Assembly: GCA_036001065.1 (NCBI GenBank)
Contig: DASYUQ010000077.1
Span: 12,299 to 76,298 of the forward strand
Reading direction: 5' to 3'
DNA from: Candidatus Methylomirabilota bacterium
GTDB taxonomy: Bacteria; Methylomirabilota; Methylomirabilia; Rokubacteriales; CSP1-6
Length of the DNA: 64,000 nt
Shown here: positions 1 to 64,000 of the stretch, piece by piece
Layout of the letters: each line of letters opens with the position of its first letter
How positions within the stretch are numbered: position 1 is the stretch's first letter
The notes under the pieces: generated by a model
Told to the model about the DNA's origin: nothing
The model's input: only the letters and a program-made list of their open reading frames with translations
The model's database searches: none
Position numbers and translations under genes: made by a program

Positions 1-1148
1 GAGCACTGCCAGCACAGGTGGCGCTGCGGGTAGTTCACGGCGCCGCAGTCGGCGCACTTCTGGCCGTAGAGCCGAAGGTTCTGCCGTTCCTCCCGCACCA
101 GCGTCGGGACGCTCGAGAACGAGCGGATGACCTCGGTGTCGACGTGGCGGCGGAATCGCAGGAACTTGCCGTAATGCCCGAGCGCCCGGCCGGCGGCGAG
201 CTGCCCGCCCACGGGCCGCGGGGGGCGGAAGCCAGCGATCGCATCCGTCGCCTCGAAGAGCAACGCCTCCGCCCCGTTGCCGTACGACACCACCAGGATC
301 TGATCGTGAGGCTTCGCCTCCTCCATGACGGAGGCCAGCTCCAGCAGGCAGGAGGCGGCACCCGTGTTGCCGGCCCGCCCGATGACGGGCTCCCCGGGCA
401 CCGCGGCCTCGGGAAACTTCAGCTGGCGGACCAGCGCCGCGTGGGTGCGGGCATCGGGGCCGTAGAGCACGAGCCTGGCGACGTCCTCCCGCTTCCGACC
501 CGTTTTCCGGAGGAGCCCGTCGATGGCCTCGGGGATGTGCTTGTCGAGCCCGTGAGCCTTGATGAACGTCAGATCGGGCAGTGACTGGACGTAGCGCTCG
601 CCATCGTTGCGCCAGAAATCGGTGAACTCGTGGCTGGCCGTGAATGCTCCCTCGAAGGAGGCGATGACGTCGGCGGTCCCGATCAGCGCCGCGCCGGCGC
701 CGTCGCCCACGAGCATCTCCAGCTCGCCGCCGGGCGCGACCGGCCGCATGTCCGCCGCCGCCACCAGCGCCTCGGCCGCCGAGCCCGCCCGCACCGTGTC
801 GAGCGCCAGACGGAGCGCGGTGGTGCCGCAGCGGAGCGATCCCCCGAGATCGGCAGTGAGCACGCCCGCCCCCAGGTCGACGACGCTGGCCAGAAGCGTG
901 GCGCTGGACTTCTCGACGTAGGGCGCGGAGGTCGAGGCGAAGAAGCAGGCGCCGATGCCGGAGACGGCGCGCGCGCCGATGGCGTTGAGGGCCGCCTCGC
1001 AGGCCATGGTAAGGGCGTCCTCGTCGTAGTTGGCCACGGCGCGCCCGCCGCCGCCCCCGCCCCACACCTGCGCGACCGTCTGGCCCGACAGCCGGTAGCG
1101 CGGCACGTAGCCCCCCACGCTCACGAGACCGATCTTCGGATCAGCCAT
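1..1148 (-). CDS. HMG-CoA synthase-family condensing enzyme fused to a C-terminal DUF35 Zn-ribbon/OB-fold domain (5' ATG at 1148, 3' end cut by window start)
   Basis: Minus-strand translation from ATG at 1148 gives MADPKIGLVSVGGYVPRYRLSG...ANYDEDALTMACEAALNAIG...ACFFASTSAPYVEKSSA...LRCGTTALRLA. This matches HMGCS hallmarks (ANxDEDS(I/L)TMA, FATES-like, C-G-(G/T)-T-A-L). The C-terminal part visible before the window edge (YGQKCADCGAVNYPQRHLCWQC) is a DUF35-type C4 Zn ribbon. The gene is not in the ORF track because it runs off the window. It sits 14 bp downstream of the CoA-transferase stop. Confidence 0.6.
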   Translation of the reverse strand, partial: MADPKIGLVSVGGYVPRYRLSGQTVAQVWGGGGGGRAVANYDEDALTMACEAALNAIGARAVSGIGACFFASTSAPYVEKSSATLLASVVDLGAGVLTADLGGSLRCGTTALRLALDTVRAGSAAEALVAAADMRPVAPGGELEMLVGDGAGAALIGTADVIASFEGAFTASHEFTDFWRNDGERYVQSLPDLTFIKAHGLDKHIPEAIDGLLRKTGRKREDVARLVLYGPDARTHAALVRQLKFPEAAVPGEPVIGRAGNTGAASCLLELASVMEEAKPHDQILVVSYGNGAEALLFEATDAIAGFRPPRPVGGQLAAGRALGHYGKFLRFRRHVDTEVIRSFSSVPTLVREERQNLRLYGQKCADCGAVNYPQRHLCWQC

Positions 1149-1162
1149 GGGTGATGTCTCCA

Positions 1163-3040
1163 CTATCCAAGGAAATACCGCCTCGGATCGAAGAGCCGGA
1201 TGAGCCGCAGCTCGTCCGGCGTCGGGGGATCGAAGCGCCGCAGGGCCGGGGCGACCTTCAGCTCCCAGCCGCACGCCTCCCGCGCAGCCCGGACGGCTTC
1301 CGCCTCGGGCGGCCCCGCCAGGACGCCCGTCAGGATCAGCTCGGAGCTCTCGTCGGGCTTCTCGTACACGCCCCGGTCCGACACGACGGTCGTGACGCGC
1401 GTGCCCGGCGCCGTGATGTACGGCGCCTTGTCGACGAAGCGCTCCCGGCTCTGGGCCAGCGTCACGACGACCTCCCGCGCCGACGAGGCGATGTCGTTGG
1501 CTCCGCCCGAGCCCGTGATGTACAGGGTCCCCGGCACGATGGTCGAGTTGATGTTGCCGTGCTTGTCGATCTGCCCCGCCGCCAGCGAGCCGAGGCAGCG
1601 GTTCTCGCTCCCGCCCATGAAGATGCCCATAACGTGGAAGATGTCGGTGAGCATCTTGGACGACGGGAAGTTGCGGAACGAGAAGACGAACGGCTCGGCC
1701 GGGCGCGGCAGATAGCCGACCATCCCCGTCTCGGCCATCAGCTCCACGTCGACGCCGGCGGCCTTCAGCTCGTAGGCGCTGAGCCAGGCGGCCAGGTTCG
1801 AGTTGCCCACGCCGGCCAGGAAGGCGCGATAGCCCCGCGCCCTCACCTTCTCGCCGAGCAGGCGCGCCGCGGCCACCACCATCATCTCCGCTGCGGTGAA
1901 GCCGCCGTCGGCGGGAATGGCGGGCGCGAGCATCTCCAGCTCCCAGACCCAGGCGTCGGTGTGGGCGCGGCCCTTGACCTCCATCAGCCGCTGGTAGCCC
2001 AGCCGGGCGACGTAGGCCCCCTGGTCCGGCACCTCCAGCATCCACTCCTTGATCCAGGCCTCCGCCGTCTCGCGCTTCCGGAAGGCGCGGCGCAGCGTGA
2101 GGATGAAGTCGAGGTCCTCCGCGTATCCCTCCAGCTCGGCGACGTTCATGCCGTACATCCCGGCGGGATGGGCCCCGAACGGCGCCTCCACCACGGCCGC
2201 GACGTACTGTCCCGGCAGTCGCACCAACGGGGCGTGGCGGCGGATGAACTCGGTCGAGACGACCTTCTCGACGCTGACGATGGCGCCCCCGCGGGCGGCC
2301 ATCGCCGCGTAGAAGTTCTCGTTGAGGGGCGCGGCGGCGAGGACGTTGCCGGCGCGGTCGGCGGCCCAGGCGTGAAACAGCGCCACATCCGGCTTGAGCG
2401 AGCGCACGAACCCGACCCTTCGAGCGCCGGCTCCGCCGGCACAACCCTCCGATGGGGAGGTTCGGAGGGGGTCGTGAGGCCCTCTCTGACTAGGGATCTC
2501 GGAGGGGGCCGTAACGTCCGCCCCCTCCGAAAAAAACGGGTCGGGGGCGGCGAGGAAATCGCCATCGCGCGCGTTGTCCTCCTCCATCGAGGAGCCGAGC
2601 AGCGAGCGCGTGGGCATGAAGGGCACGCCCAGCGCGCCCCCGATCAGCCTGAGCGGCATCGTCAGCATCGACCAGTTCTGGACGGCCACCTGGCCGCCGA
2701 GCACGGCGCGGCCGACCAGCGGCTGGGGCGTCGGATAAGGATAGCCCTCGCCGATGAAGGTCGTGACGAGGCGCTCGACGAGGCCGCCCACGACGAACGC
2801 CGTCCAGGGCGAGCCGAACCCGGTCATCGCCAGCGTCCAGCCCGGCCTCCGGCCCCACCACTGGCGGATCACCTCTCGCACCAGCGCGTTCGGGCGGCCG
2901 TGGGCGGCGCCCAGGTAGATGGTCTGGCGCGGCGCGATCAGGCGCCGCACCGCCTCCTCCAGGGTCGTCACCTTGTCCGGCCCTTCGGTGGGCGGCAGCG
3001 CGAGGCGTCGCCCGATCAGCTCCGCGTAGTCCGAGCGCAT
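1163..3040 (-). CDS. Family I CoA-transferase, fused alpha-like + beta-like subunits (GctAB/AtoDA-type), with an about 39-aa in-frame repeat-derived insertion
   Basis: 625-aa ORF. The C-terminal half carries the beta-subunit catalytic-glutamate motif (GGSENRCLGSLAAGQIDKHGNINSTIV). The N-terminal half resembles the alpha subunit. Residues about 168-207 (PFFSEGADVTAPSEIPSQRGPHDPLRTSPSEGCAGGAGARRVG) are encoded by repeat copy A. Confidence 0.65.
   Translation of the reverse strand: MRSDYAELIGRRLALPPTEGPDKVTTLEEAVRRLIAPRQTIYLGAAHGRPNALVREVIRQWWGRRPGWTLAMTGFGSPWTAFVVGGLVERLVTTFIGEGYPYPTPQPLVGRAVLGGQVAVQNWSMLTMPLRLIGGALGVPFMPTRSLLGSSMEEDNARDGDFLAAPDPFFSEGADVTAPSEIPSQRGPHDPLRTSPSEGCAGGAGARRVGFVRSLKPDVALFHAWAADRAGNVLAAAPLNENFYAAMAARGGAIVSVEKVVSTEFIRRHAPLVRLPGQYVAAVVEAPFGAHPAGMYGMNVAELEGYAEDLDFILTLRRAFRKRETAEAWIKEWMLEVPDQGAYVARLGYQRLMEVKGRAHTDAWVWELEMLAPAIPADGGFTAAEMMVVAAARLLGEKVRARGYRAFLAGVGNSNLAAWLSAYELKAAGVDVELMAETGMVGYLPRPAEPFVFSFRNFPSSKMLTDIFHVMGIFMGGSENRCLGSLAAGQIDKHGNINSTIVPGTLYITGSGGANDIASSAREVVVTLAQSRERFVDKAPYITAPGTRVTTVVSDRGVYEKPDESSELILTGVLAGPPEAEAVRAAREACGWELKVAPALRRFDPPTPDELRLIRLFDPRRYFLG
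2420..2537. repeat. GC-rich palindromic repeat element, copy A (forward orientation), inside the CoA-transferase CDS in-frame
   Basis: Sequence: ttcgagcgccggctccgccggc...gatggggaggttcggagggggtcgtgaggccctctctgactagggatctcggagggggccgtaacgtccgccccctccgaaaaaaa. It is near-identical to copy B (32414-32520) and shares 5' and 3' modules with copies C, D, E and F. Internal hairpins: GCCGGCtccGCCGGC and TTCGGAGGGGG...CCCCCTCCGAA. Confidence 0.65.
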
Positions 3041-3046
3041 CTTTCC

Positions 3047-3394
3047 CTAGCGTGGTGAGAAGATGCGGGCCTTGATCCGACCCGGCACCCAGCCGGCCAG
3101 CAGGTGGGCCGCCCGCGCCAGCCGCTCCAGCGACGCGGCGCTCCCCGGCCAGTACTTGAGCAGCAGGGCGCGGTCGACGTAGTTGAGGATCCCGTCGAGG
3201 ATGATCGCCGCCAGCAGGAGATCGTCGAGGTAGCCCAGGAACGGGATGAAGTCGGGGATCAGGTCGATGGGACTGGCCAGGTAGACCGCCGCGGCGGCCA
3301 GGGCGATCTTGGCCGGGCGCGGCAGTACCGGGTCGCCCACGAGCCGGGCGATCAGCCGTACGAGGTCGGGCAGCGCGCGCAGCAGCTCCTTCAC
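3047..3394 (-). CDS. DUF1232 (YkvA-like) small membrane protein
   Basis: 115 aa with the DUF1232 signature PIDLIPDFIPFLGYLDDLLL and hydrophobic segments. Its start ATG overlaps the upstream gene's stop (ATGA). Confidence 0.55.
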   Translation of the reverse strand: MKELLRALPDLVRLIARLVGDPVLPRPAKIALAAAAVYLASPIDLIPDFIPFLGYLDDLLLAAIILDGILNYVDRALLLKYWPGSAASLERLARAAHLLAGWVPGRIKARIFSPR

Positions 3395-5376
3395 TCCAGG
3401 CTCTCCGCCACCAGCTCGCTCACATCTTTGACTTGAAGTCGCTCCTCGGCCCCCTTGACCTTACGGCCCAGGTCGATCATCGCCAGGCAGAAGGGACAGG
3501 CGGTGCCCACCATGGTCGCCTCGGTCTCCAGGGCCTCCTCCACCCGGATGATGTTGACGCGCTTCCGGGACTTCACCTCCATCCACATGTGGCCCCCGCC
3601 CCCGCCGCAGCAGAGCCCGCGTTCGCGGTTGCGCGGCATCTCGATGACCCGGAGACCGGGAAGCGCGCGGGCCACGGCCCGGGGCGCCTCCATGATGCCG
3701 TTGTAGCGTCCGAGATAGCAGGAGTCGTGGAAGGCCAGCGTCGCGTCGAGGGCCTTTTTCGGCTTGATCCGGCCGGCGGCGAGCAGCTCGTTGATGACCA
3801 CCGAGTGGTGGACCACCTCGTAGGTGCCGCCGAACTGGGGGAACTCGTTCTTGATGGTGTTGAAGCAGTGGGGGCAGTGGGTGAGGACCTTCCGGAAGCG
3901 GTACCGGCCCAGCGCCTCGACGTTCTCCTGCTGCACGGTCTGGTACAGGTACTCCTCGCCCAGCCGGCGCGCGACCTCGCCGTGGCAGCGCTCCTCCGGC
4001 ATCACCGCGAAGGACACGCCGGCCGCTTTGAGGATCCTCACCACGGACCGCGCGATCGACTGGTTGCGCTTGTCGTAGGAGGCGGAGCAGCCGACCCAGT
4101 AGAGGTACTCGACCTCTTTGCCCGGCTCCATGAGCGGCACGTCGAGCCCGTGCGCCCAGGCCAGCCGCTCGCTGGCCGGCAGCCCCCAGGGGTTGCCCGC
4201 CCGCTGGATGTTCTGCAGCGATTGCGGCGCCGTCGACGGGAGAGCGCCCTCCGACAGCGCCAGATACCGGCGGAGGTCGATGATGGTGTCGACGATGTCG
4301 ATGAAGGCCGGGCACTCCTGCACGCAGGCCATGCAGGTCGTGCACGCCCACAGCTCCTCGGCCTTGATGAGTTGGCCGTGGATCGGTCCGGGCAGCTCGC
4401 CGTGCAGGTGCCGCTTGAGCTTCACGATGATCTGCTTGGGGGATAGCGCCGTGCCCGCCATGTAGGCGGGGCAGACCGCCTGACAGCGCCCGCACTCCAC
4501 GCACGCGTCGAAGTCTAGCCGTCGCTTCCACGAGAACTCCTCGAGCTTCGAGATGCCGAACGACTCGGCCTCCTCGATGTTCTCGATCTTGGGGATCTCG
4601 CCGCGGGGGCCGAGCTTCGAGAAGAAGATGTTCAGCGGCGTGGTCAGGAGGTGGACGAAGTAGGAGTAGGGGATGACGGCGACGAAGGCCAGGGAGATCG
4701 CCGCGTGGAACAGCCAGGTCCCCAGATGGAGCGCACGCAACGCGCCCTCCGACATCCCGGCCGCCAGCATCGTCCGCCCCAGCGCCCAGCCCACCGGCGA
4801 CCACGGCGCCCACGCCGGCTCGACGACGGCCAGGCGGCAGGCCTCCATGATGAAGCCCGTGAGGTTGATCACGAAGAGCAGGGCCAGCACGCCGGCGAAG
4901 CGCGCCGTGGGATCGAGGCGATCCGGGCGCGCGACGAAGCGCCGCCCCACCGCCATGCCGAGCCCGATGACGAAGAAGAGCCCGAAGAGGTCGAGCACCG
5001 TCTCGTAGAAGAGGTAGAACGGCCCCTGGAGCAGCTTCACGTCGAAGAGCGGCAGCGTGATGTCCCAGTCGATGGTGGCCAGCACGGTGCCCATGAAAAG
5101 GGCGAGGAAGCCCCAGAATATGATCGCGTGCATGACCCCCGGATAGGCCTGGGAGAGTGTGCGGGCCTGGCCGAGCGCGTGCACCAGCACGAGCTTGACG
5201 CGTTCGGGAACCCGGTCGAATCGGTCCTGGGGGCGGCCGGCGCGCCACAGCCGGACGCGCTGCCACATACCGTAGACGAAGACGGCGACGGCCGCGAGGG
5301 CGCCGGCGTAGAGCGCGATCTGAGCCCAGGCCGGAACATTCCAGAAGGTGTCGCGGAACGGAATCTGTCCGGTCAT
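3391..5376 (-). CDS. Membrane-anchored iron-sulfur oxidoreductase: NarI/DsrM-like polytopic N-terminal domain + two 4Fe-4S ferredoxin motifs + two CCG (HdrD/DsrK/GlpC-like) cysteine-rich domains
   Basis: True start is ATG at 5376 (MTGQIPFRDTFWN...), overlapping the meaB stop as ATGA. The track ORF 3391..5925 carries a spurious 183-aa Arg/Gly-rich N-terminal extension. About 5-6 predicted TM helices are followed by CVECGRCQAVCP and CTTCMACVQECP, then the CCG motifs WVGCSASYD and LCCGGGGGHMW...CPFC. The architecture matches DsrMK/HmeCD-type and the membrane FeS oxidoreductases (DUF224) that accompany EtfAB in syntrophs. Confidence 0.65.
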   Translation of the reverse strand: MTGQIPFRDTFWNVPAWAQIALYAGALAAVAVFVYGMWQRVRLWRAGRPQDRFDRVPERVKLVLVHALGQARTLSQAYPGVMHAIIFWGFLALFMGTVLATIDWDITLPLFDVKLLQGPFYLFYETVLDLFGLFFVIGLGMAVGRRFVARPDRLDPTARFAGVLALLFVINLTGFIMEACRLAVVEPAWAPWSPVGWALGRTMLAAGMSEGALRALHLGTWLFHAAISLAFVAVIPYSYFVHLLTTPLNIFFSKLGPRGEIPKIENIEEAESFGISKLEEFSWKRRLDFDACVECGRCQAVCPAYMAGTALSPKQIIVKLKRHLHGELPGPIHGQLIKAEELWACTTCMACVQECPAFIDIVDTIIDLRRYLALSEGALPSTAPQSLQNIQRAGNPWGLPASERLAWAHGLDVPLMEPGKEVEYLYWVGCSASYDKRNQSIARSVVRILKAAGVSFAVMPEERCHGEVARRLGEEYLYQTVQQENVEALGRYRFRKVLTHCPHCFNTIKNEFPQFGGTYEVVHHSVVINELLAAGRIKPKKALDATLAFHDSCYLGRYNGIMEAPRAVARALPGLRVIEMPRNRERGLCCGGGGGHMWMEVKSRKRVNIIRVEEALETEATMVGTACPFCLAMIDLGRKVKGAEERLQVKDVSELVAESLE

Positions 5377-6368
5377 GAGTGTCCCAACGATAGCACGGCG
5401 AGAACGACCTCCGCGGCGGCGTACGGGTCGAGCTGCCCGTCGGCGACCCGATCGAACGTCTGGGCCAGGTCGCCCGAGCGCAGCATCCGCTCCACGCTGT
5501 CCCTGAACTCCTCCACCAGGAGACTCTTGAACTCGTCGCGCCGCCGGGCCCGGCGCCGTTCGGCCAGCGCGCCCGCTCCCTCCAGAGCTGCGCGGTGGCC
5601 GACGACCGTGTCGAGCAGCTCGGCCATCCCGCCGTTGTTCTGGGCCTCCGTCGCCAGCACGGGGATCTCCCAGTCGACGTCGCGCGGCGCGGTGGGGCTG
5701 GTGGAGGCCAGGTGGGCGGCGAACTTCAGCTCCGCCATCAGGGCGGGGGCGCCGGTGCGGTCGGCCTTGTTGACGACGAAGACGTCGGCCGCCTCCATGA
5801 GGCCCGCCTTCATCGTCTGGATGGCGTCGCCCGACTCCGGCACCAGGATGACCACCGTCGTGTCGGCGAGCTTCATGATGTCGAGCTCGGTCTGGCCCAC
5901 GCCCACGGTCTCGATGAGGATCCACGGAAACCCGAACGCGGCCAGGAGCTTGATGACGTCGCCGGTGGCGCGGGCCAGCCCGCCGAAGGCGCCGCGCGTC
6001 GCCATGCTCCGGATGAAGACGCCGGGGTCGAGCGCGTGGGCCTGCATGCGGATGCGATCGCCCAGCACCGCGCCCCCCGTGAACGGACTCGACGGATCCA
6101 CGGCGACGACGCCGACGGTCTGCTCGCGCGCGCGGAGCAGCGCGGTCAGCCGGTCCACGACTGTCGATTTACCGGCGCCGGGTGGCCCCGTCACGCCCAC
6201 GACGTAGGCGCCCTGCGCCCGCGGATGGATCGCGCGCATGATGGCGGGCACCGCCTCCCTGCGGTTCTCGACGTGGGTGATGAGACGCGCCAGCGCCAGC
6301 CGGTCGCCGGCCAGCATGCGCTCGACGAGCGCGTCGATTTTCTGCGGGCGGGTCTTCGGATCAGGCAT
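5373..6368 (-). CDS. meaB: MeaB/ArgK-family G-protein (B12-dependent acyl-CoA mutase metallochaperone)
   Basis: 331 aa with P-loop GVTGPPGAGKST, VETVGVGQ and NKAD. This is typical MeaB. It is the first gene of a 5-gene minus-strand operon. Confidence 0.8.
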   Translation of the reverse strand: MPDPKTRPQKIDALVERMLAGDRLALARLITHVENRREAVPAIMRAIHPRAQGAYVVGVTGPPGAGKSTVVDRLTALLRAREQTVGVVAVDPSSPFTGGAVLGDRIRMQAHALDPGVFIRSMATRGAFGGLARATGDVIKLLAAFGFPWILIETVGVGQTELDIMKLADTTVVILVPESGDAIQTMKAGLMEAADVFVVNKADRTGAPALMAELKFAAHLASTSPTAPRDVDWEIPVLATEAQNNGGMAELLDTVVGHRAALEGAGALAERRRARRRDEFKSLLVEEFRDSVERMLRSGDLAQTFDRVADGQLDPYAAAEVVLAVLSLGHS

Positions 6369-6384
6369 CGGCCGACGGGTCCCC

Positions 6385-6410
6385 GGAATTGTAGCACTCT
6401 GCTAGTATGG
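6385..6410. promoter_or_regulatory. AT-rich divergent promoter island: extended -10 (TGcTACAAT) on the minus strand for meaB, and TAGTAT -10-like on the plus strand for the small membrane ORF
   Basis: The plus strand reads ggaattgtagcactctgctagtatgg. This is the only AT-rich patch in a GC-rich region. Minus-strand gTGcTACAAT lies about 20 nt upstream of the meaB ATG (6368). No convincing -35 is present. Confidence 0.3.
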
Positions 6411-6417
6411 CCGGCTG

Positions 6418-6789
6418 ATGCGGGGCCTCCCCATGCTCGTCGCGCTCGCCGCCGCCGAACAGCCCCTCACGCTGCAGCGGGTATGGCTCGACCGCCTGGC
6501 GATCATCATTCCGGCGACCATGGCGACGCGGTGGCTGCTCCTCGCCGACCTCGCCTGCCTGATCGCGCTGGGGCTGGGGATGCGCCGGCCGCTGCTCGGC
6601 GTGGTCCTCACCCTTGGCGGAGGATTCCTTGTCCTCAACGGCCTCGGCATGGCGCTCACGGATTTCTACCTGGGACTCGCCCTCTTTCACTTCGTCGTCG
6701 GCGTCACCGTGGTCCTGTTCGCGCGCCGCGCGCGCTGGCTGGGCGCGGCGGCGCTGGGACTGGCGCTCGTCCTCGGCGCCCTCACCTGA
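6418..6789 (+). CDS. Small hydrophobic membrane protein (hypothetical)
   Basis: 123 aa with about 4 predicted TM helices (LVALAAA..., LLLADLACLIALGL, VVLTLGGGFLVLNGLGMAL, LALFHFVVGVTVVLF). Plus-strand codon usage is GC3-rich. It is convergent with the cytochrome gene, and an alternative start is at 6433. Confidence 0.4.
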   Translation: MRGLPMLVALAAAEQPLTLQRVWLDRLAIIIPATMATRWLLLADLACLIALGLGMRRPLLGVVLTLGGGFLVLNGLGMALTDFYLGLALFHFVVGVTVVLFARRARWLGAAALGLALVLGALT

Positions 6790-6797
6790 TGACGGCC

Positions 6798-7355
6798 TTA
6801 CATCTCCTTGTGGCACTCCAGGCAGATGGGGACGACGAGCGTCCTGGAGATAAACCGGTTGGTGGCGTCGCTGTCCGTCGTGTGCGTCGTGTGACAGCGC
6901 ACGCAAGCCACCCTCACCGTGTCGTGCTCGCGGATGGCATGGTAGGAGGTGCCTCCCCGGCCTTCGGTCGCCTCCTCGGCCTCGAACTCCGCACCGGGGT
7001 CGACGGCCCGCGCCGGGCTCCCCGCCGCCTCGCCGTCGGCGCGCGACACGCGCAGAATCGGCGTGTGGCACTGGCGGCAGTCGGCGTCGCGCAGCGGCAG
7101 CCGCATGTGCGTCGGCTCCTGATAGGCGCCGGCCAGGAACTTCAGCGTGTCGAACCCCGCCACGGCCCAGACCGTCAAGCGCATCCCGGAATCGGCGCCG
7201 CCGTGACAGGCGATGCACCCGACCGCCGCGTCCTGGCGGTGATGCTGCCCGGCCAGATCGCCAGGCATGGCCGCGGTCAGACCCCCGAACTTCTCATCGT
7301 GCAGGTGGCAGGAGACGCAGAAGCGGTTGTCGCGCTCCTTGGCGGCGAGCGCCAC
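6798..7355 (-). CDS. NapC/NirT/NrfH-family membrane-anchored multiheme cytochrome c (5 CxxCH); likely N-terminal extension to about 7436
   Basis: The ORF from GTG 7355 contains CVSCH, CIACH, CRQCH, CVRCH and CLECH. In-frame upstream codons (no stop back to 7445) encode a TM anchor, IARSFGRSLALWAAGGAGALLLGSLFLVALAAKERDNRFCVSCH. This is the NrfH/NapC arrangement (TM helix, then first heme). The only start-like codon there is ATC at 7436, 8 nt after a GAGAGGAGGA Shine-Dalgarno. Confidence 0.6.
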   Translation of the reverse strand: MALAAKERDNRFCVSCHLHDEKFGGLTAAMPGDLAGQHHRQDAAVGCIACHGGADSGMRLTVWAVAGFDTLKFLAGAYQEPTHMRLPLRDADCRQCHTPILRVSRADGEAAGSPARAVDPGAEFEAEEATEGRGGTSYHAIREHDTVRVACVRCHTTHTTDSDATNRFISRTLVVPICLECHKEM

Positions 7356-7461
7356 CAGGAAGAGCGAACCGAGAAGCAGGGCTCCCGCCCCGCCCGCCGC
7401 CCAGAGTGCGAGAGACCGTCCGAACGACCGGGCGATGGCGGGAGTCCTCCTCTCGCGGGTG

Positions 7462-8268
7462 CTAGCGAACGGTCACCATCACCGGCTTGGCGAACATAAT
7501 GTGCCCCGACGGACCACCGCCACCACCTCGCGGCAGCACCGCGCCGGTCGGCGTCGTCACGGTGCCCACGGACGAGGCCTTCTCGGAGCCGTAGTGGAAG
7601 GCGGCGGTGATCGAGTACGTACCGGGCTCCTGCGGGGCCTTCACGGCCCACACGACCTTGCCCTCGGCCGGCTTCCGGGCGGCCAGATCAGTCTTCTGAT
7701 CGAAGATGACGACGCTATTGAGGTTCTTCTTGAGTCCGGCCGCACGGCTATCCACCCACTTGGTCTGCTCCTGGCCATCGCCGCCCCACGCCTTTGGAGG
7801 ACCGACGATCAGCCAACCGTCGCCCTGGACCGGTCGCGCCTGGAAGCGGAGGTCGGTGTCGACCAGGAACACCCCGACGGCCCCGTGGCCCCCCTTGACC
7901 GTCACCGTGATCTGGGTCTCCTGACCCGGTCGGAGGCTGGTCGGGGCGCTGAGGTTCACCGAGGCGAGCTCGTCCATCAGCTTGACGTCGGCCAGCAGCT
8001 TCTGGCGGTCGGCGGGCTGCATCTGCTGATAGGGGCCCGCGCCATCCTCGATGGCCTTGTAGTGCTTGTTCTCCTTGACCTGGCTGTTGGCGAACGCCTC
8101 CGGCTCGTTCCGTAACTGGTCCTTGGAGACGGACGAGTGGCAGGCGGCACACGTCGGGGCGAGATCGGTAACGTTGCGCAGCGGCCCGCCATTATAGGCG
8201 GCAGCCGGCGGCACGCCGAAGGGAAGCAGCATTGCTGCGAGGCCGAGAACGCTGGCAAATCGTTTCAT
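7462..8268 (-). CDS. Secreted monoheme c-type cytochrome-domain protein
   Basis: True start ATG at 8268 (MKRFASVLGLAAMLLPFGVPPAAAYNGG...) with a GGGGGA RBS. It has a signal peptide, a single CAACH heme motif about 20 aa after the cleavage site, and an about 220-aa C-terminal domain. The upstream 149 aa of track ORF 7462..8715 is an Arg/Ser-rich artefact. Confidence 0.55.
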   Translation of the reverse strand: MKRFASVLGLAAMLLPFGVPPAAAYNGGPLRNVTDLAPTCAACHSSVSKDQLRNEPEAFANSQVKENKHYKAIEDGAGPYQQMQPADRQKLLADVKLMDELASVNLSAPTSLRPGQETQITVTVKGGHGAVGVFLVDTDLRFQARPVQGDGWLIVGPPKAWGGDGQEQTKWVDSRAAGLKKNLNSVVIFDQKTDLAARKPAEGKVVWAVKAPQEPGTYSITAAFHYGSEKASSVGTVTTPTGAVLPRGGGGGPSGHIMFAKPVMVTVR

Positions 8269-8326
8269 CAGGTTTCCCCCGTGACAGCGAAGTGCACTGC
8301 AGTCCAACCCGACACTGATAAACCGA

Positions 8327-8821
8327 TCACCGGTAATGCCGGTTCCCCCGCGACGCCGCGCTCCGGCTGTCCCCCCCCAGGCTCGCCTCCATGACCAGCG
8401 CGTCCTCGCCCGTGTCGTAATAGTAGCCGCGGCGCCGCCCGACGACCCGGAAGCCGAACGACTCGTACAGCGCGCGCGCTTCGGCGTTGCTGGGCCGGAC
8501 CTCCAGGACGACCAGCCGCAGCGCCCGTCCGCGGGCCTCGTCGAGCACCTGACCCAGCAGCGCCCGCCCGATCCCCCGTCGGCGCGCGGACGGGTGCACC
8601 GCGATGTTCGTGATGTGCAACTCGTCCGCGACCTCCCACAGGCAGACGTAGCCGACGAGCCGGCCGTCCTCGCGGATGACGTTGCAGCGCGCCACCCGGT
8701 TCTGCTCCATCTCATAGAGGAAGGCGCCCCGTGACCAGGGCATCGAGAACGAGGCGCGCTCGATGGCGAGCACCTCGTCGAGATCGGCCGGGCTCATCCG
8801 CTCAGTGGACAGTGACGCCAC
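8327..8821 (-). CDS. rimI: Ribosomal-protein-alanine N-acetyltransferase (GNAT)
   Basis: GNAT motifs (ITNIAVHPSARRRGIGRALL) and a conserved tsaB-rimI gene pair. The probable start is ATG at 8797 (MSPADLDEV...). The track start at 8821 is GTG overlapping tsaB. Confidence 0.7.
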   Translation of the reverse strand: MASLSTERMSPADLDEVLAIERASFSMPWSRGAFLYEMEQNRVARCNVIREDGRLVGYVCLWEVADELHITNIAVHPSARRRGIGRALLGQVLDEARGRALRLVVLEVRPSNAEARALYESFGFRVVGRRRGYYYDTGEDALVMEASLGGDSRSAASRGNRHYR

Positions 8822-9509
8822 GGCGCTTCAGCTCCGCTTCGGACGGCCGCAGATAGATCGGAACGAGGTCGGCGACGGCGACGGTATCGCCGGCCAGGAG
8901 CCGGGCGAGCCCCAGGACGCCCACCGAGGCCGGCGACGGGACGCGTCGGTGCGGCGGGGCCGGGCGCGCATGCGGGGTGCGAATGGTGGCCGCCGCGTCG
9001 CCGAGGAGGATGACGGGCTCCGTCATCCGGGCGGCCAGGGCCCCGGGAGCGAGCGCGAGGTAGTCTGACTCCCGCTGCATCGCGGCCCCGTCCCATCGGT
9101 AGAACGCGCAGTAGACCTCCCCCTTACGGGCGTCGAGCACGGGGCACACCGGCAGCGACGCGAAGGGAAGCGATGCCGCCATCGCGTCGAGCGTAGGCAC
9201 CGCCGCGACCGGGATGCCGAGGGCCAGCGCCAGCCCCTTCACCGCGCTCAGCCCGATCCGCAGTCCGGTGAACGAGCCGGGTCCGACAGCGACGGCCAAG
9301 CCCTGCAGGTCGGCCGGCGTCCAGGCGGCGTCGGTCAGCAACCGGTCGATGGCCGGCAGCAGCCGCTCGGAGTGCGTGGCGCTCACGTCGAGCGAGTACT
9401 CGCCGCGGAGCCGCTCGCCGTCCAGCAGGGCCACGCCGCCCGCCAGCGTCGAAGTTTCGACCGCTAGAACGCGCACGGGCGCCAGTCTAGCACGCGGCGC
9501 CAGAGCCAA
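8802..9509 (-). CDS. tsaB: tRNA threonylcarbamoyladenosine biosynthesis protein TsaB (YeaZ)
   Basis: VRVLAVETSTLAGGVALLDG...HSERLLPAIDRLL...GPGSFTGLRIGLSAVKGLALA is canonical inactive-Kae1 TsaB. Confidence 0.75.
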   Translation of the reverse strand: MALAPRARLAPVRVLAVETSTLAGGVALLDGERLRGEYSLDVSATHSERLLPAIDRLLTDAAWTPADLQGLAVAVGPGSFTGLRIGLSAVKGLALALGIPVAAVPTLDAMAASLPFASLPVCPVLDARKGEVYCAFYRWDGAAMQRESDYLALAPGALAARMTEPVILLGDAAATIRTPHARPAPPHRRVPSPASVGVLGLARLLAGDTVAVADLVPIYLRPSEAELKRRGVTVH

Positions 9510-9517
9510 AGCCGGCG

Positions 9518-10231
9518 GTGCGATATAATACGCCCGGGAGGAAGCGGATGAGTGCCGCGCCGAAGAACGATCCCGCCGCCGTCGAGGTGGAGGTCCGTGA
9601 AAAGATCCACCTCGAGATCCTCAAGCGGACGGGTGCCTACCACGCCAACGACCACGTGCTGCTGCCCTCGGGGCAGCACACCAGCGAGTACATCGAGAAG
9701 ACGCTGGTGACGACGGAGCCATCTTTCACCGAAGGGCTCGGCGCCGTCATCGCCAAGCACTTCGCCCAGTGGCCCGTCGATGCCGTGCTCTCCACTGGTC
9801 CGGGCGCCCTCATCCTCTCCCACTGCGTGGCGCGGGCGCACCCTTCACGCCCGATTGTCGTTTATGGCACGAAGGGACTGTCCGGTGGCAAGCGGCGGGT
9901 CACGCTGCCCGTCGAGTTCCAGCGCCTGATCCGGGAGGGCGCGCGCGTCCTGCTGATCGAAGACCTCGTCAGTACCGGCACCACGCTCGACCTCCTGATC
10001 AACCTTGTCGAGCAGTTGGGCGCCGAGGTGGTGGGGATCGGGTGCCTTTGGCGCCGCACGTCTGTGCAACTGAACGGCAAGCCAGTCTTCAGTCTGGTGA
10101 GCAGGGACTTTCCGACCTACGATCCGTCAGATTGTCCTCTATGTAAAAGGGGAATACCACTGAACGAAGAGTTCGTCCGGAGGCGGCACCTGCGGCGTCC
10201 CTCGACCGTACAGGAGCCTAAGACCCCGTAG
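9518..10231 (+). CDS. Phosphoribosyltransferase, orotate-PRTase (PyrE)-like, with C-terminal CxxC tail
   Basis: PRPP-binding motif RVLLIEDLVSTGTTL, and LPSGQHTSEYIEK resembles the PyrE hood region. C-terminal DCPLCKRG. A possible later start is at 9548 (MSAAPKND). Confidence 0.5.
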   Translation: MRYNTPGRKRMSAAPKNDPAAVEVEVREKIHLEILKRTGAYHANDHVLLPSGQHTSEYIEKTLVTTEPSFTEGLGAVIAKHFAQWPVDAVLSTGPGALILSHCVARAHPSRPIVVYGTKGLSGGKRRVTLPVEFQRLIREGARVLLIEDLVSTGTTLDLLINLVEQLGAEVVGIGCLWRRTSVQLNGKPVFSLVSRDFPTYDPSDCPLCKRGIPLNEEFVRRRHLRRPSTVQEPKTP

Positions 10232-10284
10232 TTCCGGCCTTTCAAGCTGTCCGGCCAAGCCCCGCCTCGTCTGTCACCAGGTCT

Positions 10285-10300
10285 TGGCACCCCTCTTGCG
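10285..10300 (+). promoter_or_regulatory. Sigma-54 (RpoN) -24/-12 promoter
   Basis: TGGCACccctcTTGCG matches TGGCAC-N5-TTGCW exactly. It lies 47 nt upstream of the ATG at 10347. Confidence 0.5.
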
Positions 10301-10346
10301 TAGTCACCGTGAGGCGAAACTTCTGGCATCGCCCGAGAGGTGCCTA

Positions 10347-11099
10347 ATGTATAGGCAGGCAATCCCGCTCCTCGGTCTCGTTCTCTCGCTCGCGGTCACG
10401 AGCCTCGCGGACGCCGAGCCGGTGACGGTCCTGTTTCCGGAGGGCGTGACGCGGGCCTTCCCCATCCTACGCTCCATGGACAACGAAAAGCTCGCCCAGG
10501 GTGACCTCAGCCAGGTCGTGCGGGGTGACAAGGTTTACAGCCGCCTGGTGTTCCGCTTCAAGGACGGTTCGATCTACGACGAGAGCGTCGTCTTCACCCA
10601 GCGCGAAGTATTCACCCTCCTGAGCTACCGCATTGTGCAGAAGGGCCCCTCTTTCCCGGAGACGCTGGAGGCGGCCATCGACCGGGACACCGGACGCTAC
10701 CAGGTCCGCTACCGCGCGGACGAGGACAGCCCCGAAGAGGTCCTCACCGGAAAGTTCGCGCTCCCCGACGACGCCTACAACGGGATGCTCTTCCTGATCG
10801 TGAAGAACCTGCCCGCGCGGGCCGGGGAGACGGTTTCGATAGTGGCGTTCACGCCGAAGCCGCGGGCCGTGAAGATGCAGCTCCTGCCGGTGGCCGAAGA
10901 TCGCATGCTGGTCAGCGACTCGCCGATGCAGGCCACCCGCTATCACATCCGGCCGCAGCTCGGCCTGTTCGCCTCGCTCCTGGTGGCCGACATCCCCGAT
11001 CTCCGCATGTGGATTCTTCCCGGGGAGGCTCCGGCGTTCCTGCGCGCGGAGGGTCCGCTCTACTTCATGGGGCCGGTCTGGAGGATCGACCCCTACTAG
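10347..11099 (+). CDS. Secreted hypothetical protein (signal peptide, no lipobox)
   Basis: Start at the second Met of the track ORF (MYRQAIPLLGLVLSLAVTSLADA|EP). There is no recognisable catalytic motif. The local GC is lower than surrounding DNA. Confidence 0.5.
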   Translation: MYRQAIPLLGLVLSLAVTSLADAEPVTVLFPEGVTRAFPILRSMDNEKLAQGDLSQVVRGDKVYSRLVFRFKDGSIYDESVVFTQREVFTLLSYRIVQKGPSFPETLEAAIDRDTGRYQVRYRADEDSPEEVLTGKFALPDDAYNGMLFLIVKNLPARAGETVSIVAFTPKPRAVKMQLLPVAEDRMLVSDSPMQATRYHIRPQLGLFASLLVADIPDLRMWILPGEAPAFLRAEGPLYFMGPVWRIDPY

Positions 11100-11196
11100 A
11101 TTCCTCGGAGGGGGGCTTCGCCCCCCTTCCGAAACCTCCCCCCAGGATCCATTGCGCGGGCTAAGCCCGCGCTCGAGCCGGCCGCCCCCAGAAACT
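11100..11196. repeat. GC-rich palindromic repeat element, diverged copy F (reverse orientation), between convergent genes
   Basis: cggaggggggcttcgccccccttccgaaacctccccccaggatccattgcgcgggctaagcccgcgctcgag parallels copies D and E (cggagggggcctcggcggccccctccgaggcctcccccagga..gatggcgccggcggagccggcgctcgaa). The terminal hairpin is kept by compensatory changes (GCGCGGGCtaaGCCCGCGC versus GCGCCGGCggaGCCGGCGC). Confidence 0.5.
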
Positions 11197-13017
11197 TCAG
11201 GCGGCTTCCCACAGCCCTTCGGCGACGCCGGCGCTCTTGTAGGCGGCTCGGATGCGATCGAGGTTCTGCGTGAAGAGGAGCCCGATCTTCGCGAACGGCT
11301 CGAAGACAGGACCCTGGCCCTCGATCAGCGGGAAGCTGACATTGGGGAGCTTGCCCCACTGGGCGCGCAGCGCGATGTTCACGGTCGCCAGGCGCGCGTA
11401 GAACTCCTCGCGCTCCTTCGCCGCGCGCTTGACGATCGGCGTGATCAGGCAGTCGATGGTCTGGCGCGCCCGCGCCGCCGCGCCCTCGACGGCCGCCTCC
11501 GCCAGCGGCACCACCGTCACGCCCAGCTCGCCCAGGAACCGCTGCAGGAGCCGACCGACCGATTCCTGGAGCAGCACCTCGGGCAGCCCGACCGTCTTCA
11601 GCTCGCGGTGGCCGATCTGCGCAGCCTCCGCGTACAGCTGGTCGCGCAGCCACTGCACGTAGGCGCGGTTCTCCTCGTCCTTCCACCACTGCTTGATCAT
11701 CTTCTTGCCCCAGTAACGGATGGCCACGTAGTAGAGGTCCCGCTTCCAGAGCTTCTTGGCGATCCCCCGCCAGGAGTAGAACTTGGCCATCGCATCGATC
11801 GCCCCCGTCTGGAGCTCGTAGGGCGACATCCGCCGCGGCTGGTGGACCGTGTGGTGGCCGTCGTAAAAGGACCAGTTCCGGTTGATGACGTACTTGTCGC
11901 CCTTGGCGTAGAGGGTGTCCCAGTCGGGCGAGCCCGGGATCGGCGTGAGGATCATGAACTGCACGGAGTCGATGTCGTGCTTCAGCGCGAAGTCGGCGGT
12001 CGCGTCGATCGTCTCGAGGTCGTCCTCGTCCGAGCCGACCACGAACATGCCGTGGATCCGGATTTGGTGGGCGTGGAAGCGCTCGATCGACCGCTCGATC
12101 TTGGCCAGATCCTGCTTCTTCTGGAAGAGCTTGAGCGTGCGGGGATTGATGGACTCGAACCCCACGTACACATTGAAGCAGTTCGAGTCGCGCATGAGCT
12201 CGAGAAGCTCGGGATCGTCCACCGTCTCGGTGCGCACCTGGGCGCCCCACTGGGGCGTGAGCCCGCGCTCGATCATCCCCCGCAAGAGCTCCTTCACGCG
12301 CTTCTTGTTGGCGGTGAAGATGTCGTCGGCGAAGAAGGTGTAGAGGTTGCCCTTGTGCAGCGTCAGCTCCTCCAGCACCCGCGCGACCGAGTGGGTGCGG
12401 AAGGCGTGACCGTACATCCCCGGCACCGAGCAGAAGGTGCAGGAGAAGGGGCAGCCGCGGGAGGTGGCGATGGAGATGACCCCGCCCGGCTTCCAGCCGG
12501 TGATGAGCTGGTAATCGGGGATCGGGTTCACGTCCAGGTTGGGGATCTTCGGGCGCTCGGGGTTGTGCACGGTCCGGCCGTCCGCCTGGTACGAGAGATT
12601 CTGGATCTTCTCGAACCCCTCGCCCCGCTGGATGGCGTCCACCAGCTCCTGGAAGGCGGCCTCCCCCTCGCCCCGGACGACGAAGTCTCCGTGGGCGAGC
12701 CCTTCGTCGGGCATGAAGCTCGTGTGGGTGCCGCCCAGCACGACGATCCCGCCCGCCTGCCTCACCTGGTCGGCGAGGCGATACGACTGGGGGGCCGTGG
12801 AGGTGATGGCGGAGATGCCCACCAGATCGGCCGCGAGCACCTCCGCCATGTCCACGGGTTGGATGTCCTCGATGTAGACGCGGACGTCGTATCCCTTGCT
12901 CCGCATGATCGTGCCCAAGAGCACGGAGCCGAGCCGCGGAATACACACCCGGGTGTACACGTGGAGGTGCGTGGACTTCGGCTCGACAAACACGAGCTTC
13001 TTGAGCGCTCGCTTCAT
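11197..13017 (-). CDS. Cobalamin (B12)-binding domain radical SAM enzyme (class B) with about 180-aa C-terminal extension
   Basis: Start ATG 13017 (MKRALKKLVFVEP...) with RBS GGGGAG. N-terminal B12-binding fold (DLVGISAITS...IVVLGGTHTSF) and CPFSCTFCSVPG (Cx3Cx2C), then a Trp-rich C-terminal extension reminiscent of DUF4070. Confidence 0.75.
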   Translation of the reverse strand: MKRALKKLVFVEPKSTHLHVYTRVCIPRLGSVLLGTIMRSKGYDVRVYIEDIQPVDMAEVLAADLVGISAITSTAPQSYRLADQVRQAGGIVVLGGTHTSFMPDEGLAHGDFVVRGEGEAAFQELVDAIQRGEGFEKIQNLSYQADGRTVHNPERPKIPNLDVNPIPDYQLITGWKPGGVISIATSRGCPFSCTFCSVPGMYGHAFRTHSVARVLEELTLHKGNLYTFFADDIFTANKKRVKELLRGMIERGLTPQWGAQVRTETVDDPELLELMRDSNCFNVYVGFESINPRTLKLFQKKQDLAKIERSIERFHAHQIRIHGMFVVGSDEDDLETIDATADFALKHDIDSVQFMILTPIPGSPDWDTLYAKGDKYVINRNWSFYDGHHTVHQPRRMSPYELQTGAIDAMAKFYSWRGIAKKLWKRDLYYVAIRYWGKKMIKQWWKDEENRAYVQWLRDQLYAEAAQIGHRELKTVGLPEVLLQESVGRLLQRFLGELGVTVVPLAEAAVEGAAARARQTIDCLITPIVKRAAKEREEFYARLATVNIALRAQWGKLPNVSFPLIEGQGPVFEPFAKIGLLFTQNLDRIRAAYKSAGVAEGLWEAA

Positions 13018-13334
13018 GAGTGGTTTCTCCCCGGTTGAAGAGGCCAGAGAATTTCGCAGATGCGCCAACGCTATCACCCGCCTCCGCGGCTTGTCAACGT
13101 ACGCCTGCCCCCTTCTCCCCTAAATATGGTGTTCACGACCCGTCCGGAACCCCCGTATGTTGGATTTGGGGCTTGACAGGATTTCCGGGCCGGCTCTAGC
13201 ATGCCGGTGACGCGCGTCATGCCGCAAGGGAGGTGAGCCGCGCCCTCGAGGCGACCGGCCCTCTCGGCCTTGCGTTCCGGCAGGGCCGCACCCTCTGATG
13301 ATACTGAGTGGGGCGACCCCCCTCAGACCCTGAG

Positions 13335-13392
13335 GATTCTGGCCTGCAGACTCTCCCCCGCAGATTCTCCCCCCGCGAATTCTGCCCGCAAT
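13335..13392. repeat. Four tandem imperfect 14-15 bp direct repeats (GAYTCT-SSCCC-GCA)
   Basis: GATTCTGGCCTGCA / GACTCTCCCCCGCA / GATTCTCCCCCCGC / GAATTCTGCCCGCA. They lie directly 3' of the nrdR stop and about 320 bp upstream of the radical SAM start. A CCTCAGaccCTGAGG palindrome at 13321-13335 abuts them. Confidence 0.4.
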
Positions 13393-13403
13393 CGACGGTC
13401 GAG

Positions 13404-13916
<513 letters not shown>

Positions 13917-13929
13917 GGGAGCCCTCCCC

Positions 13930-15177
13930 TCACTTCACGCGGTCCGGGTAGAGGGGAAACCGACCGGTCAGCTCCTGCACCTCGGCGCGCACCGCCGCCT
14001 CCACCGCCGAGGAGCCGAGCTGGCTCAACACGCGGTCGGTGAGCTCGGCGATCCGCTCCATCTCGGGCTCCCGCATGCCCCGCGTCGTCAGCGCCGGCGT
14101 CCCCAGCCGGATGCCGCTGGTCACCATGGGGCTGCGGGTATCGAAGGGCACGGTGTTCTTGTTCACGGTGATCCAGGCGCGGTCCAGCGCCTCCTGGGCG
14201 TCTTTGCCCGTGATGTCGCGGCTGGTGAGGTCGACCAGGATGAGATGCGTGTCGGTGCCGCCGCTCACCAGGCGATAGCCGCGAGCCAGCAGCGCGGCGG
14301 CGAGCGCCTTGGCATTGCGGACGATCTGCTGCTGGTAGGCGCGCCACTCCGGCGTGAGGGCCTCCTTGAACGCCACCGCCTTGGCGGCGATCACGTGCAT
14401 GAGCGGACCGCCCTGCACTCCCGGCATCACGACTTTGTCCAGCGTCGCCGCGTCCTTGGCCTGGCACAGGATCATGCCGCCCCGAGGGCCGCGCAGGGTC
14501 TTGTGGGTGGTGGTGGTGACGAAGTCGGCGAGGCCGACCGGCGACGGATGCAGCCCCGCCGCGACCAACCCGGCCGGATGGGCGATGTCGGCCATCAGGA
14601 CGGCACCGACTTCGCGCGCGATCTCTGCGAAGGGGCGGAAGTCGATGGCGCGTGGAAAGGCCGAGCCCCCGGCGATGATCAGCTTGGGGTGATGCTGCCG
14701 GGCCAGGTCGCGCACCTGGTCGAGGTCGATCCGCTCGGTGTCCTTGCGGACGCCGTAGGGCACGATCTTGTAGAGCTTCCCCGAGTAGTTCACGGGGCTC
14801 CCGGCCGTCAGGTGGCCGCCGTGCGAGAGGTTGGGCCCCAGGACCGTGTCGCCGGGTTTGAGGACAGCGAAGTAGACGGCCATGTTGGCCTGGGCGCCCG
14901 AGTGAGGCTGGACGTTGGCGTGCTCGGCACCGAACAGCTCCCGGGCGCGGGCGATCGCCAGGTCCTCGGCGATATCGACCACCTCGCAGCCCCCGTAGTA
15001 CCGGCGCCCCGGATAGCCCTCGGCGTACTTGTTGGTCATGACCGAACCGAGCGCCTCCAGCACCGCCTCGGAGACGAAGTTCTCGGAGGCGATCAGCTCG
15101 AGGTTCCGGTTCTGCCGCTGCGCTTCCTCGCGCAGCGTCTTGGCGATGTCGGGGTCGACGTCAGTGAGCCGGGGCAT
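13930..15177 (-). CDS. glyA: Serine hydroxymethyltransferase
   Basis: 415 aa, with the PLP-Lys motif [15 protein letters not shown] and [26 protein letters not shown]. Confidence 0.9.
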
Positions 15178-15343
15178 CGGAAACGCCTGCGCGCGGGATC
15201 ACGCGTTCGAGGGCCGCCCACACGCCGGGAACCTTGTTGGCGGCGATGACCATGCCGAGGGAGTCGGTGCCGACGTCGAGGATCCGGTGGTCTTCCTTGA
15301 GAGGGAAACCGGCGTGGTCGGCGCCGAGGGCGATGACCGTCAT
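15161..15343 (-). pseudogene. rpiB: Degenerate remnant of ribose-5-phosphate isomerase B (rpiB/lacAB family)
   Basis: MTVIALGADHAGFPLKEDHRILDVGTDS | LGMVIAANKVPGVWAALE. It matches the RpiB N-terminus and the ANKVPG segment. The about 45-aa middle (including the catalytic Cys loop) and the about 70-aa C-terminus are missing. The ORF terminates inside the glyA start region. Confidence 0.45.
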
Positions 15344-15412
15344 ACCTGGCTCACCATACTGGTAGGGGCCCGACGTGTCAAGCACACCTAGATGTCGGGG
15401 TCGGGGCACCCG

Positions 15413-16141
15413 TCACGGATACGCGTTCCGGTCGGCGAGAACCGTGCAGCGCGGATGGTTTCTGAGGACGGAGGCGGGGATCTCCGGGCTCACCGGACCG
15501 TCGACGAGCCGCCGGAGCGCGGCGCGCTTGCCGCGGCCGCTCACCAGGACGACGACCTCGCGCGCTGCGGCGATCGTCGAGAGCCCCAGCGTCACCGCGC
15601 GGTCCGCGACGGCGCCCCCGGCCAGCGTCAGGTTGACCTGGTCGGTGAGGATGTACTGCACGGTTTCGGGCAGGAGCGGGACCGGACGGGTCACCGAGTC
15701 GAAGGGTGCCCCCGGCTCGTTGGAGGCCAGGTGGGCGTTCGGTCCGAGCCCCAGCATCACGAGGTCCAACCCGCCCACCTCGACGATGACTTTCTCGTAG
15801 GCCCGGCACATCTCCTCCAGGTCGGCCGCGTCGATCCGAAAGGGATGGCACCGCGCGCCCGGCACGCCCGCCCACTCCAGGAACTCGTGGCAGACCTGCT
15901 GCCAGAAATAGCCGCTGGCGGGCGCCGGGCGACAGAGCTCATCCACCGAGAAGACCCGCAGACGCGAGAAGTCGACGGCCACCGTGGCCTGCAGCTCGCG
16001 CAGCAGCGCGTACATCCGGCGGGGTGTGCGCCCCGCCGGCACGGCCATGGCGAGATCGGGCTTGGCCCCGACGCGCTCGCGTACCAGCGCGGCCGCGGCC
16101 GCAGCCAGCTCCTCGGCCTCGCGAAAGACGATCAGTCGCAT
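15413..16141 (-). CDS. pgl: 6-phosphogluconolactonase (NagB/Pgl family)
   Basis: 242 aa, with LMLGLGPNAHLASNEPG and the family fold. Confidence 0.65.
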   Translation of the reverse strand: MRLIVFREAEELAAAAAALVRERVGAKPDLAMAVPAGRTPRRMYALLRELQATVAVDFSRLRVFSVDELCRPAPASGYFWQQVCHEFLEWAGVPGARCHPFRIDAADLEEMCRAYEKVIVEVGGLDLVMLGLGPNAHLASNEPGAPFDSVTRPVPLLPETVQYILTDQVNLTLAGGAVADRAVTLGLSTIAAAREVVVLVSGRGKRAALRRLVDGPVSPEIPASVLRNHPRCTVLADRNAYP

Positions 16142-17361
16142 CGTCCTCGGAGCGCGCGCGCCCCCTCGGCGGCGGCCCCCGTCGGGAACTCGAAGGTCTC
16201 CAGCGCCGCCCCCTCGACCCCCATCCCGACGAGCCGGGGAATCTCCAGCCGAGCCTCGGCCGCGCGGATCTCATCCGCCGATACGCCCGTCGCCGGGTGC
16301 TTCGGCACGAAGAGCGTGCAACAGTCGGCATCGGGCTCGATCGAGATCTCGAACGTGCCGAGCCGCTGGGCCTCGGCGGTGATCTCCAGCTTGTCCATGC
16401 CGATGAGCGGGCGCAGCACCGGCAGCCCCGCGACCTCGTCGATGCGCGCGATGTTCGTGAGCGTCTGCGACGCGACCTGCCCCAGGCTCTCCCCCGTGGC
16501 CAGCGCCAGCGCGCCCGCTGTCCGGGCCAGCGCCTCGGCGATCCGCACCATCATCCGTCGGTAGACCACCACCCGCACCGGCGGCGGCACGCTCAGCACC
16601 ACCTCGCGCTGGATCTCCCCGAGCGGCACCAGAAGGAGCTGGGACCGGTACTGCCACTCCGTGAGGCGCTCGACCAGCGCCCGCGCCTTGGCCTGGGAGG
16701 TGGCCGGCAGGTACGGCACGCTGTGGAAGTGGACGAACACCACGCGGCAGCCGCGCTTCATCATGCGCCAGGCGGCCACGGGCGAGTCGATGCCGCCCGA
16801 CAGCAGGGCGGCCACGGTGCCGCTCGCCCCCACCGGGAGCCCGCCGGGTCCGGGGACGCGGTCCGCATAGACAAACGTCTCGGCGGGCAGCACCTCGACG
16901 TGGATCTCCAGCTCGGGCTCATTCAGGTCCACCCGCGCGCCCGAGCCCTTGACGCGCTCCAGGACGAACGCGCCCAGCTCACGGTTCAGCTCGACGGAGG
17001 TCATGGGGTACGTCTTGAAGGCTCGGCGCGCCGAGATCCTGAACGACCGGAACGGCCGCCCTTCGATCAGGCCGGCGATGGCGGCCTTCATCGGCTCGAC
17101 CGACGAGGGGACGCGATACGCGAGGGCGACGCTGGCCACGCCGCACACGCGGGCGGCACGGGCGCGGACGACCTCCGGCCGGTCGTGGCCCGCGAGATCG
17201 AGCACGATGCGTCCCGTGAGCTGCTCGACGCCGACCCCGCCCAGATCGGAGGTCGCGCGCGCCAGGTTGCGGGAGAGCTGGCGGAGGAAGAGCGGGCGGT
17301 TGCCCCGCTTCAGGCTGATCTCGTGGTAGTGGACGACCACGGCGGCGCGCAGCCGGCCCAT
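16132..17361 (-). CDS. thiI: tRNA 4-thiouridine(8) synthase ThiI
   Basis: True start ATG at 17361 (MGRLRAAVVVHYHEISLKRGNRP..., aa 121 of the track ORF). THUMP domain + PP-loop SGGIDSPVAAW. Confidence 0.75.
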   Translation of the reverse strand: MGRLRAAVVVHYHEISLKRGNRPLFLRQLSRNLARATSDLGGVGVEQLTGRIVLDLAGHDRPEVVRARAARVCGVASVALAYRVPSSVEPMKAAIAGLIEGRPFRSFRISARRAFKTYPMTSVELNRELGAFVLERVKGSGARVDLNEPELEIHVEVLPAETFVYADRVPGPGGLPVGASGTVAALLSGGIDSPVAAWRMMKRGCRVVFVHFHSVPYLPATSQAKARALVERLTEWQYRSQLLLVPLGEIQREVVLSVPPPVRVVVYRRMMVRIAEALARTAGALALATGESLGQVASQTLTNIARIDEVAGLPVLRPLIGMDKLEITAEAQRLGTFEISIEPDADCCTLFVPKHPATGVSADEIRAAEARLEIPRLVGMGVEGAALETFEFPTGAAAEGARALRGRCD

Positions 17362-17369
17362 CGCTGCCT

Positions 17370-18164
17370 TCAGTACACGCCGCCCGGGAACGTCGAGACC
17401 TCCGGGCGGCGACCGGGCACACGGTACATCTTCACGCCGGAGCCGCCCGCGCCGAACGGCGTGCCGAGGATGCCGTCGTGGATGGCCCAGCTGCGGCCCC
17501 GGATCGAGCCGTCGAACCCCCGTCGCCGGAACGGCGTCGAGTCGTCGAGGCACGCGTGCAGGGCGCCGCCGGGCTGAAAGCCGGCGTGGATGGCGTCCAT
17601 GCGGTCGCGGCCGATGAAGTAGTCGCAGCCGTGGCGCTCGTAGAGGAGCGCCGAGTGATAGAAGAGCGGTTCGACGAGATAGAACTCGCGTCCCAGCAGC
17701 CGGCAGAACGCGTCCATGCACTCCAGCACGCGGCCGATCATGCGGAGGCCCCGGCGAACCTGGCCGGGCGCGAGGCCCGCGGCGAGGGCCCGCGCCTCCT
17801 CACCGAGGTTGCGGCAGGCTGTACCGAGCAGGGTGTCGTGCCCGTGGTCGTCCCGATCGACCCCGTAGCGGGGCGTCTCCGGATCGTTGATCTGAACCAG
17901 CGACAGCTCCGGCGCCCCGAACGCCGACATGCCCATGTCGAGGAGGAGAACCGGGTCGCGATCGTGCTCGCGCGCCCAGAGCTCGATACGCACCCAGGGC
18001 TTCTCGTCCCCGGCGGTGATCCGCACCAGGCGCTCGCCGAGCGGGCCGTGCAGCTGCTGCCGGTCGACCCCGTAGACCACGAGCAGCTCCTCGGGAACGA
18101 GTCGTAGATAGAGCCGGTCGCGGACGTCGAGCGGCAGAGCGTTCAGCGCGACGATGGGGTCCAT
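17370..18164 (-). CDS. Conserved hypothetical protein (no recognisable domain)
   Basis: 264 aa with GC3-rich codon usage, packed between mobA and thiI. There are no diagnostic motifs. Confidence 0.4.
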   Translation of the reverse strand: MDPIVALNALPLDVRDRLYLRLVPEELLVVYGVDRQQLHGPLGERLVRITAGDEKPWVRIELWAREHDRDPVLLLDMGMSAFGAPELSLVQINDPETPRYGVDRDDHGHDTLLGTACRNLGEEARALAAGLAPGQVRRGLRMIGRVLECMDAFCRLLGREFYLVEPLFYHSALLYERHGCDYFIGRDRMDAIHAGFQPGGALHACLDDSTPFRRRGFDGSIRGRSWAIHDGILGTPFGAGGSGVKMYRVPGRRPEVSTFPGGVY

Positions 18165-18225
18165 TACAGGCTCGCCTCGGCCGCGGGGGCCCCAGCCCCC
18201 GGCCGTCCTGCGGCTCGCACGGCCA

Positions 18226-18822
18226 TCAGGCGAGCTCCCGGACCAGCGCCCGCGCGCGCTCCAGCTCCTCGGGCGTATTGACGTTCATGAACACGACGGC
18301 GGGGTCGACGTACCGCGCGATCTCCGCCTCATCGATCACGACGACGCGCACCTTGTCGAAGAACCCCACGATCTTCAGCCGCCCGGCCAGCAACCGCTCC
18401 TCCATGTGCGGTAGGCAGCTCTTCTGGTAGGCGGCGTGCATCGTCTCGTACTGATCGCCCACGCGCGGGATCACGACGTCCCCGAGCGGAGCGTGCTCGA
18501 CGACGAGACGGACGACCTCGCGGCGCAGGAACGGCATGTCACAGGCCACGGTGAACGCCGCCCCGCCGGAGGCCGCCTTGAGGCCCGAGTAGATGCCGCC
18601 CAGGGAGCCGTGATCCGGATAGACGTCGGGCACCATGGGCAGGCCCAGGAAGGCATAGAGCTCCGGCATGTTCGTGACGATCAGCAGGTCGTCCACGGCG
18701 CCCGCGAGCACCCCGGCCACGCGCTCGATGATCCGTCGGCCGCCCAGGTCCATCAGCGCCTTGGGTTGCCCGCCCATGCGGGTGCTCTTGCCACCGGCCT
18801 GGATCACGCCCGTGATTTTCAT
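18226..18822 (-). CDS. mobA: Molybdenum cofactor guanylyltransferase
   Basis: Start ATG 18822 (MKITGVIQAGGKSTRMGGQPKAL...). The first 29 aa of the track ORF are a read-through of repeat copy D. Confidence 0.7.
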   Translation of the reverse strand: MKITGVIQAGGKSTRMGGQPKALMDLGGRRIIERVAGVLAGAVDDLLIVTNMPELYAFLGLPMVPDVYPDHGSLGGIYSGLKAASGGAAFTVACDMPFLRREVVRLVVEHAPLGDVVIPRVGDQYETMHAAYQKSCLPHMEERLLAGRLKIVGFFDKVRVVVIDEAEIARYVDPAVVFMNVNTPEELERARALVRELA

Positions 18823-18896
18823 TCGAAGGGGGCCTCGGCGGCCCCCTCCGAGGCCTCCCCCAGGATCGATGGCGCCGGCAAAGCCGACGCTCGAAC
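18823..18896. repeat. GC-rich palindromic repeat element, copy D (reverse orientation), immediately 5' of mobA
   Basis: cgaagggggcctcggcggccccctccgaggcctcccccaggatcgatggcgccggcaaagccgacgctcgaa is about 90% identical to copy E over about 70 bp. Confidence 0.6.
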
Positions 18897-18919
18897 GCTG
18901 GCCTCGCAACAGCGGGGCG

Positions 18920-19531
18920 TCATATCACGCGCACGGCGCCCTGGCGGATCACGCGCGGCGGATCGACGGTGACGTCGAGCACCGTGGAGGCCAGCCCACC
19001 GGCCGTCGGGCCGCCGTCGAGCACCAGCGCGATCGCGCCGTCCAGATCACGCAGCACCGCGTCTGCAGTCGTCGGCGGAGGATCGTCGGACCGGTTCGCG
19101 CTGGGCGCCGTCACCGGTCCGCCGAGCGCTCGGGCCAAGCCGCGCGCGATCGGATGAAGCGAGAGCCGCACGCCGACCGTGCCCGTCCCCGCCGTGACCT
19201 CCACCGGCACCGACGGCTGGGCGGGCAGCACCAGCGTCAGGGCTCCGGGCCAGTGTTGGGCCATGAGTCGGCGGGCGGGCTCGGAGATGACCGCCAGCCG
19301 CTCGACCATCTCCACCGAGTCGACGAGCACCAGCAGCGGCTTCGATTCGGGGCGGCGCTTGACCTCGAAGATCCGCCTCACCGCCCCCCCATCCAGCGCC
19401 GCGGCGCCGAGGCCGTAGAAGGTCTCGGTGGGATAGGCGACCAGACCGCCCTTCTTCAGCGCGGCCGCCCCGCGCTGGAGCGCAGCGGCGTCAGGGTTCG
19501 CGGGATCGACCTTCAGGACCTCCGTGCCCAT
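18920..19531 (-). CDS. tsaC: L-threonylcarbamoyladenylate synthase (YrdC/Sua5 family)
   Basis: YPTETFYGLGAAA and the YrdC fold, 203 aa. Confidence 0.7.
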   Translation of the reverse strand: MGTEVLKVDPANPDAAALQRGAAALKKGGLVAYPTETFYGLGAAALDGGAVRRIFEVKRRPESKPLLVLVDSVEMVERLAVISEPARRLMAQHWPGALTLVLPAQPSVPVEVTAGTGTVGVRLSLHPIARGLARALGGPVTAPSANRSDDPPPTTADAVLRDLDGAIALVLDGGPTAGGLASTVLDVTVDPPRVIRQGAVRVI

Positions 19532-19546
19532 GCCCTCACGTCCCGG

Positions 19547-20062
19547 TTATTCGCGTGCCTTCATCCGTTCGGCGACGCGGCGCGCCCGCTCGTCGACCTC
19601 GGCGGCCAGGCGCCTTCGGTAGGCCGCCAGGCGCTCGCTCACGGCGGGATCGGCGACGGCCAGAATCTGCGCCGCCAGGATCGCGGCGTTCACCGCGCCC
19701 CAGGTACCGATGGCCACCGTGGCCACGGGCACGCCCTTGGGCATCTGGGCGATCGACAGGAGCGCATCGAGGCCGCCGAGCGGGGTGGAGGCGATGGGCA
19801 CGCCGATGACGGGCAGCGGCGAGGCCGCCGCCAGAACGCCGGGCAGCGCAGCGGCGCCGCCGGCCGCACCGATGAGGACGCCAAGGCCACGCGCATGAGC
19901 CGTCGCCGCGTAGTCGTGGGTCCGCTGGGGCGTGCGATGGGCGGAGGCCACCACCACCTCGCTGCCGATCTCGAGCGCATCGAGGACCTTCACTGCCTCC
20001 AGCATGACCTCGAGGTCCGAATCGCTGCCGAGCACGATGCCGACACGCACAGGTCTATCCAC
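19547..20062 (-). CDS. purE: 5-(carboxyamino)imidazole ribonucleotide mutase
   Basis: GTG start at 20062 with RBS AGGAAGGGG. It overlaps the purD stop as [20 protein letters not shown]...ASAHRTP...[12 protein letters not shown]. Confidence 0.8.
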
Positions 20063-21330
20063 TATCCGATCCCCTTCCTGCCGATGTCGGTGCGATAGTG
20101 CACACCGTCGAAGCGGATCCGCGCCGCCGCCTGGTAGGCGTGTGCGATCGCCTCGCGGAGCGCGGGTGCCGTGGCCGTCACGCTCAGCACGCGCCCGCCG
20201 GCCGTGACGAGCTTGCCGTCGCGCTCGGCCGTCCCCGCGTGGAAGACGCGCACGCCCTCCACCGTCTCGGCGGCGTCGATGCCGTCGATGGGGAGGCCCA
20301 TCGGGTAGCGCTCCGGGTAGCCGGCGGAGGCCAGCGTCACGCACACCGCCGCCTCGGGCCTCCAGGCGACGCGCTCGGGCAGCCGATCACCGCGCGCGGC
20401 GGCCAGCAGAAGCGGCACGAGGTCACTCCCGAGCCGCACCACGAGCGCCTGGCACTCCGGGTCACCGAAGCGGCAGTTGAACTCCAGCACCTTCGGTCCC
20501 TCGCCCGTCATCATCAGCCCGACGAAGAGCACGCCGCGGTAGGGCATACCGTCCTTGGCCAGCGCCGCGATCGTGGGATCGACGATACTCTCCATCACCT
20601 GCTGTTCGGCCGCGGCATCGATCCCCGGCACCGGCGAGTAGGCCCCCATGCCGCCGGTGTTCGGTCCACGGTCGTCGTCGAAGACCGTCTTGTGATCTCG
20701 TGCGGCGCCGAGAGGCACCGCGGCCTGGCCATTGGCCAGGGCGAAAAACGAGACCTCCCCACCACGCAAGAACTCCTCAATCACGACCTTCTTCCCGGCA
20801 TCGCCAAATACCCTGAGTTCCATCGCCGCCGATATGGCCTTGGCCGCTTCCTCGGCCGTCTGACACACGGTCACGCCTTTACCCGCGGCGAGTCCGTCGA
20901 CCTTTACGACCACGGGCTGGCTAAGCCCTCGGCAGTGGTCGATCGCGGCCCTGACGTCGTCAAAGGTCTCAAATCGCGCGGTGGGGATCCGGTAGCGCTT
21001 CATCAGCGACTTCGCGAACGCCTTCGATCCCTCGATCTGCGCCGCGGCCGCGGTCGGCCCGAAGACGGCCAGCCCCCGCGAGGTGAAGCGGTCGGCGAGT
21101 CCGGCGACCAGCGGCCCTTCGGGCCCCACGACGGTGAAGTCGATCCGCTCGCGCTCGGCGAAGGCGAGGAGCTCGTCGTGGGCCTCGGCTTTGATGGGCA
21201 CGCACTTCGCGTGACGCGCGATGCCCGGATTGCCGGGCGCGGCGTAGAGCGTGTCGACCAGCGGGCTCTGCGCGAGCTTCCAGGCCAGCGCGTGCTCCCG
21301 TCCCCCACCGCCCACCAGCAGCAGCTTCAT
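20062..21330 (-). CDS. purD: Phosphoribosylamine--glycine ligase
   Basis: Start ATG 21330 ([19 protein letters not shown]...) with an ATP-grasp domain. Confidence 0.85.
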
Positions 21331-22229
21331 TCGGGCGGGCCCCCTCCAGGCGGCTCCACGACTTCCAGGTGCGCGCGGGCGATGCGGGCCCACGGGCTAC
21401 CCGAGTCCAGCTCGAGGTACCGCTGCCAGTGCGCGACCGCTTCCGCGTTGCGGCCGGCCCGGGCGAGCGCCGCCGCCAGGTTGAAGTGAGCGTCGGCGTA
21501 GTCGGGCGACAGCTCGAGCGCGCGCCGGTAATGGACGATCGCCTGCTCGGCATCGCCGCAGTCCTCGTCGAGCGATCCCAGGTTGTAGGCGGCCTCGGCG
21601 CACCGGGGGTCCTGCTCCAGCGCGGCCGTGTACGCCGCCCGCGCCTCCTCGTATCGTCCCATCCGGTGCAGGAGGAGCCCGAGGTTGTTCCAGGCGGCGG
21701 CGTAGGTCGGATCGAGGGCCACCACGCGGCGATAGGCATCGATGGCGTCCTCCCAGTGCCCGGGATCGGCATCCCACTCGCTGGCCCGCTCGAACCAGGT
21801 CTCCGCCTGGGCGGCGGGCGGATACAGCGGCCGGACCAGCCCCGTGGCGAGGGTCGCCGCCGCGTCCTTGGTGAGGCCGCCGGCGTCGAGCGCGAGCACC
21901 GTCTGCCCGGTGCGGGGATCGAAGCGGACGCGCTCGGACTGAGCGAGGAGGCGATCGCCCTCGACGATGAAGCGCACCTCCGCCAGCGGGCTCTCCAGAT
22001 CGGGGTCCTGCTTCCGGAGCGCCAGCAGCGCCTCGCGGATCTGGCGTACCGATGCGCCCGCGTCCAGCAGCGCGGTGGCCGCCTTGAGCGCCAGGAGGTC
22101 GCGGAAGGTGTAGCCGGCGTCGCCGCGGAGCAGATCGAGCCGCCGGAGTTGGGCCAGCCGCCGGGGCGTGAGGCTCAGAATCCGGGTCAGATCCCGGAGC
22201 CCATAGATCCGTTCGGGACCCCGTGCCAT
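21327..22229 (-). CDS. MerR-like HTH + TPR-repeat protein embedded in the pur operon
   Basis: N-terminal IYGLRDLTRILSLTPRRLAQLRRLDLL (MerR-type HTH) followed by several TPR units (AAWNNLGLLLHRMGRYEEARAAY...). Its stop and start overlap purD and purH. Confidence 0.5.
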   Translation of the reverse strand: MARGPERIYGLRDLTRILSLTPRRLAQLRRLDLLRGDAGYTFRDLLALKAATALLDAGASVRQIREALLALRKQDPDLESPLAEVRFIVEGDRLLAQSERVRFDPRTGQTVLALDAGGLTKDAAATLATGLVRPLYPPAAQAETWFERASEWDADPGHWEDAIDAYRRVVALDPTYAAAWNNLGLLLHRMGRYEEARAAYTAALEQDPRCAEAAYNLGSLDEDCGDAEQAIVHYRRALELSPDYADAHFNLAAALARAGRNAEAVAHWQRYLELDSGSPWARIARAHLEVVEPPGGGPPE

Positions 22230-22234
22230 CGCGG

Positions 22235-23920
22235 TCAGTGGCGGAAGTGACGGATGCCGGTGAAGACCATCGCCACCCCGCGCTCGTCGGCCGCCGCGAT
22301 GACCTCCTGATCCCGGAGCGAGCCGCCCGGCTGGATGACGGCCGTGACCCCGGCCTGAGCCACGACGTCGAGACCGTCGCGGAACGGGAAGAACGCGTCG
22401 GAGGCGCAGACGCTGCCTTCGGTGCCGAGCCCGGCCTCGCGCGCCCGCATGACGGCCAGGCGCGCGGAGTCCAGGCGATTCATCTGCCCGGCCCCGACGC
22501 CGACCACCTGATCGCCTGTGGTCAGCACGATGGCGTTCGATTTGACGTGCTTGGCCACCCGCCAGGCGAAGCCGAGCGCGGCCATCTCGTCGGGAGTGGG
22601 CGCGCGCCGGGTGACCGTCTTGAGGGTCTTCTCATCGAGGTCGACCGCGTCCGCCGCCTGCACCAGCAGACCACCGAGCACGCTCCGGTACTCGACGAGC
22701 CGCGGGAGCCGTTCGCACGGTACCTGGAGCACACGGCACTTCTTCTTCGTCCGCCTGAGCTCCTCCAGCGCCTCGGGAACGAAGGCGGGCGCGAAGAGGA
22801 TCTCGACGAAGATGCCGGCGAGCTCCCGGACGACGGCCGGGTCGAAGGCGCGGTTGACGCCGACGATCCCGCCGTAGATCGATACCGGATCCGACGCTTT
22901 CGCCTTGGCCATGGCGGCGCCGGCGGTGGCGGCGACCGCGGCACCGCACGGGTTGGTGTGCTTGACGACGACGGCCGCCGGCTCGGCGAACTCGAGCAAC
23001 AGCCCCAGGGCCGCCGAGAGGTCGAGCAGATTGTTGTAACCGAGCTCGGGCCCGTGCAGCTGCCGCATGGCGCCGAGCCCGAAGGGGAACCCGCCGAGGA
23101 GGCGGTAGAACGCCGCCGCCTGGTGGGGGTTCTCGCCGTACCTCAGACCGAGCGCCCGCTCGGCCTCGAGCCGCAGCCGCTCCGGAAACTGCTCCGTTCG
23201 AGCGCCGGCTTCGCCGGCGCAATCCGTCCTGGGGGAGGTCTCGGAGGGGACCGTCGCGCCCTCCGGGCGCGCCTGTGGAGTCGCCCCCTCCGACCGGGAT
23301 GGGAGGCGAAGCCCCCCTCCGAGGGAGGCGGCCCCCTCCGAAGAAAAATGAGCGGCGATCGCCGCGTCGTATTCGGCCGTCCGCCGGAACGCTTGCTGGG
23401 CCAGACGAGCGCGCGTCTCGTCGCTAAGCGCGCCGCCGCTGGCCCGCAGCTCTCCCAGGACCTCCGCGTACTGCGAGGGATCGGTGACGACGGCCACGCT
23501 CGCGTGGTTCTTGGCGGCGGCGCGAATCATGGCCGGACCCCCGATGTCGATCTGCTCGATCGCCTCGGCGCGCGTGACGCCGGGCCGCGCCACCGTGGCC
23601 TCGAACGGGTAGAGCGCCACGACGACGAGGTCGATCGGCGGGATCCCGTGCTGCTCGAGCGCGGCCGCATGCTCGGGGGAGTCCCGGCGGGCCAGGATGC
23701 CTCCGTGAATCTTGGGATGGAGCGTCTTGACACGACCGTCGAGCATCTCGGGAAACCCGGTGACGTCGGCGACCTCGCGCACCGGCACCCCCGAGTCCCG
23801 GAGCAGCCGAGCCGTCCCGCCCGTCGAGAGGAGCTCCACCCCCAGCTCCCGGAGGGCTCTGGCCAGCTCGACCACACCGGTCTTGTCGTGAACGCTCACG
23901 AGCGCACGCCGGACCTTCAT
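22235..23920 (-). CDS. purH: Bifunctional AICAR transformylase / IMP cyclohydrolase, with repeat-derived about 50-aa insertion in the interdomain linker
   Basis: MGS-like N-domain (VRRALVSVHDKTG...) and AICARFT C-domain. The linker segment SSEGAASLGGGLRLPSRSEGATPQARPEGATVPSETSPRTDCAGEAGARTEQ is encoded by repeat copy C. Confidence 0.85.
   Translation of the reverse strand: MKVRRALVSVHDKTGVVELARALRELGVELLSTGGTARLLRDSGVPVREVADVTGFPEMLDGRVKTLHPKIHGGILARRDSPEHAAALEQHGIPPIDLVVVALYPFEATVARPGVTRAEAIEQIDIGGPAMIRAAAKNHASVAVVTDPSQYAEVLGELRASGGALSDETRARLAQQAFRRTAEYDAAIAAHFSSEGAASLGGGLRLPSRSEGATPQARPEGATVPSETSPRTDCAGEAGARTEQFPERLRLEAERALGLRYGENPHQAAAFYRLLGGFPFGLGAMRQLHGPELGYNNLLDLSAALGLLLEFAEPAAVVVKHTNPCGAAVAATAGAAMAKAKASDPVSIYGGIVGVNRAFDPAVVRELAGIFVEILFAPAFVPEALEELRRTKKKCRVLQVPCERLPRLVEYRSVLGGLLVQAADAVDLDEKTLKTVTRRAPTPDEMAALGFAWRVAKHVKSNAIVLTTGDQVVGVGAGQMNRLDSARLAVMRAREAGLGTEGSVCASDAFFPFRDGLDVVAQAGVTAVIQPGGSLRDQEVIAAADERGVAMVFTGIRHFRH
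23199..23349. repeat. GC-rich palindromic repeat element, long copy C (forward orientation), in-frame inside purH
   Basis: The 5' module ttcgagcgccggcttcgccggcgcaatccgtcctgggggaggtctcggagggga matches the reverse complement of copy E's 3' end (A and C share the core TTCGAGCGCCGGCTYCGCCGGC and GGGGAGG-YCGGAGGGG). The 3' module ggccccctccgaagaaaaa matches copies A and B. Confidence 0.6.
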
Positions 23921-23924
23921 TCGA

Positions 23925-24539
23925 TCACCATCCCACGATCACTCTCCTGCCGACGATCCTAAGCCGCCCTTCCGCGAAGAGCCGCACCGCCTGCGGATAG
24001 AGCCGGTGCTCCTCGGCGAGGATCCGTGCCGCCAGCGTCTCCTCGGTGTCGTCGGGCTGCACGGGGACGCTCGATTGTAAGATGATCGGGCCGGTGTCCA
24101 CGCCTTCGTCGACGAAGTGGACGGTGGCGCCCGAGATCTTCACGCCATGGTCGAGCGCCTGGCGCTGGGCGTTCAGCCCGGGGAAGGCCGGCAGCAGCGA
24201 GGGGTGGATGTTCATGATCCGCCCCGTCCACGCCCGGACGAACGCCGGTCCGAGGACACGCATGAAGCCGGCCAGGCAGACGAGCCCGACCTGATGCGCC
24301 TCGAGGACCTTGGTGATGGCGGCGTCGTAGGCCTCGCGGGCGCCGAAGTCCTTGGGGTTCAGGAGCACGGCCGGCACCCCCCGCTCGGCGGCGATCTTCA
24401 GCGCCCGGGCGCCCTCGCGATCGGAGACGACCACGGCGACCCGGGCCGGAAAGTCGGTGCGCGCGCTGGCGTCGAGGATCGCCTGGAGGTTCGAGCCGCG
24501 ACCGGAGGCGAGCACGCCGACCCGGAGAAGCTCCTTCAC
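23925..24539 (-). CDS. purN: Phosphoribosylglycinamide formyltransferase
   Basis: VGVLASGRGSNLQAIL...HPSLLPAFPG. Confidence 0.8.
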   Translation of the reverse strand: MKELLRVGVLASGRGSNLQAILDASARTDFPARVAVVVSDREGARALKIAAERGVPAVLLNPKDFGAREAYDAAITKVLEAHQVGLVCLAGFMRVLGPAFVRAWTGRIMNIHPSLLPAFPGLNAQRQALDHGVKISGATVHFVDEGVDTGPIILQSSVPVQPDDTEETLAARILAEEHRLYPQAVRLFAEGRLRIVGRRVIVGW

Positions 24540-25834
24540 GCGGCGTCGCGCTCCTTGGGGGCGGCGGCGTGAAGGGCGCAGATCGGGCAGCGTGGCACCT
24601 GTCGCATGATGGCCGAGTCCCGCGGGAAGAAGCGGGCCAGGGACCAGTCGAGCGCCACCTGGAGTTGCTTGCGGACGCCGACCAACTTCAGGAGGTGGAG
24701 CGCGTTCCAGAAGAGCCAGGCCGGGTAGCCGGAGAACCGGAACCCCATGACCTCGACCACGGCGTCCTTCTCGCCCAGCGACACCAGCATCCCGCGCGGC
24801 GCAAAGTCGATCGGCCGCAGCGCGCGGCCGGCGAGGTCGGCCACGATGTTCTCGGCGACCAGGCGCCCGTGGGCCAGCGCCGCCGGGATGATGGGAATGG
24901 AGGCTTGGGGCTTGCCCTCGATGCTGACCGCGTCCCCGGCGCCGTAGACCTCCGGATGGCCGGGAATCTGGAGGAAGCTGTTGACGACGATCCGCCCCAG
25001 TCGATCGTGGCCGACGGGGAGGTGGGCCAGTGCCGGGTGGCCCTTGACGCCCGCGGCCCAGACGATCAGGCCCGCCGCGATCGACTCGCCACCCCCTACC
25101 TCGACGACGCCGGGCAGCACCCGCGTGACGCGCGTTCGGGTCTTGACCTCGATGCCCTCGCGGTGCAGCCGCCGGTGCGCTCGTTCCGCGAGCGCGGGAT
25201 GGACGCCGCGCAGGATCTCCTCGCCCGCCTCGAGGACGACCAGGCGGTAGTCGCCGGCCTCGATGCCGCGGTAGCGCGGCACCACATACGAATGGAAGAA
25301 GTCGTGCAGCTCCGCCACCAGCTCGACGCCGGTGTAGCCGCCGCCAACGACGCAGACCGTCAGCATGCGCCGACGGACGTCGGGATCGGGCTCGTGATCG
25401 GCGTGCTCGGCGAGGTCGATCAGATGATCGCGCAGGAGGATGGCGTCGTCGAGGTGCTTGTACGGGAGCGCGTGCTCCTCGACGCCGGGGATCCCGAAGC
25501 TCGGCGTCGTTCCGCCGAGCGCGATCACCAGACGGTCATAGGCCACGGTCCCCTCGGCGAGGACGACCCGACGCGCGGCCAGATCGATGTCGAGCACCTG
25601 GTCGCGGCGGAAGCGGAATCGGCGGGCCCCGCGGAGGTCGCGGATCGGTTGGATGATGTGGCGCGGCTCGACGAGCGAGGAGGCCACCTGGGGCAGCAGC
25701 GGGGTGAACAGCAGATAGTTGCGGTCGCTCACCAGGAGCAGCTCGACATCCTGCCGGGGGCCCAGCCGGCGATCCAGCACGCGGATCGCCTCCAGCCCGG
25801 CGAAGCCGCCGCCCAGCACCGCGATGCGGCTCAC
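24536..25834 (-). CDS. ndh: Type II NADH:quinone oxidoreductase (NDH-2)-family flavoprotein, embedded in the pur operon
   Basis: GTG start 25834 (VSRIAVLGGGFAGLEA...). It has two Rossmann GxGxxG motifs (the second is VVGGGYTGVE). GTGA overlap with the purM stop and ATGA overlap with the purN start. Confidence 0.6.
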   Translation of the reverse strand: MSRIAVLGGGFAGLEAIRVLDRRLGPRQDVELLLVSDRNYLLFTPLLPQVASSLVEPRHIIQPIRDLRGARRFRFRRDQVLDIDLAARRVVLAEGTVAYDRLVIALGGTTPSFGIPGVEEHALPYKHLDDAILLRDHLIDLAEHADHEPDPDVRRRMLTVCVVGGGYTGVELVAELHDFFHSYVVPRYRGIEAGDYRLVVLEAGEEILRGVHPALAERAHRRLHREGIEVKTRTRVTRVLPGVVEVGGGESIAAGLIVWAAGVKGHPALAHLPVGHDRLGRIVVNSFLQIPGHPEVYGAGDAVSIEGKPQASIPIIPAALAHGRLVAENIVADLAGRALRPIDFAPRGMLVSLGEKDAVVEVMGFRFSGYPAWLFWNALHLLKLVGVRKQLQVALDWSLARFFPRDSAIMRQVPRCPICALHAAAPKERDAA

Positions 25835-26862
25835 GCCACCAGCTCCACGCCGCGCTCGCCGGCCACGATCTCGCCCAGCCGGTGCACCGTCTCGCCGGCG
25901 ACGGCGAGCGCCGCTCCGGCGGCCTCGGCGTGCGGCGCCGGCACGACGACCACGTAGCCGATCCCCATGTTGAAGGTCCTGAACATCTCCGCGTCGGCCA
26001 CCCGGCCGGCCCGCTGCAGCGTCTCGAACACGGCCGGCACCTGCCACGACTTGCGGTGGATCAGGGCGCGACACCCCTCGGGCAGCACGCGGGGAACGTT
26101 CCCGACGATCCCGCCGCCCGTGATGTGCGCCATCGCTCCCACCTCCATCCGCTCCAGCAAGGCGAGGATCGGGCGCACGTAGATCCGCGTCGGCTCCAGC
26201 AGCTCGGCGGCGACGGCGCGGCCCGTTCCGGGCAGCTCGGCGTCGATCGACAGCTTGAGGACGTCGAAGACGATCCGGCGCGCCAAAGAGTAGCCGTTCG
26301 AGTGGAGGCCGGACGATGCCAACCCGAGCAGGATGTCTCCCGGTCGCACGCGAGCGCCGTCGACGATGCGGCTCTGCTCCACGACGCCCACGGCGAACCC
26401 GGCCAAATCGTATTCTCCCGGCCCGTAGAGGTCGGGCAGCTCGGCGGTCTCCCCCCCGATCAGCGCGCAGCCCGCCCGCCGGCACCCCTCGACCACCCCG
26501 CGCACGATCGTCTCCACCCGCGCGGGGTCCAGGCGCGCGATGCCGATGTAATCCAGAAAGTAGAGGGGCTCGGCGCCGTGGACGAGAAGGTCGTTGACGC
26601 CCATGGCCACCAGGTCGATGCCCACGGTCTGGTGGCGGTCGGCCATGAAGGCCACTTTGAGCTTCGTGCCCACGCCGTCCGTCGACGACACCAGCACCGG
26701 CTCGCGGAACTTCTGGGGCACCCTGACGAACCCCGCGAAGGCCCCGATGCCGCCGATGACCTCCGGCCGGAAGGTGGTACGGGCCAGCGGCGCGATGCGG
26801 CGAACCGCCTCGTCGCCGGCCTCGATGTCGACGCCGGCGTCACGGTAGGTCGGTCGATCCAT
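25831..26862 (-). CDS. purM: Phosphoribosylformylglycinamidine cyclo-ligase (AIR synthetase)
   Basis: Start ATG 26862 (MDRPTYRDAGVDIEAGDEAV...). The first 45 aa of the track ORF are read-through of repeat copy E. Confidence 0.85.
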   Translation of the reverse strand: MDRPTYRDAGVDIEAGDEAVRRIAPLARTTFRPEVIGGIGAFAGFVRVPQKFREPVLVSSTDGVGTKLKVAFMADRHQTVGIDLVAMGVNDLLVHGAEPLYFLDYIGIARLDPARVETIVRGVVEGCRRAGCALIGGETAELPDLYGPGEYDLAGFAVGVVEQSRIVDGARVRPGDILLGLASSGLHSNGYSLARRIVFDVLKLSIDAELPGTGRAVAAELLEPTRIYVRPILALLERMEVGAMAHITGGGIVGNVPRVLPEGCRALIHRKSWQVPAVFETLQRAGRVADAEMFRTFNMGIGYVVVVPAPHAEAAGAALAVAGETVHRLGEIVAGERGVELVA

Positions 26863-26877
26863 CGGCGGCGCTAGCTC

Positions 26878-26952
26878 AGTCGGAGGGGGCCTCGGCGGCC
26901 CCCTCCGAGGCCTCCCCCAGGAAGGGATGGCGCCGGCGGAGCCGGCGCTCGA
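26878..26952. repeat. GC-rich palindromic repeat element, copy E (reverse orientation), in the purF-purM intergenic spacer
   Basis: agtcggagggggcctcggcggccccctccgaggcctcccccaggaagggatggcgccggcggagccggcgctcgaa. Its 3' 22 nt are the exact reverse complement of copy A's 5' 22 nt (ttcgagcgccggctccgccggc). Confidence 0.6.
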
Positions 26953-27000
26953 AACAGCGAGCAGTGGCCGGAGTAAGCTGGCGCCATTCGCCAACAACCG

Positions 27001-28413
27001 CTAGTCGTCGAACAGCCTGAGCTGCGGGCTCGGCTCGGGCGCGATCCCCACCCGGTAATTGCCGGTGAAGCAGGCGTGGCAGAAGTGGCTGGGGTCCGCG
27101 CCGGTGGCCTTCAGCATGCCCTCGAGCGAGAGGTATCCGAGCGAATCGGCGCCGACATACCGGCGGATCTCTTCGACGTTGTGACTGGCGCCGATCAGCT
27201 CCCTCCGGGTCGGGGTGTCGATGCCGTAGTAGCAGGGCCACTTGATCGGCGGCGACGAGATCCGCATGTGGACCTCGCGGGCGCCGGCGTTCCGGATCAT
27301 CCTCACGATCTTGCGGCTGGTGGTGCCGCGGACGATCGAGTCGTCGACGACCACGACCCGCCGCCCCTCCAGCATCTCCCGCATCGGGTTGAGCTTCACC
27401 TTGACGCCGAAGTGGCGGATGCCCTGCTTGGGCTCGATGAACGTGCGGCCCACGTAGTGGTTGCGGATGAGGCCCATCTCGTAGCGCACCCCCGACTGCT
27501 CGGAGAAGCCGAGCGCCGCGCTGGTGCCCGAGTCCGGCACCGGGATGACGATGTCGGCCTCCACCGGGTGCTCGCGAGCCAGCTCCCGCCCGAGCGCCTT
27601 GCGGACGGTGTGCACGTTGCGGCCCCAGAGGACGGAGTCGGGCCGCGCGAAGTAAACGTACTCGAAGACGCAGTGCAGGCGCTCCCCGGCGGGGGCGTAG
27701 CGGCGAGATTGCACGCCGGCCTCCGAGATGACGACGATCTCCCCCGGCTCGACCTCGCGCTCGTACTTCGCCTCGATGAGGTCGAGCGCGCACGTCTCCG
27801 AGGCGACCACCCACGAGTCGGTGAGCCTCCCCAGTCCCAGCGGCCGGAAGCCATTCGGGTCGCGCACGGCGTACATGGCGTCCGGCGTGAGGATCAGCAG
27901 CGAGTATGCCCCCGTCACCTGCCGGAGCGCATGCGGGAGTTGCTCCGCCAGCGTCCCGGCGGGGGCGCGCGCGAGGAGGTGGAGGATGACCTCGGTGTCG
28001 GAGTTGGACTGGAAGATGGCGCCCTCCCGCTCCATCTCCCTCCGCAGCGCCTCGGCGTTGGTCAGGTTGCCGTTGTGGGCGATGGCGATCGGGCCGCGGG
28101 CGGTGTTGGCCGTGATGGGCTGGGCGTTGCGGAGCTTCGAGGAGCCGGCCGTCGAGTAGCGGACGTGACCGATGGCGCGGTGGCCGGGAAGCCGGCGCAG
28201 GCGCTCGGGGCCGAAGACGTCGGCGACCCATCCCATCGCCTTCTCGGTGTGGAAGCTCTGCCCGTCGGTCGCGGCGATCCCCGCGGACTCCTGCCCGCGG
28301 TGCTGGAGCGCGTAGAGACCGAGGTAGGCGACGTTGGCGGCCTCCGGATGATTCCAGATGCCGAACACCCCACACTCGTCGTGGAACTTGTCGTCACGCC
28401 AGGTGACGCTCAA
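27001..28413 (-). CDS. purF: Amidophosphoribosyltransferase
   Basis: Short propeptide, then CGVFGIW (Ntn Cys), a PRTase domain, and C-terminal Fe-S cysteines. Confidence 0.85.
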
Positions 28414-30616
28414 AGCCCCTCCTCCAAGCCTGTTCGAGGCTCTCGATCGCGGCGTCGATCACCGTCGTCGACCCGCAGCGAACTCTCAGCCGCTCGCTCC
28501 CCGTGGTCCCGATCCAGCGCCACGGAATGGCCGACTCCGCCATCAGCCCCTCGAACTCCAGGACCCGCGCCGGGTCGACGGAGACGACCACCCGCGACGG
28601 TCCTTCGCCGAAGAGCATGAGATCGGCCCGCGCTCCCTCGGGCAGCGTCACGCTACATCCCACCGGCTCCCGGCCGGTGACGCAGCCCTCCGCCAGCGCC
28701 ACCGCCAGGCCGCCCTCGGCGCAATCGTGCGCGGAGAGCACGAGCCCGGCGCCGATCGCCGCCTGGACGGCCGACTGTACCCGCCGCTCCCGCCCCAGGT
28801 CCAGCGGCGCCAGCGGCCCGGCGAGGCGGCGGTGGAGCATCCACAGGTACTCGCTTCCCCCCAGGCTGACGGCGTCGGGACCCAGCAGGGCGAGACGGTG
28901 GCCCGCCCCCTTGAACCACTGCGTGACCGCCCGCCCCGCCTCCGCGAGCACGCCGACCACGCCCACGACGGGCGTGGGGAGAATGGCCTGCCCGTTGGTT
29001 TCATTGTAGAAGGAAACGTTGCCGCCCACTACCGGCAGATCGAGGGCGCGGCAGGCCTCGGCGAGGCCGTCGATCGCCTCGGCGAACTGCCAGAGGATCT
29101 CGGGCCGCTCGGGCGAGCCGAAATTCAGGCAGTCCGTGACGCCCAGCGGTCGACCACCCGCGCAGGAGACGTTCCGCGCCGCCTCGCAGACCGCCATGGC
29201 CGCTCCGCGACGGGGATCGAGAAACACTTGCCGGCCGTTGCCGTCGGTCGAGATCGCCAGGGCGCGGCGCGTGCCCTTCACTCTCAGCACCGCCGCGTCG
29301 GAGCCCGGCAGCACCAGGGTGTTGATCCCGACCTGCTGGTCGTACTGGCGGAACGCCCACTCCTTGGAGCCGATGGTCGGCGACCCCAGGACCGCCAGCA
29401 GCGCCTCCTCGTAATCCGCCGGCTCCGGCAGGGCCAGGGGATCGAAGGCCCGTAGCTCGGCCAGCCACGGGGGCGGCGCGGTCGGCTTCTCGTAGCGAGG
29501 CGCCTCGGCCAGCGCCTTCACTGGCACGCGGGCGGCGATCTCCCCGTGGTGGCGCACGGTCAGGTTGCCGTCGTCGGTGACCCGTCCGATCTCGACGGCG
29601 TCCAGCTCCCACTTGGCGAAGACCCGCCGCACCTCCTCCTCGCGGCCGCGCGCCACGACCAGCAGCATGCGCTCCTGCGACTCCGAAAGAAGGATCTCGT
29701 AGGGGGTCATCTCGATCTCGCGCTGGGGCACGCGCGACAGCTCCACCTCCATGCCGGTGCCGGCCCGCGCCGGCATCTCCGAGGTGCAGCAGGCCAGCCC
29801 GGCCGCGCCCATGTCCTGGATCCCCACCACGGCGCCGGTCTGCATGAGCTCCAGACAAGCCTCGAGGAGCAGCTTCTCCGTGAAGGGATCGCCCACCTGC
29901 ACCGTCGGGCGGCGCTCCTGGGCACGCTCGTCGAACGTCGACGAGGCCATCGTGGCGCCGTGGATGCCGTCGCGCCCCGTCTTGTTGCCGACGTAGAACA
30001 CGGGATTCCCCACCCCCTCGGCGCGGGCGCGGAAGATCCGGTCGGCCCGGACGAGCCCCACGCACATCACGTTGACGAGGGGGTTGCCCGCATACTCGGG
30101 GGCGAAGGCGATCTCGCCGCCGACGGTGGGGCAGCCGAAGCAGTTGCCGTACCAACTGATGCCGGACACGACCCCCTCGATCAGCCGGCGCGTCCGGGGG
30201 TCGTCCGGCTCGCCGAAGCGGAGGGAATCGAGGATGGCGATGGGGCGGGCGCCCATCGTAAAGATGTCCCTCAGGATTCCGCCCACCCCGGTGGCGGCGC
30301 CCTGGAAGGGCTCGATGAACGAGGGGTGATTGTGGCTCTCGATCTTGAACACGACGGCCCAGCCGTCGCCGATGTCGACGACACCGGCGTTCTCGCCGGG
30401 CCCCTGCAGCACATGCGGCCCCGCTTGGGGCAGCCGGGCCAGGAACACGCGCGAGTGCTTGTAGGCACAGTGCTCCGACCAGAGGGCGGAGAACAGCCCC
30501 AGTTCGGTGTAGGTGGGCTCGCGACCGAGCCGCTCGATGATCCGGTCGTATTCGTCGGCAGTGAGGCCCAGTTCGCGCGCGAGGTCCGGTGTCGCCTTCG
30601 GCTCCGACCCCGTCAA
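28394..30616 (-). CDS. purL: Phosphoribosylformylglycinamidine synthase subunit PurL (FGAM synthase II)
   Basis: 740 aa with [12 protein letters not shown]. It overlaps purF by 20 nt. Confidence 0.85.
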
Positions 30617-30630
30617 TCCGCCTCCAGCGG

Positions 30631-31344
30631 TTACCGCTTCAAGAAGCCGCCGTCCTCGACGAGGCTGCCGAGGAGGGACTGGAAGATCAGCAGCCCGTCG
30701 GTGCTACCCATCGCCGGCTCGGCCGCCCGCTCGGGATGCGGCATGAGTCCCAGCACGGTCCCCTCCTCGTTGACGACGCCGGCGATGCTCTCCAGGGAGC
30801 CGTTGGGATTGGCCGCCCGCGTGACCTGGCCTTCGGCCGTCGCGTAGCGGAACACGATCTGGCCGTTCTTCCTGAGCTTCGCCAGCGCCCCGGCGTCGGC
30901 ATAGTACTTGCCCTCGCCGTGGGAAATCGGCATCGTCAACACCTGCCCCACGCGCAGACCCCGAGTGAAGGGCGTGTCCACGTTCTCGACCACGAGATGC
31001 GTCTGCTGGCAGCGATACTGCAGGCACTCGTTGCGCATGAGCGCGCCGGGCAGGAGGCCGGCCTCGCACAGGATCTGAAACCCGTTGCAGGAGGCGAGCA
31101 CATGCCCGCCGCGCGCGACGAAGTCACCCAGCGCCTCCACCACCGGCGAGCGGCCGGCCACGGCGCCGGCTCTCAAGTAATCGCCGTAGGAGAAGCCGCC
31201 CGGCAGGATGACGCAGTCGAAGTCATCGAGGTTCCGGTCGCGGTGCCAGATGTACTTGACCGGCTGCCGCAGGACTTCCGAGACCACGTAGTGGAAGTCG
31301 CAGTCGCTCCAAGTCCCCGGGAACACGACCACGCCGAATCTCAT
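30631..31344 (-). CDS. purQ: Phosphoribosylformylglycinamidine synthase glutaminase subunit
   Basis: [16 protein letters not shown]..., a class I glutamine amidotransferase. Confidence 0.85.
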
Positions 31345-31414
31345 GGAGTCGATTCTCCTCTCGAGGCAGGACTATCTTACCGCTGCCAGGCGGCACCGAG
31401 CAAGCGAAGCGCGC

Positions 31415-31648
31415 TCACTCGATCGTGTACTCCTCGAGCAGGGGGTTGGCGAGGAGCCGGCGGCACATCTCGTCGGCGCGGGCGCGGGCCTGCGCGGCCG
31501 TGGGAGCCTCCAGCTCGACCTCGATCACCTTGCCCACCCGCAGGTCGGCCACGTCGGTGAAGCCGAGGCCCATCAACGCGCGCTTGACGGCCGCGCCCTG
31601 AACGTCGAGGATGCCCGGCTTGAGCCGGACGAGCACGCGCACTTTCAT
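31415..31648 (-). CDS. purS: Phosphoribosylformylglycinamidine synthase subunit PurS
   Basis: Start ATG 31648 (MKVRVLVRLKPGILDVQG...), about 77 aa. ATGA overlap with the purC stop. Confidence 0.75.
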   Translation of the reverse strand: MKVRVLVRLKPGILDVQGAAVKRALMGLGFTDVADLRVGKVIEVELEAPTAAQARARADEMCRRLLANPLLEEYTIE

Positions 31649-32388
31649 GTCCGCGGCGCGCCGCCTTCGACGAGACGCCGGAACACTTCCTGGTAGGCGT
31701 CCTCCACGCCCCCCAGATCCTGGCGGAAGCGGTCCTTGTCCAGCTTGGCGCGGGTCCGGGCGTCCCACAGGCGGCAGGTGTCGGGTGAGATTTCGTCGCC
31801 CAGGTAGAGCCGGCCGCGGGCACGCCCGAACTCGAGCTTGAAGTCGACCAGCAGGAGCCCCCGGCGCGCCATGTGCGGCCGGAGTACGCGATTGATCCGG
31901 AGGGCCATCCGCCGGAGCCAGGCCAGCTCCCGGGGTGTGGCCAGCCCCAGCAGCCGCACGTGGTCGTCGGTGATCATGGGATCACCGAGCGGATCCGACT
32001 TGTAGTAGAGCTCCACGATCGGCTGCTTGATCGGAGTCCCTTCCTCGAACCCGGTGCGCTTGGCCAGGCTGCCGGCCACGATGTTGCGGACGATCGTCTC
32101 GATGCGGATGATCTCGAGCCGCCGGCAGAGCATCTCGCGGTCGGAGAGGGTGGCCAGATAGTGGGTGGGCACCCCCGCCCGCTCGAGCCGCTGGAACAGC
32201 GCCGCCGACATCCGGTTGTTCACCACGCCCTTGCCGACGATGGTCCCGCGCTTGAGCGCGTTGAAGGCGGTGGCGTCGTCCTTGAAGTACTGGATGATCA
32301 GATCCGGCCGGCTGGTCGCGTAGACGATCTTCGCCTTGCCTTCGTAGAGCTTCTCGCCCTGCTCGACCTCCGGAATCGCCCTCTTCAT
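31645..32388 (-). CDS. purC: Phosphoribosylaminoimidazole-succinocarboxamide synthase
   Basis: Start ATG 32388 (MKRAIPEVEQGEKLYEGKAKIVY...). Confidence 0.85.
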   Translation of the reverse strand: MKRAIPEVEQGEKLYEGKAKIVYATSRPDLIIQYFKDDATAFNALKRGTIVGKGVVNNRMSAALFQRLERAGVPTHYLATLSDREMLCRRLEIIRIETIVRNIVAGSLAKRTGFEEGTPIKQPIVELYYKSDPLGDPMITDDHVRLLGLATPRELAWLRRMALRINRVLRPHMARRGLLLVDFKLEFGRARGRLYLGDEISPDTCRLWDARTRAKLDKDRFRQDLGGVEDAYQEVFRRLVEGGAPRT

Positions 32389-32413
32389 CGCTCTACCCTC
32401 TATTTCGCGCTTT

Positions 32414-32520
32414 TCGAGCGGCGGCTTTGCCGCCGCGATCCTATGGGGTGGTTCGGAGGGGGCCGCGAGGCCCCCTCTGACTAGGGATCCCGGAGGGGGC
32501 GGCGCCCCCCTCCGACAAAA
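32414..32520. repeat. GC-rich palindromic repeat element, copy B (forward orientation), overlapping the purB 3' end
   Basis: ttcgagcggcggctttgccgccgcgatcctatggggtggttcggagggggccgcgaggccccctctgactagggatcccggagggggcggcgcccccctccgacaaaa. It is near-identical to copy A. The 5' hairpin has compensatory changes (GCGGCGGCtttGCCGCCGC versus GCCGGCtccGCCGGC). Confidence 0.65.
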
Positions 32521-33808
32521 GTCCGGCCCGCCTGAAGATCGCGTCGACATGACGGAGGTACCACGCCGGATCGAAGCACGCCTTCAGCTCGTCCGGCCCG
32601 ACTCGCTCGGTGATCGCCGGGTCGGCGGCGAGAAGCTCCAGGAATGACCGCCGCTCCCGCCAGGCCTGCATGGCGTTGCGCTGCACGATCTCGTAGGCCG
32701 CCTGGCGCGCCAGCCCCGTCTCGGTGAGCTTGAGCAGCACCCGCTGGGAGTAGACGAGGCCGTAGCTCCGCTCGAGGTTCTCCGCCATGCGAGCCGGGTC
32801 GACCTCGAGGCCCTCGACGACGAACGTCGTCAGATCGAGCAGGTAGTCGACGAGGATGGTCGAGTCCGGCAGGATGACGCGCTCGACGGAGGAGTGGCTG
32901 ATGTCGCGCTCGTGCCACAGCGCGACATTCTCGAGCGCGGCCAGCGCGTTGGTCCTGACGAGCCGCGCCAGCCCGCAGATGCGCTCGGTCAGCTCGGGGT
33001 TGCGCTTGTGGGGCATGGCGCTGGAGCCCTTCTGGCCCTCGGCGAAGGGCTCCTGGGCCTCCAGGATCTCCGTCCGCTGGAGGCCCCGGATCTCCAGGGC
33101 GATCTTCTCGAGGGAGGCGGCGGCGACGGCGAGCCCCGTAGAGAACTCCGCGTGGCGGTCGCGCTGGACGATCTGGGTGGAGACGGCCGCCGGCTCCAGG
33201 CCCAGCTCCCGGCAGACCTCCTCCTCGATCTCGGGCTCGACGTGGGCGAAGTTGCCGACGGCTCCCGACAGCTTGCCCACGGCGACGGCCGCCCGCGCCC
33301 GGCGGAGGCGCTCGAGGTTCCGCCCGGCCTCCGTGTACCACACCGCCACCTTCAGGCCGAACGTCGTCGGCTCGGCGTGAACGCCGTGAGTCCGGCCGAC
33401 GATTAGGGTGTCCTTGTGGCGGCGGGCCAGCTCGCCGAGTGCCGCGCGCAACCGCTCCTGGCCGGCGATGAGGAGGTCGGCGGCCTCGCGAAGCTGGAGG
33501 GCCAGCGCCGTGTCCCACACGTCGTTGGTGGTGAGCCCGATGTGGACGAAGCGGGAGTCCGCGCCCAGCTGCTCCTCGAGGCTGGTGAGGAGCGCGATCA
33601 TCTCGTGCTTGACCCGCCGCTGGATCTCGAGGATCCGGTCGACGTCGACGCGAGCCTTGGCCCGGACGCGGGCCAAGGCCTCGACCGGGATGCGGCCGCG
33701 GCGGGCATAGGCCTCGCACACGGCCAGCTCCACGCGCAGCCAGGTGGCGTACTTGGACTCCTCGCTCCAGATTCGCCCCATGGCCGGACGCGTGTACCGC
33801 TCGATCAC
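32441..33808 (-). CDS. purB: Adenylosuccinate lyase, with C-terminal about 25 aa and stop codon supplied by a repeat element
   Basis: Canonical PurB through ...WYLRHVDAIFRRAGL. It then reads LSEGGAAPSGIPSQRGPRGPLRTTP* from repeat copy B. The same repeat-encoded peptide frame is seen in the CoA-transferase (SEIPSQRGPHDPLRTSP). Confidence 0.85.
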   Translation of the reverse strand: MIERYTRPAMGRIWSEESKYATWLRVELAVCEAYARRGRIPVEALARVRAKARVDVDRILEIQRRVKHEMIALLTSLEEQLGADSRFVHIGLTTNDVWDTALALQLREAADLLIAGQERLRAALGELARRHKDTLIVGRTHGVHAEPTTFGLKVAVWYTEAGRNLERLRRARAAVAVGKLSGAVGNFAHVEPEIEEEVCRELGLEPAAVSTQIVQRDRHAEFSTGLAVAAASLEKIALEIRGLQRTEILEAQEPFAEGQKGSSAMPHKRNPELTERICGLARLVRTNALAALENVALWHERDISHSSVERVILPDSTILVDYLLDLTTFVVEGLEVDPARMAENLERSYGLVYSQRVLLKLTETGLARQAAYEIVQRNAMQAWRERRSFLELLAADPAITERVGPDELKACFDPAWYLRHVDAIFRRAGLLSEGGAAPSGIPSQRGPRGPLRTTP

Positions 33809-33955
33809 GCCCTCACCTTAAAGGAAAACCCGGGCAAGGGAAAGCGGCAAGCCGGGCCGGACAACGAGCCAGACGAGGCCCGAAGGAGGAGCCCACCGGA
33901 GCGTACGTGTTTGTACGTGAGGATGGGCGACGACTGAGAACGAAGTCTGGCGACG

Positions 33956-35216
33956 TTATCCGGCCCGGCTCAGTTCGCGGGGGAGATTGCGCCGGTCCAG
34001 CGGGCCGTAGGTCGTCAGCGCCAGCCGGTCCTCGTCCAGGAGCTGGCTGACGAGCACCTGGACCTCCTCGTGGCGGACGGCGTCGATGGCTGCGAGCATG
34101 GCGGCCATCGTGAGGAACGAGCCGAAGTGCAGCTCGTGCTTGGCCAGCCGGTTCATCCGGCTCGAGGTGGACTCCAGCGACAGCATGAGGCTGCCCTTGA
34201 GGTGATCCTTGGCGCGCCGCAGCTCGTCCTCCCGCACGCCGTGCTTCTTGAGATCCCGGATCTCCTTGAGGATCGACTTGAGCACCTTCGAGAAGTTGGG
34301 CGCGTCGGTCGCCGCGTAGATGTAGAGGGTGCCCGTGTCGCGGAAGGCCTGGGCGCCGGAGTGGATGGAGTAGACCAGCCCCTGACGTTCGCGGACCTCC
34401 TGGAAGAGGCGGGAGGACATGCTGCCGCCGATGATGTCGTTGAGGAGGAAGAGCGCGTACCGCTCGGGTGCGGAGTGGCTGAGCCCGGGGAAGCCCATCA
34501 CCACGTGGACCTGCTCCAGCTCCTTCTGGACGATGTTCACACCCGGCTTCATCACCGGCACCGTGTTCGGGCGCTCGATCGGCTGGCGGCGGAAACCGTC
34601 GAAGCCGGCGCCGAACAGTTCCAGCACTCGGTCGTACGTGACATTGCCGGCCACGGCGATGATGATCTTGGGGGGCGCGTAGTGCTCCACGAAGTGCGTG
34701 TGGATGGCGTCCCGCCCGTAGCCGATGACGGCCTCCCGGGTGCCCAGGATCGGCCGCCCCAGCGGGTGCCCTTCCCAGACGTGCGCGGCGAAAAGATCGT
34801 GGATGAGGTCGTCGGGCGTGTCCTCGACCATCTTGATCTCCTGCAGCACCACGGACTTCTCCCGCTCCAGCTCCTCGGCGTCGAAGAGCGGGTGCAGGAG
34901 GATGTCGGTGAGCAGGTCCACGGCCAGGGGTAGATGCTCGTCGAGGACCTGCACGTAGAAGCAGGTGTGCTCCTTCGTGGTGAAGGCGTCCATCTGCCCG
35001 CCCACGGAATCCATGGTGCGGGCGATCATCTCGGCGCTGCGCGTCGCCGTGCCCTTGAAGACCAGGTGCTCGATGAGGTGGGACATGCCGGCCCGGCCCT
35101 CGGGCTCGTGGCGGGAGCCGGTCTCCACCCAGACGCCGACGGCCACCGACCGGACGTGGGACATCCGCTCGGTGACGACGCGGATGCCGTTCGGCAGCAG
35201 GCCCTTCCGGTATTCT

Positions 35217-35224
<8 letters not shown>
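33956..35224 (-). CDS. M16-family zinc metallopeptidase (insulinase-like)
   Basis: Inverted zincin motif HLIEHLVFKGT...E, 422 aa. Confidence 0.7.
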
Positions 35225-37358
<2,134 letters not shown>

Positions 37359-37464
37359 ACAAATGCTCGTCCTCGCGTGTCGGCCGGAGTCCGGCGAACG
37401 CCGTGTGGCGCGGGACGTGTCGCCCGCGCAGGGGCCCCCGGAACCGTTCCGTCCGAGGACCTGT

Positions 37465-37494
37465 CGTGAAAAGCGAGACCGCCGTCACCGGCGG
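37465..37494 (-). terminator. Stem-loop overlapping the rpsO stop (CCGCCG-gtga-CGGCGG) followed by a uCuCGCUUUUC tract; rpsO terminator / pnp leader hairpin
   Basis: The minus strand reads ATC CGC CGG TGA CGGCGG TCTCGCTTTTCAC. This mirrors the rpsO-pnp intergenic organisation in other bacteria. Confidence 0.45.
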
Positions 37495-37754
37495 ATTCCG
37501 AGCTTCTCGATGATGGCGCGATATCGCTCGGAGTCTTTGTTGCGCAGATACTCGAGGAGCCCGCGGCGCTTGCCGATCAGCATGAGCAGGCCGCGTCGCG
37601 AGTGGTGGTCTTTCGTGTGCTGCTTGAAGTGCTCGGTCAGTCCGTTGATCCGCTCCGACAGGAGCGCGATCTGAACCTCCGGCGAGCCCGTATCGCCCTC
37701 GTGAACACGGAACTGCTCGATCAGGCTTCGCTTCTTGTCGATGGACAGCGGCAT
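37485..37754 (-). CDS. rpsO: 30S ribosomal protein S15
   Basis: Start ATG 37754 ([32 protein letters not shown]...) with RBS GGAGGAGGG. Confidence 0.9.
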
Positions 37755-37815
37755 CGGGAGGCCCTCCTCCAATCGCCACGCTCCGGGGAGGACACCTCCG
37801 CCAGAACGGGTTCCC

Positions 37816-37847
37816 AAAAACCTCTTTCCCCCTGTAATTACAGGGGG
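37816..37847 (-). terminator. Intrinsic-terminator-like hairpin (CCCCCTGTAAT/ATTACAGGGGG) + U-tract between ribF and rpsO
   Basis: The minus strand reads CCCCCTGTAATTACAGGGGG AAAGAGG TTTTT. A perfect 10-bp palindrome. Confidence 0.45.
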
Positions 37848-37885
37848 AATCCTATCACCGAAACGCCGCCGAGTAAAGCCGGCGG

Positions 37886-38803
37886 TCAAAGACGCCGGCG
37901 GGCCGCCGCGATGTCGAGGCCGATCTGCTCCCTGAGCGCTTCCGGCCCGGGGAACTTTCGCTCATCCCTGAGCCGGCAGACGAACGCCAGGCGGATCGCA
38001 TGACCGTACAAAGAGCCCGAAAAATCGAGGAGATGGGCCTCGATGACCAGACGTCCTTCCTCGAACGTCGGCCGCACACCGATGTTGACGACGGCCGGAT
38101 GGCTCTCTCCGTCGACCTGGGCACGGCAGGCGTAGACGCCGGGCGGCACGAGCAAGGGCCGGTTGGGTCGGAGGTTCGCCGTCGGGAAGCCCAGGGTCCG
38201 ACCACGCCCGGCGCCCTGCACGACCTCGCCTCCGACCGCGTAGGGCCTGCCCAGGTACCGGTTGGCCCGCTCGACCTCGCCCGCCTTCAGCGCGGCGCGG
38301 ATCTCGGAGGAGGAGACGGCGACGCCGTCGATCATCAGCGGCGGCACGACGTGGCAGCGGAAGCCCATCCGCGGGCTGAGCGCCTGGAGGAGCCGCGCGC
38401 TGCCCCGCGCTCCGCGGCCGAAGGTGTGGTCGAACCCGACGACGATCTCGCGGGCGCGCAGCCGTTCGAGCAGCACGTCTTTCACGAAAGCCTCAGGCTC
38501 GACCGCGGCCAGGTCGGAGGTGAAGGCCAGCACGACGGTCGCGTCGACGTCCGTTTGAGCGATCAACGCCAGTCGCTCGTCCAGCGTGGAGATCAGCGCG
38601 GGGGCCTGCCCGGGCTGAAGCACCTCGGCGGGGTGGGGATCGAAGGTGCAGGCCAGCGCCTGCAGCCCCGAGGCCCGCGCCCGCGCCACCGCAGTCGCCA
38701 GGATCGCGCGATGGCCGAGATGGACGCCGTCGAAGACGCCGAGCGCGACCGTCGTCGCGGGCGCCTCAGGCGGGTAGGACTCGAGGCCCCGGACGATCCG
38801 CAT
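37886..38803 (-). CDS. ribF: Bifunctional riboflavin kinase / FMN adenylyltransferase
   Basis: [17 protein letters not shown] and a C-terminal riboflavin kinase domain. Confidence 0.8.
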
Positions 38804-39698
38804 GCAGAATCCGCGCGGGCCTGACGCGGCCGCCGTCGGCCATCAGCTCCCCGACCCCAAAGAACCCGCCCTCGGCCGCGTGCACGGCCACGAATCGTCC
38901 GCTCCGACCGAGGGGCGGCATCACCTCCGCCGCCTGCCCCTGAAGAAAGCGCAACGCGGCTGGCGCGTCGAGGCGGATCACCGGCCAGCCAGCCAGGGTC
39001 GCCTCCGGCGGCAGGACCCGCCGCCACAGGGCGTCCGCTACGGCCCCGCTGATCTCCGAGGATGCGACGGCCTCGCCCAGCCCGAAGGGGCCGACCCGAC
39101 TGCGCACCAGGCGCTCGATGGCGGCGCCACAGCCGACCGCCTCCCCCAGGTCCGCGGCGAGGGTCCGGACGTAGGTGCCCTTGCCGCAGACGATCCTCAG
39201 CATCGCCGTCGGGGGGACCACTTCCTCGACCGTGATGGCATGGACCATCACCTCGCGCGGGGCCCGCACCACCTCGAGGCCCCGCCGCGCCAGCTCGTAG
39301 AGGCGCCGCCCCTCGTGGTGGAGCGCCGAGTACATCGGCGGCACCTGCTTGATCCGGCCGACGAAGGCGCGCGTGATCCGGATCAGGACGTCGCGGTCCA
39401 GCGGCGGCACCGGTGAGGTCGCGATCACACGCCCGTCGAGATCGAGGGTGTCGGTCCGGACCCCGAAGCGCAGTGTGGCGAGGTACTCCTTGTCCATATC
39501 TTGCAGGTAGGGCATGAGCTTGGTGGCCTCGCCGATGAGGACGGGCAGGACGCCGACGGCGCCGGGATCCAGGGTGCCGGCATGACCCACCCGCCGGGGC
39601 CGCAGCCGGCGGCGCACCAGCGCGACCACGTCGAAGGATGTTATGCCGGCGGCCTTGTCCACCACCAGCACGCCGGAGCGGGGGGCGCTCTCGGTCAT
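38766..39698 (-). CDS. truB: tRNA pseudouridine(55) synthase
   Basis: Start ATG 39698 (MTESAPRSGVLVVDKAAGITSFDVV...GHAGTLDPGAVGVLPV). Confidence 0.85.
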   Translation of the reverse strand: MTESAPRSGVLVVDKAAGITSFDVVALVRRRLRPRRVGHAGTLDPGAVGVLPVLIGEATKLMPYLQDMDKEYLATLRFGVRTDTLDLDGRVIATSPVPPLDRDVLIRITRAFVGRIKQVPPMYSALHHEGRRLYELARRGLEVVRAPREVMVHAITVEEVVPPTAMLRIVCGKGTYVRTLAADLGEAVGCGAAIERLVRSRVGPFGLGEAVASSEISGAVADALWRRVLPPEATLAGWPVIRLDAPAALRFLQGQAAEVMPPLGRSGRFVAVHAAEGGFFGVGELMADGGRVRPARILHADRPGPRVLPA

Positions 39699-40660
39699 CG
39701 CGCCTCGAGCGCGGCGCGAATGGCCGTCAGCACGTCGCGCGTGACCCGCTCGAGCGGTCCCTGCACGGTGCACCCCGCGGCGTTGGGGTGTCCTCCTCCG
39801 CCGAACCGCGCCGCGATGCGGCTCACGTCGACGTCGCCCTTGCCGCGCAGGCTCACCTTCACCGCTCCGTCCCGCTCGCGCAGCAGGCAGGCCACCCGCA
39901 CCGACTCGACGGAGCGCGGATAGGTCACGAGATCTTCGGACTCGATGATCATCTCCGGGACCGCGCCCGCCGGCAGCGCCAGCCACCCCACGCGCCCGTC
40001 GGGGCTCACCTCGATGCGGGCGAGGGCCTGGCCCAGCCACCGGAGCGCCTCCACGGACCGTCGCTCATAGAGCTGGCCCGAGACGAACGCGGGGTCGGCG
40101 CCCGCCGCCACCAGCGCGCCCGCGATGCGGAAGGTCGTGGGCGTCACGTTGGAGTAGCGGAACGACCCCGTGTCCATGTGGATCGCAGTGAAGAGGTTCG
40201 TGGCGATGGCCGGTGTGATCGGGGCGCCCAGCGCCAGCAGCAGCTCGTAGATCATCTCGCCCGTCGCCGCCGCCCCCGGCTCGATCCAGTTCACGTCGCC
40301 GTAGCCGCGGTTGTCGTGGTGGTGGTCGATGTTGACGATCGCCGCTCCCGTCCGCCGCGCCTGGTCGAGAAGACCCTCGGTGCGCTCGGGGTTGGGGCAG
40401 TCGGTCAGCACGGCCACGTCGAGCGGCCCCTCCACGCGCTCCAGGCGCGCGTACCGGTCGATGCCGGGCAGGAAGGCCAGCATCGGCGGCGCGGGGTGAG
40501 GCCCGCCCCACCTCACCGTCCAGCCGCGATTGCCCAGCGCCAGGCCGAGCGCGAGCAACGTGCCGAGAACGTCGGCGTCGGGGTGGACGTGGCCCAGCAT
40601 GAGCGCGCGCTGCGGACGCTTGAAGGCGGCCAGGACTTCATTGGTGACGGTCACCGGCAC
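39695..40660 (-). CDS. nrnA: DHH/DHHA1 phosphoesterase (NrnA-like bifunctional oligoribonuclease/pAp phosphatase)
   Basis: HVHPDADVLGT, DHHHDN and GGGHPNAAG motifs. Confidence 0.6.
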   Translation of the reverse strand: MPVTVTNEVLAAFKRPQRALMLGHVHPDADVLGTLLALGLALGNRGWTVRWGGPHPAPPMLAFLPGIDRYARLERVEGPLDVAVLTDCPNPERTEGLLDQARRTGAAIVNIDHHHDNRGYGDVNWIEPGAAATGEMIYELLLALGAPITPAIATNLFTAIHMDTGSFRYSNVTPTTFRIAGALVAAGADPAFVSGQLYERRSVEALRWLGQALARIEVSPDGRVGWLALPAGAVPEMIIESEDLVTYPRSVESVRVACLLRERDGAVKVSLRGKGDVDVSRIAARFGGGGHPNAAGCTVQGPLERVTRDVLTAIRAALEAR

Positions 40661-40666
40661 CCCCTT

Positions 40667-41014
40667 TCAGCGCTCGCCGGAGAGCTGCTTGAGCAGCTGC
40701 TGGATGCGCGCCGCGTGCTCCAGCGACCGGTCCGCCCGGAAGTCGAGCTCGGGCGTGACGCGCAGCTCGAGATGCTCCCGCAGCCAGTTGCGGATGAACC
40801 CCCGGGCGTGGACGAGCGCCGCCAGCGACGAGGCCCACTGCGGGTCATCGCCGAGAACCGAGACGAAAACCTTCGCCGACCGGAGGTCCTTGGTCGTCTC
40901 CACCTCGGTGATGGTCACGAAGCCCAGGCGGGGATCCTTGAGCTCGCGCTGGAGCAGCAGTGAAATCTCCTCGCGGATCAGCTGGTTCACGCGATCGAGC
41001 CGCTTGCCCTGCAT
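40667..41014 (-). CDS. rbfA: Ribosome-binding factor A
   Basis: Start ATG 41014 (MQGKRLDRVNQLIREEIS...). Confidence 0.85.
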   Translation of the reverse strand: MQGKRLDRVNQLIREEISLLLQRELKDPRLGFVTITEVETTKDLRSAKVFVSVLGDDPQWASSLAALVHARGFIRNWLREHLELRVTPELDFRADRSLEHAARIQQLLKQLSGER

Positions 41015-41304
41015 CAGAGTATCTCCACGCTCGTGTCGATGACGGAGCCGTCGATACTGGCTTCGATGAAGTCCATGGCCTTGGATACGACCTCGTTGGC
41101 GTGGCGGGAGTCGTGCGAGACGCACGCGACGGCGAGCGTGGCCCGCTGCCAGATGTCGTGATGGTCGACCTCGGCGACCGCCACCTCGAACCGGGCGCGG
41201 ACACGCTCCTTCAGCCCTTTGAGAACGTGTCGCTTGCCCTTCAGCGAATCGACGCCTGAAAGGTGCAGCTCAATCGTGCCGACAGCGACGCGCGCTCGGG
41301 ACAC
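41014..41304 (-). CDS. DUF503 (YlxP-like) protein
   Basis: 96 aa, in the conserved infB-DUF503-rbfA position. Confidence 0.55.
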   Translation of the reverse strand: MSRARVAVGTIELHLSGVDSLKGKRHVLKGLKERVRARFEVAVAEVDHHDIWQRATLAVACVSHDSRHANEVVSKAMDFIEASIDGSVIDTSVEIL

Positions 41305-41316
41305 GGCCCTCCGCCA

Positions 41317-43854
41317 TCACAACGTGCGCGCGATTTCCTCGGTGGCGTAGACCTCCAGGATGTCCCCGGGCTGGATCCCCTTCACCGCATCCACGCCGAT
41401 GCCGCACTCGAGGCCCGCCGCCACCTCGCGGACGTCCTCCTTGAAGCGCTTGAGCGAGGTGACCGTGCCTTCACCCACGACCGTGTCGCCCCGCCGCACC
41501 CGGACCTTGGCGTTCCGCACGATCTTGCCTTCCTGGACGTGGCTCCCGGCGATGGGCCCCAGCTTGGAGATGACGAAGATCTGGCGCACCTGGGCCCGGC
41601 CCAGCGTCGTCTCCCGGATCTCGGGCGCCAGCAGGCCGGCCAGCGCGGCCCTGACGTCGTTGATCACCTCGTAGATGACGTTGTAGTAGCGTACGTCCAC
41701 GCCGTTGGCCTGGGCCTGGCTGGCCGCCTTCGGCTCCGCCTTGACGTTGAAGCCGATGACGATGGCGTTCGAGGCCGAGGCGAGCATCACGTCGCTCTCG
41801 TTGATGGCGCCCACCGAGGCGTGGATGACCTTCAGCTTGACCTCCTCCGTCGAGAGCCGCTCCAGCGATTCCGTCAGCGCCTCCACCGAGCCCTGGACGT
41901 CGGCCTTGAGCACGAGCCGCAGTTCCTTGATCTCGCCGCTCTCGATCTGCCGGTGCAGCCCCTCGAGCGTGATGCGCTCCGCGGTCTTGACCTTGGCCTT
42001 CTCCCGCTCGAGCCGCATCTGCGCGATCTGGCGCGCCTTGCGCTCGTCCGACACGGCGACGAGCACGTCGCCGGCCGACGGCACGCCCGAGAGTCCGAGG
42101 ATCTCAACGGGATCCGACGGCCCCGCCGATTTGACCTTCCGCCCGCTCGGGTCGATCAGCGCGCGGATGCGGCCGGAGTGCGAGCCCAGGACGACGGCGT
42201 CGCCTTCCTTGAGCGTGCCATTCTGCACCAGCGCGGTGGCCACCGGGCCGCGCCCGCGGTCCAGCCGACCCTCGATGATGACGCCTTTGGCCGCGCGGTT
42301 GGGGTTGGCCTTGAGCTCGAGGATCTCGGCCTGGAGCGCCGTCATCTCCAGGAGATGGTCGATGCCGGTGCCCTTCTTCGCCGACGTGTTGACGAAGATG
42401 GTCTGCCCGCCCCACTCCTCGGGCACCAGGTCGTGGTTGCTGAGCTCGCGCTTGACCCGGTCCGGGTCCGCCTCCGGCTTGTCGATCTTGTTGAGGGCGA
42501 CGATGATGGGCACGTTCGCCGCCCGCGCGTGATTGATCGCCTCGATCGTCTGGGGCATCACGCCGTCGTCGGCCGCCACCACCAGGATCACGATGTCCGT
42601 GGCCTGGGCGCCGCGCGCGCGCATGGCCGTGAAAGCTTCGTGCCCGGGGGTATCGAGGAACGTCACTTTGCCGTGCGACGTCATGACTTGATAGGCGCCG
42701 ATGTGCTGGGTGATCCCGCCGAACTCCTTCTCGGCGACCTTCGACTTCCTGACCGCGTCCAGGAGCGAGGTCTTGCCGTGGTCGACGTGGCCCATGACGG
42801 TTACTACCGGGGGCCGGAGCACGAGCTGCGAAGGATCGACCTCGTCCTCTTCGAGGATGTCGCCTTCCACCGATCGGACCTCGACGTCGAAGCCGAACTT
42901 GTCGGCGACCAGCTTGGCCGCGGTGGGGTCCAGCAGCTCGTTCACCGTCGCCATCACGCCCAGCTCGAGGAGCGCCTTGATCACCTCGCCGGACTTGCGG
43001 CGCATCTTTTCGGCCAGCTCCGCGACCGTGACCGACTCCGGCACCCGGACCAGCTCGCGCTTGACGTCGGCCAGGGGCTCGGGCGGCGCTTCGATGGTCG
43101 CGACAGAAGCCGGCTTGGGCGGCGCGACCTCGACCGACGCCGTCCCGGCGGCAGCGGCCGGGGCTGCCGGCTCGACGCGGCGAAGCTCGCGCGGAGGTGC
43201 CGGTCGCGGCGGCGCCGGCGTGATACGAGGCTGCGCGAAGGGAGGCGCGGGATGACGCTGCGCCGGACGCGACGGAGGCGGCGGCGCTGGCCGCTCGATC
43301 GGTCGGAACGGGACGATCCTGGGCTCGGGCTTTTTCGCGGGGGCGGCCGGTGTCGAGGCGGGGCTCCCCACGAGCGGCTTGGGCGGCGCGGGCAGCACCG
43401 GCTCCGGTGGCGGCGCGATAGCGGGCTTGGGTTCGGGGATCGCCTCCGCCACGGGCCTGAGCGGCTCCAGCGCTTCGGCCGGCGCCTCCGCCGGCTTCTC
43501 GACCGGCTTCGGCTTGACGATCGTCGCCGCCGGGCGGAGCTCGACGGGCGCCGGCGCCTCTTCGGACGGCTGAACCTTCGCCTTCCGCGGGCGCGCGGCG
43601 GGCTTCGCCGCCTCTCCCTCCTCGGCCGCGGGCTTGAGCGTCCGGGGCCGCGAGGGGCGCTGCGGCTTCGTCTCTTCCGGAAGCTCCCGCCCTTTGCCGA
43701 GCTTGAGCCTCAGCGCGTTAGCAAGCGTCGTGTCGAGAGGGGTCATGGCGCGGACGCCCTTCTTGCCCATCTCTTCGGCTGCCAGCATCAAATCCTTGCT
43801 GGTCACGCCGAGCTCCTTCGCCAACTCGATGACCTTTATCTTTGCCGCTGCCAC
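41317..43854 (-). CDS. infB: Translation initiation factor IF-2
   Basis: 845 aa. It has a Pro/Ala-rich N-terminal region and a GTPase domain ([30 protein letters not shown]). Confidence 0.9.
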
Positions 43855-43861
43855 AGCCCCC

Positions 43862-44192
43862 TCACCTCCTACGATCTACGATACGTTTCCCGCTCGCCTC
43901 GGGCGCAGGGGCCCCTGGCTGCCCTGCGGCTCGCACCGCGGCCCCCGGCCGTCCTGCGGCTCGCACGACCATCTCCAGACTGGCCCCAGCCTCGCACGGT
44001 TTCCTGAACGCCTGCGCGAATCTCCCTGACTTCATCGCGCGCTCGAGACAGCCCGGGTCCGCGCACAGGTAGGCGCCACGGCCGACTCCCGTGGGGTCGT
44101 GGACGACGACGCCGTCCGGACGGCGAACCAACCGCACCAGCTCCAGCTTGGGTCGCACCTGCCGGCATCCCACGCACGTGCGCCGAGGACCT

Positions 44193-44209
<17 letters not shown>
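43862..44209 (-). CDS. ylxR: YlxR/RnpM family (DUF448) RNA-binding protein
   Basis: RTCVGCRQVRPKLELVRLV... in the conserved nusA-ylxR-infB position. The start is taken at Met17 of the track ORF. Confidence 0.55.
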
Positions 44210-45517
<1,308 letters not shown>

Positions 45518-45521
<4 letters not shown>

Positions 45522-45991
45522 CCCTCTCCCCGCCTCGGCCAGGGCACCTCCGCGTCCAGGCGCGCCTTGGTGACAACCGCCCGCGGCAACTCCACCCGCT
45601 CGCCCTCGCGCTCCAGCACCAGGCACTCCGGCACCACCTCGGCGAGCCGGCCGCGCACCTCGGCCCCACCGGCCAGCCAGCAACGCACGCGCTTGCCGGT
45701 CGCCCAGCGGTACTCGCGCTCGGTGCGCAGCTGCCGGTCCAGCCCGGGCGACGACACCTCCAGATCGTAGGACTCGGCGATCAGTCCCGCGACGTCCAGC
45801 AGATCGCCGACCTCGCGGCTCAGCCGCTCGCAGTCCCCGATGGCGACGCCGCCTGGCTTGTCGATGAACACGCGCAGCACCGCCCGGGGGCGGCGCGGAC
45901 GCCATTCGAGGTCCACCAACTCGAGCCCGTGGTCGTGGAGCACCGGCTGAATGACCTCCTCGATCTGGGCGCTCCGCTCCTCGTCCTGCAT
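45518..45991 (-). CDS. rimP: Ribosome maturation factor RimP
   Basis: Start ATG 45991 (MQDEERSAQIEEVIQPVL...). Confidence 0.7.
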
Positions 45992-46011
45992 CGTGACCAA
46001 CCCGCTAAAGT

Positions 46012-46038
46012 AAAAAACTGGGCAAGGCCCAGTTTTTT
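46012..46038. terminator. Bidirectional intrinsic terminator/attenuator hairpin (A6-CTGGGC-aag-GCCCAG-T6) between proS and rimP
   Basis: aaaaaactgggcaaggcccagtttttt, with a perfect 6-bp stem flanked by A- and T-runs. It lies only 20 nt upstream of the rimP ATG, so it may be an attenuator for the rimP-nusA-infB operon. Confidence 0.55.
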
Positions 46039-46072
46039 GAGACTTTAGCACGTGCATCCGGCGGAGGCAAGC

Positions 46073-47770
46073 TCATCCGGGCATTTTCAGCGCCCCGCTG
46101 GACTTGATGGCCGCCGCTACCTCGGCCTTGGCCACCCGGCTCTCCCGCCGGGTGCGGCGCTCCCGGATCTCCACGATGCCGTCTTTGACGAAGGCGTTGC
46201 CGACCGTCACCCTGAGCGGCATGCCCAGCAGGTCGGCGTCCTTGAACTTGACGCCCGGCCGCTCGTCGCGGTCGTCCAGCAGGGCCTCGATCCCGTGGCG
46301 ACAGCATTCCGCGTAGACCTCCTCGGCCGCGGTCGCCTGGGCCGCATCGCGGACGTTCACGGCGACGATGTGAACCTGGAAGGGCGCGATGGATGGGGGC
46401 CAGACGATCCCGTCGGCGTCGGCGAGCTGTTCGATCGCCGCCGCCGCGATCCGAGCCGGCCCGATGCCGTAGCTGCCCATCACGATCGGCTGCTGGCGGC
46501 CCTGCTCGTCCAGGTAGGCGGCGCCGAGCGGCGCCGAGTACTTCGTGCCGAGCTTGAAGATGTTGCCGACCTCGATCACGCGCTCGACGGCGAGGGGCTT
46601 GCCGCACTCGGGGCACGCCTCGCCCGCGGCCACTGTGTGCAGGTCGACGAAGCGGCAGCGAAAGTCGCGGCCCGGGCTGACGCCGCGGATGTGGACGCCC
46701 TCGCGGTTGGCGCCGACGACGTAGGTCCCGGTCTCGAGCGCCTCGTCGGCGAGCACGGGCACGCGCGCGCCCAGCGGTCCGATCGATCCCGCCGGGGCTC
46801 CCAGCAGCGCCTGGACCTCGTCGGGACGGGCGGGCCGGAACTCCTCGCCGAGCGCGCGCGCCAGCTTCCGCTCGTGCAGCGCGTGGTCGCCCCGCACCAG
46901 CGCCAGGACCGGGCCCATCTTCGCCGCGATGTAGAGCAGCGACTTGATCGTCAGCCGGGGATCGATCTTGAGCAACGCGGAGACTTCGGCGATCGTGCGC
47001 GCATTCGGCGTGGCCACCTCCTCGCGCGTCCAGGCTGGAAAGTCGGGTGGGGCCGGAACGCCCCGGGCGAGCTCAACGTTGGCCGCGTAGCCGCAGCCGC
47101 CACAGAGCGCGATCTCGTCCTCGCCGGCGGCGCTGGGCGCCATGAACTCGTGGGAGCCGAGCCCGCCCATCATCCCCGTATCGGACCGGACGACGTGGTA
47201 GGCCAGGCCGCAGCGGTCGAAGATCCGGCGATAGGCCCGCTCGTGAGCGGCGTAGGAGCGCTCCAGAGCTTCCAGGTCGGGATCGAGCGTGTACGAGTCC
47301 TTCATGAGGAACTCGCGGGTGCGAAGCACGCCCGAGCGCGGGCGCGCCTCGTCGCGCTCCTTGGTCTGGATCTGGTACCAGATCTGGGGCAGGTCGCGGT
47401 AGGAGCGGATCTCCCGGGCCGCCAGCCAGGCCACCACCTCCTCGTGCGTCATGCCCAGGCACATGTCGGCGCCCTTGCGGTCCTTCAGCTTGAACATTTC
47501 GGGAATACCGTCCCACCGGCCGGTCTTCTGCCAGATCTCGGCGGGCTGGAGCACCGGCATGGTGATCTCCTGCCCACCGATGGCGTTCATCTCCTCTCGG
47601 ATGATCGCGTTGATCTTGTCGATCACGCGCTGCCCGAGGGGGAGATAGACGTAGATTCCGGCCGCCAGCTGTCTGACCAGCCCGGCCCGCAGCATCAGCT
47701 TGTGGCTGAGGGCCTCGGCCTCGGCAGGGTCCTCCCGCAGCGTGGCGACGAGCGCTTTGCTGAGGCGCAT
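46073..47770 (-). CDS. proS: Proline--tRNA ligase
   Basis: 565 aa, a class II aaRS with an editing insertion. Confidence 0.9.
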   Translation of the reverse strand: MRLSKALVATLREDPAEAEALSHKLMLRAGLVRQLAAGIYVYLPLGQRVIDKINAIIREEMNAIGGQEITMPVLQPAEIWQKTGRWDGIPEMFKLKDRKGADMCLGMTHEEVVAWLAAREIRSYRDLPQIWYQIQTKERDEARPRSGVLRTREFLMKDSYTLDPDLEALERSYAAHERAYRRIFDRCGLAYHVVRSDTGMMGGLGSHEFMAPSAAGEDEIALCGGCGYAANVELARGVPAPPDFPAWTREEVATPNARTIAEVSALLKIDPRLTIKSLLYIAAKMGPVLALVRGDHALHERKLARALGEEFRPARPDEVQALLGAPAGSIGPLGARVPVLADEALETGTYVVGANREGVHIRGVSPGRDFRCRFVDLHTVAAGEACPECGKPLAVERVIEVGNIFKLGTKYSAPLGAAYLDEQGRQQPIVMGSYGIGPARIAAAAIEQLADADGIVWPPSIAPFQVHIVAVNVRDAAQATAAEEVYAECCRHGIEALLDDRDERPGVKFKDADLLGMPLRVTVGNAFVKDGIVEIRERRTRRESRVAKAEVAAAIKSSGALKMPG

Positions 47771-47774
47771 GGGC

Positions 47775-48110
47775 TCAGCGAGCGCCCGGCTTCTTGTTCG
47801 CTCCCTTCACACCGGGTTTGTAGAGGAGGCGCTCGACGGGCTTGCCGCCGAGAATGTGGGACTCGAAGATCTCCTGGAGATCGGACTCCTGGACGCCCGC
47901 GTACCACACGTCGTCAGGATAGACGACCATCATTGGCCCGTGGCCGCACTGCGAGAAGCAGCCGGCCTTGTTGACGCGGACCTCCGTCTTGAGACCGGCC
48001 CTGGCGCACTCGCCGCGCAGGTACTTCACGAACTGCTCGACGTCGCCCTGGGTCGGGCAGGTGTCGCCGCTCGTGCACACGAAGACGTGGGTGCGGTACT
48101 GGCCCATCAA
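47775..48110 (-). CDS. Thioredoxin-like [2Fe-2S] ferredoxin
   Basis: VFVCTSGDTCPTQG...CFSQCGHGP, 111 aa. Confidence 0.6.
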   Translation of the reverse strand: MMGQYRTHVFVCTSGDTCPTQGDVEQFVKYLRGECARAGLKTEVRVNKAGCFSQCGHGPMMVVYPDDVWYAGVQESDLQEIFESHILGGKPVERLLYKPGVKGANKKPGAR

Positions 48111-49207
48111 TCTGACGCGGCCGGCGCCGCCGCCCGGGCCGCCTTGCGCTCGGCGATGAACTTGTCGACCTCCTCGCGCATCGCCTTCACGATGTCTTTT
48201 TCGGAGACCTTCCGGATCACCTCACCGTTCTTGAAGATGAGGCCGATGCCCCGCCCGCCGGCGACGCCGATGTCGGCGGCGCGCGCCTCCCCGGGACCGT
48301 TCACCTCGCAGCCCATCACCGCGATGTGGATCTCCTCGTTGAGGCCGCGGAACTCGTCCTCGACCTCCTTGGCCAGCTTGACGAGGTCCACGTCGGCGCG
48401 GCCACACGAGGGGCAGGATACGAAGGTGAGCCCGCCCGTGCGCAGGCCGAGCGCTTTGAGGATATCGATCCCCACCCGGACTTCCTCGGTGGGGTCGGCG
48501 CTGAGCGAGACGCGGACCGTGTCACCGATCCCCTCGGAGAGCAGCGCGCCGAGGCCGACCGCCGACTTGATCGTCCCCACCCCCGGCGTGCCGGCCTCGG
48601 TGACGCCGAGGTGGAATGGATAGTCGACCTGATCGGCGAGCATCCGGTAGGCCTCGATCATCATCCGGGGGTCGGACGCCTTGAGCGAGACCTTCATCTC
48701 CGGGTAGTTCAGTTCCTCGAGGATCCGGATGTGCCGGAGCGCGGACTCGACCATGCCCTGGGCGGTGGGGCCATTGTACTTGGCGAGCAGGTCCTTTTCC
48801 AGCGAGCCCGCGTTGACGCCGATACGGATGGGTATCCACTTGTCCTTGGCCAGGTTGACGACCTCCTGGACGAAGTGCTTGCCCCCGATGTTGCCCGGAT
48901 TGAGCCGCAGCCCGTCGACCCCCTGCTCCAGCGCGATGAGGGCCAGCTTGTAGTTGAAGTGGATGTCGGCGACCAGCGGGATGCGAATCTGCCGCTTGAT
49001 CTCGCCGAGCTTCTCGGCCGCCTCCCGGACGGGGACCGCACAGCGGACGATCTCGCACCCGGCCGCCTCCAGCGACCAGATCTCCAGCAGCGTGGCCTCG
49101 ACGTCGCGCGTGTCGGTCTTGGTCATGGACTGCACGGTGATCGGCGAATCGCCGCCGATCTTGACCGTGCCGATCTGGATCTGCCGGGTCTGGCGCCGTT
49201 TGATCAT
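48107..49207 (-). CDS. ispG: 4-hydroxy-3-methylbut-2-en-1-yl diphosphate synthase (flavodoxin)
   Basis: 366 aa; canonical GcpE. Confidence 0.9.
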   Translation of the reverse strand: MIKRRQTRQIQIGTVKIGGDSPITVQSMTKTDTRDVEATLLEIWSLEAAGCEIVRCAVPVREAAEKLGEIKRQIRIPLVADIHFNYKLALIALEQGVDGLRLNPGNIGGKHFVQEVVNLAKDKWIPIRIGVNAGSLEKDLLAKYNGPTAQGMVESALRHIRILEELNYPEMKVSLKASDPRMMIEAYRMLADQVDYPFHLGVTEAGTPGVGTIKSAVGLGALLSEGIGDTVRVSLSADPTEEVRVGIDILKALGLRTGGLTFVSCPSCGRADVDLVKLAKEVEDEFRGLNEEIHIAVMGCEVNGPGEARAADIGVAGGRGIGLIFKNGEVIRKVSEKDIVKAMREEVDKFIAERKAARAAAPAASD

Positions 49208-49216
49208 GTCCAGGTC

Positions 49217-50590
49217 CTATTTGAAGAATCGGAATGCGTCGATGCGCACAAGGTCATTGTAGAGCGCCAGCACCATGATCAGCATCAGCAGCGCGAAACC
49301 CAGCTGCTGGGCCAGCTCGCGCTTCCTCACCGACAGCGGCCGGCCCAGGACGGCCTCGATGAGGAAGAAGAACAGGTGACCCCCGTCGAGCATCGGCACC
49401 GGCAGCAGGTTGAGCACGGCCAGGTTCACGCTGATGACCGCCGTGAACACCGCCAGCGGCGCGGCGCCCTCCTGGGCCTGCCGGCCGGTCTCGGAGGCGA
49501 TCTGCACCGGCCCCCCCAGGTTCGAGAGCGGGATCTGGCCGGTGACGATCTTCCAGAAGCCCTTGGTCGTCAGCACCGTCATGTCCCAGGTCTTCATCGC
49601 CCCCTGCCACACGGCGGCGGGCGGCGAGTACGGCGCGTAGGTGACGGTACGGGTGACGATGGAGACGCCGATCCGGCCGACCTCGATCTCCTGCCCCGTC
49701 GGGCCCTTCTCCCTGACGACGTTGGCCGTGACCGGGAGCGTGTGGGACGTGCCGCCGCGCTCGACCGTCACCTCGAAGGACTGGCCGGCCCGCTTCTGGA
49801 TGGCCTGCATCAACTCTTCGGGCGTGAAGACCGGTTGACCGGCCACCGCCACCACGTGGTCGCCCGCCTTGAGGCCGGCCCGTTCGGCCGGCGAGTCCGG
49901 GTTCACGGCCCCGATCTGGGGCGTCAGCCGGGGGCCCACCCCGAGGTCCCACACGTCTTTGGCGTCCTTGAAGATCGGATCGCGGACCGTCGTGAGCCGC
50001 GGCGTGACAACCACCGTCGGCTCGGCGCCCCCCCGCCGAAGGCGCAGCGCCAGGGGCCGGCCGCCCGAGGCGGCGACGGCGTGCTCCAGGTCCTCCCAAT
50101 GCGCGACGGCGCGCCTGTCGATCGCGGCCACCACGTCCCCCGTCCTCACTCCGGCCGCGGCGGCCGGACCGGCCGGCGCCACGCGGCCGATCACCGCCGG
50201 CCATACCGGCCGGCCGATCGTCGCCAGCACGACGACGAAGATCGCGGCGGCCAGGACGAAGTTCATCCCCGGGCCGGCGAAGACGATGAGGAAGCGGATC
50301 CACAGCGGCTTGAGGGCGAAGGCCTTGCCCGGATCATAGGGCAGGGCCGCCCCGCTCTCGAGCGGGTTCTCCTCGCCCATCATCTTGACGTAGCCGCCCA
50401 TGGGGATGACGCTCAGGCAGTACTCGGTCTCCCTCCCCCGCCAGCGGGCCAGCACGGGGCCGAAGCCGATCGAGAAGCGCTCGACCCCGACGCCGGCCCA
50501 GCGCGCCACCAGAAAATGGCCCAGCTCGTGGATCAGGATGAGAACGCCGATGACGACGACGAACGAAACGACGGTGGTCACGTGAGTCAC
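49217..50590 (-). CDS. rseP: RIP metalloprotease RseP (site-2 protease)
   Basis: GTG start at 50590 (GTGA overlap with the dxr stop) or at 50581. HELGHFLVAR HExxH in TM1, a PDZ domain, and LDGG. Confidence 0.75.
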   Translation of the reverse strand: MTHVTTVVSFVVVIGVLILIHELGHFLVARWAGVGVERFSIGFGPVLARWRGRETEYCLSVIPMGGYVKMMGEENPLESGAALPYDPGKAFALKPLWIRFLIVFAGPGMNFVLAAAIFVVVLATIGRPVWPAVIGRVAPAGPAAAAGVRTGDVVAAIDRRAVAHWEDLEHAVAASGGRPLALRLRRGGAEPTVVVTPRLTTVRDPIFKDAKDVWDLGVGPRLTPQIGAVNPDSPAERAGLKAGDHVVAVAGQPVFTPEELMQAIQKRAGQSFEVTVERGGTSHTLPVTANVVREKGPTGQEIEVGRIGVSIVTRTVTYAPYSPPAAVWQGAMKTWDMTVLTTKGFWKIVTGQIPLSNLGGPVQIASETGRQAQEGAAPLAVFTAVISVNLAVLNLLPVPMLDGGHLFFFLIEAVLGRPLSVRKRELAQQLGFALLMLIMVLALYNDLVRIDAFRFFK

Positions 50591-51756
50591 TTTCCTCCGG
50601 CGAGGGTGTCGACGGACCGCTGCACTCGGCGCCGCGCCTCGGCGTCGATCGCCACGCACTCCTCGATCGACCGGAGCTCGCCGGGGGAAACCTCCACCAG
50701 CGCGCGCTCGATCAATTCCGGAATGCGGGTGAAGCCGATTCTGCGGTCGAGAAACGCGGCCACCGCCACCTCGTTCGCCGCATTGAGCACCACCGGCGCC
50801 GAGCCGCCGCACTCGAGAGCGGCGCGCGCCAGGCGGAGACAGGGGAACCGTTCCGTGTCGGGCTCGAAGAAGGTCAACTGGCCGATGCAGGTCAGATCCA
50901 GCCGCGCCGCCGGGGTCGGACGCCGCTCCGGATAGGTGAGCGCGTAGAGAATCGGCACGCCCATGTCGGCGACGCCGAGCTGGGCGATCACGGAGCCGTC
51001 GATGTACTCGACCATCGAGTGGACGATCGACTGCGGATGCACGAGCACCTGGACCTGGTCGGGCTCGAGGTCGAACAGCCAGCGCGCCTCGATGATTTCC
51101 AGGCCCTTGTTCATCAGCGTCGCCGAGTCGATCGTGATCTTCGCGCCCATCTTCCACGTGGGGTGCCGGAGCGCGTCCTCCACCGTGACGTGCGCGAACT
51201 GCTCCTTGGGCAGCTCCCGGAACGGGCCCCCGGACGCCGTCAGGAGAATGCGGTGGACGTCACCCTTGTTGTGACCGACCAGGCACTGGAAGACGGCGCT
51301 GTGCTCCGAGTCGACGGGCAGCAACGGCACGCCGCGCCGCCGGGCGGCGGCCGTCATCAGGCTGCCCGCCATCACCAGCGTCTCCTTGTTGGCCAGGGCG
51401 ACGGTGCGGCCGGCCTCGATGGCGGCCATGGTCGGCAACAGCCCGGCGCCGCCGACGAGCGCCGAGACCACGATGTCGGCCTCGATGTCACGCGCCAGCG
51501 CGACGAGCCCCTGCGGCCCGGAGAGCAGCTCGGGCCGGGGCGGGGGCAGGAGGCGGGCGAGCCTATCGACGGCCCCATCGTTGAGCACCGCGACGGCGCG
51601 CGGCGCGTACTTGCGGCAGAGGTCGGCGATCAGCTCCACGTTCGATCCGCGCGCCGCCAGCCCCGCCACCGAGAACTCCTCGGACAAGCTCGAGACCAGC
51701 TCGAGCGTGCGGAGGCCGATGGACCCCGTGGCGCCCAGCAGCGTGATCCGCTTCAC
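50587..51756 (-). CDS. dxr: 1-deoxy-D-xylulose 5-phosphate reductoisomerase
   Basis: GTG start 51756 (VKRITLLGATGSIG...), RBS GGAGG, GTGA overlap with the cdsA stop. Confidence 0.85.
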   Translation of the reverse strand: MKRITLLGATGSIGLRTLELVSSLSEEFSVAGLAARGSNVELIADLCRKYAPRAVAVLNDGAVDRLARLLPPPRPELLSGPQGLVALARDIEADIVVSALVGGAGLLPTMAAIEAGRTVALANKETLVMAGSLMTAAARRRGVPLLPVDSEHSAVFQCLVGHNKGDVHRILLTASGGPFRELPKEQFAHVTVEDALRHPTWKMGAKITIDSATLMNKGLEIIEARWLFDLEPDQVQVLVHPQSIVHSMVEYIDGSVIAQLGVADMGVPILYALTYPERRPTPAARLDLTCIGQLTFFEPDTERFPCLRLARAALECGGSAPVVLNAANEVAVAAFLDRRIGFTRIPELIERALVEVSPGELRSIEECVAIDAEARRRVQRSVDTLAGGK

Positions 51757-52610
51757 GCGCCGCCTCCCAGCGCCGCGTAGTAGTAGAGGGCAGGCGCGTT
51801 GAAGAGCAGGCCGTCCACCCGGTCGAGCACGCCCCCGTGGCCGGGGATGAGGCCGCCCGTGTCCTTGACGCCGACGCTCCGCTTCATCACCGACTCCGCG
51901 AGGTCGCCGATCTGCCCGACCAGCCCCAGGAGCGCGCCGGCCACCAGGAGGCGCGGCGCCTGCCAGTTCAGGAGCCACGCGCCCAGCACCAGCGCGGCCA
52001 GCCCGGATGCGAGCAACTGAGCGACGGCACCCTCGACCGTCTTGTTGGGGCTGATCATCGGCGCCAGCTTGTGGCGCCCGAGCGCCGAGCCCACCAGATA
52101 CGCCGCCGACTCGCCGATCCACGTCACGCCCACCAGGAACAGGATGAGGTCCGCCCCATCCGGCAGCCGGTGGAGCAGCAAGGCATGGCCCAGGAACCAG
52201 CTCACGTAGACCAGCCCGAGCAGCGCCAGGGCCACCGGCTCGGTGGCCGGCCGGGCCGGGCTCCACACCGGCGCGCTGAGCAACGCGGCAACCGCCAGCG
52301 ACAGGACCAGCATAGGTAGGGCCGGACCCACCGCGTCCGCCGGCACCGCGAAGCTCGCGGTCACTGCGATTCCCGCGCCCACGCCCAGCCGCGTGTAGGT
52401 CGGCACGCCCGCCTGCTCGAACATCCGCGCCAGCTCCCAGGAAGCCGCGGCGCCCACCCCGATGACGAAGAGGACGAAGACCCATTCGGGGGCACGCATC
52501 ACCATCCAGACGAACACCGGGATGGCGATGACGGCGGTGGCCACGCGCTTGAGCAGGCCCGTGGCGCCGCCGCCCAGCGTCATCGTCGCCGAGTCCACCT
52601 CAGACTCCAC
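51753..52610 (-). CDS. cdsA: Phosphatidate cytidylyltransferase
   Basis: C-terminal signature PGHGGVLDRVDGLLFNAP, polytopic. Confidence 0.75.
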   Translation of the reverse strand: MESEVDSATMTLGGGATGLLKRVATAVIAIPVFVWMVMRAPEWVFVLFVIGVGAAASWELARMFEQAGVPTYTRLGVGAGIAVTASFAVPADAVGPALPMLVLSLAVAALLSAPVWSPARPATEPVALALLGLVYVSWFLGHALLLHRLPDGADLILFLVGVTWIGESAAYLVGSALGRHKLAPMISPNKTVEGAVAQLLASGLAALVLGAWLLNWQAPRLLVAGALLGLVGQIGDLAESVMKRSVGVKDTGGLIPGHGGVLDRVDGLLFNAPALYYYAALGGGA

Positions 52611-53382
52611 CGAACCGTCGCGTACGCCCCTGGAAATCGGCGACGGCCCGGTAGAGATCGACCGGGCGAAAATCCGGCCAGAGGGTCGAAGTGATCCACA
52701 GCTCGGTGTAGGCGATCTGCCACAGAAGGAAGTTCGACACGCGCATCTCGCCGCTGGTGCGGATCAGCAGGTCGGGATCGGGCGTCTCGGCCGTGTACAG
52801 CGCCCTGCTCACGTCGGCCTCGGAGATGTCGTCGGGCTTGAGCTCGCCCGCGGCCACCCGGCGTGCCAACGTCCGGAAGGCGTCGATCAGCTCGTCGCGG
52901 CCGCCGTAGTTGAAGGCCATCAAGAGGTGCAGCCCGGTGTTGTCGCGCGTCGCTTCCACGACCCGGTCGATGCCGCGGCGGATCGGCACCGGCACGCCGT
53001 TGGCGCGACCGATGATCAGGAGCCGCACGTTGCGCTCCATGAGCTCGGGCAGCTCCCGGTAGATCGACTCCTCCAGCAGCTTCATCAGCATCGAGACTTC
53101 GTCCTCGGGCCGGCTCCAGTTCTCCGTCGAGAAGGCGTAGAGGGTCAGGTAGCGAAGCCCGAGGTCGCCGGCGGCCCGCACGATCGCCCGCGCAGCCTTG
53201 ACCCCTTCCCGATGGCCGGCCACGCGGGGCAACCCGCGCCGCGTCGCCCAGCGCCCGTTGCCGTCCATGATAATGGCCACGTGCTGGGGCAGCGGCTGCG
53301 TGCGCACCAGGGCCAGCAGCTCGGTCTCGGTGGGCGTCGGCAGCTCGGCGCGCGGCGTCTCGCTAGGCGATCTCAGGGCCAT
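52600..53382 (-). CDS. uppS: Undecaprenyl diphosphate synthase
   Basis: HVAIIMDGNGRWA... Confidence 0.85.
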   Translation of the reverse strand: MALRSPSETPRAELPTPTETELLALVRTQPLPQHVAIIMDGNGRWATRRGLPRVAGHREGVKAARAIVRAAGDLGLRYLTLYAFSTENWSRPEDEVSMLMKLLEESIYRELPELMERNVRLLIIGRANGVPVPIRRGIDRVVEATRDNTGLHLLMAFNYGGRDELIDAFRTLARRVAAGELKPDDISEADVSRALYTAETPDPDLLIRTSGEMRVSNFLLWQIAYTELWITSTLWPDFRPVDLYRAVADFQGRTRRFGGV

Positions 53383-53396
53383 CGGCTCTCATCGTA

Positions 53397-53951
53397 TTAG
53401 AAAGAGAGGATCTCCTGCTCCTTTTTCTTGAGGAGCTCGTCCACCTTGGCAATGAACTTGTCGGTGGTCTTCTGGATCTGGTCGTGCCCTCGGCGCTCCT
53501 CGTCCTCGGAGACCTTCTTGTCCCGGGACATCGCCTTGAGCTTGTCGTTGGCCTCGCGACGGATGTTGCGGATCGCGACGCGGCCGTCCTCGGCGAGCTT
53601 GTGGACGGTCTTGGCCAGCTGCTTGCGCCGCTCCTCGGTGAGCGGCGGCATCACCAGCCGGATGGTCTTGCCGTCGTTGACGGGAGTCAGACCGAGGTCC
53701 GACTTCATGATCGCCTTCTCGATGGCTCCCAGCTGCGACGCCTCCCACGGCTGGATCGCCAGCGTACGGGCGTCGGGCACCGACACCGACGCCATCTGGG
53801 TCACCGGCGTGGGGGTGCCGTAGTAGTCGACGCGGATCGTGTCGAGCAGGCCGGTCGACGCCCGGCCCGTCCGAACCGACGCGAACTCGCGCCCGAGCGT
53901 GTCGAGCGCCGCGTTCATGCGGACCTCGATGTCCTTCAAGAGCGCCTGCAT
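53397..53951 (-). CDS. frr: Ribosome recycling factor
   Basis: 184 aa; canonical. Confidence 0.9.
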
Positions 53952-53972
53952 GGCCCCTCCTTCCCGCCGCGG

Positions 53973-56079
<2,107 letters not shown>

Positions 56080-56084
56080 GAATC

Positions 56085-56165
56085 CTCCTTCGGTTGTTCC
56101 CTCCGCTGTGCTTTCGGAGCCGACTTCATTCTTCGGCTCCGCACCGATGCGGCGCACAGCGTGCG
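56085..56165 (-). promoter_or_regulatory. Structured rpsB leader / argJ-rpsB spacer with three consecutive hairpins (no U-tract)
   Basis: The minus strand reads CGCACgctGTGCG, CCGCAtcggTGCGG, GGAGCCGAagaatgaagTCGGCTCC, then the SD. Confidence 0.35.
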
Positions 56166-56175
56166 TGATGGTGAG

Positions 56176-57432
56176 TTACGTCGTGTACTTGGCATTGATC
56201 CGCACGTATTCCTCGCTCAGGTCGCACGTCCACACCCGGTCCTCGCCCCGGCCGAGGCCCAGGTCGACGGTGATCGTGTACTCCGACCTCCCCATGATCT
56301 CGCGAATACGGTCCAGACGCGCGCCTTCCCGGATCGCGCCCCGCTCGACCAGCGGCTCGTCCTCGAAGAGGATCCCCACCCGGTCCGGCTCCACCTTCGC
56401 CGCCGACTTGCCGAGCGCCATCATGAGGCGGCCCCAGTTGGGGTCCTGCCCGTTGAGCGCGGTCTTCACCAGGAGCGAGTTGGCGACGCTCCGGGCCGCC
56501 AGCCGGGCGTCTTTCCTCGTCGTCGCCCCCCGCACCGCGATGGTGACGAGCTTCGTCGCGCCCTCGCCGTCGCTCACCAGCATCCGCGCCAGCCGCGCCG
56601 TCAGCGCGTCGAGGCCGCGGGCGAACTGCCGGAGGCCGCGCCCCCCCGTCTCCAGCGGAGCGTTCTCGGCCAGGCCGTTGGCCAGCACGGCCACCGTGTC
56701 GCTGGTGGACTGATCGCCGTCCACCGTGATCCGGTTGAAGGAGCGATCGACGCTGCCACGCAGCGCGCTCCCGAGCACCCCCGTCCCGATGACGGCGTCG
56801 GTCGTGATGAAGCAGAACATCGTCGCCAGGTGAGGCTCGACCATCCCCACCCCCTTGGCGATCGCGCCGATGGTCACCGGTCGGCCGTTGACCTCGACTC
56901 GCAGCGCGGCTTCCTTGGGTCGCGTGTCGGTCGTCATGATGGCCTCGGCCGCCGCCCGGCCGCCCTGCGGTGACAGCGCCTTCACCAGCTTCGGCAAGGC
57001 CGTGCGGATCTTGTCCATCGGCAGGGGCGGCCCGATGACTCCGGTGGCGCCGATCAGCACGTGCTTGGCCGGGATCCTCAGCAGCTCCCCCACCAGCCGG
57101 GTGATCTCCCGTGCGTCACGAAGGCCCTGCTCGCCGGTGCAGACGTTGGCGCAACCGCTGGAGGCCACGATGGCCTGGGCCACCCCGCCGCGGACGTGCT
57201 CCAGGGAGACGAGGACCGACGCTCCCTTCACCTGATTGGAGGTGAAGAGCGCCGCTGCCCGCGCCGGCGCCGATGAGTAGACCAGGGCGAGATCCTTCTT
57301 GCTGCTGGGCTTGATGCCGGCGGCCACCCCGCCGGCGAGGATGCCGGGGACGGCGGTGACGCCGCCCTCCAGCCACTCGATGTCGCCCGACTTGCTCTCG
57401 GGCCTGGCGCCGGAGACCGTGGTGCCGGGCAC
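56176..57432 (-). CDS. argJ: Bifunctional glutamate N-acetyltransferase / amino-acid acetyltransferase
   Basis: GTG start 57432, overlapping the argC stop by 1 nt. A threonine-autoproteolysis ATML-type site appears as LATMFCFITTDA. Confidence 0.75.
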   Translation of the reverse strand: MPGTTVSGARPESKSGDIEWLEGGVTAVPGILAGGVAAGIKPSSKKDLALVYSSAPARAAALFTSNQVKGASVLVSLEHVRGGVAQAIVASSGCANVCTGEQGLRDAREITRLVGELLRIPAKHVLIGATGVIGPPLPMDKIRTALPKLVKALSPQGGRAAAEAIMTTDTRPKEAALRVEVNGRPVTIGAIAKGVGMVEPHLATMFCFITTDAVIGTGVLGSALRGSVDRSFNRITVDGDQSTSDTVAVLANGLAENAPLETGGRGLRQFARGLDALTARLARMLVSDGEGATKLVTIAVRGATTRKDARLAARSVANSLLVKTALNGQDPNWGRLMMALGKSAAKVEPDRVGILFEDEPLVERGAIREGARLDRIREIMGRSEYTITVDLGLGRGEDRVWTCDLSEEYVRINAKYTT

Positions 57433-58496
57433 TAGGGGTACACCGGCGGCGCTTCGAGACCCGTGCGCTCGTTCCACCCGCACAGGATGTTGAGGTCCTG
57501 GACTCCGTTCGCCGCCCCCCCCTTGCCGAGGTTGTCGAGCGCCGAGAGGCACACCGCCCGGCCCGTGCGGGCGTCCGCCACCACGGTCAGGTCGCAGTAG
57601 TTGGAGCCGACGACGGCGCGCGTGGTGGGCCGCTCACCCTCGGCGAGCACCCGCACGAACGGCTCGCCGGCGTAGAACTCCCGGTAGAGGGCGACGAGGT
57701 CGGCCGTCACCATCGTCGTTGCCAGCGGCACGACGGCCGTGGTGAAGAGGCCGCGATTCAACGGCGCCAGATGGGGCGTGAAGGTGACGCGGACCGGCCC
57801 ACCGGCGAGGGCCCCCAGCTCCTGCTCGATCTCGGGCGTGTGCCGGTGCGACGCGATGGCGTAGGCCTGGATGTTCTCGTTGGCTTCCGTGTAGAGGTAC
57901 ATCGGATCGAGCTTCCGGCCCTGGGCGCCCGCGCCGCTGACGCCTGACTTGCCGTCGATGACGATCCCCTCCAGGCGCGCCAGGCCGGCCCTGACGAGCG
58001 GCGCCGTGGCCAGGATCGCGCCGACCGGGTAGCAGCCCGGCGCGGCAACGAGCGCCGCCGAGGCGATGGACTTGCGGTGCAGTTCCGGCAGCCCGTACAC
58101 GGCCTCGGCGAGCCCCTCGGGATCGATGTGGGGCGCCTTGTACCACACCGTGTAATCGTTGGCGTCATGCAGCCGGTAGTCGGCGGAGAGGTCGATGGCC
58201 CTGACGCGCCGGCCGCGCAGCACCGGCAGCACCCTCTGGGACTCCAGGTGCGGCAACGCGAGGAAGACGACGTCCGCCATTTCGGCCAGCCACAGGGGCT
58301 CGAGGTCGTGGAACGCGAGATCGGTGAGGGTCCGGAGATGAGGGTACACCTTGGCCAGCGGCTCGCCGGCCAGGCGCTCGGAGGTGACGCCGGTCACTTC
58401 GACGTGCGGATGCCGGAGGAGCAGGCGCAGCAGCTCGGCGCCGATGTAGCCGCTGGCGCCAGCGACGGCAACGCGGATCGCTTTCGAGCCCACCAC
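57432..58496 (-). CDS. argC: N-acetyl-gamma-glutamyl-phosphate reductase
   Basis: IRVAVAGASGYIGAELLRLL and a catalytic Cys. Confidence 0.8.
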   Translation of the reverse strand: MVGSKAIRVAVAGASGYIGAELLRLLLRHPHVEVTGVTSERLAGEPLAKVYPHLRTLTDLAFHDLEPLWLAEMADVVFLALPHLESQRVLPVLRGRRVRAIDLSADYRLHDANDYTVWYKAPHIDPEGLAEAVYGLPELHRKSIASAALVAAPGCYPVGAILATAPLVRAGLARLEGIVIDGKSGVSGAGAQGRKLDPMYLYTEANENIQAYAIASHRHTPEIEQELGALAGGPVRVTFTPHLAPLNRGLFTTAVVPLATTMVTADLVALYREFYAGEPFVRVLAEGERPTTRAVVGSNYCDLTVVADARTGRAVCLSALDNLGKGGAANGVQDLNILCGWNERTGLEAPPVYP

Positions 58497-58500
58497 CGAC

Positions 58501-58896
58501 CTACCGCTTGGAGTACTGGAACTTCTGGCGCGCGCCGGGCTGACCGTATTTCTTGCGCTCGCGCATCCGGGGATCGCGCGTCAGGAGTCCGGCCTTCTTC
58601 AGAGGCAGGCGGAGCTTGTCGTCGAACTGCACGAGGGCCCGCGCAATTCCGTGGCGCACCGCGCCGGCCTGGCCCGAGGGGCCGCCACCGGCGACGCTGA
58701 CGAGCACGTCGAATTGTTCCGCGGTGTTCGTCAACTGCAGCGGCTGCGCGATGATCATCCGCAGCGTCTCGCGAGGGAAGTAGTCCTCGAAGGGCCGGCG
58801 GTTGACGACGATCCGCCCCGCCCCCGGCCGGATCCACACCCGCGCCACGGAGGTCTTCCGCCGGCCGGTCCCGTAGAAGCGATCGAGAACGGCCAT
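58501..58896 (-). CDS. rpsI: 30S ribosomal protein S9
   Basis: Start ATG 58896 ([20 protein letters not shown]...). Confidence 0.9.
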
Positions 58897-59351
58897 CAGC
58901 GGCCTCCCGTCTTCGGCCCGAGGCCCGCCGGCAGCGGGGCAGGCTGCTGCGCCTGATGGGGATGCGCCGCGCCGCGGTAGACCTTCAGCTTTTTGGCCAT
59001 CGCCCGCCCCAACCGGTTCTTCGGCAGCATGCCCTGCACGGCCCACTCGATCACGCGCTCGGGATGGGTCCTGAGCATCTTTTCCGCATTCACCTCGCGC
59101 AGATGGCCGATATAGCCCGTGTGCCAGCGGTACATCTTGTCGCGCAGCTTGCGTCCGGTGAGGTGCACCTTCTCGGCGTTCACCACCACCACATGGTCGC
59201 CGACGTCGAGATGGGGCGTGAAGGTCGGCTTGTGCTTGCCGCGCAGAATTGCCGCGACGCGGCTCGCCAGGCGCCCGAGCACCTGGCTGTCGGCGTCGAC
59301 GACAAACCATTTCCGTTCGATCTCACTCTCCTTCGGCATCGGCGTCGGCAT
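58896..59351 (-). CDS. rplM: 50S ribosomal protein L13
   Basis: ...[20 protein letters not shown]... Confidence 0.9.
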
Positions 59352-59399
59352 CGTTTCCTCTTGGTGTCAGGACCGGCTAAGTAGGCCTGAGAACGGCAA

Positions 59400-59440
59400 A
59401 ATTGCAACGTCATAGCGTAACGGAAAACCCCGATCCTGTC
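59400..59440 (-). promoter_or_regulatory. Candidate sigma-70-like promoter for rplM-rpsI (TTGACA-17-TACGCT), overlapping a weak nth terminator hairpin
   Basis: The minus strand reads cgattcgTTGACAggatcggggttttccgtTACGCTatg. The -10 is a poor match. Confidence 0.3.
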
Positions 59441-59454
59441 AACGAATCGGCCCG

Positions 59455-60108
59455 TCATCCGCGCGTCTTGTCGGGCCACGGACAGAGCGTCCGCACCGGG
59501 CAGGCGGGGCAAAGGGGCTTGCGCGCCGTGCAGGTCCGGCGGCCGTGGGCCTGGAAGAGGTGGCAGGTGCGCGTCCACTGGGCCCGGGGCAGCACCTCCC
59601 GGAGCTGGTCATGGATCTGGTCGGGGTCCTTCGACTGCGCCAGCCCCAGGCGCTGCGACACGCGGAAGACGTGGGTGTCGACGGCGATGGCCTGCTCGCC
59701 GAAGGCGTTGCCCAACACGACGCTGGCGGTCTTCAGACCGACCCCGGGCAGCGCCACGAGCGCTTCGCGCGAGCGCGGGACCTCGCCGCCGTGCTTGTCC
59801 ACGAGCGCCCTCGCCATGCCGATGATCGCCCGGGCCTTGGCGCGGAAGAAGCCGGTGGACCGGACTTCGCGCTCGAGGGTCGCCTGATCCGCTCGCGCGT
59901 AGTCTTCCGCACGACGGTACTTGCGAAACAGCGACCGCGTGACGATGTTGACCCGCTCGTCCGTGCATTGCGCGGAGAGGATGGTGGCCGCCAGCAGCTC
60001 GAGCGGAGTGCTGAACTCCAGCGCGATCTTCGCGTCCGGATACGCTCGCTCGAGCGCGGCGATGATCTTCCGGGCGCGCGCCTTCTTCGCCTCCCTGGAC
60101 TCCCGCAT
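59455..60108 (-). CDS. nth: Endonuclease III
   Basis: HhH-GPD (LPGVGLKTASVV) and a C-terminal 4Fe-4S Cx6Cx2Cx5C. Confidence 0.85.
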   Translation of the reverse strand: MRESREAKKARARKIIAALERAYPDAKIALEFSTPLELLAATILSAQCTDERVNIVTRSLFRKYRRAEDYARADQATLEREVRSTGFFRAKARAIIGMARALVDKHGGEVPRSREALVALPGVGLKTASVVLGNAFGEQAIAVDTHVFRVSQRLGLAQSKDPDQIHDQLREVLPRAQWTRTCHLFQAHGRRTCTARKPLCPACPVRTLCPWPDKTRG

Positions 60109-60126
60109 GACGCGGGACCTATGCCC

Positions 60127-60546
60127 TCAGCGCGCCAGCCGACTGCGGATGAGCGTGATGCGCTCGCCCAGCGCGGCGGCCGTCAGCCGCCGCGGCTCGT
60201 GGTCCACGCGCCAGGCCGGTCCCCCGGGGGCGGGATCGCCCGCGAGACGGGGGATGAGGTGCCAGTGGATGTGCGGCACCTGATTGCCCAGCAGCTCGTA
60301 GTTCAGCTTCACGGCGTCGAACGCCGCCGCCAGCGCGCGCGCGATGTCCGTCACCTCTTCGATGAGCTGGGCGCGCTCATCGCGACTGAGGTCGAACAGC
60401 TCCGTCGCGTGCCGCTTGAGCACCAGCACCGTCCAGCCGACAAAGAACTGATCGTCGTGCAGGTAGACCACCGACAGACCCAGGTCGGCGATCCGATGGT
60501 CCTCACGGGGCCACGCTCCCGTGCACGCCGGACAGTCGGCCTTCAC
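60127..60546 (-). CDS. HIT-family hydrolase
   Basis: GTG start 60546 (GTGA overlap). Histidine triad HIHWHLIPR. Confidence 0.6.
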   Translation of the reverse strand: MKADCPACTGAWPREDHRIADLGLSVVYLHDDQFFVGWTVLVLKRHATELFDLSRDERAQLIEEVTDIARALAAAFDAVKLNYELLGNQVPHIHWHLIPRLAGDPAPGGPAWRVDHEPRRLTAAALGERITLIRSRLAR

Positions 60547-61700
60547 GCGCGCGCGGCCAGGAAGCGTCCCAGCCGACACAGTCCCTCCTGGATGCGCGGG
60601 AGCGAGGCGGCATAGGAAAAGCGCAGGTAGCCCTCGGCGTTGGCGCCGAACGCCGCCCCCGGCGTGACGGCGACGTGACACCCCTCGAGGATCTCGAAGG
60701 CGAAGCGCGTGGAGTCGCTGGTGTACCGGCGCGCGTTGGCCAGAACATAGAAGGCGCCGGTGGGCTCGAAGCCCACGCCGAGCCCGACGGCCCGCAGCCC
60801 GGCGATCATGGCGCGCCGCCGCTCGTCGAAGATCTGCCGGAACCGGCGGGTGTCCTCACCGGCCTCGCGCAGGGCCGCCACCCCCGCCCACTGGACGAAC
60901 TCGTTCGTCGAGATGAAGAAGTTGCCGAAGATCTTCTGGAGCGAGCGAATGTGGTCGGGGGGCGCGATGAGGTAACCCAGGCGCCAGCCGGTCATGGCGA
61001 AGGCCTTCGAGAAGCCGTTGAGCACGAAGGCGCGGTCCGTGTATTCCAGAATGGAGCGGTCGCGATCCGCGTAGGAGAGGCCATGGTAGATCTCGTCCGA
61101 GATGACGACGAGGTCCCGCCCCTGGGTCAGCTCCGCGATCGCCGCCATACGCTCGGGTGAGAGGACCGTCCCGGTGGGGTTCGCCGGCGAGTTGATGAGG
61201 ATCCCCCTGGTGCGCGGGCCGAGGCGCTCCCGGATGGCCTCCGGCCGGTACTGGAACGCGTCCTCCTCGGTCACGCTGACATAGGCGGGCACGCCGTCGG
61301 CGTAGCGGATGAAGTTCGGGTAACAGGCATAGTACGGATCCGAGAGCACCACCTCGTCGCCGGGGTCGAGGAGGTGGCCGAACAGCAGGAGCATCGCCGG
61401 CGAGGTGCCCGGGGTGACGAGGATCTGGTCGGGCGAGACCTCGATGTCGTAGGTCTGGGCGTAGTGCTCGGCGATCGCCTCGCGCAGGGGCAGGATGCCG
61501 AGGCTGGCCGCGTAACGGGTGCGGCCGTCCTTGATCGCCCGCTCCACCGCCTCGACGATCACCGGCGGCGTGTCGAAGTCCGGCTCGCCGAACTCCAGGT
61601 GCACGATGTCAGCGCCCGCGCGCTCCAACGCCTGGGCCCGCTCGAAGACCTCGACGGCCAGGAACGGCTCAATCTGCTCGATCCGCCGCGACGGCCTCAC
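60543..61700 (-). CDS. Class I/II PLP-dependent aminotransferase (AspC-like)
   Basis: 385 aa with SKAFAMTGWRLGY (PLP Lys). Confidence 0.75.
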   Translation of the reverse strand: MRPSRRIEQIEPFLAVEVFERAQALERAGADIVHLEFGEPDFDTPPVIVEAVERAIKDGRTRYAASLGILPLREAIAEHYAQTYDIEVSPDQILVTPGTSPAMLLLFGHLLDPGDEVVLSDPYYACYPNFIRYADGVPAYVSVTEEDAFQYRPEAIRERLGPRTRGILINSPANPTGTVLSPERMAAIAELTQGRDLVVISDEIYHGLSYADRDRSILEYTDRAFVLNGFSKAFAMTGWRLGYLIAPPDHIRSLQKIFGNFFISTNEFVQWAGVAALREAGEDTRRFRQIFDERRRAMIAGLRAVGLGVGFEPTGAFYVLANARRYTSDSTRFAFEILEGCHVAVTPGAAFGANAEGYLRFSYAASLPRIQEGLCRLGRFLAARA

Positions 61701-62419
61701 GCGGCTCTTCCAATACGCAGCCGCGTCAGCACGATCTCACAGAGCATCCGGGGGCCGCTCTTGAGGACACCGGTCTTGCTGCCCGCCTGGTCAGTCCAGT
61801 TCACCGGCACTTCGACGATGCGGTACCCGTGAGCGCGCGACAGCAAGAGCAGCTCGACGTCGAAGCCGAAGCCGGCGGTCTGCAGACGCGGGAACAGGTC
61901 TCTGGCGGCGGCGGCCGTGACGGCGTTGAATCCGCACTGCGAGTCGGCGATCACCCCGAGCCCGAGCCGGGCCACAATCCAATTGAAGAGGCGCCCCGCC
62001 GCCACGCGGTGGCGCCGCGCATTGACCGACACGCCTCGATGGGGCAGCCACCGCGAGCCGATGGCGATGTCGGCCCCCGACACCAAGGCGTTCTCGAGCC
62101 GCTCCACCTCGGCGATGGGGGTCGCCCCATCGGCGTCCGTGAGGAGCCGGAGGGCGCCGCGGGCCGCCAGCATACCCTGGCGCACCGTGGCACCCTTGCC
62201 CCGGTTGCCCTCGCTGCGGAACAGCCGCACCGTCCGATGCGCGCGAGCGGCCGCCTCGACCACGCCGGCGGTCCGGTCGGTGCTCCCGTCGTCCACGACC
62301 AGCACCTCGTAGGGCTCCCCCCGCCCTGCGAAGAAGTCCGCGACCTCCTCCGGGTATCTCGTCAGACGCAGCGCCTCGTTGAAGGCCGGGATGACGACGG
62401 ACCAGCGCGGTGGACTCAC
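61697..62419 (-). CDS. GT2 glycosyltransferase (dolichol-phosphate mannosyltransferase-like)
   Basis: VVIPAFNEA...VLVVDDGSTDRT... Confidence 0.7.
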   Translation of the reverse strand: MSPPRWSVVIPAFNEALRLTRYPEEVADFFAGRGEPYEVLVVDDGSTDRTAGVVEAAARAHRTVRLFRSEGNRGKGATVRQGMLAARGALRLLTDADGATPIAEVERLENALVSGADIAIGSRWLPHRGVSVNARRHRVAAGRLFNWIVARLGLGVIADSQCGFNAVTAAAARDLFPRLQTAGFGFDVELLLLSRAHGYRIVEVPVNWTDQAGSKTGVLKSGPRMLCEIVLTRLRIGRAA

Positions 62420-63852
62420 TTGACTCCGAAAACGTCGACGCGCCGGCGTCGACGGGCGGTCCCCGTCTCATGGGAGGCGCGGGCCACGCCGGCCGCCACC
62501 GCCAGCGCCACGTTCTTGTTGAAAACGCTGGGAATGATGTACTCCGAGCTGAGCTCGCTCCGCGTCACGCATCCGGCGATGGCGCGCGCCGCCGCCAGTT
62601 TCATCTCGTCGTTCACCGTCCGCGCCCGCGAGTCCAGGAGGCCGCGGAAGAACCCCGGAAAGCAGAGCACATTGTTGATCTGGTTCGGGTAATCGGACCG
62701 GCCCGTCGCCATCACGCGCACGTGTCGCTCGGCCTCCTCGGGCTGGATCTCGGGGACGGGGTTCGCCATGGCGAAGACGATCGGATCGCGGGCCATACGC
62801 TTGATGTCGCGGAGGGTCAGGATGCCGGGGACGCTGAGCCCGATGAAGACATCCGCCCGCTGGAGCGCGTCGCCGAGGCGCCCCTTCACCTGGCGGGGGT
62901 TCGTGGCGGAGGCAACCCATCGCTTCATGAAGTCCAGGCCCTCCGGGCGGCCGCGGTAGATCGTCCCGTGCTCGTCGACGCCGATGATGTCCCGCACCCC
63001 GCACGACAGGAGGATCTTGATCGTCGCCGTGCCCGCCGCCCCTACCCCCGTCACCACCACGCGGATCTTGTCGAGATGTTTGCGCACGATCTTCAGCGCG
63101 TTGAGCAAGGCGGCCAGGACCACGACCGCGGTGCCGTGCTGATCGTCGTGAAAGACCGGGATGTCGAGGTCCTTGCGCAGCCGGGTCTCGATCTCGAAGC
63201 ATCGGGGAGCGGCGATGTCCTCGAGATTCACGCCTCCGAAGGCCGGCGCCACCAACTTGACCGTCTCGACGATCTTGTCCACGTCCCTGGTCGCCAGGCA
63301 GAGGGGGAAGGCGTCCACGTTGGCGAACTCCTTGAAGAGCATCGCCTTGCCTTCCATGACCGGCAGGGCCGCCTCCGGTCCGATGTCACCCAGGCCGAGG
63401 ACGGCCGTCCCGTCGGTGACGACGGCGACGGTGTTGTGCTTGATGGTCAGCGCGAAGGCGCGCTCCCGGTCGTCCCGGATGGCCAGGCAGACGCGGGCGA
63501 CGCCGGGCGTGTAAGCCATCGACAGGTCGTCGCGCGTGCGAACGGGGACCTTGTTGTGGATCTCGATCTTGCCGCCCAGGTGCAACAGGAACGTCCGGTC
63601 CGAGACGTTGCTGACGCGGATGCCCGGCAGGCGGCGCAGGCTACTGACGATTTCCTGGCCGTGGACGCTGTCGCGAGCCTTGATCGTGATGTCGCGGACG
63701 ATGCGATCGCGGTGCGATTCCACGAGGTCCACAGCGCCGATGTCGCCGCCGGCCTGTCCGATCGCCGAGGCCACCCGGCCCAGCATCCCCGGGCGATTCT
63801 TGATCTCGAGCCGGAGAGTGAGGCTGTAGCTCGCACTGGGCGCGACAGCCAT
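62416..63852 (-). CDS. NAD(P)-dependent malic enzyme with N-terminal ACT domain
   Basis: Start ATG 63852 (MAVAPSASYSLTLRLEIKNRPGMLGRVAS...). The malic-enzyme NAD domain follows. Track ORF starts at 63876. Confidence 0.75.
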   Translation of the reverse strand: MAVAPSASYSLTLRLEIKNRPGMLGRVASAIGQAGGDIGAVDLVESHRDRIVRDITIKARDSVHGQEIVSSLRRLPGIRVSNVSDRTFLLHLGGKIEIHNKVPVRTRDDLSMAYTPGVARVCLAIRDDRERAFALTIKHNTVAVVTDGTAVLGLGDIGPEAALPVMEGKAMLFKEFANVDAFPLCLATRDVDKIVETVKLVAPAFGGVNLEDIAAPRCFEIETRLRKDLDIPVFHDDQHGTAVVVLAALLNALKIVRKHLDKIRVVVTGVGAAGTATIKILLSCGVRDIIGVDEHGTIYRGRPEGLDFMKRWVASATNPRQVKGRLGDALQRADVFIGLSVPGILTLRDIKRMARDPIVFAMANPVPEIQPEEAERHVRVMATGRSDYPNQINNVLCFPGFFRGLLDSRARTVNDEMKLAAARAIAGCVTRSELSSEYIIPSVFNKNVALAVAAGVARASHETGTARRRRRVDVFGVK

Positions 63853-64000
63853 CGCGCGCCTACCCGGCTGCCGCATCGACGCCGAGGCGGGAGACCCCCT
63901 CGCGCCGGCCCCCCACCCCCGCCGGGGTTTCCACTGCAGCGCCGGGCAGAGCGTCCTTCCCGGAGCTCAGAGCGTCTGGGGTTCCAGGCGTGTAAAAACG

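Follow-up and report, generated by a model that had tools for sequence, protein, structure and literature searches.

MeaB, MMAA and E. coli ArgK (YgfD) are G3E-family GTPases that chaperone adenosylcobalamin-dependent acyl-CoA mutases, and the switch III Asp/Gln/Lys residues of MeaB couple GTP hydrolysis to cofactor delivery. The E. coli sbm-ygfDGH operon also encodes a CoA-transferase within one unit, as does the operon described here. The family-I CoA-transferases include GctAB, SCOT and AtoDA. The function of the EtfD/EMO membrane proteins has been established biochemically and structurally (PMC13083937; PMC8593149; bioRxiv 10.64898/2026.08.18.745454); the group includes EtfD of M. smegmatis (9OJN), Rv0338c of M. 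tuberculosis and EMO of S. aciditrophicus, as well as B. subtilis FadF and P. aeruginosa DgcB. Among the HMG-CoA synthase (HMGS) relatives, the P. fluorescens ACAT/HMGS-DUF35 complex was demonstrated experimentally to perform thiolysis without HMG-CoA synthesis, and mutation of the E-C-H-N tetrad was found to abolish HMGS activity (PMC12960953, Nat Commun 2026). PhlACB/MucABC and the archaeal thiolase/HMGCS/DUF35 complex (5M3K, 6ESQ) are assembled from three separate, co-encoded subunits. The archaeal HMGS is catalytically active and PhlA lacks the tetrad; the Phl and Muc complexes belong to secondary metabolism, and the HDxF motif has been lost from their thiolases.

The locus analysed here belongs to the genome of a soil member of the Rokubacteria and lies at the start of the window, that is, the whole 64-kb stretch of DNA that was analysed. 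The minus strand carries five nearly gap-free genes in succession: meaB, a gene for a membrane Fe-S/CCG protein, a DUF1232 gene, a fused family-I CoA-transferase gene and an HMGS-like/DUF35 fusion gene truncated by the window start (Table 1). A sequence-only reading of the window had called five co-oriented genes with these domains. Indeed, a GC3 frame plot and independent gene calls on identical contigs confirmed each of the five genes and its minus-strand orientation, and profile searches (Pfam, NCBIfam) returned the same five domain assignments. All five belong to known families, of which they are new members. An alternative ORF for the Fe-S gene (3391-5925, 844 aa) was ruled out by a switch of the GC3 frame at ~5300-5400 and by the independent calls, which gave 661 aa.

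Table 1. Features of the five-gene locus; positions are counted from the first base of the window.
Feature	Position	Strand	Remarks
meaB, G3E-family GTPase chaperone of adenosylcobalamin-dependent acyl-CoA mutases	5373..6368	-	331 aa; first gene; MeaB profiles
EtfD/EMO-type membrane protein, putative ETF:menaquinone oxidoreductase homologue	3391..5376	-	661 aa; CCG + 4Fe-4S dicluster; 9OJN_A
DUF1232 (YkvA-like) small membrane protein	3047..3394	-	115 aa; Pfam DUF1232
Fused alpha+beta family-I CoA-transferase, glutaconate-CoA-transferase-like	1163..3040	-	625 aa; Pfam CoA_trans
HMGS-like/DUF35 fusion, 5′ 382 codons of 471 aa	1..1148	-	last gene; PRK04262, zf-ChsH2
Extended -10-like motif TGCTACAAT, candidate promoter	6388..6396	-	direct sequence reading

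The four junctions were read off the sequence. The etfD ATG overlaps the meaB stop codon (ATGA), the DUF1232 GTG start overlaps the etfD stop codon (GTGA), and gaps of 6 nt and 14 nt follow. The earlier description of ATGA overlaps and gaps of no more than 14 bp was thus accurate for the gaps and the tightness but not for the second overlap. Tight coupling of this kind had also been called unusual. The minus strand carries 49 of the 53 genes in the window, 27 of its 46 same-strand junctions are no longer than 14 bp, and runs of three to four tight junctions occur five times in it. For this genome, then, tight spacing and a shared orientation are the norm; the spacing was correctly described, its unusualness was not.

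The position of meaB at the head of a transcription unit, as had been proposed, is probable from the upstream sequence, where meaB is preceded by a divergent gene and by the extended -10-like motif. The motif lies ~20 nt upstream of the meaB ATG, inside the 49-bp gap before the divergent gene, and similar motifs were present upstream of meaB in relatives (TGCTAGAAT in L012 and TGATAAGAT in L003). Positions 1-7600 gave nothing usable in a sigma-70 consensus scan that required both hexamers, nor did terminator consensus scans of the same interval and of the region past the fusion stop codon in L002. Searches of the whole window against Rfam at the gathering threshold returned no match, and so no B12 riboswitch. 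At the opposite end, the operon had been expected to continue past the window start towards thiolase, mutase or etfAB genes. Two loci, L001 and L002, from which the full length and the end of the fusion gene were taken, place the end of the operon ~270 bp beyond the window start, beside a convergent BON-domain gene.

MeaB was matched by Pfam MeaB at 295 bits and, at equivalog level, by TIGR00750 at 338 bits (cut-off 240.75); it scored 184 bits against M. extorquens MeaB (2QM7) and 195 bits against M. tuberculosis Rv1496. A P-loop, GPPGAGKST, begins at residue 61, NKAD is found at residue 200, and the switch III residues D181/Q184/K187 align with D182/Q185/K188 of M. extorquens MeaB. As judged from these alignments, the protein retains every motif of a B12-mutase chaperone, with the P-loop, NKxD and switch III D/Q/K in common with MeaB, MMAA and ArgK. 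In contrast to the sbm-ygfDGH arrangement, the operon has no mutase gene, nor was one found elsewhere in the window or, in relatives, within 10 kb, and MM_CoA_mutase homologues were absent from both the window and the Rokubacterial flanks. A plasmid search with MeaB gave no sign, judged by the match list, of MeaB-EtfD adjacency outside the phylum.

The product of the second gene aligned over residues 42-660 with EtfD of M. smegmatis (PDB 9OJN_A; E = 7.8e-107, 361 bits), and profile searches identified a CCG match (104 bits) and a 4Fe-4S dicluster. Five transmembrane helices are predicted by hydropathy, and the membrane domain is N-terminal and NarI-like. H82 and H242 align with the haem-b ligands His78 and His241 of M. 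smegmatis; the number of haems, by analogy with that protein, is probably one. Cubane [4Fe-4S] motifs of the form CX2CX2CX3C begin at residues 292 and 345 (CVECGRCQAVCP and CTTCMACVQECP). The protein has two CCG (non-cubane cluster) domains and keeps the cysteines aligned to M. smegmatis 503/538/581/584; the remaining CCG-domain cysteines are also conserved and were read as putative D2 ligands. M. smegmatis EtfD, Rv0338c and S. aciditrophicus EMO have the same three-domain architecture, and the homologue keeps every one of their cysteine ligands, the distal D1 cluster included, as well as the proximal pair of haem histidines. These features identify the membrane CCG protein as a full-length EtfD/EMO homologue and a putative ETF:menaquinone oxidoreductase. 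Because it is a close architectural homologue of proteins characterised in β-oxidation, the Fe-S part of the locus is by now a known system. The quinone-facing Fe-S oxidoreductase had been placed in a non-textbook module; its link to quinone is upheld, and its novelty is not, EtfD/EMO having already been characterised. The broader theme of acyl-CoA metabolism tied to the quinone pool likewise stands.

Several features set this EtfD homologue apart. The mycobacterial protein has 1042 aa and a long disordered C-terminal tail, whereas the 661-aa homologue has no tail. It does not adjoin etfAB, and it is translationally coupled to meaB, which has not been reported for known EtfDs. Two EtfA/EtfB pairs used as tblastn queries found no match in the window or in the Rokubacterial loci; plasmid homologues of EtfD (~35% identity) adjoin etfBA and β-oxidation genes. 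In other Rokubacteria the slot between meaB and DUF1232 is filled by an EtfD of only 41% identity. The DUF1232 protein (52.4 bits against a Pfam gathering score of 23) has a hydrophobic stretch at about residues 28-77 by hydropathy; tblastn found its gene in 13 of the 17 Rokubacterial clusters and not in the others, and no functional literature on DUF1232 was found.

Pfam CoA_trans matched the fused CoA-transferase at 93.8 bits in two stretches, the alpha and beta halves. Its best match in the PDB was GctA (1POI_A, 66.9 bits), followed by SCOT (38 bits) and by GctB, IpdA and AibA at ~37 bits each. Glu437, within the motif AETG, aligns with the catalytic SENG glutamate of SCOT. Enzymes that are not transferases, such as AibAB and IpdAB, also belong to this fold family. 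The protein has the family-I fold, both of its halves and the aligned catalytic glutamate in common with GctAB, SCOT and AtoDA; it differs from them as a divergent subfamily, found mainly in Rokubacteria (525 matches), that forms a single fused chain, with a low-complexity insert of ~30 residues in this copy. The gene is precisely missing between DUF1232 and the fusion in five relatives (L007, L008, L028, L030 and L031), one of which, L007, is the closest relative at 93% identity. On this comparison the CoA-transferase is an optional, dispensable member of the cluster. Some Rokubacteria without the family-I enzyme carry a family-III CoA-transferase upstream of meaB. In L036, a split CoA-transferase homologue precedes the fusion and a thiolase, a combination of CoA-transferase and thiolase reminiscent of ato.

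The HMGS-like domain of the last gene scored below the equivalog threshold of both applicable models (PRK04262, 217.8 bits, cut-off 244; TIGR00748, 155.5 bits, cut-off 353.35). Its best structural relatives, for both halves, were in the Phl and archaeal complexes: PhlA (5M3K_A, 127.6 bits), archaeal HMGCS (6ESQ_I, 120.4 bits) and archaeal DUF35 (6ESQ_E, 59.8 bits). The Zn ribbon (zf-ChsH2, 29 bits) lies inside the window and the OB fold beyond its start. PF12172 and PF01796, the DUF35 Zn ribbon and OB fold, were present in P0001 and in every homologue of the fusion and, together with the 6ESQ_E match, corroborate the earlier DUF35 assignment. Alignment of the tetrad E82/C114/H238/N270 of M. 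thermolithotrophicus HMGS gave T73/L105/Y229/N261 in the fusion. The tetrad Glu and Cys were absent from all 28 Rokubacterial loci, from ~52 distant loci and from 136 of 136 full-length representatives, in 135-136 of which the Zn-ribbon residues Cys365/368/379/382 are conserved. Given this loss of Glu and Cys here and in all the representatives, the fusion is of the inactive HMGS-DUF35 type. The protein had been described as an HMG-CoA-synthase-type condensing enzyme; with three of the four tetrad residues replaced, this description does not hold and Claisen condensation by the fusion is unsupported.

Two other ideas about this domain were rejected. A FabH-like KAS III was discarded because FabH models scored far lower, at 59 and 47 bits against cut-offs of ~250-290; the FabH nucleophile occupies the position that is Leu in the fusion. 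Cys107, two residues past the nucleophile position, was ruled out as a substitute nucleophile, since half of the Rokubacterial orthologues and most distant ones have Ala or Ser there. An AlphaFold2 monomer of the fusion, computed from a 12-sequence alignment, was a poor model (mean pLDDT 59).

The closest counterpart by architecture is the P. fluorescens ACAT/HMGS-DUF35 protein, likewise a single chain with a tetrad-less HMGS-like domain, a DUF35 Zn ribbon and an OB fold; the window protein differs from it in retaining the tetrad Asn. Like PhlA it lacks the tetrad, but it is a fusion, unlike the separate subunits of the Phl, Muc and archaeal complexes, and there is no PKS/NRPS context at the locus. 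Rokubacterial orthologues of >70% identity filled the homologue lists of the fusion, the thiolase and the CoA-transferase alike, so contexts in other phyla were taken from a scan of genome contigs. Outside Rokubacteria, an SCP2-type thiolase, of the HDxF kind, adjoins the fusion in 44 of 52 loci, often with genes for ECH, ACAD, SDR, CoA-transferase and acyl-CoA ligase. A B12 mutase was found in four non-Rokubacterial fusion loci, one of these with MeaB, and mutase and MeaB recur beside the fusion in Desulfobacterota. Some relatives of the fusion carry further fused SDR and SCP2 domains. With its tetrad lost, the window protein is grouped with the HMGS-DUF35 fusions that lack catalysis and for which a role beside an SCP2-type thiolase in thiolysis, and not in condensation, was shown in 2026.

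In Rokubacteria, in contrast to the P. fluorescens complex, no thiolase adjoins the fusion, which comes after DUF1232 or the CoA-transferase in a unit that begins with meaB-etfD. Rokubacteria do possess an SCP2-type thiolase, highly conserved and bearing the Cys, HDxF and GHx motifs, with no DUF35 gene beside it. The 64-kb window contains no gene for ETF, an acyl-CoA dehydrogenase, a thiolase or a mutase; such genes were also missing, as far as the contigs reach, from the 10 kb on either side of the fusion in 26 of 27 Rokubacterial loci, the exception being an SCP2-type thiolase 4.6 kb from the fusion in L011. Since the partner genes are absent from the window and from these neighbourhoods, every partnership in trans is inferred. 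The sequences show family membership, the state of the motifs and gene order, from which co-transcription of the cluster and its shared physiological role are likewise inferred.

The cluster was found in 17 of the 18 Rokubacterial loci with enough flank, and was not found together with the fusion outside Rokubacteria. In some relatives unrelated genes are inserted into it (an ABC transporter, pyruvate carboxylase, a cyclase and a PASTA-like protein), and in L013 the fusion stands in a different context. The upstream radical SAM, PRT, tsaB and rimI genes are as syntenic within Rokubacteria as the cluster itself. Synteny of the cluster thus held within the phylum but not outside it and, since housekeeping neighbours are equally syntenic, may reflect inertia and not selection.

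On balance, the cluster is judged to be a Rokubacteria-specific transcription unit that groups partner or accessory proteins of acyl-CoA catabolism apart from their catalytic partners, which would be encoded elsewhere in the genome, a reading that we hold to be probable, though with appreciable doubt. The arrangement is probably an ordinary lineage-specific gene order and not a new pathway, the former being favoured because the supposed condensing enzyme is without its catalytic residues. It is also conceivable, if on the unlikely side, that gene order reflects mostly phylogenetic inertia and that the five genes, perhaps co-transcribed, share no pathway beyond 'CoA-ester metabolism'. Inertia would account for the strand and spacing bias of the whole window, the equally conserved order of the genes upstream, the unrelated insertions, the variable presence of the CoA-transferase among close relatives, the different context of the fusion in L013 and the lack of any such cluster outside the phylum. 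It would not explain why two of the junctions have overlapping start and stop codons, why an EtfD of 41% identity holds the same slot elsewhere in Rokubacteria, why a CoA-transferase of one or another family recurs in the cluster, why all four annotated functions touch acyl-CoA catabolism, or why mutase and MeaB recur beside the fusion in Desulfobacterota.

The sequence-only reading had envisaged a membrane-coupled module in which mutase rearrangement, CoA transfer and HMGS-type Claisen condensation are coupled to quinone. The domain families were called correctly and the HMGS-like domain does score near the archaeal HMGS equivalog, but the catalytic Glu, Cys and His have become Thr, Leu and Tyr, none of the 136 representatives has the Glu and Cys, and both the mutated tetrad and the natural tetrad-less fusion speak against HMG-CoA formation (PMC12960953). 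With no mutase in the window and the operon ending just past its start, the condensation model is largely refuted and such a module highly improbable. We also consider it quite improbable that the Gct-like protein is an AibAB-like 3-methylglutaconyl-CoA decarboxylase or an IpdAB-like ring/retro-Claisen hydrolase in an HMG/3-methylglutaconyl (leucine/isovalerate) or cyclic-substrate branch. AibA (5MZW) and IpdA (6CO6/6COJ) are about level with SCOT as matches, and the M. xanthus aib operon likewise pairs a Gct-like enzyme with an HMGS; the best match, however, is a genuine glutaconate CoA-transferase, the catalytic Glu motif is kept, the HMGS-like partner is inactive, and the gene is dispensable in close relatives. 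A physical membrane hub, in which EtfD and DUF1232 anchor the scaffold and thiolase, or a MeaB serving a non-mutase client such as EtfD, would fit the translational coupling of meaB to etfD and of etfD to DUF1232, the adjacency of DUF1232 and the fusion that persists without the CoA-transferase, and the separation of three helpers of known function from their usual partners. Rokubacteria would then have split the mutase+MeaB, EtfAB+EtfD and thiolase+HMGS-like/DUF35 pairs and gathered the helpers with DUF1232 as a membrane β-oxidation hub, or re-recruited MeaB. We think this improbable: MeaB retains the mutase-signalling switch III triad, and DUF1232 is missing from some clusters.

If the cluster is a unit of accessory proteins, it would serve the catabolism of fatty acids and branched-chain acids. 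MeaB would gate the loading of adenosylcobalamin onto a methylmalonyl-CoA-type mutase, which would convert propionyl-CoA-derived methylmalonyl-CoA to succinyl-CoA. The EtfD/EMO-type protein would accept electrons from reduced ETF, itself loaded by acyl-CoA dehydrogenases, and deliver them to menaquinone by way of non-cubane and cubane Fe-S clusters and haem b. The optional Gct-like CoA-transferase may activate a free acid, 3-oxo or dicarboxylic, with the CoA of an acyl-CoA. The fusion would be no enzyme itself; as a scaffold it would bind an SCP2-type thiolase and render that enzyme competent for thiolysis of 3-oxoacyl-CoA, as in P. fluorescens.

These results place the membrane CCG protein of an abundant soil lineage in the EtfD/EMO class, which links β-oxidation to menaquinone. 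Were the helper-only operon indeed a physical hub, it would bear on the membrane organisation of β-oxidation. The main value of the analysis is corrective: proteins of Rokubacteria and of many anaerobe MAGs labelled 'HMG-CoA synthase' or 'hydroxymethylglutaryl-CoA synthase' are not synthases. The mislabelled family comprises at least 524 clusters at 50% identity (E <= 1e-30), all 136 full-length members checked being without the catalytic Glu and Cys, and such annotations are no evidence for a mevalonate or HMG-CoA route.

The window has a G+C content of ~70%. When G+C was plotted for each codon position, region 1-6368 proved to be coded on the minus strand; it holds five genes, all complete except the last, which is truncated. 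The same gene models were found on metagenome contigs that are identical to the window and reach past its start, and the four junctions, in order from meaB, are overlaps of ATGA and GTGA and gaps of 6 and 14 nt. The five co-oriented, tightly spaced genes of the sequence-only reading were thus borne out, as was its domain call for each (Pfam, NCBIfam). Tight spacing and co-orientation do not set the unit apart within the window, where the minus strand holds 49 of 53 genes and a spacing of ≤14 bp is seen at 27 of 46 junctions between same-strand genes.

Features of the unit and of the surrounding window
Feature	Position	Strand	Remark
meaB	5373-6368	-	Pfam, NCBIfam
Fe-S membrane protein, 661 aa	3391-5376	-	Pfam, NCBIfam
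DUF1232	3047-3394	-	Pfam, NCBIfam
Fused CoA-transferase, 625 aa	1163-3040	-	Pfam, NCBIfam
HMGS-like/DUF35 fusion, first 382 codons	1148 down to 1	-	Pfam, NCBIfam
Divergent 123-aa ORF, strongly hydrophobic, ~four TM segments	6418-6789	+	
Pentahaem c-type cytochrome, five CXXCH, NrfB/c7-like	6798-7355	-	just upstream of unit
Secreted 268-aa protein, one CAACH motif	7462-8268	-	just upstream of unit
B12-binding radical-SAM protein, 626 aa	11197-13077	-	5 kb upstream
Core-gene block on single strand	13404-40660	-	annotated part of window

A thiolase, mutase or ETF genes had been suggested as possibly lying past the window start. On the identical contigs the fusion gene (471 aa) ends ~270 bp beyond position 1 and is followed by a convergent BON-domain gene, so that none of these follows. 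One metagenome contig (L002) carries a short frameshifting deletion within the fusion gene (~2724-2778), giving 365-aa and 101-aa gene calls; the deletion reflects strain variation or a fault of assembly. At the other end, a 49-bp gap separates the meaB start from the divergent membrane ORF. An extended -10-like motif, TGCTACAAT, lies inside this gap, with similar motifs 5′ of meaB in two relatives, and supports meaB as the predicted first gene of the unit. The divergent ORF had no Pfam or NCBIfam match and is kept at the same position in L001 (an identical contig), L004 and L007 (the closest relative). meaB (ATGCCTGATCCGAAGA) and the fusion gene (ATGGCTGATCCGAAGA) begin almost alike, 15 of their first 16 nt being the same (MPDPK and MADPK; minus strand, 6350-6368 and 1130-1148); this likeness, present in the window lineage and L007 and not in more distant relatives, is probably a coincidence.

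The pentahaem cytochrome and the CAACH protein lie on the same strand as the unit, and other Rokubacteria have other cytochromes c at that position (Cytochrom_C and Cytochrom_C_2 in locus L003). The radical-SAM gene is syntenic across Rokubacteria, so that, counting meaB, a stretch of 8 kb has two genes related to cobalamin; Rfam gave no riboswitch anywhere in the window. By gene content (nrdR, glyA, 6-phosphogluconolactonase-like, thiI, mobA-like, tsaC, purD, TPR protein, purH, purN, purM, purF, purL, purQ, purC, purB, M16 peptidase, pnp, ribF and DHH phosphoesterase), the annotated remainder of the window is classed as core housekeeping. Homologues of all unit proteins carry the label Candidatus Rokubacteria or Methylomirabilota; MNEF01000116 is the closest genome, at 93-98% protein identity.

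The best solved relatives of the fusion were PhlA (127.6 bits), archaeal HMGCS (120.4 bits) and an archaeal DUF35 protein (59.8 bits). The catalytic tetrad of archaeal HMGS (E82/C114/H238/N270) aligned with T73/L105/Y229/N261 in the window protein, an assignment of columns validated by PhlA, in which they hold C/G/Q/D exactly as the literature reports. The tetrad Glu and Cys were missing from all 28 Rokubacterial and ~52 distant fusion genes fetched, and from 136/136 full-length representatives obtained by scanning 1.84 billion proteins; the four Zn-ribbon cysteines were kept in 135-136 of the 136. The family comprises 524 clusters at 50% identity (E ≤1e-30). Cys107, which lies two residues past the nucleophile position, was rejected as a substitute nucleophile since it is not conserved. 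[quoted passage not shown] The window fusion is accordingly predicted, from its residues, not to be a condensing enzyme, and the proposed HMG-CoA-synthase-type activity falls with the tetrad.

The Fe-S membrane protein, with five predicted hydrophobic helices, matched M. smegmatis EtfD (PDB 9OJN) over essentially its whole length (E=7.8e-107). The alignment keeps the haem-b His pair, both CX2CX2CX3C cubane motifs, the four Cys of the linear [3Fe-4S] D1 site and the remaining CCG-domain cysteines, which are read as putative D2 (noncubane-cluster) ligands. Plasmid homologues (~35% identity) adjoin etfBA in one beta-oxidation cluster and one dimethylglycine-type cluster. The protein is assigned to the EtfD/EMO family, whose role in passing electrons from ETF to menaquinone has genetic, biochemical and structural proof (PMC8593149; PMC13083937; bioRxiv 10.64898/2026.08.18.745454). 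The quinone-facing Fe-S protein of the sequence-only reading belongs to a characterised family.

The window MeaB scored above the equivalog cut-off and keeps the P-loop, NKxD and the switch III Asp/Gln/Lys triad, which couples GTP hydrolysis to B12 delivery; there is no sign that its function has changed. The CoA-transferase is a divergent glutaconate-CoA-transferase-like alpha + beta fusion with the catalytic Glu kept. Since AibAB and IpdAB, relatives with non-transferase chemistry, score about as SCOT does, its CoA-transfer chemistry is putative only. Around residues ~155-210 this copy has a low-complexity insert, made up largely of Pro, Ser, Gly and Ala, that brings it to 625 aa; most orthologues have ~593-597 aa.

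Neighbourhood comparison upheld the gene combination in part. Where Rokubacterial loci reach far enough upstream (18 loci), meaB and etfD precede the fusion and share its orientation in 17. Unrelated genes upstream (radical SAM, PRT, tsaB, rimI, c-type cytochromes) show synteny as well, as expected if the arrangement is largely inherited order. This main rival to a functional link also draws on unrelated genes that interrupt the cluster in some genomes, on the clean absence of the CoA-transferase from five loci, including the closest relative, and on a fusion located elsewhere in one genome (L013). It is considered unlikely. Two observations speak for selection on the cluster: an EtfD of only 41% identity, with all cluster cysteines kept, fills the same slot in other Rokubacteria, and a family-III CoA-transferase lies upstream of meaB in several genomes. 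The two EtfD subtypes in the meaB-DUF1232 slot (L004, L018, L021-L023 and L027 versus the window) share 37-44% identity, against 56-79% for the flanking proteins, which suggests in-place replacement or fast divergence.

Homologues of ETF, acyl-CoA dehydrogenase, thiolase or mutase were absent from the window and from the 10-kb flanks of Rokubacterial loci, locus L011 excepted. Rokubacteria have a very conserved SCP2-type thiolase (Cys, HDxF, GHx) with no DUF35 neighbour, and this orphan is a plausible in-trans partner of the fusion. Outside Rokubacteria, fusion relatives (38-45% identity; Dehalococcoidia, Desulfobacterota, Binatia, Syntrophia and others) directly adjoin an SCP2-type thiolase in 44 of 52 loci, other common neighbours being family-III CoA-transferase, SDR, enoyl-CoA hydratase, acyl-CoA dehydrogenase and acyl-CoA ligase. 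In one locus, a split homologue of the window CoA-transferase directly precedes fusion and thiolase. In four loci from Thermodesulfobacteriota/Desulfobacterales MAGs (L042, L044, L053, L063), the order B12-mutase large subunit, fusion, SCP2 thiolase recurs with the mutase immediately upstream of the fusion, apart from an intervening MeaB in L044. This cluster looks like a dedicated rearrangement-then-beta-oxidation pathway for branched acyl-CoA. L042 and L063 also have an upstream ~130-aa ORF, possibly a small mutase subunit, and continue downstream with enoyl-CoA hydratase and a putative acyl-CoA dehydrogenase. Some relatives have SDR and/or SCP2 sterol-carrier domains added at the C terminus of the fusion (P0497, 911 aa; P0495, 722 aa), a combination that recalls peroxisomal MFE-2 and SCPx. 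These neighbours and domain fusions place the fusion family in beta-oxidation-type catabolism.

The mechanism proposed in the sequence-only reading is not upheld. The identities of the unit's components are secure, and each belongs to known kinds. The best-supported account, which we infer to be somewhat favoured, is a functional link at the operon level in acyl-CoA catabolism: the unit would be a group of helper or partner proteins, specific to the lineage and probably co-transcribed, whose catalytic partners (mutase, ETF with dehydrogenases, and thiolase) would be encoded elsewhere.

Follow-up and report, generated by a model that had tools for sequence, protein, structure and literature searches.

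A family of dispersed palindromic repeats in Rokubacteria genomes, probably of the REP/BIME type, with in-frame copies in conserved genes

Six GC-rich repeats in a 64,000-nt stretch of a Rokubacteria MAG (below, the window) probably belong to a family of palindromic mosaic elements, dispersed in the order Rokubacteriales, phylum Methylomirabilota, that has not been described before. The family was shown to be real and frequent in the genomes of Rokubacteria, and its structure and location make it a likely member of the REP/BIME type with an RPE-like in-frame behaviour, even within essential enzymes. No published description of the repeat family was found.

Repeat copies in the window

When run with filters off over the entire window, a covariance model of 68 canonical units produced exactly six full-length matches of 62-89 bits (all E ≤ 3e-10). 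The next matches, all below 30 bits, were palindromic self-hits or noise in the 128 kb of searched strand, and the model found no copies in the 34-64 kb part of the window. All six copies of the original prediction (2420-32520) were recovered at the same positions or within a few bases. Both orientations were present, as had been proposed, but the assignment of A, B and C to the forward and of D, E and F to the reverse strand had to be corrected as follows:

Copy A, 2419-2530, plus strand: model match at 2419-2489, 62.3 bits; nested fold with z = -4.6
Copy B, 11105-11177, minus strand: model match of 74.3 bits; canonical single unit of the GGAAGGGGGGC subfamily
Copy C, 18823-18895, minus strand: model match of 88.8 bits; canonical unit
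Copy D, 23197-23341, plus strand: model match at 23197-23266, 70.0 bits; composite
Copy E, 26880-26953, minus strand: model match of 86.0 bits; canonical unit
Copy F, 32413-32515, plus strand: model match at 32413-32480, 71.0 bits; double hairpin 2

Structure of the unit

Alignment of the 68 canonical units resulted in a basic unit of about 73 nt, in which TTCGA is followed by hairpin 1, a spacer and hairpin 2. Hairpin 1 has 8 bp and a 3-nt loop (GCGCCGGC-TYN-GCCGGCGC), hairpin 2 has 12 bp and a loop of 3-6 nt (TCGGAGGGGGCC-loop-GGCCCCCTCCGA) and may be nested or repeated in one to three copies, and the short, variable spacer has GGGGGAGG as its 3' end. The G+C content of the family is about 75%. 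The ends of the unit were invariant (TTCGAG... and ...TCCGA(G)), with the right-hand limit of conservation at ...CCCTCCGA(G) across the 68 units. The alignment agreed with the 5' module of the original prediction, while the A-rich tail regarded there as a shared 3' module (GAAAAAAA and similar) was present only in A, D and F, where it corresponds to Phe/Leu codons of the host genes. The middle part does vary, as was suggested, and was resolved into one to three nested or repeated hairpin-2 copies. Neither are the elements unusually long: the 73-nt unit equals two ordinary REP-sized hairpins, and the longer copies are nested composites.

Base pairing was found in 94% of the alignment cells, with changes on both sides at 13 of the 20 pairs. 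The number of compensatory cells was 96 against 14 ± 3 in shuffles (none of 500 reached 96), and sliding of the 3' partner decreased the pairing to 40-53%. Both hairpins are, therefore, maintained through compensatory changes, and compensated variants of hairpin 1 occurred within the window in copies B (GCGCGGGC/GCCCGCGC) and F (GCGGCGGC/GCCGCCGC). The fold z-scores ranged from -2.6 to -4.6, and the asymmetry between G·U and A·C did not single out one transcribed strand. In each of the six frames 64-68 of the 68 units were stop-free, compared to about 70% per frame in shuffles.

The composite copies in the window illustrate the mosaic organization. In copy A, hairpin 1 (2424-2442, one mismatch) and a spacer with TGGGGAGG precede a composite, nested hairpin 2 at 2461-2530; copy D has three hairpin-2 modules besides hairpin 1 and the spacer, with a nested GC hairpin enclosed in one of the three; and copies A and F have one derived subfamily in common. 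Overall, extra hairpins were optional, the 3' hairpin could be an alternative one, hairpin 1 could be doubled and hairpin 2 nested, and some copies formed tandem arrays. Such a variable combination of palindromic units with other motifs is typical of BIMEs, and the short (20-40 nt) imperfect stem-loop palindromes in many dispersed copies are typical of REPs.

Rfam release 15, with 4227 covariance models, gave no match to the window at gathering thresholds and none to its 2-33 kb part at E ≤ 1. The U-tract of intrinsic terminators was absent, the base after the last hairpin being G/C-rich in either orientation; the T/A runs beside A, D and F were located on the wrong side or belonged to coding sequence. 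Canonical terminators consisting of a hairpin and a T-run do exist in the genome, for example at 37827-37850.

Distribution among Rokubacteria

Scanning of species-representative genomes with the 19-base hairpin-1 pattern revealed at least 120 loci, and about 100 among the matches listed were labelled Rokubacteria, Rokuibacteriota or Methylomirabilota. A lack of further copies, named originally as a refuting condition, does not apply. Within 0.9 Mb of sequence from Rokubacteria, the covariance model matched 116 + 32 times, and about 25 of the copies had not been seeded by the pattern.

A chance likeness of GC-rich palindromes, or a single segmental duplication, was refuted as the origin of the six copies. 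With a host genome G+C of 70%, hairpin 1 alone at 2 mismatches did occur at chance level (11 matches against 11.3 expected), and about 16 of the listed scan loci, from unrelated phyla, carried only the hairpin-1 pattern. The wide gap in score between the six full-length matches and everything else in the searched strand, however, is incompatible with chance, as are more than 100 further copies in other genomes. The motif TCGGAGGGGGC (at most one mismatch) occurred 18 times in comparison with 7.1 ± 3.3 times in shuffles, and none of 100 shuffles reached 18. Since the flanks of the six copies consist of unrelated genes, the copies do not result from a segmental duplication and are dispersed insertions, as was originally predicted.

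Position relative to genes

A context census of 102 de-duplicated copies showed 41 of them between co-directional genes, with a 30 to 11 bias in orientation (p = 0.004). Convergent gene pairs harbored 13 copies and divergent pairs 3 (p = 0.02), and seven copies formed C-terminal tails. In 29 of 43 cases, the distance between a stop codon and the hairpin-2 end was 0-8 nt, while the first in-frame start codon was 0-12 nt off in 8 of 12; recognisable N-termini followed the starts abutting hairpin 2 in the longer listing, which was not de-duplicated. This location, mainly 3' of ORFs in unidirectional or convergent gene pairs, is that of REPs.

The same placement was seen in the window. Copy B occupies the gap between convergent genes, a position originally attributed to F: the TAG stop of the plus-strand gene (11097-11099) is 5 nt from its hairpin-2 end, and the stop of a gene for a B12-binding radical-SAM protein (11197-11199) is 19 nt from its hairpin-1 end. 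Copy F instead extends into the 3' end of purB, and the ATG of purC lies at 32388. Copy C is located between the stop of a Sua5/TsaC-like gene (18920) and a mobA-like gene, whose ATG (18822-18820) lies directly at the hairpin-2 end, with GGGGGAGG 2 nt upstream of hairpin 2, and copy E separates the purF stop (27001-27003) from the purM ATG (26862-26860).

In the commoner orientation, the transcript would contain two strong stem-loops directly 3' of the stop codon, and, judging from position and geometry, these might serve as mRNA 3'-end protection or as an operon-internal barrier to decay or termination, as demonstrated for REP/BIME. In the minor orientation, GGGGGAGG is followed after 1-2 nt by the stable hairpin and, 0-12 nt further on, by AUG, and the effective distance from GGGGGAGG to AUG with the hairpin closed is mostly 5-12 nt. 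Here, hairpin 2 would bring the single-stranded GGGGGAGG next to the AUG in a putative 'split' Shine-Dalgarno arrangement, so that the element may replace the ribosome-binding site which it displaced. Split Shine-Dalgarno/AUG initiation regions have been described for the phage T4 genes 38 and 25 (PMC3014915). The likeness is one of geometry, with a similar distance of about 5-12 nt after hairpin closure, and the putative arrangement in Rokubacteria belongs to a repeated, portable element in contrast to a single gene in T4.

Translated copies

Three copies are translated, A and D in the interior of a protein and F at a C-terminus, where it forms a tail, so that the original placement of the repeats in operon space, if taken as non-coding, does not hold for half of the six. 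Copy A is read in frame as part of a CoA-transferase of 625 aa (gene 1163-3040, minus strand), within its first CoA_trans domain, and encodes ...FFSEGADVTAPSEIPSQRGPHDPLRTSPSEGCAGGAGARR...; the protein, which has a 100% identical match at NCBI from a 'Methylomirabilota bacterium' MAG, keeps a full-length PF01144 match (residues 25-286) spanning the insert, while the modal ortholog has 593 aa and no insert. Copy D is an in-frame part of purH (gene 22235-23920, minus strand) and forms residues 193-244 of PurH. These 52 residues stand in place of a linker of about 12 residues that connects the IMP cyclohydrolase domain to the AICAR transformylase domain (alignment to PDB 3zzm). Both PF02142 and PF01808 are retained, and the modal PurH orthologs are without the insert. 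Finally, the purB frame (minus strand, 33808-32441) reads into copy F, which supplies its final 24 codons (SEGGAAPSGIPSQRGPRGPLRTTP) together with the TAG stop (32443-32441), the ADSL_C domain of PurB ending at residue 428 of 455. The occupation of conserved genes in frame, with the domains kept, as in PurH and the CoA-transferase, is of the RPE type. Within genes, the element would survive only where 25-50 additional residues rich in Gly, Ala, Ser and Pro are tolerated, presumably in linkers, loops and C-termini.

Many orthologs of PurH and of the CoA-transferase have the peptide ...SEGAS.APSE.SPR..AG(K/E)AGAR... at the same position, and it is also present in a VanZ-like protein and several C-terminal tails; indels in the translated copies keep the frame. 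This could be read as selection at the protein level for a flexible module that recurs as a linker or tag and has its own function, the non-coding copies being incidental, but such an explanation is highly improbable: there were only two independent internal insertions among 113 copies detected (before de-duplication), most of the HMMER matches were short spurious ORFs over intergenic copies, the tails use all three frames, the modal orthologs are free of the insert, and the conservation resides in the DNA palindromes and not in the amino acids.

Gain, loss and stability among relatives

Comparison with relatives showed sites that carry the element in certain lineages and lack it in others, including the insertion sites in the PurH and CoA-transferase orthologs. 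In relative L124 the purH copy was present, while the sites of C, E and F were empty; its junction orthologous to the site of copy E is only 10 nt long, and its PurB ends with ...GLL*, exactly at the position where the element starts in copy F. In relative L123 the site of copy C was empty and 21.5 kb contained no copies. Copies also vary by gain and loss of modules between strains with 98% identical DNA: strain L121 shares copies C, D, E and F with the window, and it has a different set of modules in purH and a tandem duplication of copy C at mobA. On the other hand, orthologous copies are old and stable, with the purH site occupied across lineages at 75-80% protein identity. The variant common to A and F was also found at the unlinked locus L118, making it a lineage-specific variant at no fewer than three unlinked loci. 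Part of this pattern could be explained by gene conversion between copies.

The stability of orthologous copies between strains, the very high sequence conservation over the whole order, the precise placement by stop and start codons, the orientation bias relative to transcription and the perfect palindromes of the in-frame purH copy in L125 would all suit a non-mobile cis-regulatory cassette (terminator, mRNA stabiliser, ribosome-binding site or protein-binding site), inherited vertically and kept alike by selection and gene conversion. We consider this unlikely, because the same 73-nt sequence is present at unrelated loci, within coding regions and in both orientations, relatives have empty sites, the derived composite variant (A, F, L118) occupies three unlinked loci, and tandem and nested copies occur. 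Moreover, the element has no U-tract, although the genome does use hairpin-plus-T-run terminators, and its arrival at so many sites is possible only via copying.

Mobility signatures

Among 75 independent copies there was no excess of target-site duplications (k = 2-6) at any of the offsets 0-7 on both sides, a check that had been suggested originally; the best case was a dinucleotide, observed 9 times with 4.3 expected. The termini TTCGAGCGCCGGC and TCGGAGGGGGCC agreed by eye as an inverted repeat at 8 of 13 positions only, and inverted repeats in the flanks were no more frequent than in permuted pairs. Tblastn with two approximate probes, for RAYT and IS200 TnpA, gave no match in 0.9 Mb of sequence over about 100 genomes, the ORFs located between inverted copies were housekeeping genes, and no transposase was present among the window ORFs scanned.

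These results bear on the proposed MITE/REP-like nature of the repeats, of which the REP part (dispersed palindromes) was upheld and the MITE part was not. As a MITE, the element would be a deletion derivative of an IS, moved by a DDE transposase through its terminal inverted repeats with duplication of the target site. The size of 73-150 nt, the high copy number, both orientations and the presence of filled and empty sites fit such an origin, as do T(T/C)CGAG at both ends and, outside the core of copy E, a flanking imperfect inverted repeat GGCGCCAGCTTA...TGAGCTAGCGCC. The absence of both target-site duplications and terminal inverted repeats, however, weakens this possibility, and an IS-like partner was not found in the sequence searched, which leaves a MITE origin improbable. 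More probably, the element is, or formerly was, copied duplicatively by a trans-acting enzyme recognising hairpin DNA, as RAYT does for REP, the mover not being a cut-and-paste DDE transposase. The copies may persist because they do little harm.

Comparison with known repeat families

REPs (repetitive extragenic palindromes) and BIMEs (bacterial interspersed mosaic elements) occur in enterobacteria and pseudomonads. REP families are usually species- or genus-specific and are associated with RAYT, a HUH tyrosine transposase of the IS200/IS605 kind that the repeats flank, and BIMEs are characterized by binding of IHF, DNA gyrase or Pol I and by an mRNA-stabilising effect. REPs are located mostly 3' of ORFs, between unidirectional and convergent genes, may supply stop codons and are occasionally intragenic (PMC3733652); they include the GTAG- and CGTC-tagged superfamilies (Di Nocera et al., 2013; PMC3733652) and the REPIN-RAYT systems (PMC3116915). 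The Rokubacteria elements share with REP/BIME the short, GC-rich imperfect palindromes in many copies and mosaic combinations, the lack of terminal inverted repeats and target-site duplications, the preference for the 3' side of ORFs in co-directional or convergent, rarely divergent, pairs, the ends touching or supplying stop codons, the occasional intragenic copies, and several subfamilies per genome that persist across related species. In contrast to REPs, the Rokubacteria unit has no terminal GTAG/CGTC (the only CGTC is that in the GTCGA loop of a single hairpin-2 subfamily), represents a fixed pair of two unlike hairpins with a G-rich, Shine-Dalgarno-like spacer instead of a single REP or REP doublet, and is conserved in sequence across the whole order, while RAYT was not found in the limited sequence searched (0.9 Mb, approximate probes). 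A description of a REP/RAYT system in this uncultured phylum was not found in the literature.

RPEs (Rickettsia palindromic elements) are AT-rich, 100-150 bp long and restricted to Rickettsiales (PMC10969869; PMC3733652). The likeness to them consists in a palindromic repeat without stop codons that is both intergenic and in frame in conserved genes, adding a peptide without destroying the protein, and in the occupation of the same site in several related lineages. In contrast, the Rokubacteria family has a 73-nt unit with about 75% G+C, and its in-frame copies are a small minority, with the two independent internal events mentioned above. Considering the base composition and the host phylum, homology to RPEs is very unlikely, and the family behaves like RPEs without being a member.

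Correia elements, which are MITEs of Neisseria, have terminal inverted repeats and a TA duplication, and mycobacterial MIRUs are minisatellite-like, with small ORFs in units arranged in tandem; both can be co-transcribed and can change the expression of neighbour genes. The Rokubacteria elements differ from the former by the lack of terminal inverted repeats and TA duplication and from the latter by being palindromic hairpins. What they have in common with both is that they are small repeats in operons, at places where they touch or partly cover the stop and start codons of the genes on either side.

Six Dispersed Copies of a Two-Hairpin Repeat

A covariance model (R1) built from 68 canonical units of the element from many genomes (alignment A3) recovered exactly six full-length matches in the whole window with the filters off (62–89 bits, E <= 3e-10), while no seventh match scored above 30 bits. 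The originally predicted repeat family with several copies is thus real and statistically solid. The copies of this GC-rich element of about 73 nt, with the strand given for the orientation in which hairpin 1 comes first, are:

A, 2419–2530, plus strand, inside a CoA-transferase gene
B, 11105–11177, minus strand, between convergent genes
C, 18823–18895, minus strand, in front of a mobA-like gene
D, 23197–23341, plus strand, inside purH
E, 26880–26953, minus strand, between purF and purM
F, 32413–32515, plus strand, at the 3′ end of purB

The shared sequences were directly visible on reading all six intervals initially proposed. Hairpin 1 alone (TTCGAGCGCCGGC, up to two mismatches) was not enriched in the window (11 matches vs. 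11.3 expected in shuffles); the hairpin-2 arm TCGGAGGGGGC with up to one mismatch matched 18 times vs. 7.1 ± 3.3, a number reached in none of 100 shuffles, and its true matches were confined to the six elements. The G+C content of the window is about 70% throughout. The R1 scores and the flanking genes, which differ among all six copies, show that the copies result neither from chance nor from one segmental duplication, in agreement with the dispersed insertions proposed initially. Some details of the original prediction had to be corrected: A, B and C had been described as forward and D, E and F as reverse, while A, D and F actually have plus orientation and B, C and E minus orientation; and the A-rich 3′ module, regarded as a shared part, is present only in A, D and F, where it represents the host codons TTT/TTC/TTG on the minus strand.

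The window had no Rfam matches at gathering thresholds, nor did its 2–33 kb part at E <= 1, and a tRNA/tmRNA search of the window found none. An 18-bit R1 match at 37827–37890 was rejected as a family member, being a different hairpin followed by a T-run. The part at 37827–37850 (minus strand), just downstream of a ribF-like gene ending at 37886, consists of the hairpin TCCCCCTGTAATTACAGGGGGA followed by AAGAGGTTTTTGGG; judged from its stem-loop and T-run, it looks like a canonical intrinsic terminator. Its composition is AT-richer compared to the surroundings.

Modular Anatomy and Structural Constraint

Read with hairpin 1 first, the unit starts with TTCGA and the 8-bp hairpin 1 (GCGCCGGC-TYN-GCCGGCGC), continues with a spacer of AATC, a few variable bases, (T)GGGGGAGG and 1–2 nt, and ends with the 12-bp hairpin 2 (TCGGAGGGGGCC-loop-GGCCCCCTCCGA). 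In the 68-unit alignment the conserved region did not extend beyond a TTCGAG at the hairpin-1 end and a TCCGA(G) at the hairpin-2 end. Each of the copies B, C and E consists of one canonical unit; a derived form with a double hairpin 2 and the spacer CTCTGACTAGGGATC is common to A and F, and D has three hairpin-2 modules, one of them with a nested GC hairpin inside.

Alternative modules occurred at loci in other genomes, 3′ of hairpin 1 at L024, L043, L048, L049 and L071, and further at L013, L029, L031, L086, L097 and L102. They include an alternative 3′ hairpin joined to hairpin 1 (GGTGGGGGG..CGGGGGGAGCGGCGC.GCTCCCCCCG..GATCAAT) and an extra hairpin, CAGGGAGGAGCGCGCCGTCAGGCGCGCGACGACCG, placed after the G-rich spacer and before hairpin 2. 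The modules combining with hairpin 1 probably represent sister families sharing a single module. One subfamily (L028, L040, L092, L108, L110, L111 and L118) carries a 5′ extension, TAGGAGCGCGTCGGAGTAACCGCCG, 25 nt upstream of TTCGAG; next to copy E (26954–27000) a related motif, CTTACTCCGG, was seen in the opposite orientation together with an imperfect outer inverted repeat, GGCGCCAGCTTA...TGAGCTAGCGCC. Judging from this recurring extension and the outer motifs of E, some copies may be longer than the 73-nt core.

The structure is under constraint, as revealed by pairing statistics on 116 matches aligned to the model, a fit which by itself favors structure.

Pairing statistics in 116 aligned matches
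Cells forming a standard pair: 94% (shuffles 87.8%; with the 3′ partner slid, 40–53%)
Pairs in which both sides have changed: 13 of 20 (shuffles 6.8 ± 1.4)
Compensatory cells: 96 (shuffles 14 ± 3; 0 of 500 shuffles reach 96)

Compensated variants were also recognized by eye in hairpin 1 of B (GCGCGGGC/GCCCGCGC) and F (GCGGCGGC/GCCGCCGC), and in one subfamily (TCGAAGG.../...CCTTCGA). Both hairpins appeared in the minimum free energy folds, whose z-scores lay between −2.6 and −4.6 for most copies and whose energies were about −45 to −60 kcal/mol for whole elements in stretches of 86–106 nt including short flanks. With a bulged-A subfamily set aside, the G·U to A·C ratio (35 vs. 24) singled out neither strand, and the constraint could therefore act either on DNA hairpins or on RNA of either orientation.

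Distribution and Host Range

The window encodes core genes (pnp, ribF, infB, proS, ispG, cdsA, argJ) and, on the minus strand, a pur operon of the Bacillus-like type (purB-C-S-Q-L-F-M-N-H-D). An NCBI MAG named "Methylomirabilota bacterium" encodes a protein with 100% identity to the window's CoA-transferase. An exact-pattern scan with TTCGAGCGCCGGCNNNGCCGGC in one genome per GTDB species gave at least 120 loci; among the matches listed, about 100 loci were labeled as Candidatus Rokubacteria, Rokuibacteriota, Methylomirabilota or Methylomirabilia, and about 16 from unrelated phyla had the hairpin-1 pattern only and were dismissed as chance matches. Full canonical elements (74–88 bits) were present on five contigs (L015, L020, L046, L051, L083) from MAGs labeled as Deferrimicrobiaceae, Alphaproteobacteria, Acidoferrum, Acidobacteria and Limnocylindria, which may be mis-binned Rokubacteria rather than a sign of a wider host range; the element could help to flag such contigs in binning. 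Several Rokubacteria MAGs share their soil sample with L051.

In the scan loci plus four additional contigs R1 gave 116 + 32 matches, of which about 25 had not been seeded by the pattern. Several subfamilies occurred side by side in a single MAG and recurred across MAGs. The densities of six copies per 64 kb in the window and about 35 unseeded copies per Mb in the loci suggest, by extrapolation rather than by count, a few hundred copies per genome of 6–8 Mb.

Rokubacteria are uncultured bacteria, abundant in soil and the subsurface, with unusually large genomes and 8–17% of non-coding DNA, and the paper describing these genomes reports transposases and mentions no repeat family (PMC5712423). 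Full-text searches of the literature on Rokubacteria and Methylomirabilota yielded no account of a palindromic or REP/MITE-type repeat family either. The family appears to be undescribed, albeit of an already known kind, and, being spread across the order, it accounts for part of the Rokubacteria intergenic DNA. It is notable for its uncultured phylum, its in-frame copies, its sharp position rules and a testable hypothesis of a split Shine-Dalgarno (SD) sequence.

Copies Translated within PurH, CoA-Transferase and PurB

Three of the six window copies (A, D and F) are translated, which had been overlooked originally. Copy D lies within a stop-to-stop frame (22235–23938, minus strand, GC3 = 0.89) encoding a complete PurH that reads through the element. 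Residues 3–192 and 245–561 of this protein align to 10–196 and 209–523 of Mycobacterium tuberculosis PurH (PDB 3zzm), indicating that 52 element-encoded residues replace an interdomain linker of about 12 residues. Copy A falls within the first of the CoA_trans domains of a fused CoA-transferase (625 aa), where the Pfam match spans the element, and the identical NCBI protein is annotated as one 625-aa CDS. The ADSL_C domain of the 455-residue PurB extends to residue 428, and copy F supplies the final 24 residues together with the TAG stop; the PurB encoded on the related contig L124 ends with ...FRRVGLL*, precisely where the element starts in the window.

The PurH orthologs from related metagenomic lineages (75–88% identity) vary from 510 to 559 aa; the insert site is occupied by ...SEGAS.APSETSPR..AG(K/E)AGAR... 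in many of them and by no more than a short linker in some. The CoA-transferase orthologs have a modal length of 593 aa without the insert, together with variants of 605–625 aa bearing element peptides at the same site. All length variants stay in frame, which speaks for translation of the insert region rather than a split gene. A CoA-transferase model computed with AlphaFold from 20 aligned sequences had a mean pLDDT of only 47.6 and the insert was not placeable on the fold; the placement was taken from PDB sequence alignments in place of the predicted model. Candidate peptides across the element/host junctions of the three proteins include AAHFSSEGAASLGGGLR and AGLLSEGGAAPSGIPSQR.

Among 113 copies examined, internal in-frame copies were restricted to purH and the CoA-transferase gene, while C-terminal tails were commoner (7 of 43 genes converging on the hairpin-2 end, e.g., a methionine-aminopeptidase-like and an SDR-like protein). 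A peptide profile search of 1.84 billion representatives found 69 proteins, mostly short spurious ORFs, besides PurH, a VanZ-like protein with an internal insert, and NuoE-like and CoA_transf_3 proteins with tails; a word-indexed protein search with a 47-aa element peptide gave no match, probably because of its low-complexity words. In MAG annotations the element gives rise to short spurious ORFs and to extended C-termini. The canonical unit is stop-free in 64–68 of the 68 copies in each of the six frames, compared to about 70% per frame in shuffles. Intragenic insertions would survive only in linkers, loops or C-termini. With PurH, PurB and a CoA-transferase, the family provides a second clear example, after the Rickettsia palindromic elements (RPEs) and scattered REPs, of palindromic DNA in frame in essential enzymes.

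Copy A is flanked by an 8-nt inverted repeat, CCCGACCC/GGGTCGGG (2410–2418 and 2538–2545), formed by host codons (Asp-Pro and Arg-Val) for residues also found in insert-free orthologs, and the element may have inserted into what was already a small palindrome. Insertion into pre-existing hairpins as a general rule was rejected, since 75 copies had no excess of flanking inverted repeats.

Position Relative to Genes and Possible Function

The gene context was recorded for 102 de-duplicated copies with both hairpins, with the flanking genes called by GC3 and open frames.

Orientation of flanking genes
Co-directional, transcript meets hairpin 2 first: 30 copies
Co-directional, transcript meets hairpin 1 first: 11 copies (binomial p = 0.004 vs. 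30)
Convergent: 13 copies
Divergent: 3 copies (p = 0.02 vs. convergent)

Of 43 genes running into the hairpin-2 end, 29 had their stop codon 0–8 nt away from the element, while the hairpin-1 end was placed more loosely (5–50 nt). In genes leaving the hairpin-2 end, the first in-frame start followed ...CCCTCCGA by 0–12 nt in 8 of 12 cases; in a longer list, not de-duplicated, many such starts opened recognizable N-termini (MRILVIEDE, MKIYNTMTR, an ABC-ATPase). Where the distance to the start was 17–23 nt, most copies had their own GGGAGG, an exception being the purM copy. In the window these rules are obeyed by B (5 nt after the TAG of the convergent gene), C (directly adjoining the mobA ATG) and E (17 nt before the purM ATG). 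A fixed TGA target was rejected: F starts exactly at the native TGA, but the distances vary within 0–8 nt in general. REPs have the same general position pattern, being found downstream of ORFs between unidirectional or convergent neighbors, with stop-supplying ends and occasional intragenic copies (PMC3733652). At L009 (7847–7990) a canonical element ends about 12 nt before a putative tRNA gene, as judged by eye from GGGGTGTAGCTC...GGACTCCAAATCC...TTCGAATCC.

In the major orientation the mRNA would pass from the ORF end straight into two stable stem-loops lacking a U-tract, which, by analogy with REP/BIME, might protect it against 3′ exonucleases or act as a barrier inside operons. [quoted passage not shown]

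In the fold of C, GGGGGAGG is mostly unpaired between the hairpins, and with hairpin 2 closed the distance from this SD-like motif to the AUG is 2–14 nt, mostly 5–12 nt. In the minor orientation, hairpin 2 would bring GGGGGAGG to the AUG as a split SD, the same geometry as demonstrated experimentally for T4 genes 38 and 25 (PMC3014915). If true, this would explain how mobA, cysS and the genes of response regulators and ABC ATPases can be expressed despite the insertion offering no space for a separate SD. The strict stop/start placement and the hairpin-held motif give a testable prediction of a mobile repeat that replaces the translation signal it displaces. It is conceivable, although we consider it improbable, that the element is a domesticated, orientation-dependent "portable gene boundary", giving two protective or terminating stem-loops directly after the stop in one orientation and a complete split ribosome-binding site in the other, where hairpin 2 would bring GGGGGAGG to the AUG, and not just a tolerated selfish repeat. 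In that case one 73-nt cassette would define where transcripts end and translation begins at hundreds of gene junctions, and the absence of stops in six frames would be selected, letting the element land on and extend coding sequences.

Relationship to Known Repeats, Gain and Loss

The original REP-like reading was right as to the kind of element, despite several wrong details and the missed in-frame copies. The family resembles REP/BIME in palindromic structure, copy number, mosaic architecture and location, but it lacks the terminal GTAG/CGTC tag defining the REP superfamilies and is therefore REP/BIME-like rather than a member of them. With RPEs it shares a palindromic repeat read in frame, while membership by descent is implausible. 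Other identities were rejected: MITEs, on both terminal inverted repeats and target-site duplications; integron attC sites, given the housekeeping neighbors and no R′/R″ core; and CRISPR, as there is no array. Neither target-site duplications nor terminal inverted repeats were found at the element copies. The absence of cut-and-paste signatures and the restriction of conservation to the hairpins and their immediate feet favor copying by an enzyme in trans. The family would then be copied REP/RAYT style by a hairpin-recognizing enzyme, which is the weakest step of the proposal: tblastn with two probes (RAYT and IS200 TnpA) gave no match in 0.9 Mb, and the ORFs between inverted copies were rsmE/prmA and mnmA/atpF/atpH-type genes with no mobilizing gene.

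The sites are filled or empty depending on lineage. Contig L121, 98% identical to the window over 15 kb and thus from the same species, carries orthologs of the copies C, D, E and F. Its mobA copy is tandemly duplicated (element plus 5′ flank, 123 nt; 14966–15160 vs. 18818–18942 in the window), and its purH copy has a different hairpin-2 module set and the compensated hairpin-1 variant GCGCGGGC/GCCCGCGC, marking the element as an indicator of strain-level structural variation sites. In L124 (PurH 79% identical) the purH site is filled, while the short purF-purM (10 nt) and Sua5-mobA (20 nt) spacers and the tailless PurB indicate that sites C, E and F are empty; L123 had no copy in 21.5 kb. The purH copy of L125 is a perfect canonical unit (93 bits) in a PurH only 80% identical, implying that it was inserted recently, that gene conversion took place, or that the palindromes are under selection. 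The derived A/F variant was also present at a third, unlinked locus of a close relative (L118), indicating that the composite 110-nt sequence was copied to new sites. The pur operons of the window (about 24536–25834, minus strand) and L121 (8066–9364) also have a gene for a 432-aa NDH-2-like pyridine-nucleotide disulphide oxidoreductase (PF07992 and PF22366 in L121) between purM and purN, which is absent from those of L123 and L124.

Follow-up and report, generated by a model that had tools for sequence, protein, structure and literature searches.

Palindromic repeats within proteins were long deemed a peculiarity of Rickettsia, and were later reported sporadically for REPs. The Rickettsia elements, RPE-1 to RPE-10, are palindromic repeats that occur between genes and within them (Ogata et al., 2000, Science 290:347; Ogata et al., 2002, Genome Res 12:808; summarised in PMC10969869 and PMC3733652), and in R. 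conorii nearly half of the RPE copies lie within ORFs (PMC10969869). Intragenic REPs of the GTAG/CGTC super-family have been described in Opitutus terrae, Thauera, Stenotrophomonas and others (Di Nocera et al., 2013; PMC3733652), and in-frame fusions with host genes are on record for the MITEs ERIC, BOX, Correia/NEMIS and Nezha (reviewed in PMC10969869). We describe here a real RPE-like or intragenic-REP-like case, of a known kind but in a new phylum, which is free-living, high in GC, uncultivated and found in soil.

The window, i.e., the whole 64,000-nt stretch of DNA that was analysed, comes from Candidatus Methylomirabilota bacterium (Rokubacteriales; CSP1-6; assembly GCA_036001065.1, contig DASYUQ010000077.1, positions 12,299-76,298 of the forward strand). 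A sequence-only reading had proposed that a genomic repeat at 2420-2537 is inserted in frame in a CoA-transferase gene. The gene and the parts of the repeat, copy A, are as follows.

1163-3040, minus strand: host gene, a fused GctA-like/GctB-like family-I CoA-transferase of 625 aa (Pfam, fold and orthologues)
2419-2536, plus strand: copy A, a long-form element of 118 nt (repeat alignment and nhmmer)
2424-2442, plus strand: H1 hairpin, GCGCCGGC-tcc-GCCGGCAC, 8-bp stem with one mismatch
2462-2489, plus strand: H2b hairpin, TCGGAGGGGG-tcgtga-GGCCCTCTCTGA, degenerate, with three mismatches to the canonical arm
2490-2498, plus strand: linker CTAGGGATC between H2b and H2a, giving the sole alternative-frame stop (TAG) of the coding strand
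2499-2530, plus strand: H2a hairpin, TCGGAGGGGGC-cgtaacgtcc-GCCCCCTCCGA, 11-bp stem
2531-2536, plus strand: A-run (T-run in the mRNA), coding for F169-F170, where empty orthologues have one TTC Phe codon
2420-2533, minus strand: element-encoded codons, F170-R207 (38 aa) of the CoA-transferase (translation)

The host protein has the alpha-like and beta-like CoA_trans domains, the fold and the conserved glutamate motif of family-I CoA-transferases. Pfam CoA_trans (PF01144) matched it in two stretches across residues 25-286 (E = 1.3e-26), it matched 1poi_A (GctA; E = 6.5e-30) and 1poi_B (E = 2.6e-12), and a Foldseek search with its model returned SCOT, ASCT, YdiF and GctA (E about 1e-21). The entry HEV8640722.1, from a Methylomirabilota MAG, is identical to it.

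Read on the plus strand, copy A consists of TTCGA, the H1 hairpin, a spacer, H2b, CTAGGGATC, H2a and the A-run. It shows 85% column identity to a copy at 32408-32533, over about 125 aligned nt, and was matched by nhmmer at 2419-2488 (E = 8e-7). Its hairpin modules are common to the copies at 11103-11176, 18823-18897, 23195-23345 and 26880-26953. The H1 motif TCGAGCGCCGGCnnnGCCGGCGC occurs six times in the window, against 0.28 expected, and the nhmmer model recovered the identical set of six copies. The segment is thus a genomic repeat, as had been proposed. Three of the six copies are intergenic, one lies inside the CoA-transferase gene, one inside PurH, and one forms the C-terminus of purB. 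The five others are listed here.

11103-11176, plus strand: short-form copy of the GGGGGGCTTCGCCCCCC / GCGCGGGC subfamily, 3' of a radical-SAM gene (nhmmer)
18823-18897, plus strand: short-form copy adjoining the start codon of a MobA-like gene on the minus strand (nhmmer)
23195-23345, plus strand: composite copy in PurH (ORF 22235-23920, minus strand), in frame, residues about 192-242
26880-26953, plus strand: short-form copy (H2-spacer-H1) of 74 nt, intergenic between purF and purM (nhmmer)
32414-32527, plus strand: sister long-form copy between purB and purC (alignment to copy A)

The purB ORF (32441-33808, minus strand) enters the sister copy in the same frame, and the last 24 aa of PurB, SEGGAAPSGIPSQRGPRGPLRTTP, together with the TAG stop are element-encoded. 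The insert in PurH is located in the interdomain linker between MGS/IMPCH and AICARFT. In the CoA-transferase, PurH and purB alike, the preferred reading mode is the hydrophilic SEGA...AGEAGAR. Between purF and purM, an element-free relative (L064) has a gap of 10 nt.

Copies of this family are frequent in Methylomirabilota/Rokubacteria, as a rule between genes; a metagenome scan found at least 120 stretches with the element. The unit has a fixed order: an AT-rich lead, one or two H2 hairpins (TCGGAGGGGGC...GCCCCCTCCGA; 25-32 nt), a variable spacer, H1 (GCGCCGGC-GAA-GCCGGCGC; 19 nt) and TCGAA. Units span 72-150 nt overall and composite forms about 118-150 nt; among the metagenomic matches listed, the short form is 72-76 nt long and sharply bounded. 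Copies adjoin stop or start codons. In an alignment of 73 copies, the ends of which are TCGGAGGGGG and GCGCTCGAA, pairing of the H1 stem is kept by double changes between CG and GC at two pairs, in 21 and 5 of the members, respectively. A set of 89 metagenomic copies is AT-enriched in the 8 nt upstream and has a weak C-C/G-G-G-G bias downstream. No target-site duplication was visible in these copies or at the CoA-transferase junctions, and there are no clear terminal inverted repeats, the ends resembling each other over 6-7 nt only (TTCGGAG versus TTCGAG). A partial ORF screen of the 64-kb window found no transposase, and scanning around copy A predicted no terminator or promoter. A search of the literature on repeats in Rokubacteria/Methylomirabilota found nothing relevant.

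Internal coding insertion was confirmed for one of 125 metagenomic copies among the matches listed, a copy in PurH with Pfam domains on both sides (L159). The 45 other ORFs spanning metagenomic copies, out of 46 checked against Pfam, were rejected as spurious or as N-terminal over-extensions; five of them are probably over-extended at the 5' end, because their Pfam domains lie solely downstream of the element. Two peptide searches had no power: one for other hosts with the 49-aa tandem consensus peptide gave two tiny matches, and phmmer with the 30-aa translation of the copy at 18823 gave one.

Within the 1163-3040 ORF, copy A is read in frame and without interruption as PFFSEGADVTAPSEIPSQRGPHDPLRTSPSEGCAGGAGARRVG, exactly the peptide that had been quoted, with coordinates agreeing within 1 nt; predicted junction peptides include DGDFLAAPDPFFSEGADVTAPSEIPSQR and TSPSEGCAGGAGAR. 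The addition had been put at about 39 aa. The in-frame insertion holds, and the measured figures are 38 element-encoded residues and a net gain of 34 aa over the empty site, the MEEDN..HAWAADRAGN segment having 81 aa as compared with 47 aa in empty orthologues. The sequence-only reading had also held that stops (cTGAcTAG) occur in both other frames, so that a single frame is tolerated. This was mistaken, because the motif had been read on the plus strand, which is non-coding for the CoA-transferase. On the coding strand a stop (TAG) interrupts one of the alternative frames, but the other is open (RFFRRGRTLRPPPRSLVREGLTTPSEPPHRRVVPAEPALEG). Nor is one frame alone tolerated: the insert of one orthologue is inverted, PurH reads other frames, and short-form copies usually have no stop in any of the six. 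We therefore rejected stops in the other frames as enforcers of the reading frame. Since GC-rich elements are open in most frames, the open 38-codon frame is in itself weak evidence.

Alignment to 120 orthologues, 46 species loci and distant homologues showed an indel with conserved residues on either side. The exact empty form is present in 59 of the 120 closest orthologues and in 40 of the 46 GTDB species loci (two more are within one residue), and GctA (1poi_A) and each of the eight distant homologues examined, at 38-54% identity, have a short turn there. The ancestral-type site is a 4-residue turn, DDPF-GxGE-RVG, and as it occurs in most orthologues, the eight distant ones included, the insert is derived. 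The refuting case named by the sequence-only reading, orthologues without genomic repeat copies that nevertheless carry the segment, does not hold. Filled sites hold recognisable element DNA. Over about 824 kb of other Rokubacteria loci, nhmmer found the empty-site loci to be free of copies, except for a single intergenic one (L016).

The turn in the CoA-transferase is a recurrent target of the element in related genomes. At this codon position, four loci (L059, L060, L061 and L063) are occupied by short-form or variant copies, and a fifth (L062) carries the element in the opposite orientation; this inverted copy and that of L059 belong to one subfamily and to neighbouring branches. Decayed in-frame remnants of 3-13 aa, e.g., YSEGANGRR and DPDEASRAGEAGARSGR, are found in further orthologues, and all of the orthologue inserts are in frame. 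In a neighbour-joining tree computed without support values, insert-bearing orthologues fall in at least eight clades, each with empty-site sisters. Recombination of alleles or inversion in situ could lower the number of independent insertions.

In the AlphaFold model of the CoA-transferase (pTM 0.81), strands 162-166 and 208-213 form a beta-hairpin with the insert at its tip, and residues 173-205 have pLDDT values below 50 and no secondary structure. The model suggests that the insert, rich in Ser, Gly, Ala, Pro and Glu, is probably a disordered surface loop of 38 residues.

We consider it likely, with a probability of roughly 80%, that a hairpin repeat inserted into the CoA-transferase gene, is translated through and forms a tolerated passenger loop. 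According to this explanation, copy A would be a non-autonomous, hairpin-rich interspersed repeat, a long-form copy of which entered the 4-residue beta-hairpin turn in the GctA-like half of the fused protein. About 15 nt would have been swapped for 117 nt, a net gain of 102 nt that keeps the frame, and the ribosome would translate the mRNA straight across the element, producing the 38-residue loop. The loop would then be a passenger and most likely not an adaptation.

The insertion could instead have inactivated the enzyme, leaving a young pseudogene with a frame open by chance; stops are rare in GC-rich elements, and the frame survives in about a third of insertions. Against this, the 417 codons downstream are intact, and the protein retains every position that is invariant across the 120 orthologues, including A436-E437-G439, in which E437 would be the catalytic Glu. 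From this conservation, the insert-bearing 625-aa enzyme probably still works. The in-frame TAG of the sister copy at 32414-32527 (CCCCATAGGATC) is missing from copy A, which has CCCCATCGGAGG at the same spot, and the element entered at a hairpin turn for which disorder is predicted. Moreover, three strain-level variants of the 625-aa protein, from separate assemblies, retain the insert; elsewhere, insert-bearing alleles have persisted and diverged (P0002, P0003 and P0006), and other lineages show decay to in-frame remnants rather than loss of the gene. A pseudogene is therefore improbable.

An adaptive loop, i.e., a recruited functional segment such as a flexible lid or an interaction or regulatory site, would account for the repeated filling of one site in many lineages, and the shared preference for the SEGA...AGEAGAR reading mode in the CoA-transferase, PurH and purB also speaks for it. 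However, the insert varies among lineages in sequence, length, subfamily and orientation, has decayed to 3-13 residues or been lost in many of them, and is absent from most orthologues. Two of the five substitutions among the three strain variants fall within its 38 residues, so that it changes faster than the remainder of the CoA-transferase, and its pLDDT is low. We regard adaptation as quite improbable.

Two further explanations are highly improbable. Similar peptides at the same place in several orthologues might suggest that the segment is ancestral protein, the genomic repeats being derived from it or chance look-alikes. But the segment is missing from most orthologues and from all the distant homologues checked, the same DNA lies between genes and in the unrelated PurH and purB, it is abundant and sharp-ended in metagenomes, and it is inverted in one orthologue. 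Alternatively, the element could be removed or bypassed, by RNA excision or ribosome hopping, giving a loop-free mature protein. The hairpins are indeed very stable (-68 kcal/mol, z = -3.5, for the 129-nt coding-strand RNA), yet an open frame and a length that is a multiple of three would be needless for bypass, and the orthologue inserts are in frame throughout. In addition, Rfam gave zero matches across the 64-kb window, with no intron or ribozyme, and purB uses the stop of the sister copy. Finally, a chimeric join at the repeat is scarcely worth entertaining, in spite of the MAG source and of 110-nt repeats that may mislead short-read assemblers, because the flanks make up a single conserved gene, half on each side and in frame, at least five contigs from separate assemblies encode the 625-aa protein in identical or near-identical form, and comparable inserts occur in many other assemblies.

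As summarised in the RPE sources cited above, the likeness to RPEs is that of a short, palindromic, non-autonomous repeat found between genes and in frame within conserved, apparently functional genes, its peptide placed where the fold tolerates insertion, with copies also at protein termini. The present repeat likewise lies in intergenic and coding DNA of one genome, and its in-frame insertion falls where the structure is permissive and does not disrupt the host ORF. The comparison with RPEs made by the sequence-only reading, for a high-GC lineage, is therefore apt as an analogy, but the family is overwhelmingly intergenic, unlike RPE-1. About 1% of its sampled copies are gene-internal, far from the large ORF fraction of RPEs. 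It is very GC-rich and belongs to a free-living soil phylum, whereas RPE hosts are obligate intracellular alpha-proteobacteria; from the extreme GC content, relatedness in sequence is unlikely. It also differs in its unit, from 74 nt (short) to about 118-150 nt (composite), and in striking the same codon repeatedly, in different lineages, subfamilies and both orientations. For comparison with RPE peptides, the present one is predicted by AlphaFold to be disordered.

Intragenic REPs are alike in being mainly extragenic hairpins beside the 3' ends of ORFs that sometimes supply the stop codon, in lying occasionally wholly within ORFs, where they code for 20-80 additional residues, and in the compensatory variation of their stems. 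The present hairpins, with 19 nt in H1 and 25-32 nt in H2, are comparable to the imperfect REP palindromes of 20-40 nt, and like these are mostly extragenic and near ORF ends. However, the GTAG or CGTC tetranucleotide conserved at one end of the REP palindrome (PMC3733652) is missing in the 73-copy alignment, which ends in TCGGAGG... and ...GCGCTCGAA, and the unit consists of two unlike hairpins, always in one order and separated by a hypervariable spacer, rather than of single REPs or inverted REP dimers. With MITEs the family shares small size, many copies, a non-coding nature, strong secondary structure and occasional in-frame fusion to a host; like them it is multi-copy, within 70-300 bp and without a transposase ORF, but it lacks terminal inverted repeats of 15-30 bp. 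No target-site duplication is evident at the junctions inspected.

The recurrent targeting of the turn may be due to a resemblance between the empty site, with codons CCG TTC GGn GGn GGn GAG CGC, and the TTCGGAGGGGG end of the element. If up to three mismatches are allowed, 23 of 43 loci have an empty site that matches TTCGGAGGGGG, as against about 3% of windows drawn at random from these genes; the test was devised after inspection of the data. Possibly, the element integrates by a sequence-directed route, guided by homology or by a protein, and homes to sites that resemble the TTCGGAGGGGG arm; the same codon would for that reason be colonised repeatedly, and the CoA-transferase turn and the PurH linker would be recolonised in either orientation and in nested fashion. 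We put this route forward tentatively and think it doubtful. If it is true, REP-like DNA regularly furnishes core metabolic proteins, phylum-wide, with disordered loops and linkers peculiar to each lineage.

Empty, filled, inverted and decayed sites form a natural allele series at one codon position of a conserved enzyme, which opens questions of how the element chooses its targets, what the protein tolerates and how fast an insert decays. The inserts also matter for the annotation of Rokubacteria MAGs, where they alter the length of proteins, displace predicted starts and stops, and give rise to spurious ORFs. The PurH linker is a second hot spot, richer still.

The minus-strand ORF for a CoA-transferase reads straight through copy A, one copy of a repeat built from two hairpin modules, H1 and H2. 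The copies in the window and the genes that carry them are as follows.

1163-3040, minus strand: CoA-transferase ORF, 625 aa (Pfam CoA_trans PF01144, E=1.3e-26)
2419-2536: copy A; plus-strand order TTCGA, H1, spacer, H2b, CTAGGGATC, H2a, AAAAAA
H1 of copy A, plus strand: hairpin GCGCCGGC-tcc-GCCGGCAC
H2b of copy A, plus strand: hairpin TCGGAGGGGG...CCCTCTCTGA
H2a of copy A, plus strand: hairpin TCGGAGGGGGC...GCCCCCTCCGA
11103-11176, 18823-18897, 26880-26953: short form, 74 nt (H2, spacer, H1, TCGAA)
22235-23920, minus strand: PurH ORF, with the composite copy in-frame in the MGS/IMPCH-AICARFT interdomain linker
23195-23345: composite form
32441-32527, minus strand: 3' end of purB, within the element at 32414-32527, in the same SEGA... 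frame as the CoA-transferase insert

The H1 motif occurs six times in the window against 0.28 expected by chance, and the six sites are exactly those picked up by an nhmmer model built on the short forms. All copies fold far more stably than shuffled controls, and the sister copy (32408-32533) aligns with copy A over its whole length at 85% column identity. All six lie in 1-33000, the neighbourhood of the pur operon, and none was detected in 33000-64000. Long spurious ORFs on the opposite strand or off-frame (3391-5925, 22223-23962 and many others) are typical of high-GC DNA, and a 579-aa plus-strand ORF antisense to PurH is without Pfam match; in this window, an ORF cannot be trusted on its length alone.

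The 625-aa protein matches HEV8640722.1 ('CoA-transferase [Methylomirabilota bacterium]') at every residue, and CoA_trans is its sole Pfam family, matched in two stretches within residues 25-286. By sequence comparison, it is a fusion of glutaconate-CoA-transferase A-like (1poi_A, E=6.5e-30) and B-like (1poi_B, E=2.6e-12) halves. An AlphaFold model (120-sequence alignment, mean pLDDT 77, pTM 0.81) resembles the SCOT, ASCT, YdiF and GctA structures (E about 1e-21), and every position invariant across 120 orthologues is kept, A436-E437-G439 included.

Copy A encodes residues F170-R207 (38 aa), for a net gain of 34; the sequence-only reading had put the insert at about 39 aa, and the peptide it quoted is found exactly in the translation. 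Alignment to orthologues, as that reading had proposed, bore out an indel: the interval between the anchors MEEDN and HAWAADRAGN is 81 residues here, 47 in 59 of the 120 closest orthologues and within two residues of that in 24 more. Among the GTDB species loci in which both anchors were locatable (n=46), it is 47 in 40 and 48 in two. The empty site, that of orthologues lacking the element, reads DDPF-GxGE-RVG; the same short turn occurs in homologues from other phyla (38-45% identity), and the equivalent position in GctA is DNPF-KPGE-KVV. Had the segment been ancestral, repeat-free genomes would be expected to carry it, and the opposite was seen: across other Rokubacteria loci totalling about 824 kb, the nhmmer model detects nothing beyond CoA-transferase inserts and one intergenic copy (L016), and thus the element-poor genomes are those with empty sites. 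These comparisons show the insert to be derived. We conclude that copy A is a REP-like repeat that has genuinely been inserted in-frame.

The same site is occupied in several relatives. Four orthologous loci (L059, L060, L061 and L063) hold short-form or variant copies in the position and orientation of copy A, and at the DNA level the site is cleanly empty in L058 and many others. The copy in L062 belongs to an extended-H2 subfamily, is inverted with respect to the gene and is read in another frame (GRAPASPAQSVLGEVSEGAVAPAGRAREVAPSD). Further orthologues retain only remnants, among them YSEGANGRR, DPDEASRAGEAGARSGR and GGGEAGARAPR. In a neighbour-joining tree computed without the insert columns and without support values, sequences with an insert are scattered over at least eight clades, all of them having sisters with an empty site. 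The differences in subfamily and length, together with the inverted copy, indicate more than one event at this site, some of which could be allelic recombination or in-situ inversion. In an orthologue at 54% identity, from a long-read Rokubacteria MAG (L057:10403-10657), the sequence around the site is aberrant and Arg-rich (DALAAGLHAWRRTTRGAGDFIDRRRSRSAAEG); it may have been frameshifted, or be a further insertion read in a different frame.

In the structure model, which the sequence-only reading had proposed as a test for a surface loop, residues 173-205, between strands 162-166 and 208-213, fall below pLDDT 50 and lack secondary structure; the insert is thus predicted to expand a hairpin turn into a loop. 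The 625-aa form is retained in three strain-level variants from separate assemblies, and two of their five substitutions fall within the 38-residue insert, as would be expected of a weakly constrained loop within a constrained protein. A 414-aa call for this CoA-transferase starting at V212, just past the element (P0245, a JGI contig record in the cluster of P0001), may reflect how the repeat affected gene calling or assembly.

The claim that stops close the other two frames did not hold: of the two alternative frames on copy A's coding strand, a TAG interrupts one and the other contains no stop. In short-form copies all six frames are usually open, and stops therefore do not account for the frame used. 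The peptide of that frame is small, hydrophilic and acidic (SEGAS.APSE.SP..AGEAGAR), and the alternative frames would give peptides rich in Arg and Pro; selection acting as a filter on the encoded peptide seems plausible. Where copy A reads CCCCA TCG GAG G, its sister has CCCCA TAG GATC, with the TAG in-frame.

The last 24 purB residues and the TAG that terminates the gene come from the sister copy; the protein has 455 residues, and its Pfam ADSL_C match reaches residue 428. In PurH, the composite copy adds about 50 residues to a linker that spans 24 to 69 aa across the 120 closest orthologues, more than 70 of which contain element-derived peptides, read in several modes or other frames (e.g., LGGGLRPPS, ARAKPALE). 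Even the shortest linker examined as DNA retains half an H2 arm (CTCGGAGGGGGGCTTCGCCC, read LGGGLRP). The PurH linker is a much richer hot spot than the CoA-transferase site. The copy at 18823-18897 extends precisely up to the ATG of a MobA-like gene, the start of which reads ATGAAAATC; in an element-free relative (L064:7380-7400) the gene begins ATGCGCGTG, and TTTGAAAATC follows the inverted CoA-transferase copy of L062. These sequences suggest that the A-rich end, possibly with a start codon, may travel with the element. L065:7653-7749 is a further locus in this comparison.

Scanning metagenomes for the core GCCCCCTCCGAKRCCTCCCCC gave at least 120 stretches. Among the matches listed, the short form is sharply bounded (72-76 nt), the 8 nt upstream are AT-enriched, and both hairpins are nearly invariant around a hypervariable 10-20-nt spacer before H1, whose pairing is kept through CG<->GC double changes (in 21/73 and 5/73 sequences). 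Among these matches, 46 ORFs run through a copy and extend 80 or more codons beyond it in both directions, and only one, PurH in L159, has Pfam domains on both sides. The family therefore sits mostly between genes, with few internal insertions, which are concentrated at permissive hot spots.

No description of repeats of this kind was found in the literature on Rokubacteria or Methylomirabilota. The closest analogues, Rickettsia palindromic elements and the intragenic GTAG/CGTC REPs of Opitutus, Thauera and others (PMC10969869, PMC3733652), behave in the same way, but lineage and composition are new here and the intragenic fraction is low. Unlike the GTAG/CGTC REPs, this family has neither tag, and its unit consists of two different hairpins in fixed order. 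What stands out against these analogues is the recurrence at the same site.

Neither terminal inverted repeats nor a target duplication was identified at the CoA-transferase junctions or in the metagenomic copies, nor was a transposase for the element in a non-exhaustive look at the ORFs of the 64-kb window. In a post hoc test, the empty CoA-transferase site matched the element end TTCGGAGGGGG with at most three mismatches in 23 of 43 loci, as against about 3% of random windows of the same genes. Nested or adjacent partial copies occur in PurH and several metagenomic copies, and they hint that insertion might proceed by self-similar targeting or homology assistance. Among the metagenome loci L066-L185, a second hairpin (AGGGGGGCTTTGCCCCCC-ATCYTCK) directly precedes the short form in, e.g., L074, L085, L109, L119 and L127, and partial copies lie immediately adjacent to it in L081, L091 and L094; both arrangements suggest nested or tandem insertion.

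Follow-up and report, generated by a model that had tools for sequence, protein, structure and literature searches.

A probable family of modular palindromic elements interspersed in Rokubacteria

Rokubacteria are soil bacteria that are abundant and uncultured. RAYT genes usually lie between REPs of their own, and E. coli REPs require a GTAG-like 5' tetranucleotide. Integron attC sites form arrays in a single orientation; their hairpins are conserved in structure and variable in sequence, lie after cassette ORFs and have the integrase adjacent to them. In REPINs the unit of replication is one REP present as an inverted doublet, which forms a long hairpin, and compensatory changes in REPIN hairpins are reported to be common (PMC3116915). 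Rickettsia palindromic elements are known to insert in frame into genes (PMC10969869).

Here a 64,000-nt stretch of DNA (the window) from a Candidatus Methylomirabilota bacterium was analysed, in which six hairpin-bearing repeats occur. With a probability of roughly 0.6, these repeats are members of a family of modular palindromic DNA elements interspersed in the genomes of Rokubacteria (Methylomirabilota). The element is best read as a REP- or RPE-like palindromic repeat family. A search of the literature for palindromic or repetitive extragenic elements of Rokubacteria found nothing relevant; the family is undescribed, yet it is a known kind of bacterial palindromic repeat and not a new type of system, and no new class of mechanism is revealed by it.

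Anatomy of the element and its six copies in the window

The element is modular: TTCGAG is followed by hairpin 1 (8 bp), a linker of variable length (8–15 nt), a GGGGGAGG box and hairpin 2 (12 bp), giving a unit of ~75 nt. The consensus of hairpin 1 is GCGxyGGC-TTY-GCCy'x'CGC, and that of hairpin 2 is TCGGAGGGGGCC-GTCGA-GGCCCCCTCCGA, for which a bulged type II is the alternative. GGAGG and CCTCC motifs lie inside hairpin 2. Some copies contain optional additions, either further hairpin-2 modules or a third hairpin (the long form). Single ordered units are the rule, and a head-to-head arrangement of two units occurs at a few loci only (L163 and L236). The consensus ends of the element are 5' TTCGAGCG... 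and 3' ...CCCTCCGA; the reverse complement of the latter, TCGGAGGG, does not match TTCGAGCG, and there are no terminal inverted repeats. Target-site duplications did not exceed those in permuted flanks (k = 3–8, offsets of 0–5 on the left and 0–8 on the right). Rfam yielded no match in the whole window at the gathering score, and for copy E, searched at E up to 10, it returned sub-threshold generic hairpins only (≤18 bits against cut-offs of ≥35).

A search of the window with nhmmer recovered exactly six full copies, none of which lies in 32.5–64 kb. They stand where the sequence-only reading had placed them, and the stems that it quoted are correct on the + strand. Copy A (2419–2530, + strand) is antisense to, and in frame within, a CoA-transferase gene. 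Its hairpin 1 (2424–2442; GCCGGC-tcc-GCCGGC) has the CC/GG allele of the two central pairs with one outer C/A mismatch, and is followed by a degenerate hairpin 2 (2462–2489), a CTAGGGAT spacer and a second hairpin-2 module (2499–2530). Copy F (11105–11177, − strand), flanked by convergent genes, has the CG/CG allele in hairpin 1 (GCGCGGGC-tta-GCCCGCGC; the + strand reads 'taa') and a type II hairpin 2 with a bulged A (CGGAAGGGGGGC-gaa-GCCCCCCTCCG). Copy D (18823–18895, − strand) lies in sense orientation between a Sua5/YrdC-family gene and a MobA-like NTP-transferase gene and abuts the ATG at 18822; its hairpin 1 (18872–18890) is CC/GG with one T.G wobble, and its hairpin 2 (18823–18851) is of type I. 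Copy C (23197–23341, + strand) occupies the interdomain linker of purH, antisense and in frame, where a CC/GG hairpin 1 (23202–23220; GCGCCGGC-ttc-GCCGGCGC) precedes three partly decayed hairpin-2 modules. Copy E (26880–26953, − strand), between purF and purM in sense orientation, is a canonical single unit with a CC/GG hairpin 1 (loop tcc, 'gga' on the + strand) and a perfect type I hairpin 2. Copy B (32413–32515, + strand) lies antisense between purB and purC; the purB reading frame enters it for ~27 codons. It consists of a GC/GC hairpin 1 (32418–32436; GCGGCGGC-ttt-GCCGCCGC), a hairpin 2 (32453–32480), the CTAGGGAT spacer and a second hairpin-2 module (32491–32515).

Copy E has the inner palindrome CGGAGGGGGCC...GGCCCCCTCCG intact; in D, A and B it is near-intact, and F has a bulged variant. 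Single-strand folds of the window copies have z-scores of −2.6 to −4.5. A CRISPR or tandem array was rejected, as the copies are single, scattered and several kb apart; so was an intrinsic terminator, as neither hairpin is followed by a T-run in either orientation.

Stem pairing and exchangeable hairpin alleles

The sequence-only reading had claimed that stem complementarity is kept while the sequence changes. This is borne out by an alignment of 139 copies, in which 99.4% of hairpin-1 cells are paired and none of 500 column shuffles matches the whole structure on any measure; pairing falls to 44–52% when the partners are slid by 1–3 columns. Given no input structure, RNAalifold recovers hairpin 1 and the core of hairpin 2. 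The stems are ~99% conserved, whereas roughly half of the positions in the loops and the linker are variable. In the same alignment, the counts of copies with CG and with GC are 120 and 17 for pair 9–22, 93 and 41 for pair 10–21, and 91 and 37 for the hairpin-2 pair 90–105. Flips are confined to two of the eight pairs of hairpin 1 and always exchange C-G for G-C or the reverse; the remaining six pairs are >98% sequence-invariant and are never A-T. Among copies anchored on hairpin 2, for which hairpin 1 was unselected, the central pairs are complementary in 40 of 41, the remaining copy (1/41) having a wobble. The third hairpin of the long form has compensated variants of its own, as does hairpin 2.

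Residual mismatches, read on the element's own strand, comprise 48 G.T and 16 A.C (p = 8e-5). The ratio is 19:3 in copies sense to genes and 17:9 in antisense copies, the latter not being significant alone. This excess of G.T points to one single strand of the element as the target of the constraint. The conserved stems, the near-absence of mismatched intermediates, the three compensated modules and the 3:1 bias towards G.T together support the view that the stems are constrained for pairing and do not reflect mere drift.

The central pairs of hairpin 1 fall into three fully complementary alleles, CC/GG (79 copies), CG/CG (47) and GC/GC (18), so that 144 of the 150 copies listed are complementary; mismatched intermediates are almost absent among them. 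The double-flipped allele, GG/CC, was not seen, against an expectation of ~5 copies by our own arithmetic. Among the copies listed, no hairpin-1 allele is restricted to one hairpin-2 type or to some of the common loops (allele against hairpin-2 type: chi-square ~5.6, 2 degrees of freedom, p ~0.06). Alleles are also switched at orthologous sites: this occurred in 4 of 10 orthologous pairs with 81–88% flank identity, at the purH site between the window and its relative L242, and at least nine times on a PurH tree, often with changes elsewhere in the element. Free combination with the other modules and switches at orthologous sites indicate that the hairpin variants are exchangeable alleles and not many independent pairs of point mutations. 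Replacement at orthologous sites is far faster than paired point mutation would be, which argues that whole variants are exchanged or re-inserted. The earlier proposal that covariation implies selection on structure is thus sustained as regards a constraint on pairing; it does not hold as regards many independent compensatory mutations, since hairpin 1 has three alleles and hairpin 2 two types.

Distribution, host genes and the search for a mobilising enzyme

Two scans of sequence collections, both of which relied on exact anchors and so gave an incomplete listed sample enriched for well-preserved copies, together yielded at least 157 full copies at at least 150 distinct sites. The hairpin-2-anchored scan found full copies in at least 26 species-level assemblies, all but two of which are labelled Rokuibacteriota, Methylomirabilota, Methylomirabilia or unclassified ('uncultured bacterium'); the second scan found at least 120 soil-metagenome loci. 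For the 60 listed intergenic copies with both neighbours called, 21 are tandem sense, 23 tandem antisense, 16 convergent and none divergent. Relative to genes, 53 of the copies listed are sense and 67 antisense, giving no orientation bias, and a minority lie inside genes, some of these being antisense in coding sequence. Random orientation and antisense copies in coding sequence make a gene-strand-specific RNA role unlikely. In the window, three copies on the + strand and three on the − strand lie within 30 kb over which the cumulative GC skew is monotonic, a poor fit to the strict lagging-strand-template bias of IS200/IS605.

In-frame copies occur even in essential genes. In the window, two copies are in frame inside genes and a third forms the C-terminal tail of PurB. 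In purH (22235–23920, − strand), copy C provides ~40 extra residues between the IMP cyclohydrolase and AICAR transformylase domains, the gain of this ~40-aa linker being measured relative to PDB 3zzm. The CoA-transferase gene (1163–3040, − strand) encodes 625 aa against an orthologue baseline of 593 aa, copy A accounting for ~32 residues in a surface loop; its product is 100% identical to a protein named 'CoA-transferase [Methylomirabilota bacterium]'. In the product of purB (32441–33808, − strand), residue 428 of 455 marks the end of the ADSL_C domain, and the remaining ~27 residues derive from copy B. The element family accounts for these odd extensions and inserts in annotated PurH, PurB and CoA-transferase. 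An in-frame element is predicted to code for a peptide rich in Ser, Gly, Ala and Pro; that read from the copy in PurH is, for example, SSEGASTAPSETSPR.

Orthologues of purH and of the CoA-transferase gene lack the element, contain it or retain a remnant of it at the same loop. In-frame copies with element-free, element-bearing and remnant orthologues are counted in favour of what would be insertion at the DNA level. All four comparable copies are common to the window and L242, a relative with 98–99% identity, and give no sign of recent movement. A syntenic relative, L241, has no copies of the element; it is too divergent for exact insertion boundaries, and its genes overlap at the site of copy D.

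The sequence-only reading had suggested a search for a cognate IS200/IS605-like TnpA or RAYT, and no such Y1- or RAYT-like ORF was detected, either in the window or in the 1.5 Mb that surrounds ~146 element loci. Searches with phmmer, using E. coli RayT and IS200 TnpA as queries, gave no match. An HMM built from 114 RAYTs, run with --max against 11109 six-frame ORFs of the 1.5 Mb, reached a best E-value of 3.8; the homologues retrieved are enterobacterial only, which limits its sensitivity to distant RAYTs. A scan of the 1.5 Mb for the HUH...Y-x-NP motif was negative. Clustering of 677 GC3-supported ORFs from the element loci and a Pfam scan revealed no transposase among the recurrent neighbour families; recurrent neighbours and ORFs between inverted copies encode ABC transporters, dehydrogenases, ribosomal proteins, NusG, CobQ and similar proteins.

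Explanations and comparison with known systems

As a REP- or RPE-like family, the element would act through hairpins that form on one single strand, most likely as ssDNA. A trans-acting protein probably reads these hairpins and copies, inserts or converts the elements, in a manner analogous to that proposed for REP/REPINs, IS200/IS605 ends and Rickettsia palindromic elements. Propagation may be limited to well-paired variants, which would give rise to a population of paired alleles. Stop codons are absent from at least two antisense frames of the element, and insertions into permissive protein loops or linkers could thereby survive and then be inherited. In view of the age of many orthologous copies, the element could be maintained by gene conversion and not by transposition.

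A classical REP/REPIN family, mobilised by a single-copy RAYT elsewhere in each genome that recognises ssDNA hairpins, would share with the element its short GC-rich hairpins after genes and between convergent genes, the lack of target duplications and terminal inverted repeats, the strand-specific mismatch bias and the compensated stem changes, as in REPINs (PMC3116915). We consider this unlikely: the RAYT HMM has no match in 1.5 Mb around ~146 loci, most copies are single two-hairpin units and not inverted doublets, a GTAG-like 5' tetranucleotide is absent and some copies lie inside genes. Selection might instead act on RNA pairing in a functional motif, such as an mRNA stabiliser, an attenuator or a hairpin that sequesters the SD-like GGAGG. 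The surplus of G.T (G.U) over A.C is indeed strongest in sense copies (19:3), copy D abuts a start codon, and GGAGG and CCTCC occur within hairpin 2. This reading is rather improbable, since gene orientation shows no preference (53 sense against 67 antisense; tandem 21 against 23) and antisense copies still favour G.T (17:9), where selection on mRNA predicts the reverse; moreover, the hairpins have no T-run after them or match in Rfam, and some copies are in frame within coding regions.

Improbable, too, is an origin free of structural selection, in which template switching at quasi-palindromes and gene conversion between copies keep the palindromes perfect. Only C-G/G-C flips at two of eight hairpin-1 pairs, with six invariant and none A-T, run against it, as do the missing GG/CC allele (~5 expected) and a 48:16 G.T/A.C asymmetry unexpected under strand-symmetric mutation. 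Conversion spreads variants and leaves the universal good pairing unexplained, even though intermediates are nearly absent and the orthologous switches, too frequent for paired point mutations, fit conversion or replacement. Far less credible is a MITE derived from a DDE-type insertion sequence. The element resembles one in being small, non-coding, interspersed and present in many copies, and in-frame insertion is known for some MITEs; its ends (TTCGAGCG against TCGGAGGG) are however not inverted repeats, there is no target-site duplication (k = 3–8) relative to permuted flanks, and no related IS or transposase lies nearby. A more speculative possibility, which we also regard as unlikely, is that the element is a long-lived, order-wide hairpin cassette and not a RAYT/IS-dependent parasite. 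An unrecognised mechanism would then read one strand and permissive sites would be re-occupied, including the linker of the essential enzyme PurH, where the hairpins with GGAGG or the peptide might have taken on a new role, such as that of a translational pause or a flexible linker.

For the study of hairpins, the REP- or RPE-like family is a natural resource of considerable size: very few kinds of G/C swap maintain the pairing, and there is a mismatch bias on one strand. Its copies flag likely assembly break points in metagenome bins, and it is usable as a lineage marker. Variants and remnants in the same protein loops across species provide a system for the study of repeat persistence and of tolerance to in-frame insertion.

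Integron attC sites were rejected as a counterpart, as the copies of the element are scattered among housekeeping genes, occur in both orientations and have a strongly conserved sequence. Like the REP/BIME/REPIN sequences of E. coli and Pseudomonas, the element is a short GC-rich imperfect palindrome which is present in many copies, is mainly extragenic, lies after genes and between convergent genes, lacks target duplications and persists vertically; it is likewise a mosaic of few stem variants with compensated stem changes. It differs from REPINs in that its unit consists of two different hairpins in fixed order with a G-rich box and is not an inverted doublet. In contrast to REP/REPINs, which belong to one species or genus, its sequence is conserved over many species of an order-level group; copies also lie inside genes, and no RAYT is found near the ~146 loci. 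With IS200/IS605 ends and PATEs, the derivatives of this family that have no genes, it shares a hairpin near each end and the lack of terminal inverted repeats and of target duplication, and its strand-specific structural constraint recalls the ssDNA 'top strand' of IS200/IS605; unlike in IS200/IS605 ends, the two hairpins are unrelated in sequence, and no TnpA was found in the sampled loci. Rickettsia palindromic elements (RPEs, ~100–150 bp) are also palindromic repeats with no known transposase, and they too are found in frame in unrelated housekeeping genes, where they are inherited as an extra peptide, as here in purH, the CoA-transferase gene and the PurB tail, although this likeness is one of analogy only. 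Sequence and host are unrelated, the hosts here being free-living soil bacteria of 70% GC, and the copies in Rokubacteria, unlike RPEs, are mostly intergenic; a further difference from RPEs is that the same protein loop bears different variants and remnants in different Rokubacteria lineages.

A two-hairpin element and its copies

GC content in the window is approximately 70%, and the minus strand holds most of the genes. Exactly six full copies of a two-hairpin repeat element were recovered by repeat finding, by reading the sequence directly and with an HMM trained on these copies; all lie within the first 32.5 kb: A (2419–2530), C (23197–23341) and B (32413–32515) on the plus strand, and F (11105–11177), D (18823–18895) and E (26880–26953) on the minus strand. 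Neither a copy nor a fragment was found at 32520–64000, whereas the first half contains six. Copy E represents the canonical unit, which is made up of TTCGAG; hairpin 1 (8 bp with a 3-nt loop, GCGCCGGC-tcc-GCCGGCGC); a variable linker with the G-rich box CTGGGGGAGG after it; and hairpin 2 (12 bp with a 5-nt loop, TCGGAGGGGGCC-gccga-GGCCCCCTCCGA). Both hairpins are recovered by DNA folding of either strand, with z-scores of -2.6 to -4.5. The stems had been quoted correctly in the sequence-only reading; the loops of F and E were given as reverse complements, the plus strand having been read.

Several copies are extended. In A and B, a CTAGGGAT spacer precedes a second hairpin-2 module, and C contains three such modules, partly decayed. 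A longer form (~107 nt), represented by ten metagenome copies (L156, L176, L204, L222, L151, L226, L195, L157, L229 and L109), carries a third hairpin, GCGCGCC-nnnn-GGCGCGC, with the compensated variants GCGCGGC/GCCGCGC and ACGCGCC/GGCGCGT. It has a conserved CAGGGAGGAGC...GACGACCGTCGGAAGG context and was seen only in metagenome copies with the bulged, type II hairpin 2. The window also holds another repeat family (GCTCGCCTCGG.CGC.GGGGCCCC...CCCCCGGCCGTCCTGCGGCTCGCACG.CCATC) that has no relation to the hairpin element. It is found at 18170–18227 and, as a partial duplication, at 43893–43975; both sites coincide with gene ends.

Distribution and genomic context

Two collections were scanned with exact anchors. 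The genome scan covered one genome per species, with the outer arms of hairpin 2 as its sole anchor. It gave at least 120 loci, with full-length copies in at least 26 assemblies; among the matches listed, nearly all of these assemblies carry the label Candidatus Rokuibacteriota, Methylomirabilota or Methylomirabilia. The remaining matches (Streptomyces and others) were chance palindromes from which the rest of the element was absent. The metagenome scan, which took the outer part of hairpin 1 and the G-box as anchors so that the central hairpin-1 pairs and the whole of hairpin 2 were left free, returned at least 120 further loci, mostly from soil. Pooled, the scans give at least 157 full copies at no fewer than 150 distinct sites. 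A protein assigned by name to a Methylomirabilota MAG matches the CoA-transferase of the window at 100% identity. In L241, a more distant syntenic relative, no element was found over 21.5 kb of the corresponding purine-gene cluster. Full copies also occur on a 319-kb contig labelled ‘uncultured Alphaproteobacteria’ (L025, 4527–4599 and 7232–7311) and on a 5.8-kb contig labelled ‘Acidobacteria bacterium AA35’ (L079, 3093–3166); either these records are mis-binned or mislabelled, or the element is present outside Rokubacteria.

The recurrent neighbours of the copies belong to ordinary housekeeping families. With genes called from GC3 statistics, copies flanked by two called neighbours comprise 21 in tandem-sense, 23 in tandem-antisense, 16 in convergent and none in divergent arrangement; when one-sided calls are added, 53 are sense and 67 antisense. 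About 8 AT-rich nt lie to the right of the element; this flank often contains the stop codon of the neighbour, and no T-run follows the hairpins. In the window, D lies between co-directional Sua5-family and MobA-like genes, E between co-directional purF and purM, and F between convergent genes. Copies within the nusG-rplK-rplA ribosomal protein region, which is conserved, of some genomes (L141, 290–1926, and L219) indicate that highly expressed core operons tolerate the element.

Copies A, B and C overlap coding sequence, antisense to the genes. Copy C lies in frame in purH (22235–23920), adding about 40 residues to the interdomain linker of PurH; M. tuberculosis PurH (3zzm) aligns to residues 3–192 and 245–561 of the window protein. 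Copy A adds about 32 residues, in frame, in a domain loop of the CoA-transferase (1163–3040), and copy B encodes the last ~27 residues of the PurB C-terminus (purB, 32441–33808). In many of 120 PurH homologues (73–88% identity) the element is translated antisense (as in SSEGASTAPSETSPRIDGAGKAGARTE), two different frames being used, while others hold remnants or no element. The CoA-transferase orthologues mostly read DDPF-GGG-RVGF, and around 15 have different element variants at precisely that loop. The PurH linkers of other orthologues (P0037, P0041, P0043, P0046, P0112, P0115 and P0119; P0062, P0069 and P0093) hold other repetitive-looking peptides (GGPLRLPPTPPSSRVDRA.GSI..., RLDRGAKRGVWGEAEGVPPA), which suggests from sequence that additional, unrelated GC-rich elements may have entered this linker.

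Covariation and constraint on the stems

Across an alignment of 139 copies, 99.4% of the hairpin-1 cells are paired. Of the eight pairs in this hairpin, six hardly vary, while the two in the centre occur as either C-G or G-C (pair 9-22: CG in 120 copies, GC in 17; pair 10-21: CG in 93, GC in 41) with almost no intermediates; pair 90-105 of hairpin 2 also flips (CG 91, GC 37). All summary measures of pairing exceed those of 500/500 column shuffles, pairing falls to about 50% in all slid-partner controls, and RNAalifold, unaided, finds hairpin 1 and the core of hairpin 2. Counted directly, the central dinucleotides of hairpin 1 define three alleles, CC/GG (79), CG/CG (47) and GC/GC (18); only 6 of 150 copies are non-complementary here, three of them by G.T wobbles. 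Of the 41 copies in the genome set, which were retrieved without reference to hairpin 1, 40 are complementary. The double-flip GG/CC allele was not seen, against ~5 expected under independent flips, as calculated from the pair counts; it would create a G5/C5 run that could mispair with hairpin 2.

Several features are evidence for constraint on structure. The stems are ~99% conserved, whereas in the loops and the linker about one position in two varies; flips are confined to two positions and to G/C pairs; and three different hairpin modules show like behaviour. A folded single strand tolerates G.T but not the complementary A.C, and residual mismatches on the element's own strand are biased accordingly (G.T 48, A.C 16; binomial p = 8e-5), an asymmetry which implies that folding is required of one specific strand. 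The G.T:A.C ratio is 19:3 in copies sense to neighbouring genes and 17:9 in antisense copies, the latter weaker and not significant alone; the bias goes with the element rather than with the mRNA. The random orientation and the copies inside coding sequence disfavour an RNA role linked to host transcripts. Nor do mutational processes alone explain the maintenance of the stems: they leave unexplained the invariant positions, the G.T bias and the restriction of flips to G/C pairs.

Probable exchange of variants and relation to known repeats

The covariation tallies count cells and not events, so phylogeny matters. All three hairpin-1 alleles coexist in the window, as they do in MNEF01, and they occur with both hairpin-2 types and all common loop variants (association not significant, chi-square p ~0.06). 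At orthologous sites the allele differs in 4 of 10 copy pairs with 81–88% flank identity; at purH, the window has CC and its close syntenic relative, L242, has CG together with the other hairpin-2 type. On a quick neighbour-joining tree of 121 PurH orthologues the allele changes no fewer than nine times, and a recognisable element is gained or lost at least 24 times; many partial remnants are visible. At such flank divergence, two specific independent transversions would, by inference, be about a hundredfold rarer than the observed switching, and hence whole variants must replace one another, either through gene conversion among the copies or because elements re-insert where one is already present. 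The covariation proposed in the sequence-only reading is thus real, but its source is a handful of variants that propagate and are always paired, in place of many independent compensatory mutations.

L242 is 98–99% identical to the window at the purB-purC, purF-purM and Sua5 loci and only ~85% identical at purH, where the element variant differs; this suggests that purH (window 22235–23920, L242 10001–11626) may have been replaced by recombination with a divergent lineage. At the contig end of L242 (14880–15224), a ~123-nt unit of the Sua5 3′ end plus element, present once in the window, is repeated in tandem at least twice, which could be a real duplication or a repeat-caused assembly artefact.

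The evidence best supports an interspersed family of palindromic repeats of the REP/BIME and RPE kind, in which the hairpins would have to form on one strand and spreading would be limited to paired variants. The sequence-only reading had suggested a search for a cognate RAYT or IS200/IS605-like TnpA. A strict IS200/IS605-like bias to the lagging-strand template is argued against by three plus and three minus copies within 30 kb of uniformly skewed sequence. No Y1/RAYT-like ORF was found among 11109 six-frame ORFs from all loci using phmmer and an HMM of 114 RAYTs. The E. coli RayT sequence was confirmed before the HMM was obtained, being 99% identical to a database cluster whose neighbouring cluster bears the name RayT. 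Were a RAYT flanked by elements in every genome, the ~146 loci should include roughly one or two of this kind; within the limits of HMM breadth and short contigs, the failure to find any is mild evidence against the classical arrangement.

No Rfam match was obtained, and the literature search yielded no description of repeats of this type in Rokubacteria. Compensatory changes have already been described in REPIN hairpins (PMC3116915), as have palindromic in-frame insertions for Rickettsia RPEs (PMC10969869). The element lacks the inverted doublet that defines a REPIN, and no RAYT was found among the ORFs of its loci; the terminal inverted repeats and target-site duplications that define MITEs were not found; and RPEs have no sequence relationship to it. 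It is therefore filed under no named family but, within the broad class of interspersed palindromic repeats of bacteria, as a new and hitherto undescribed member.
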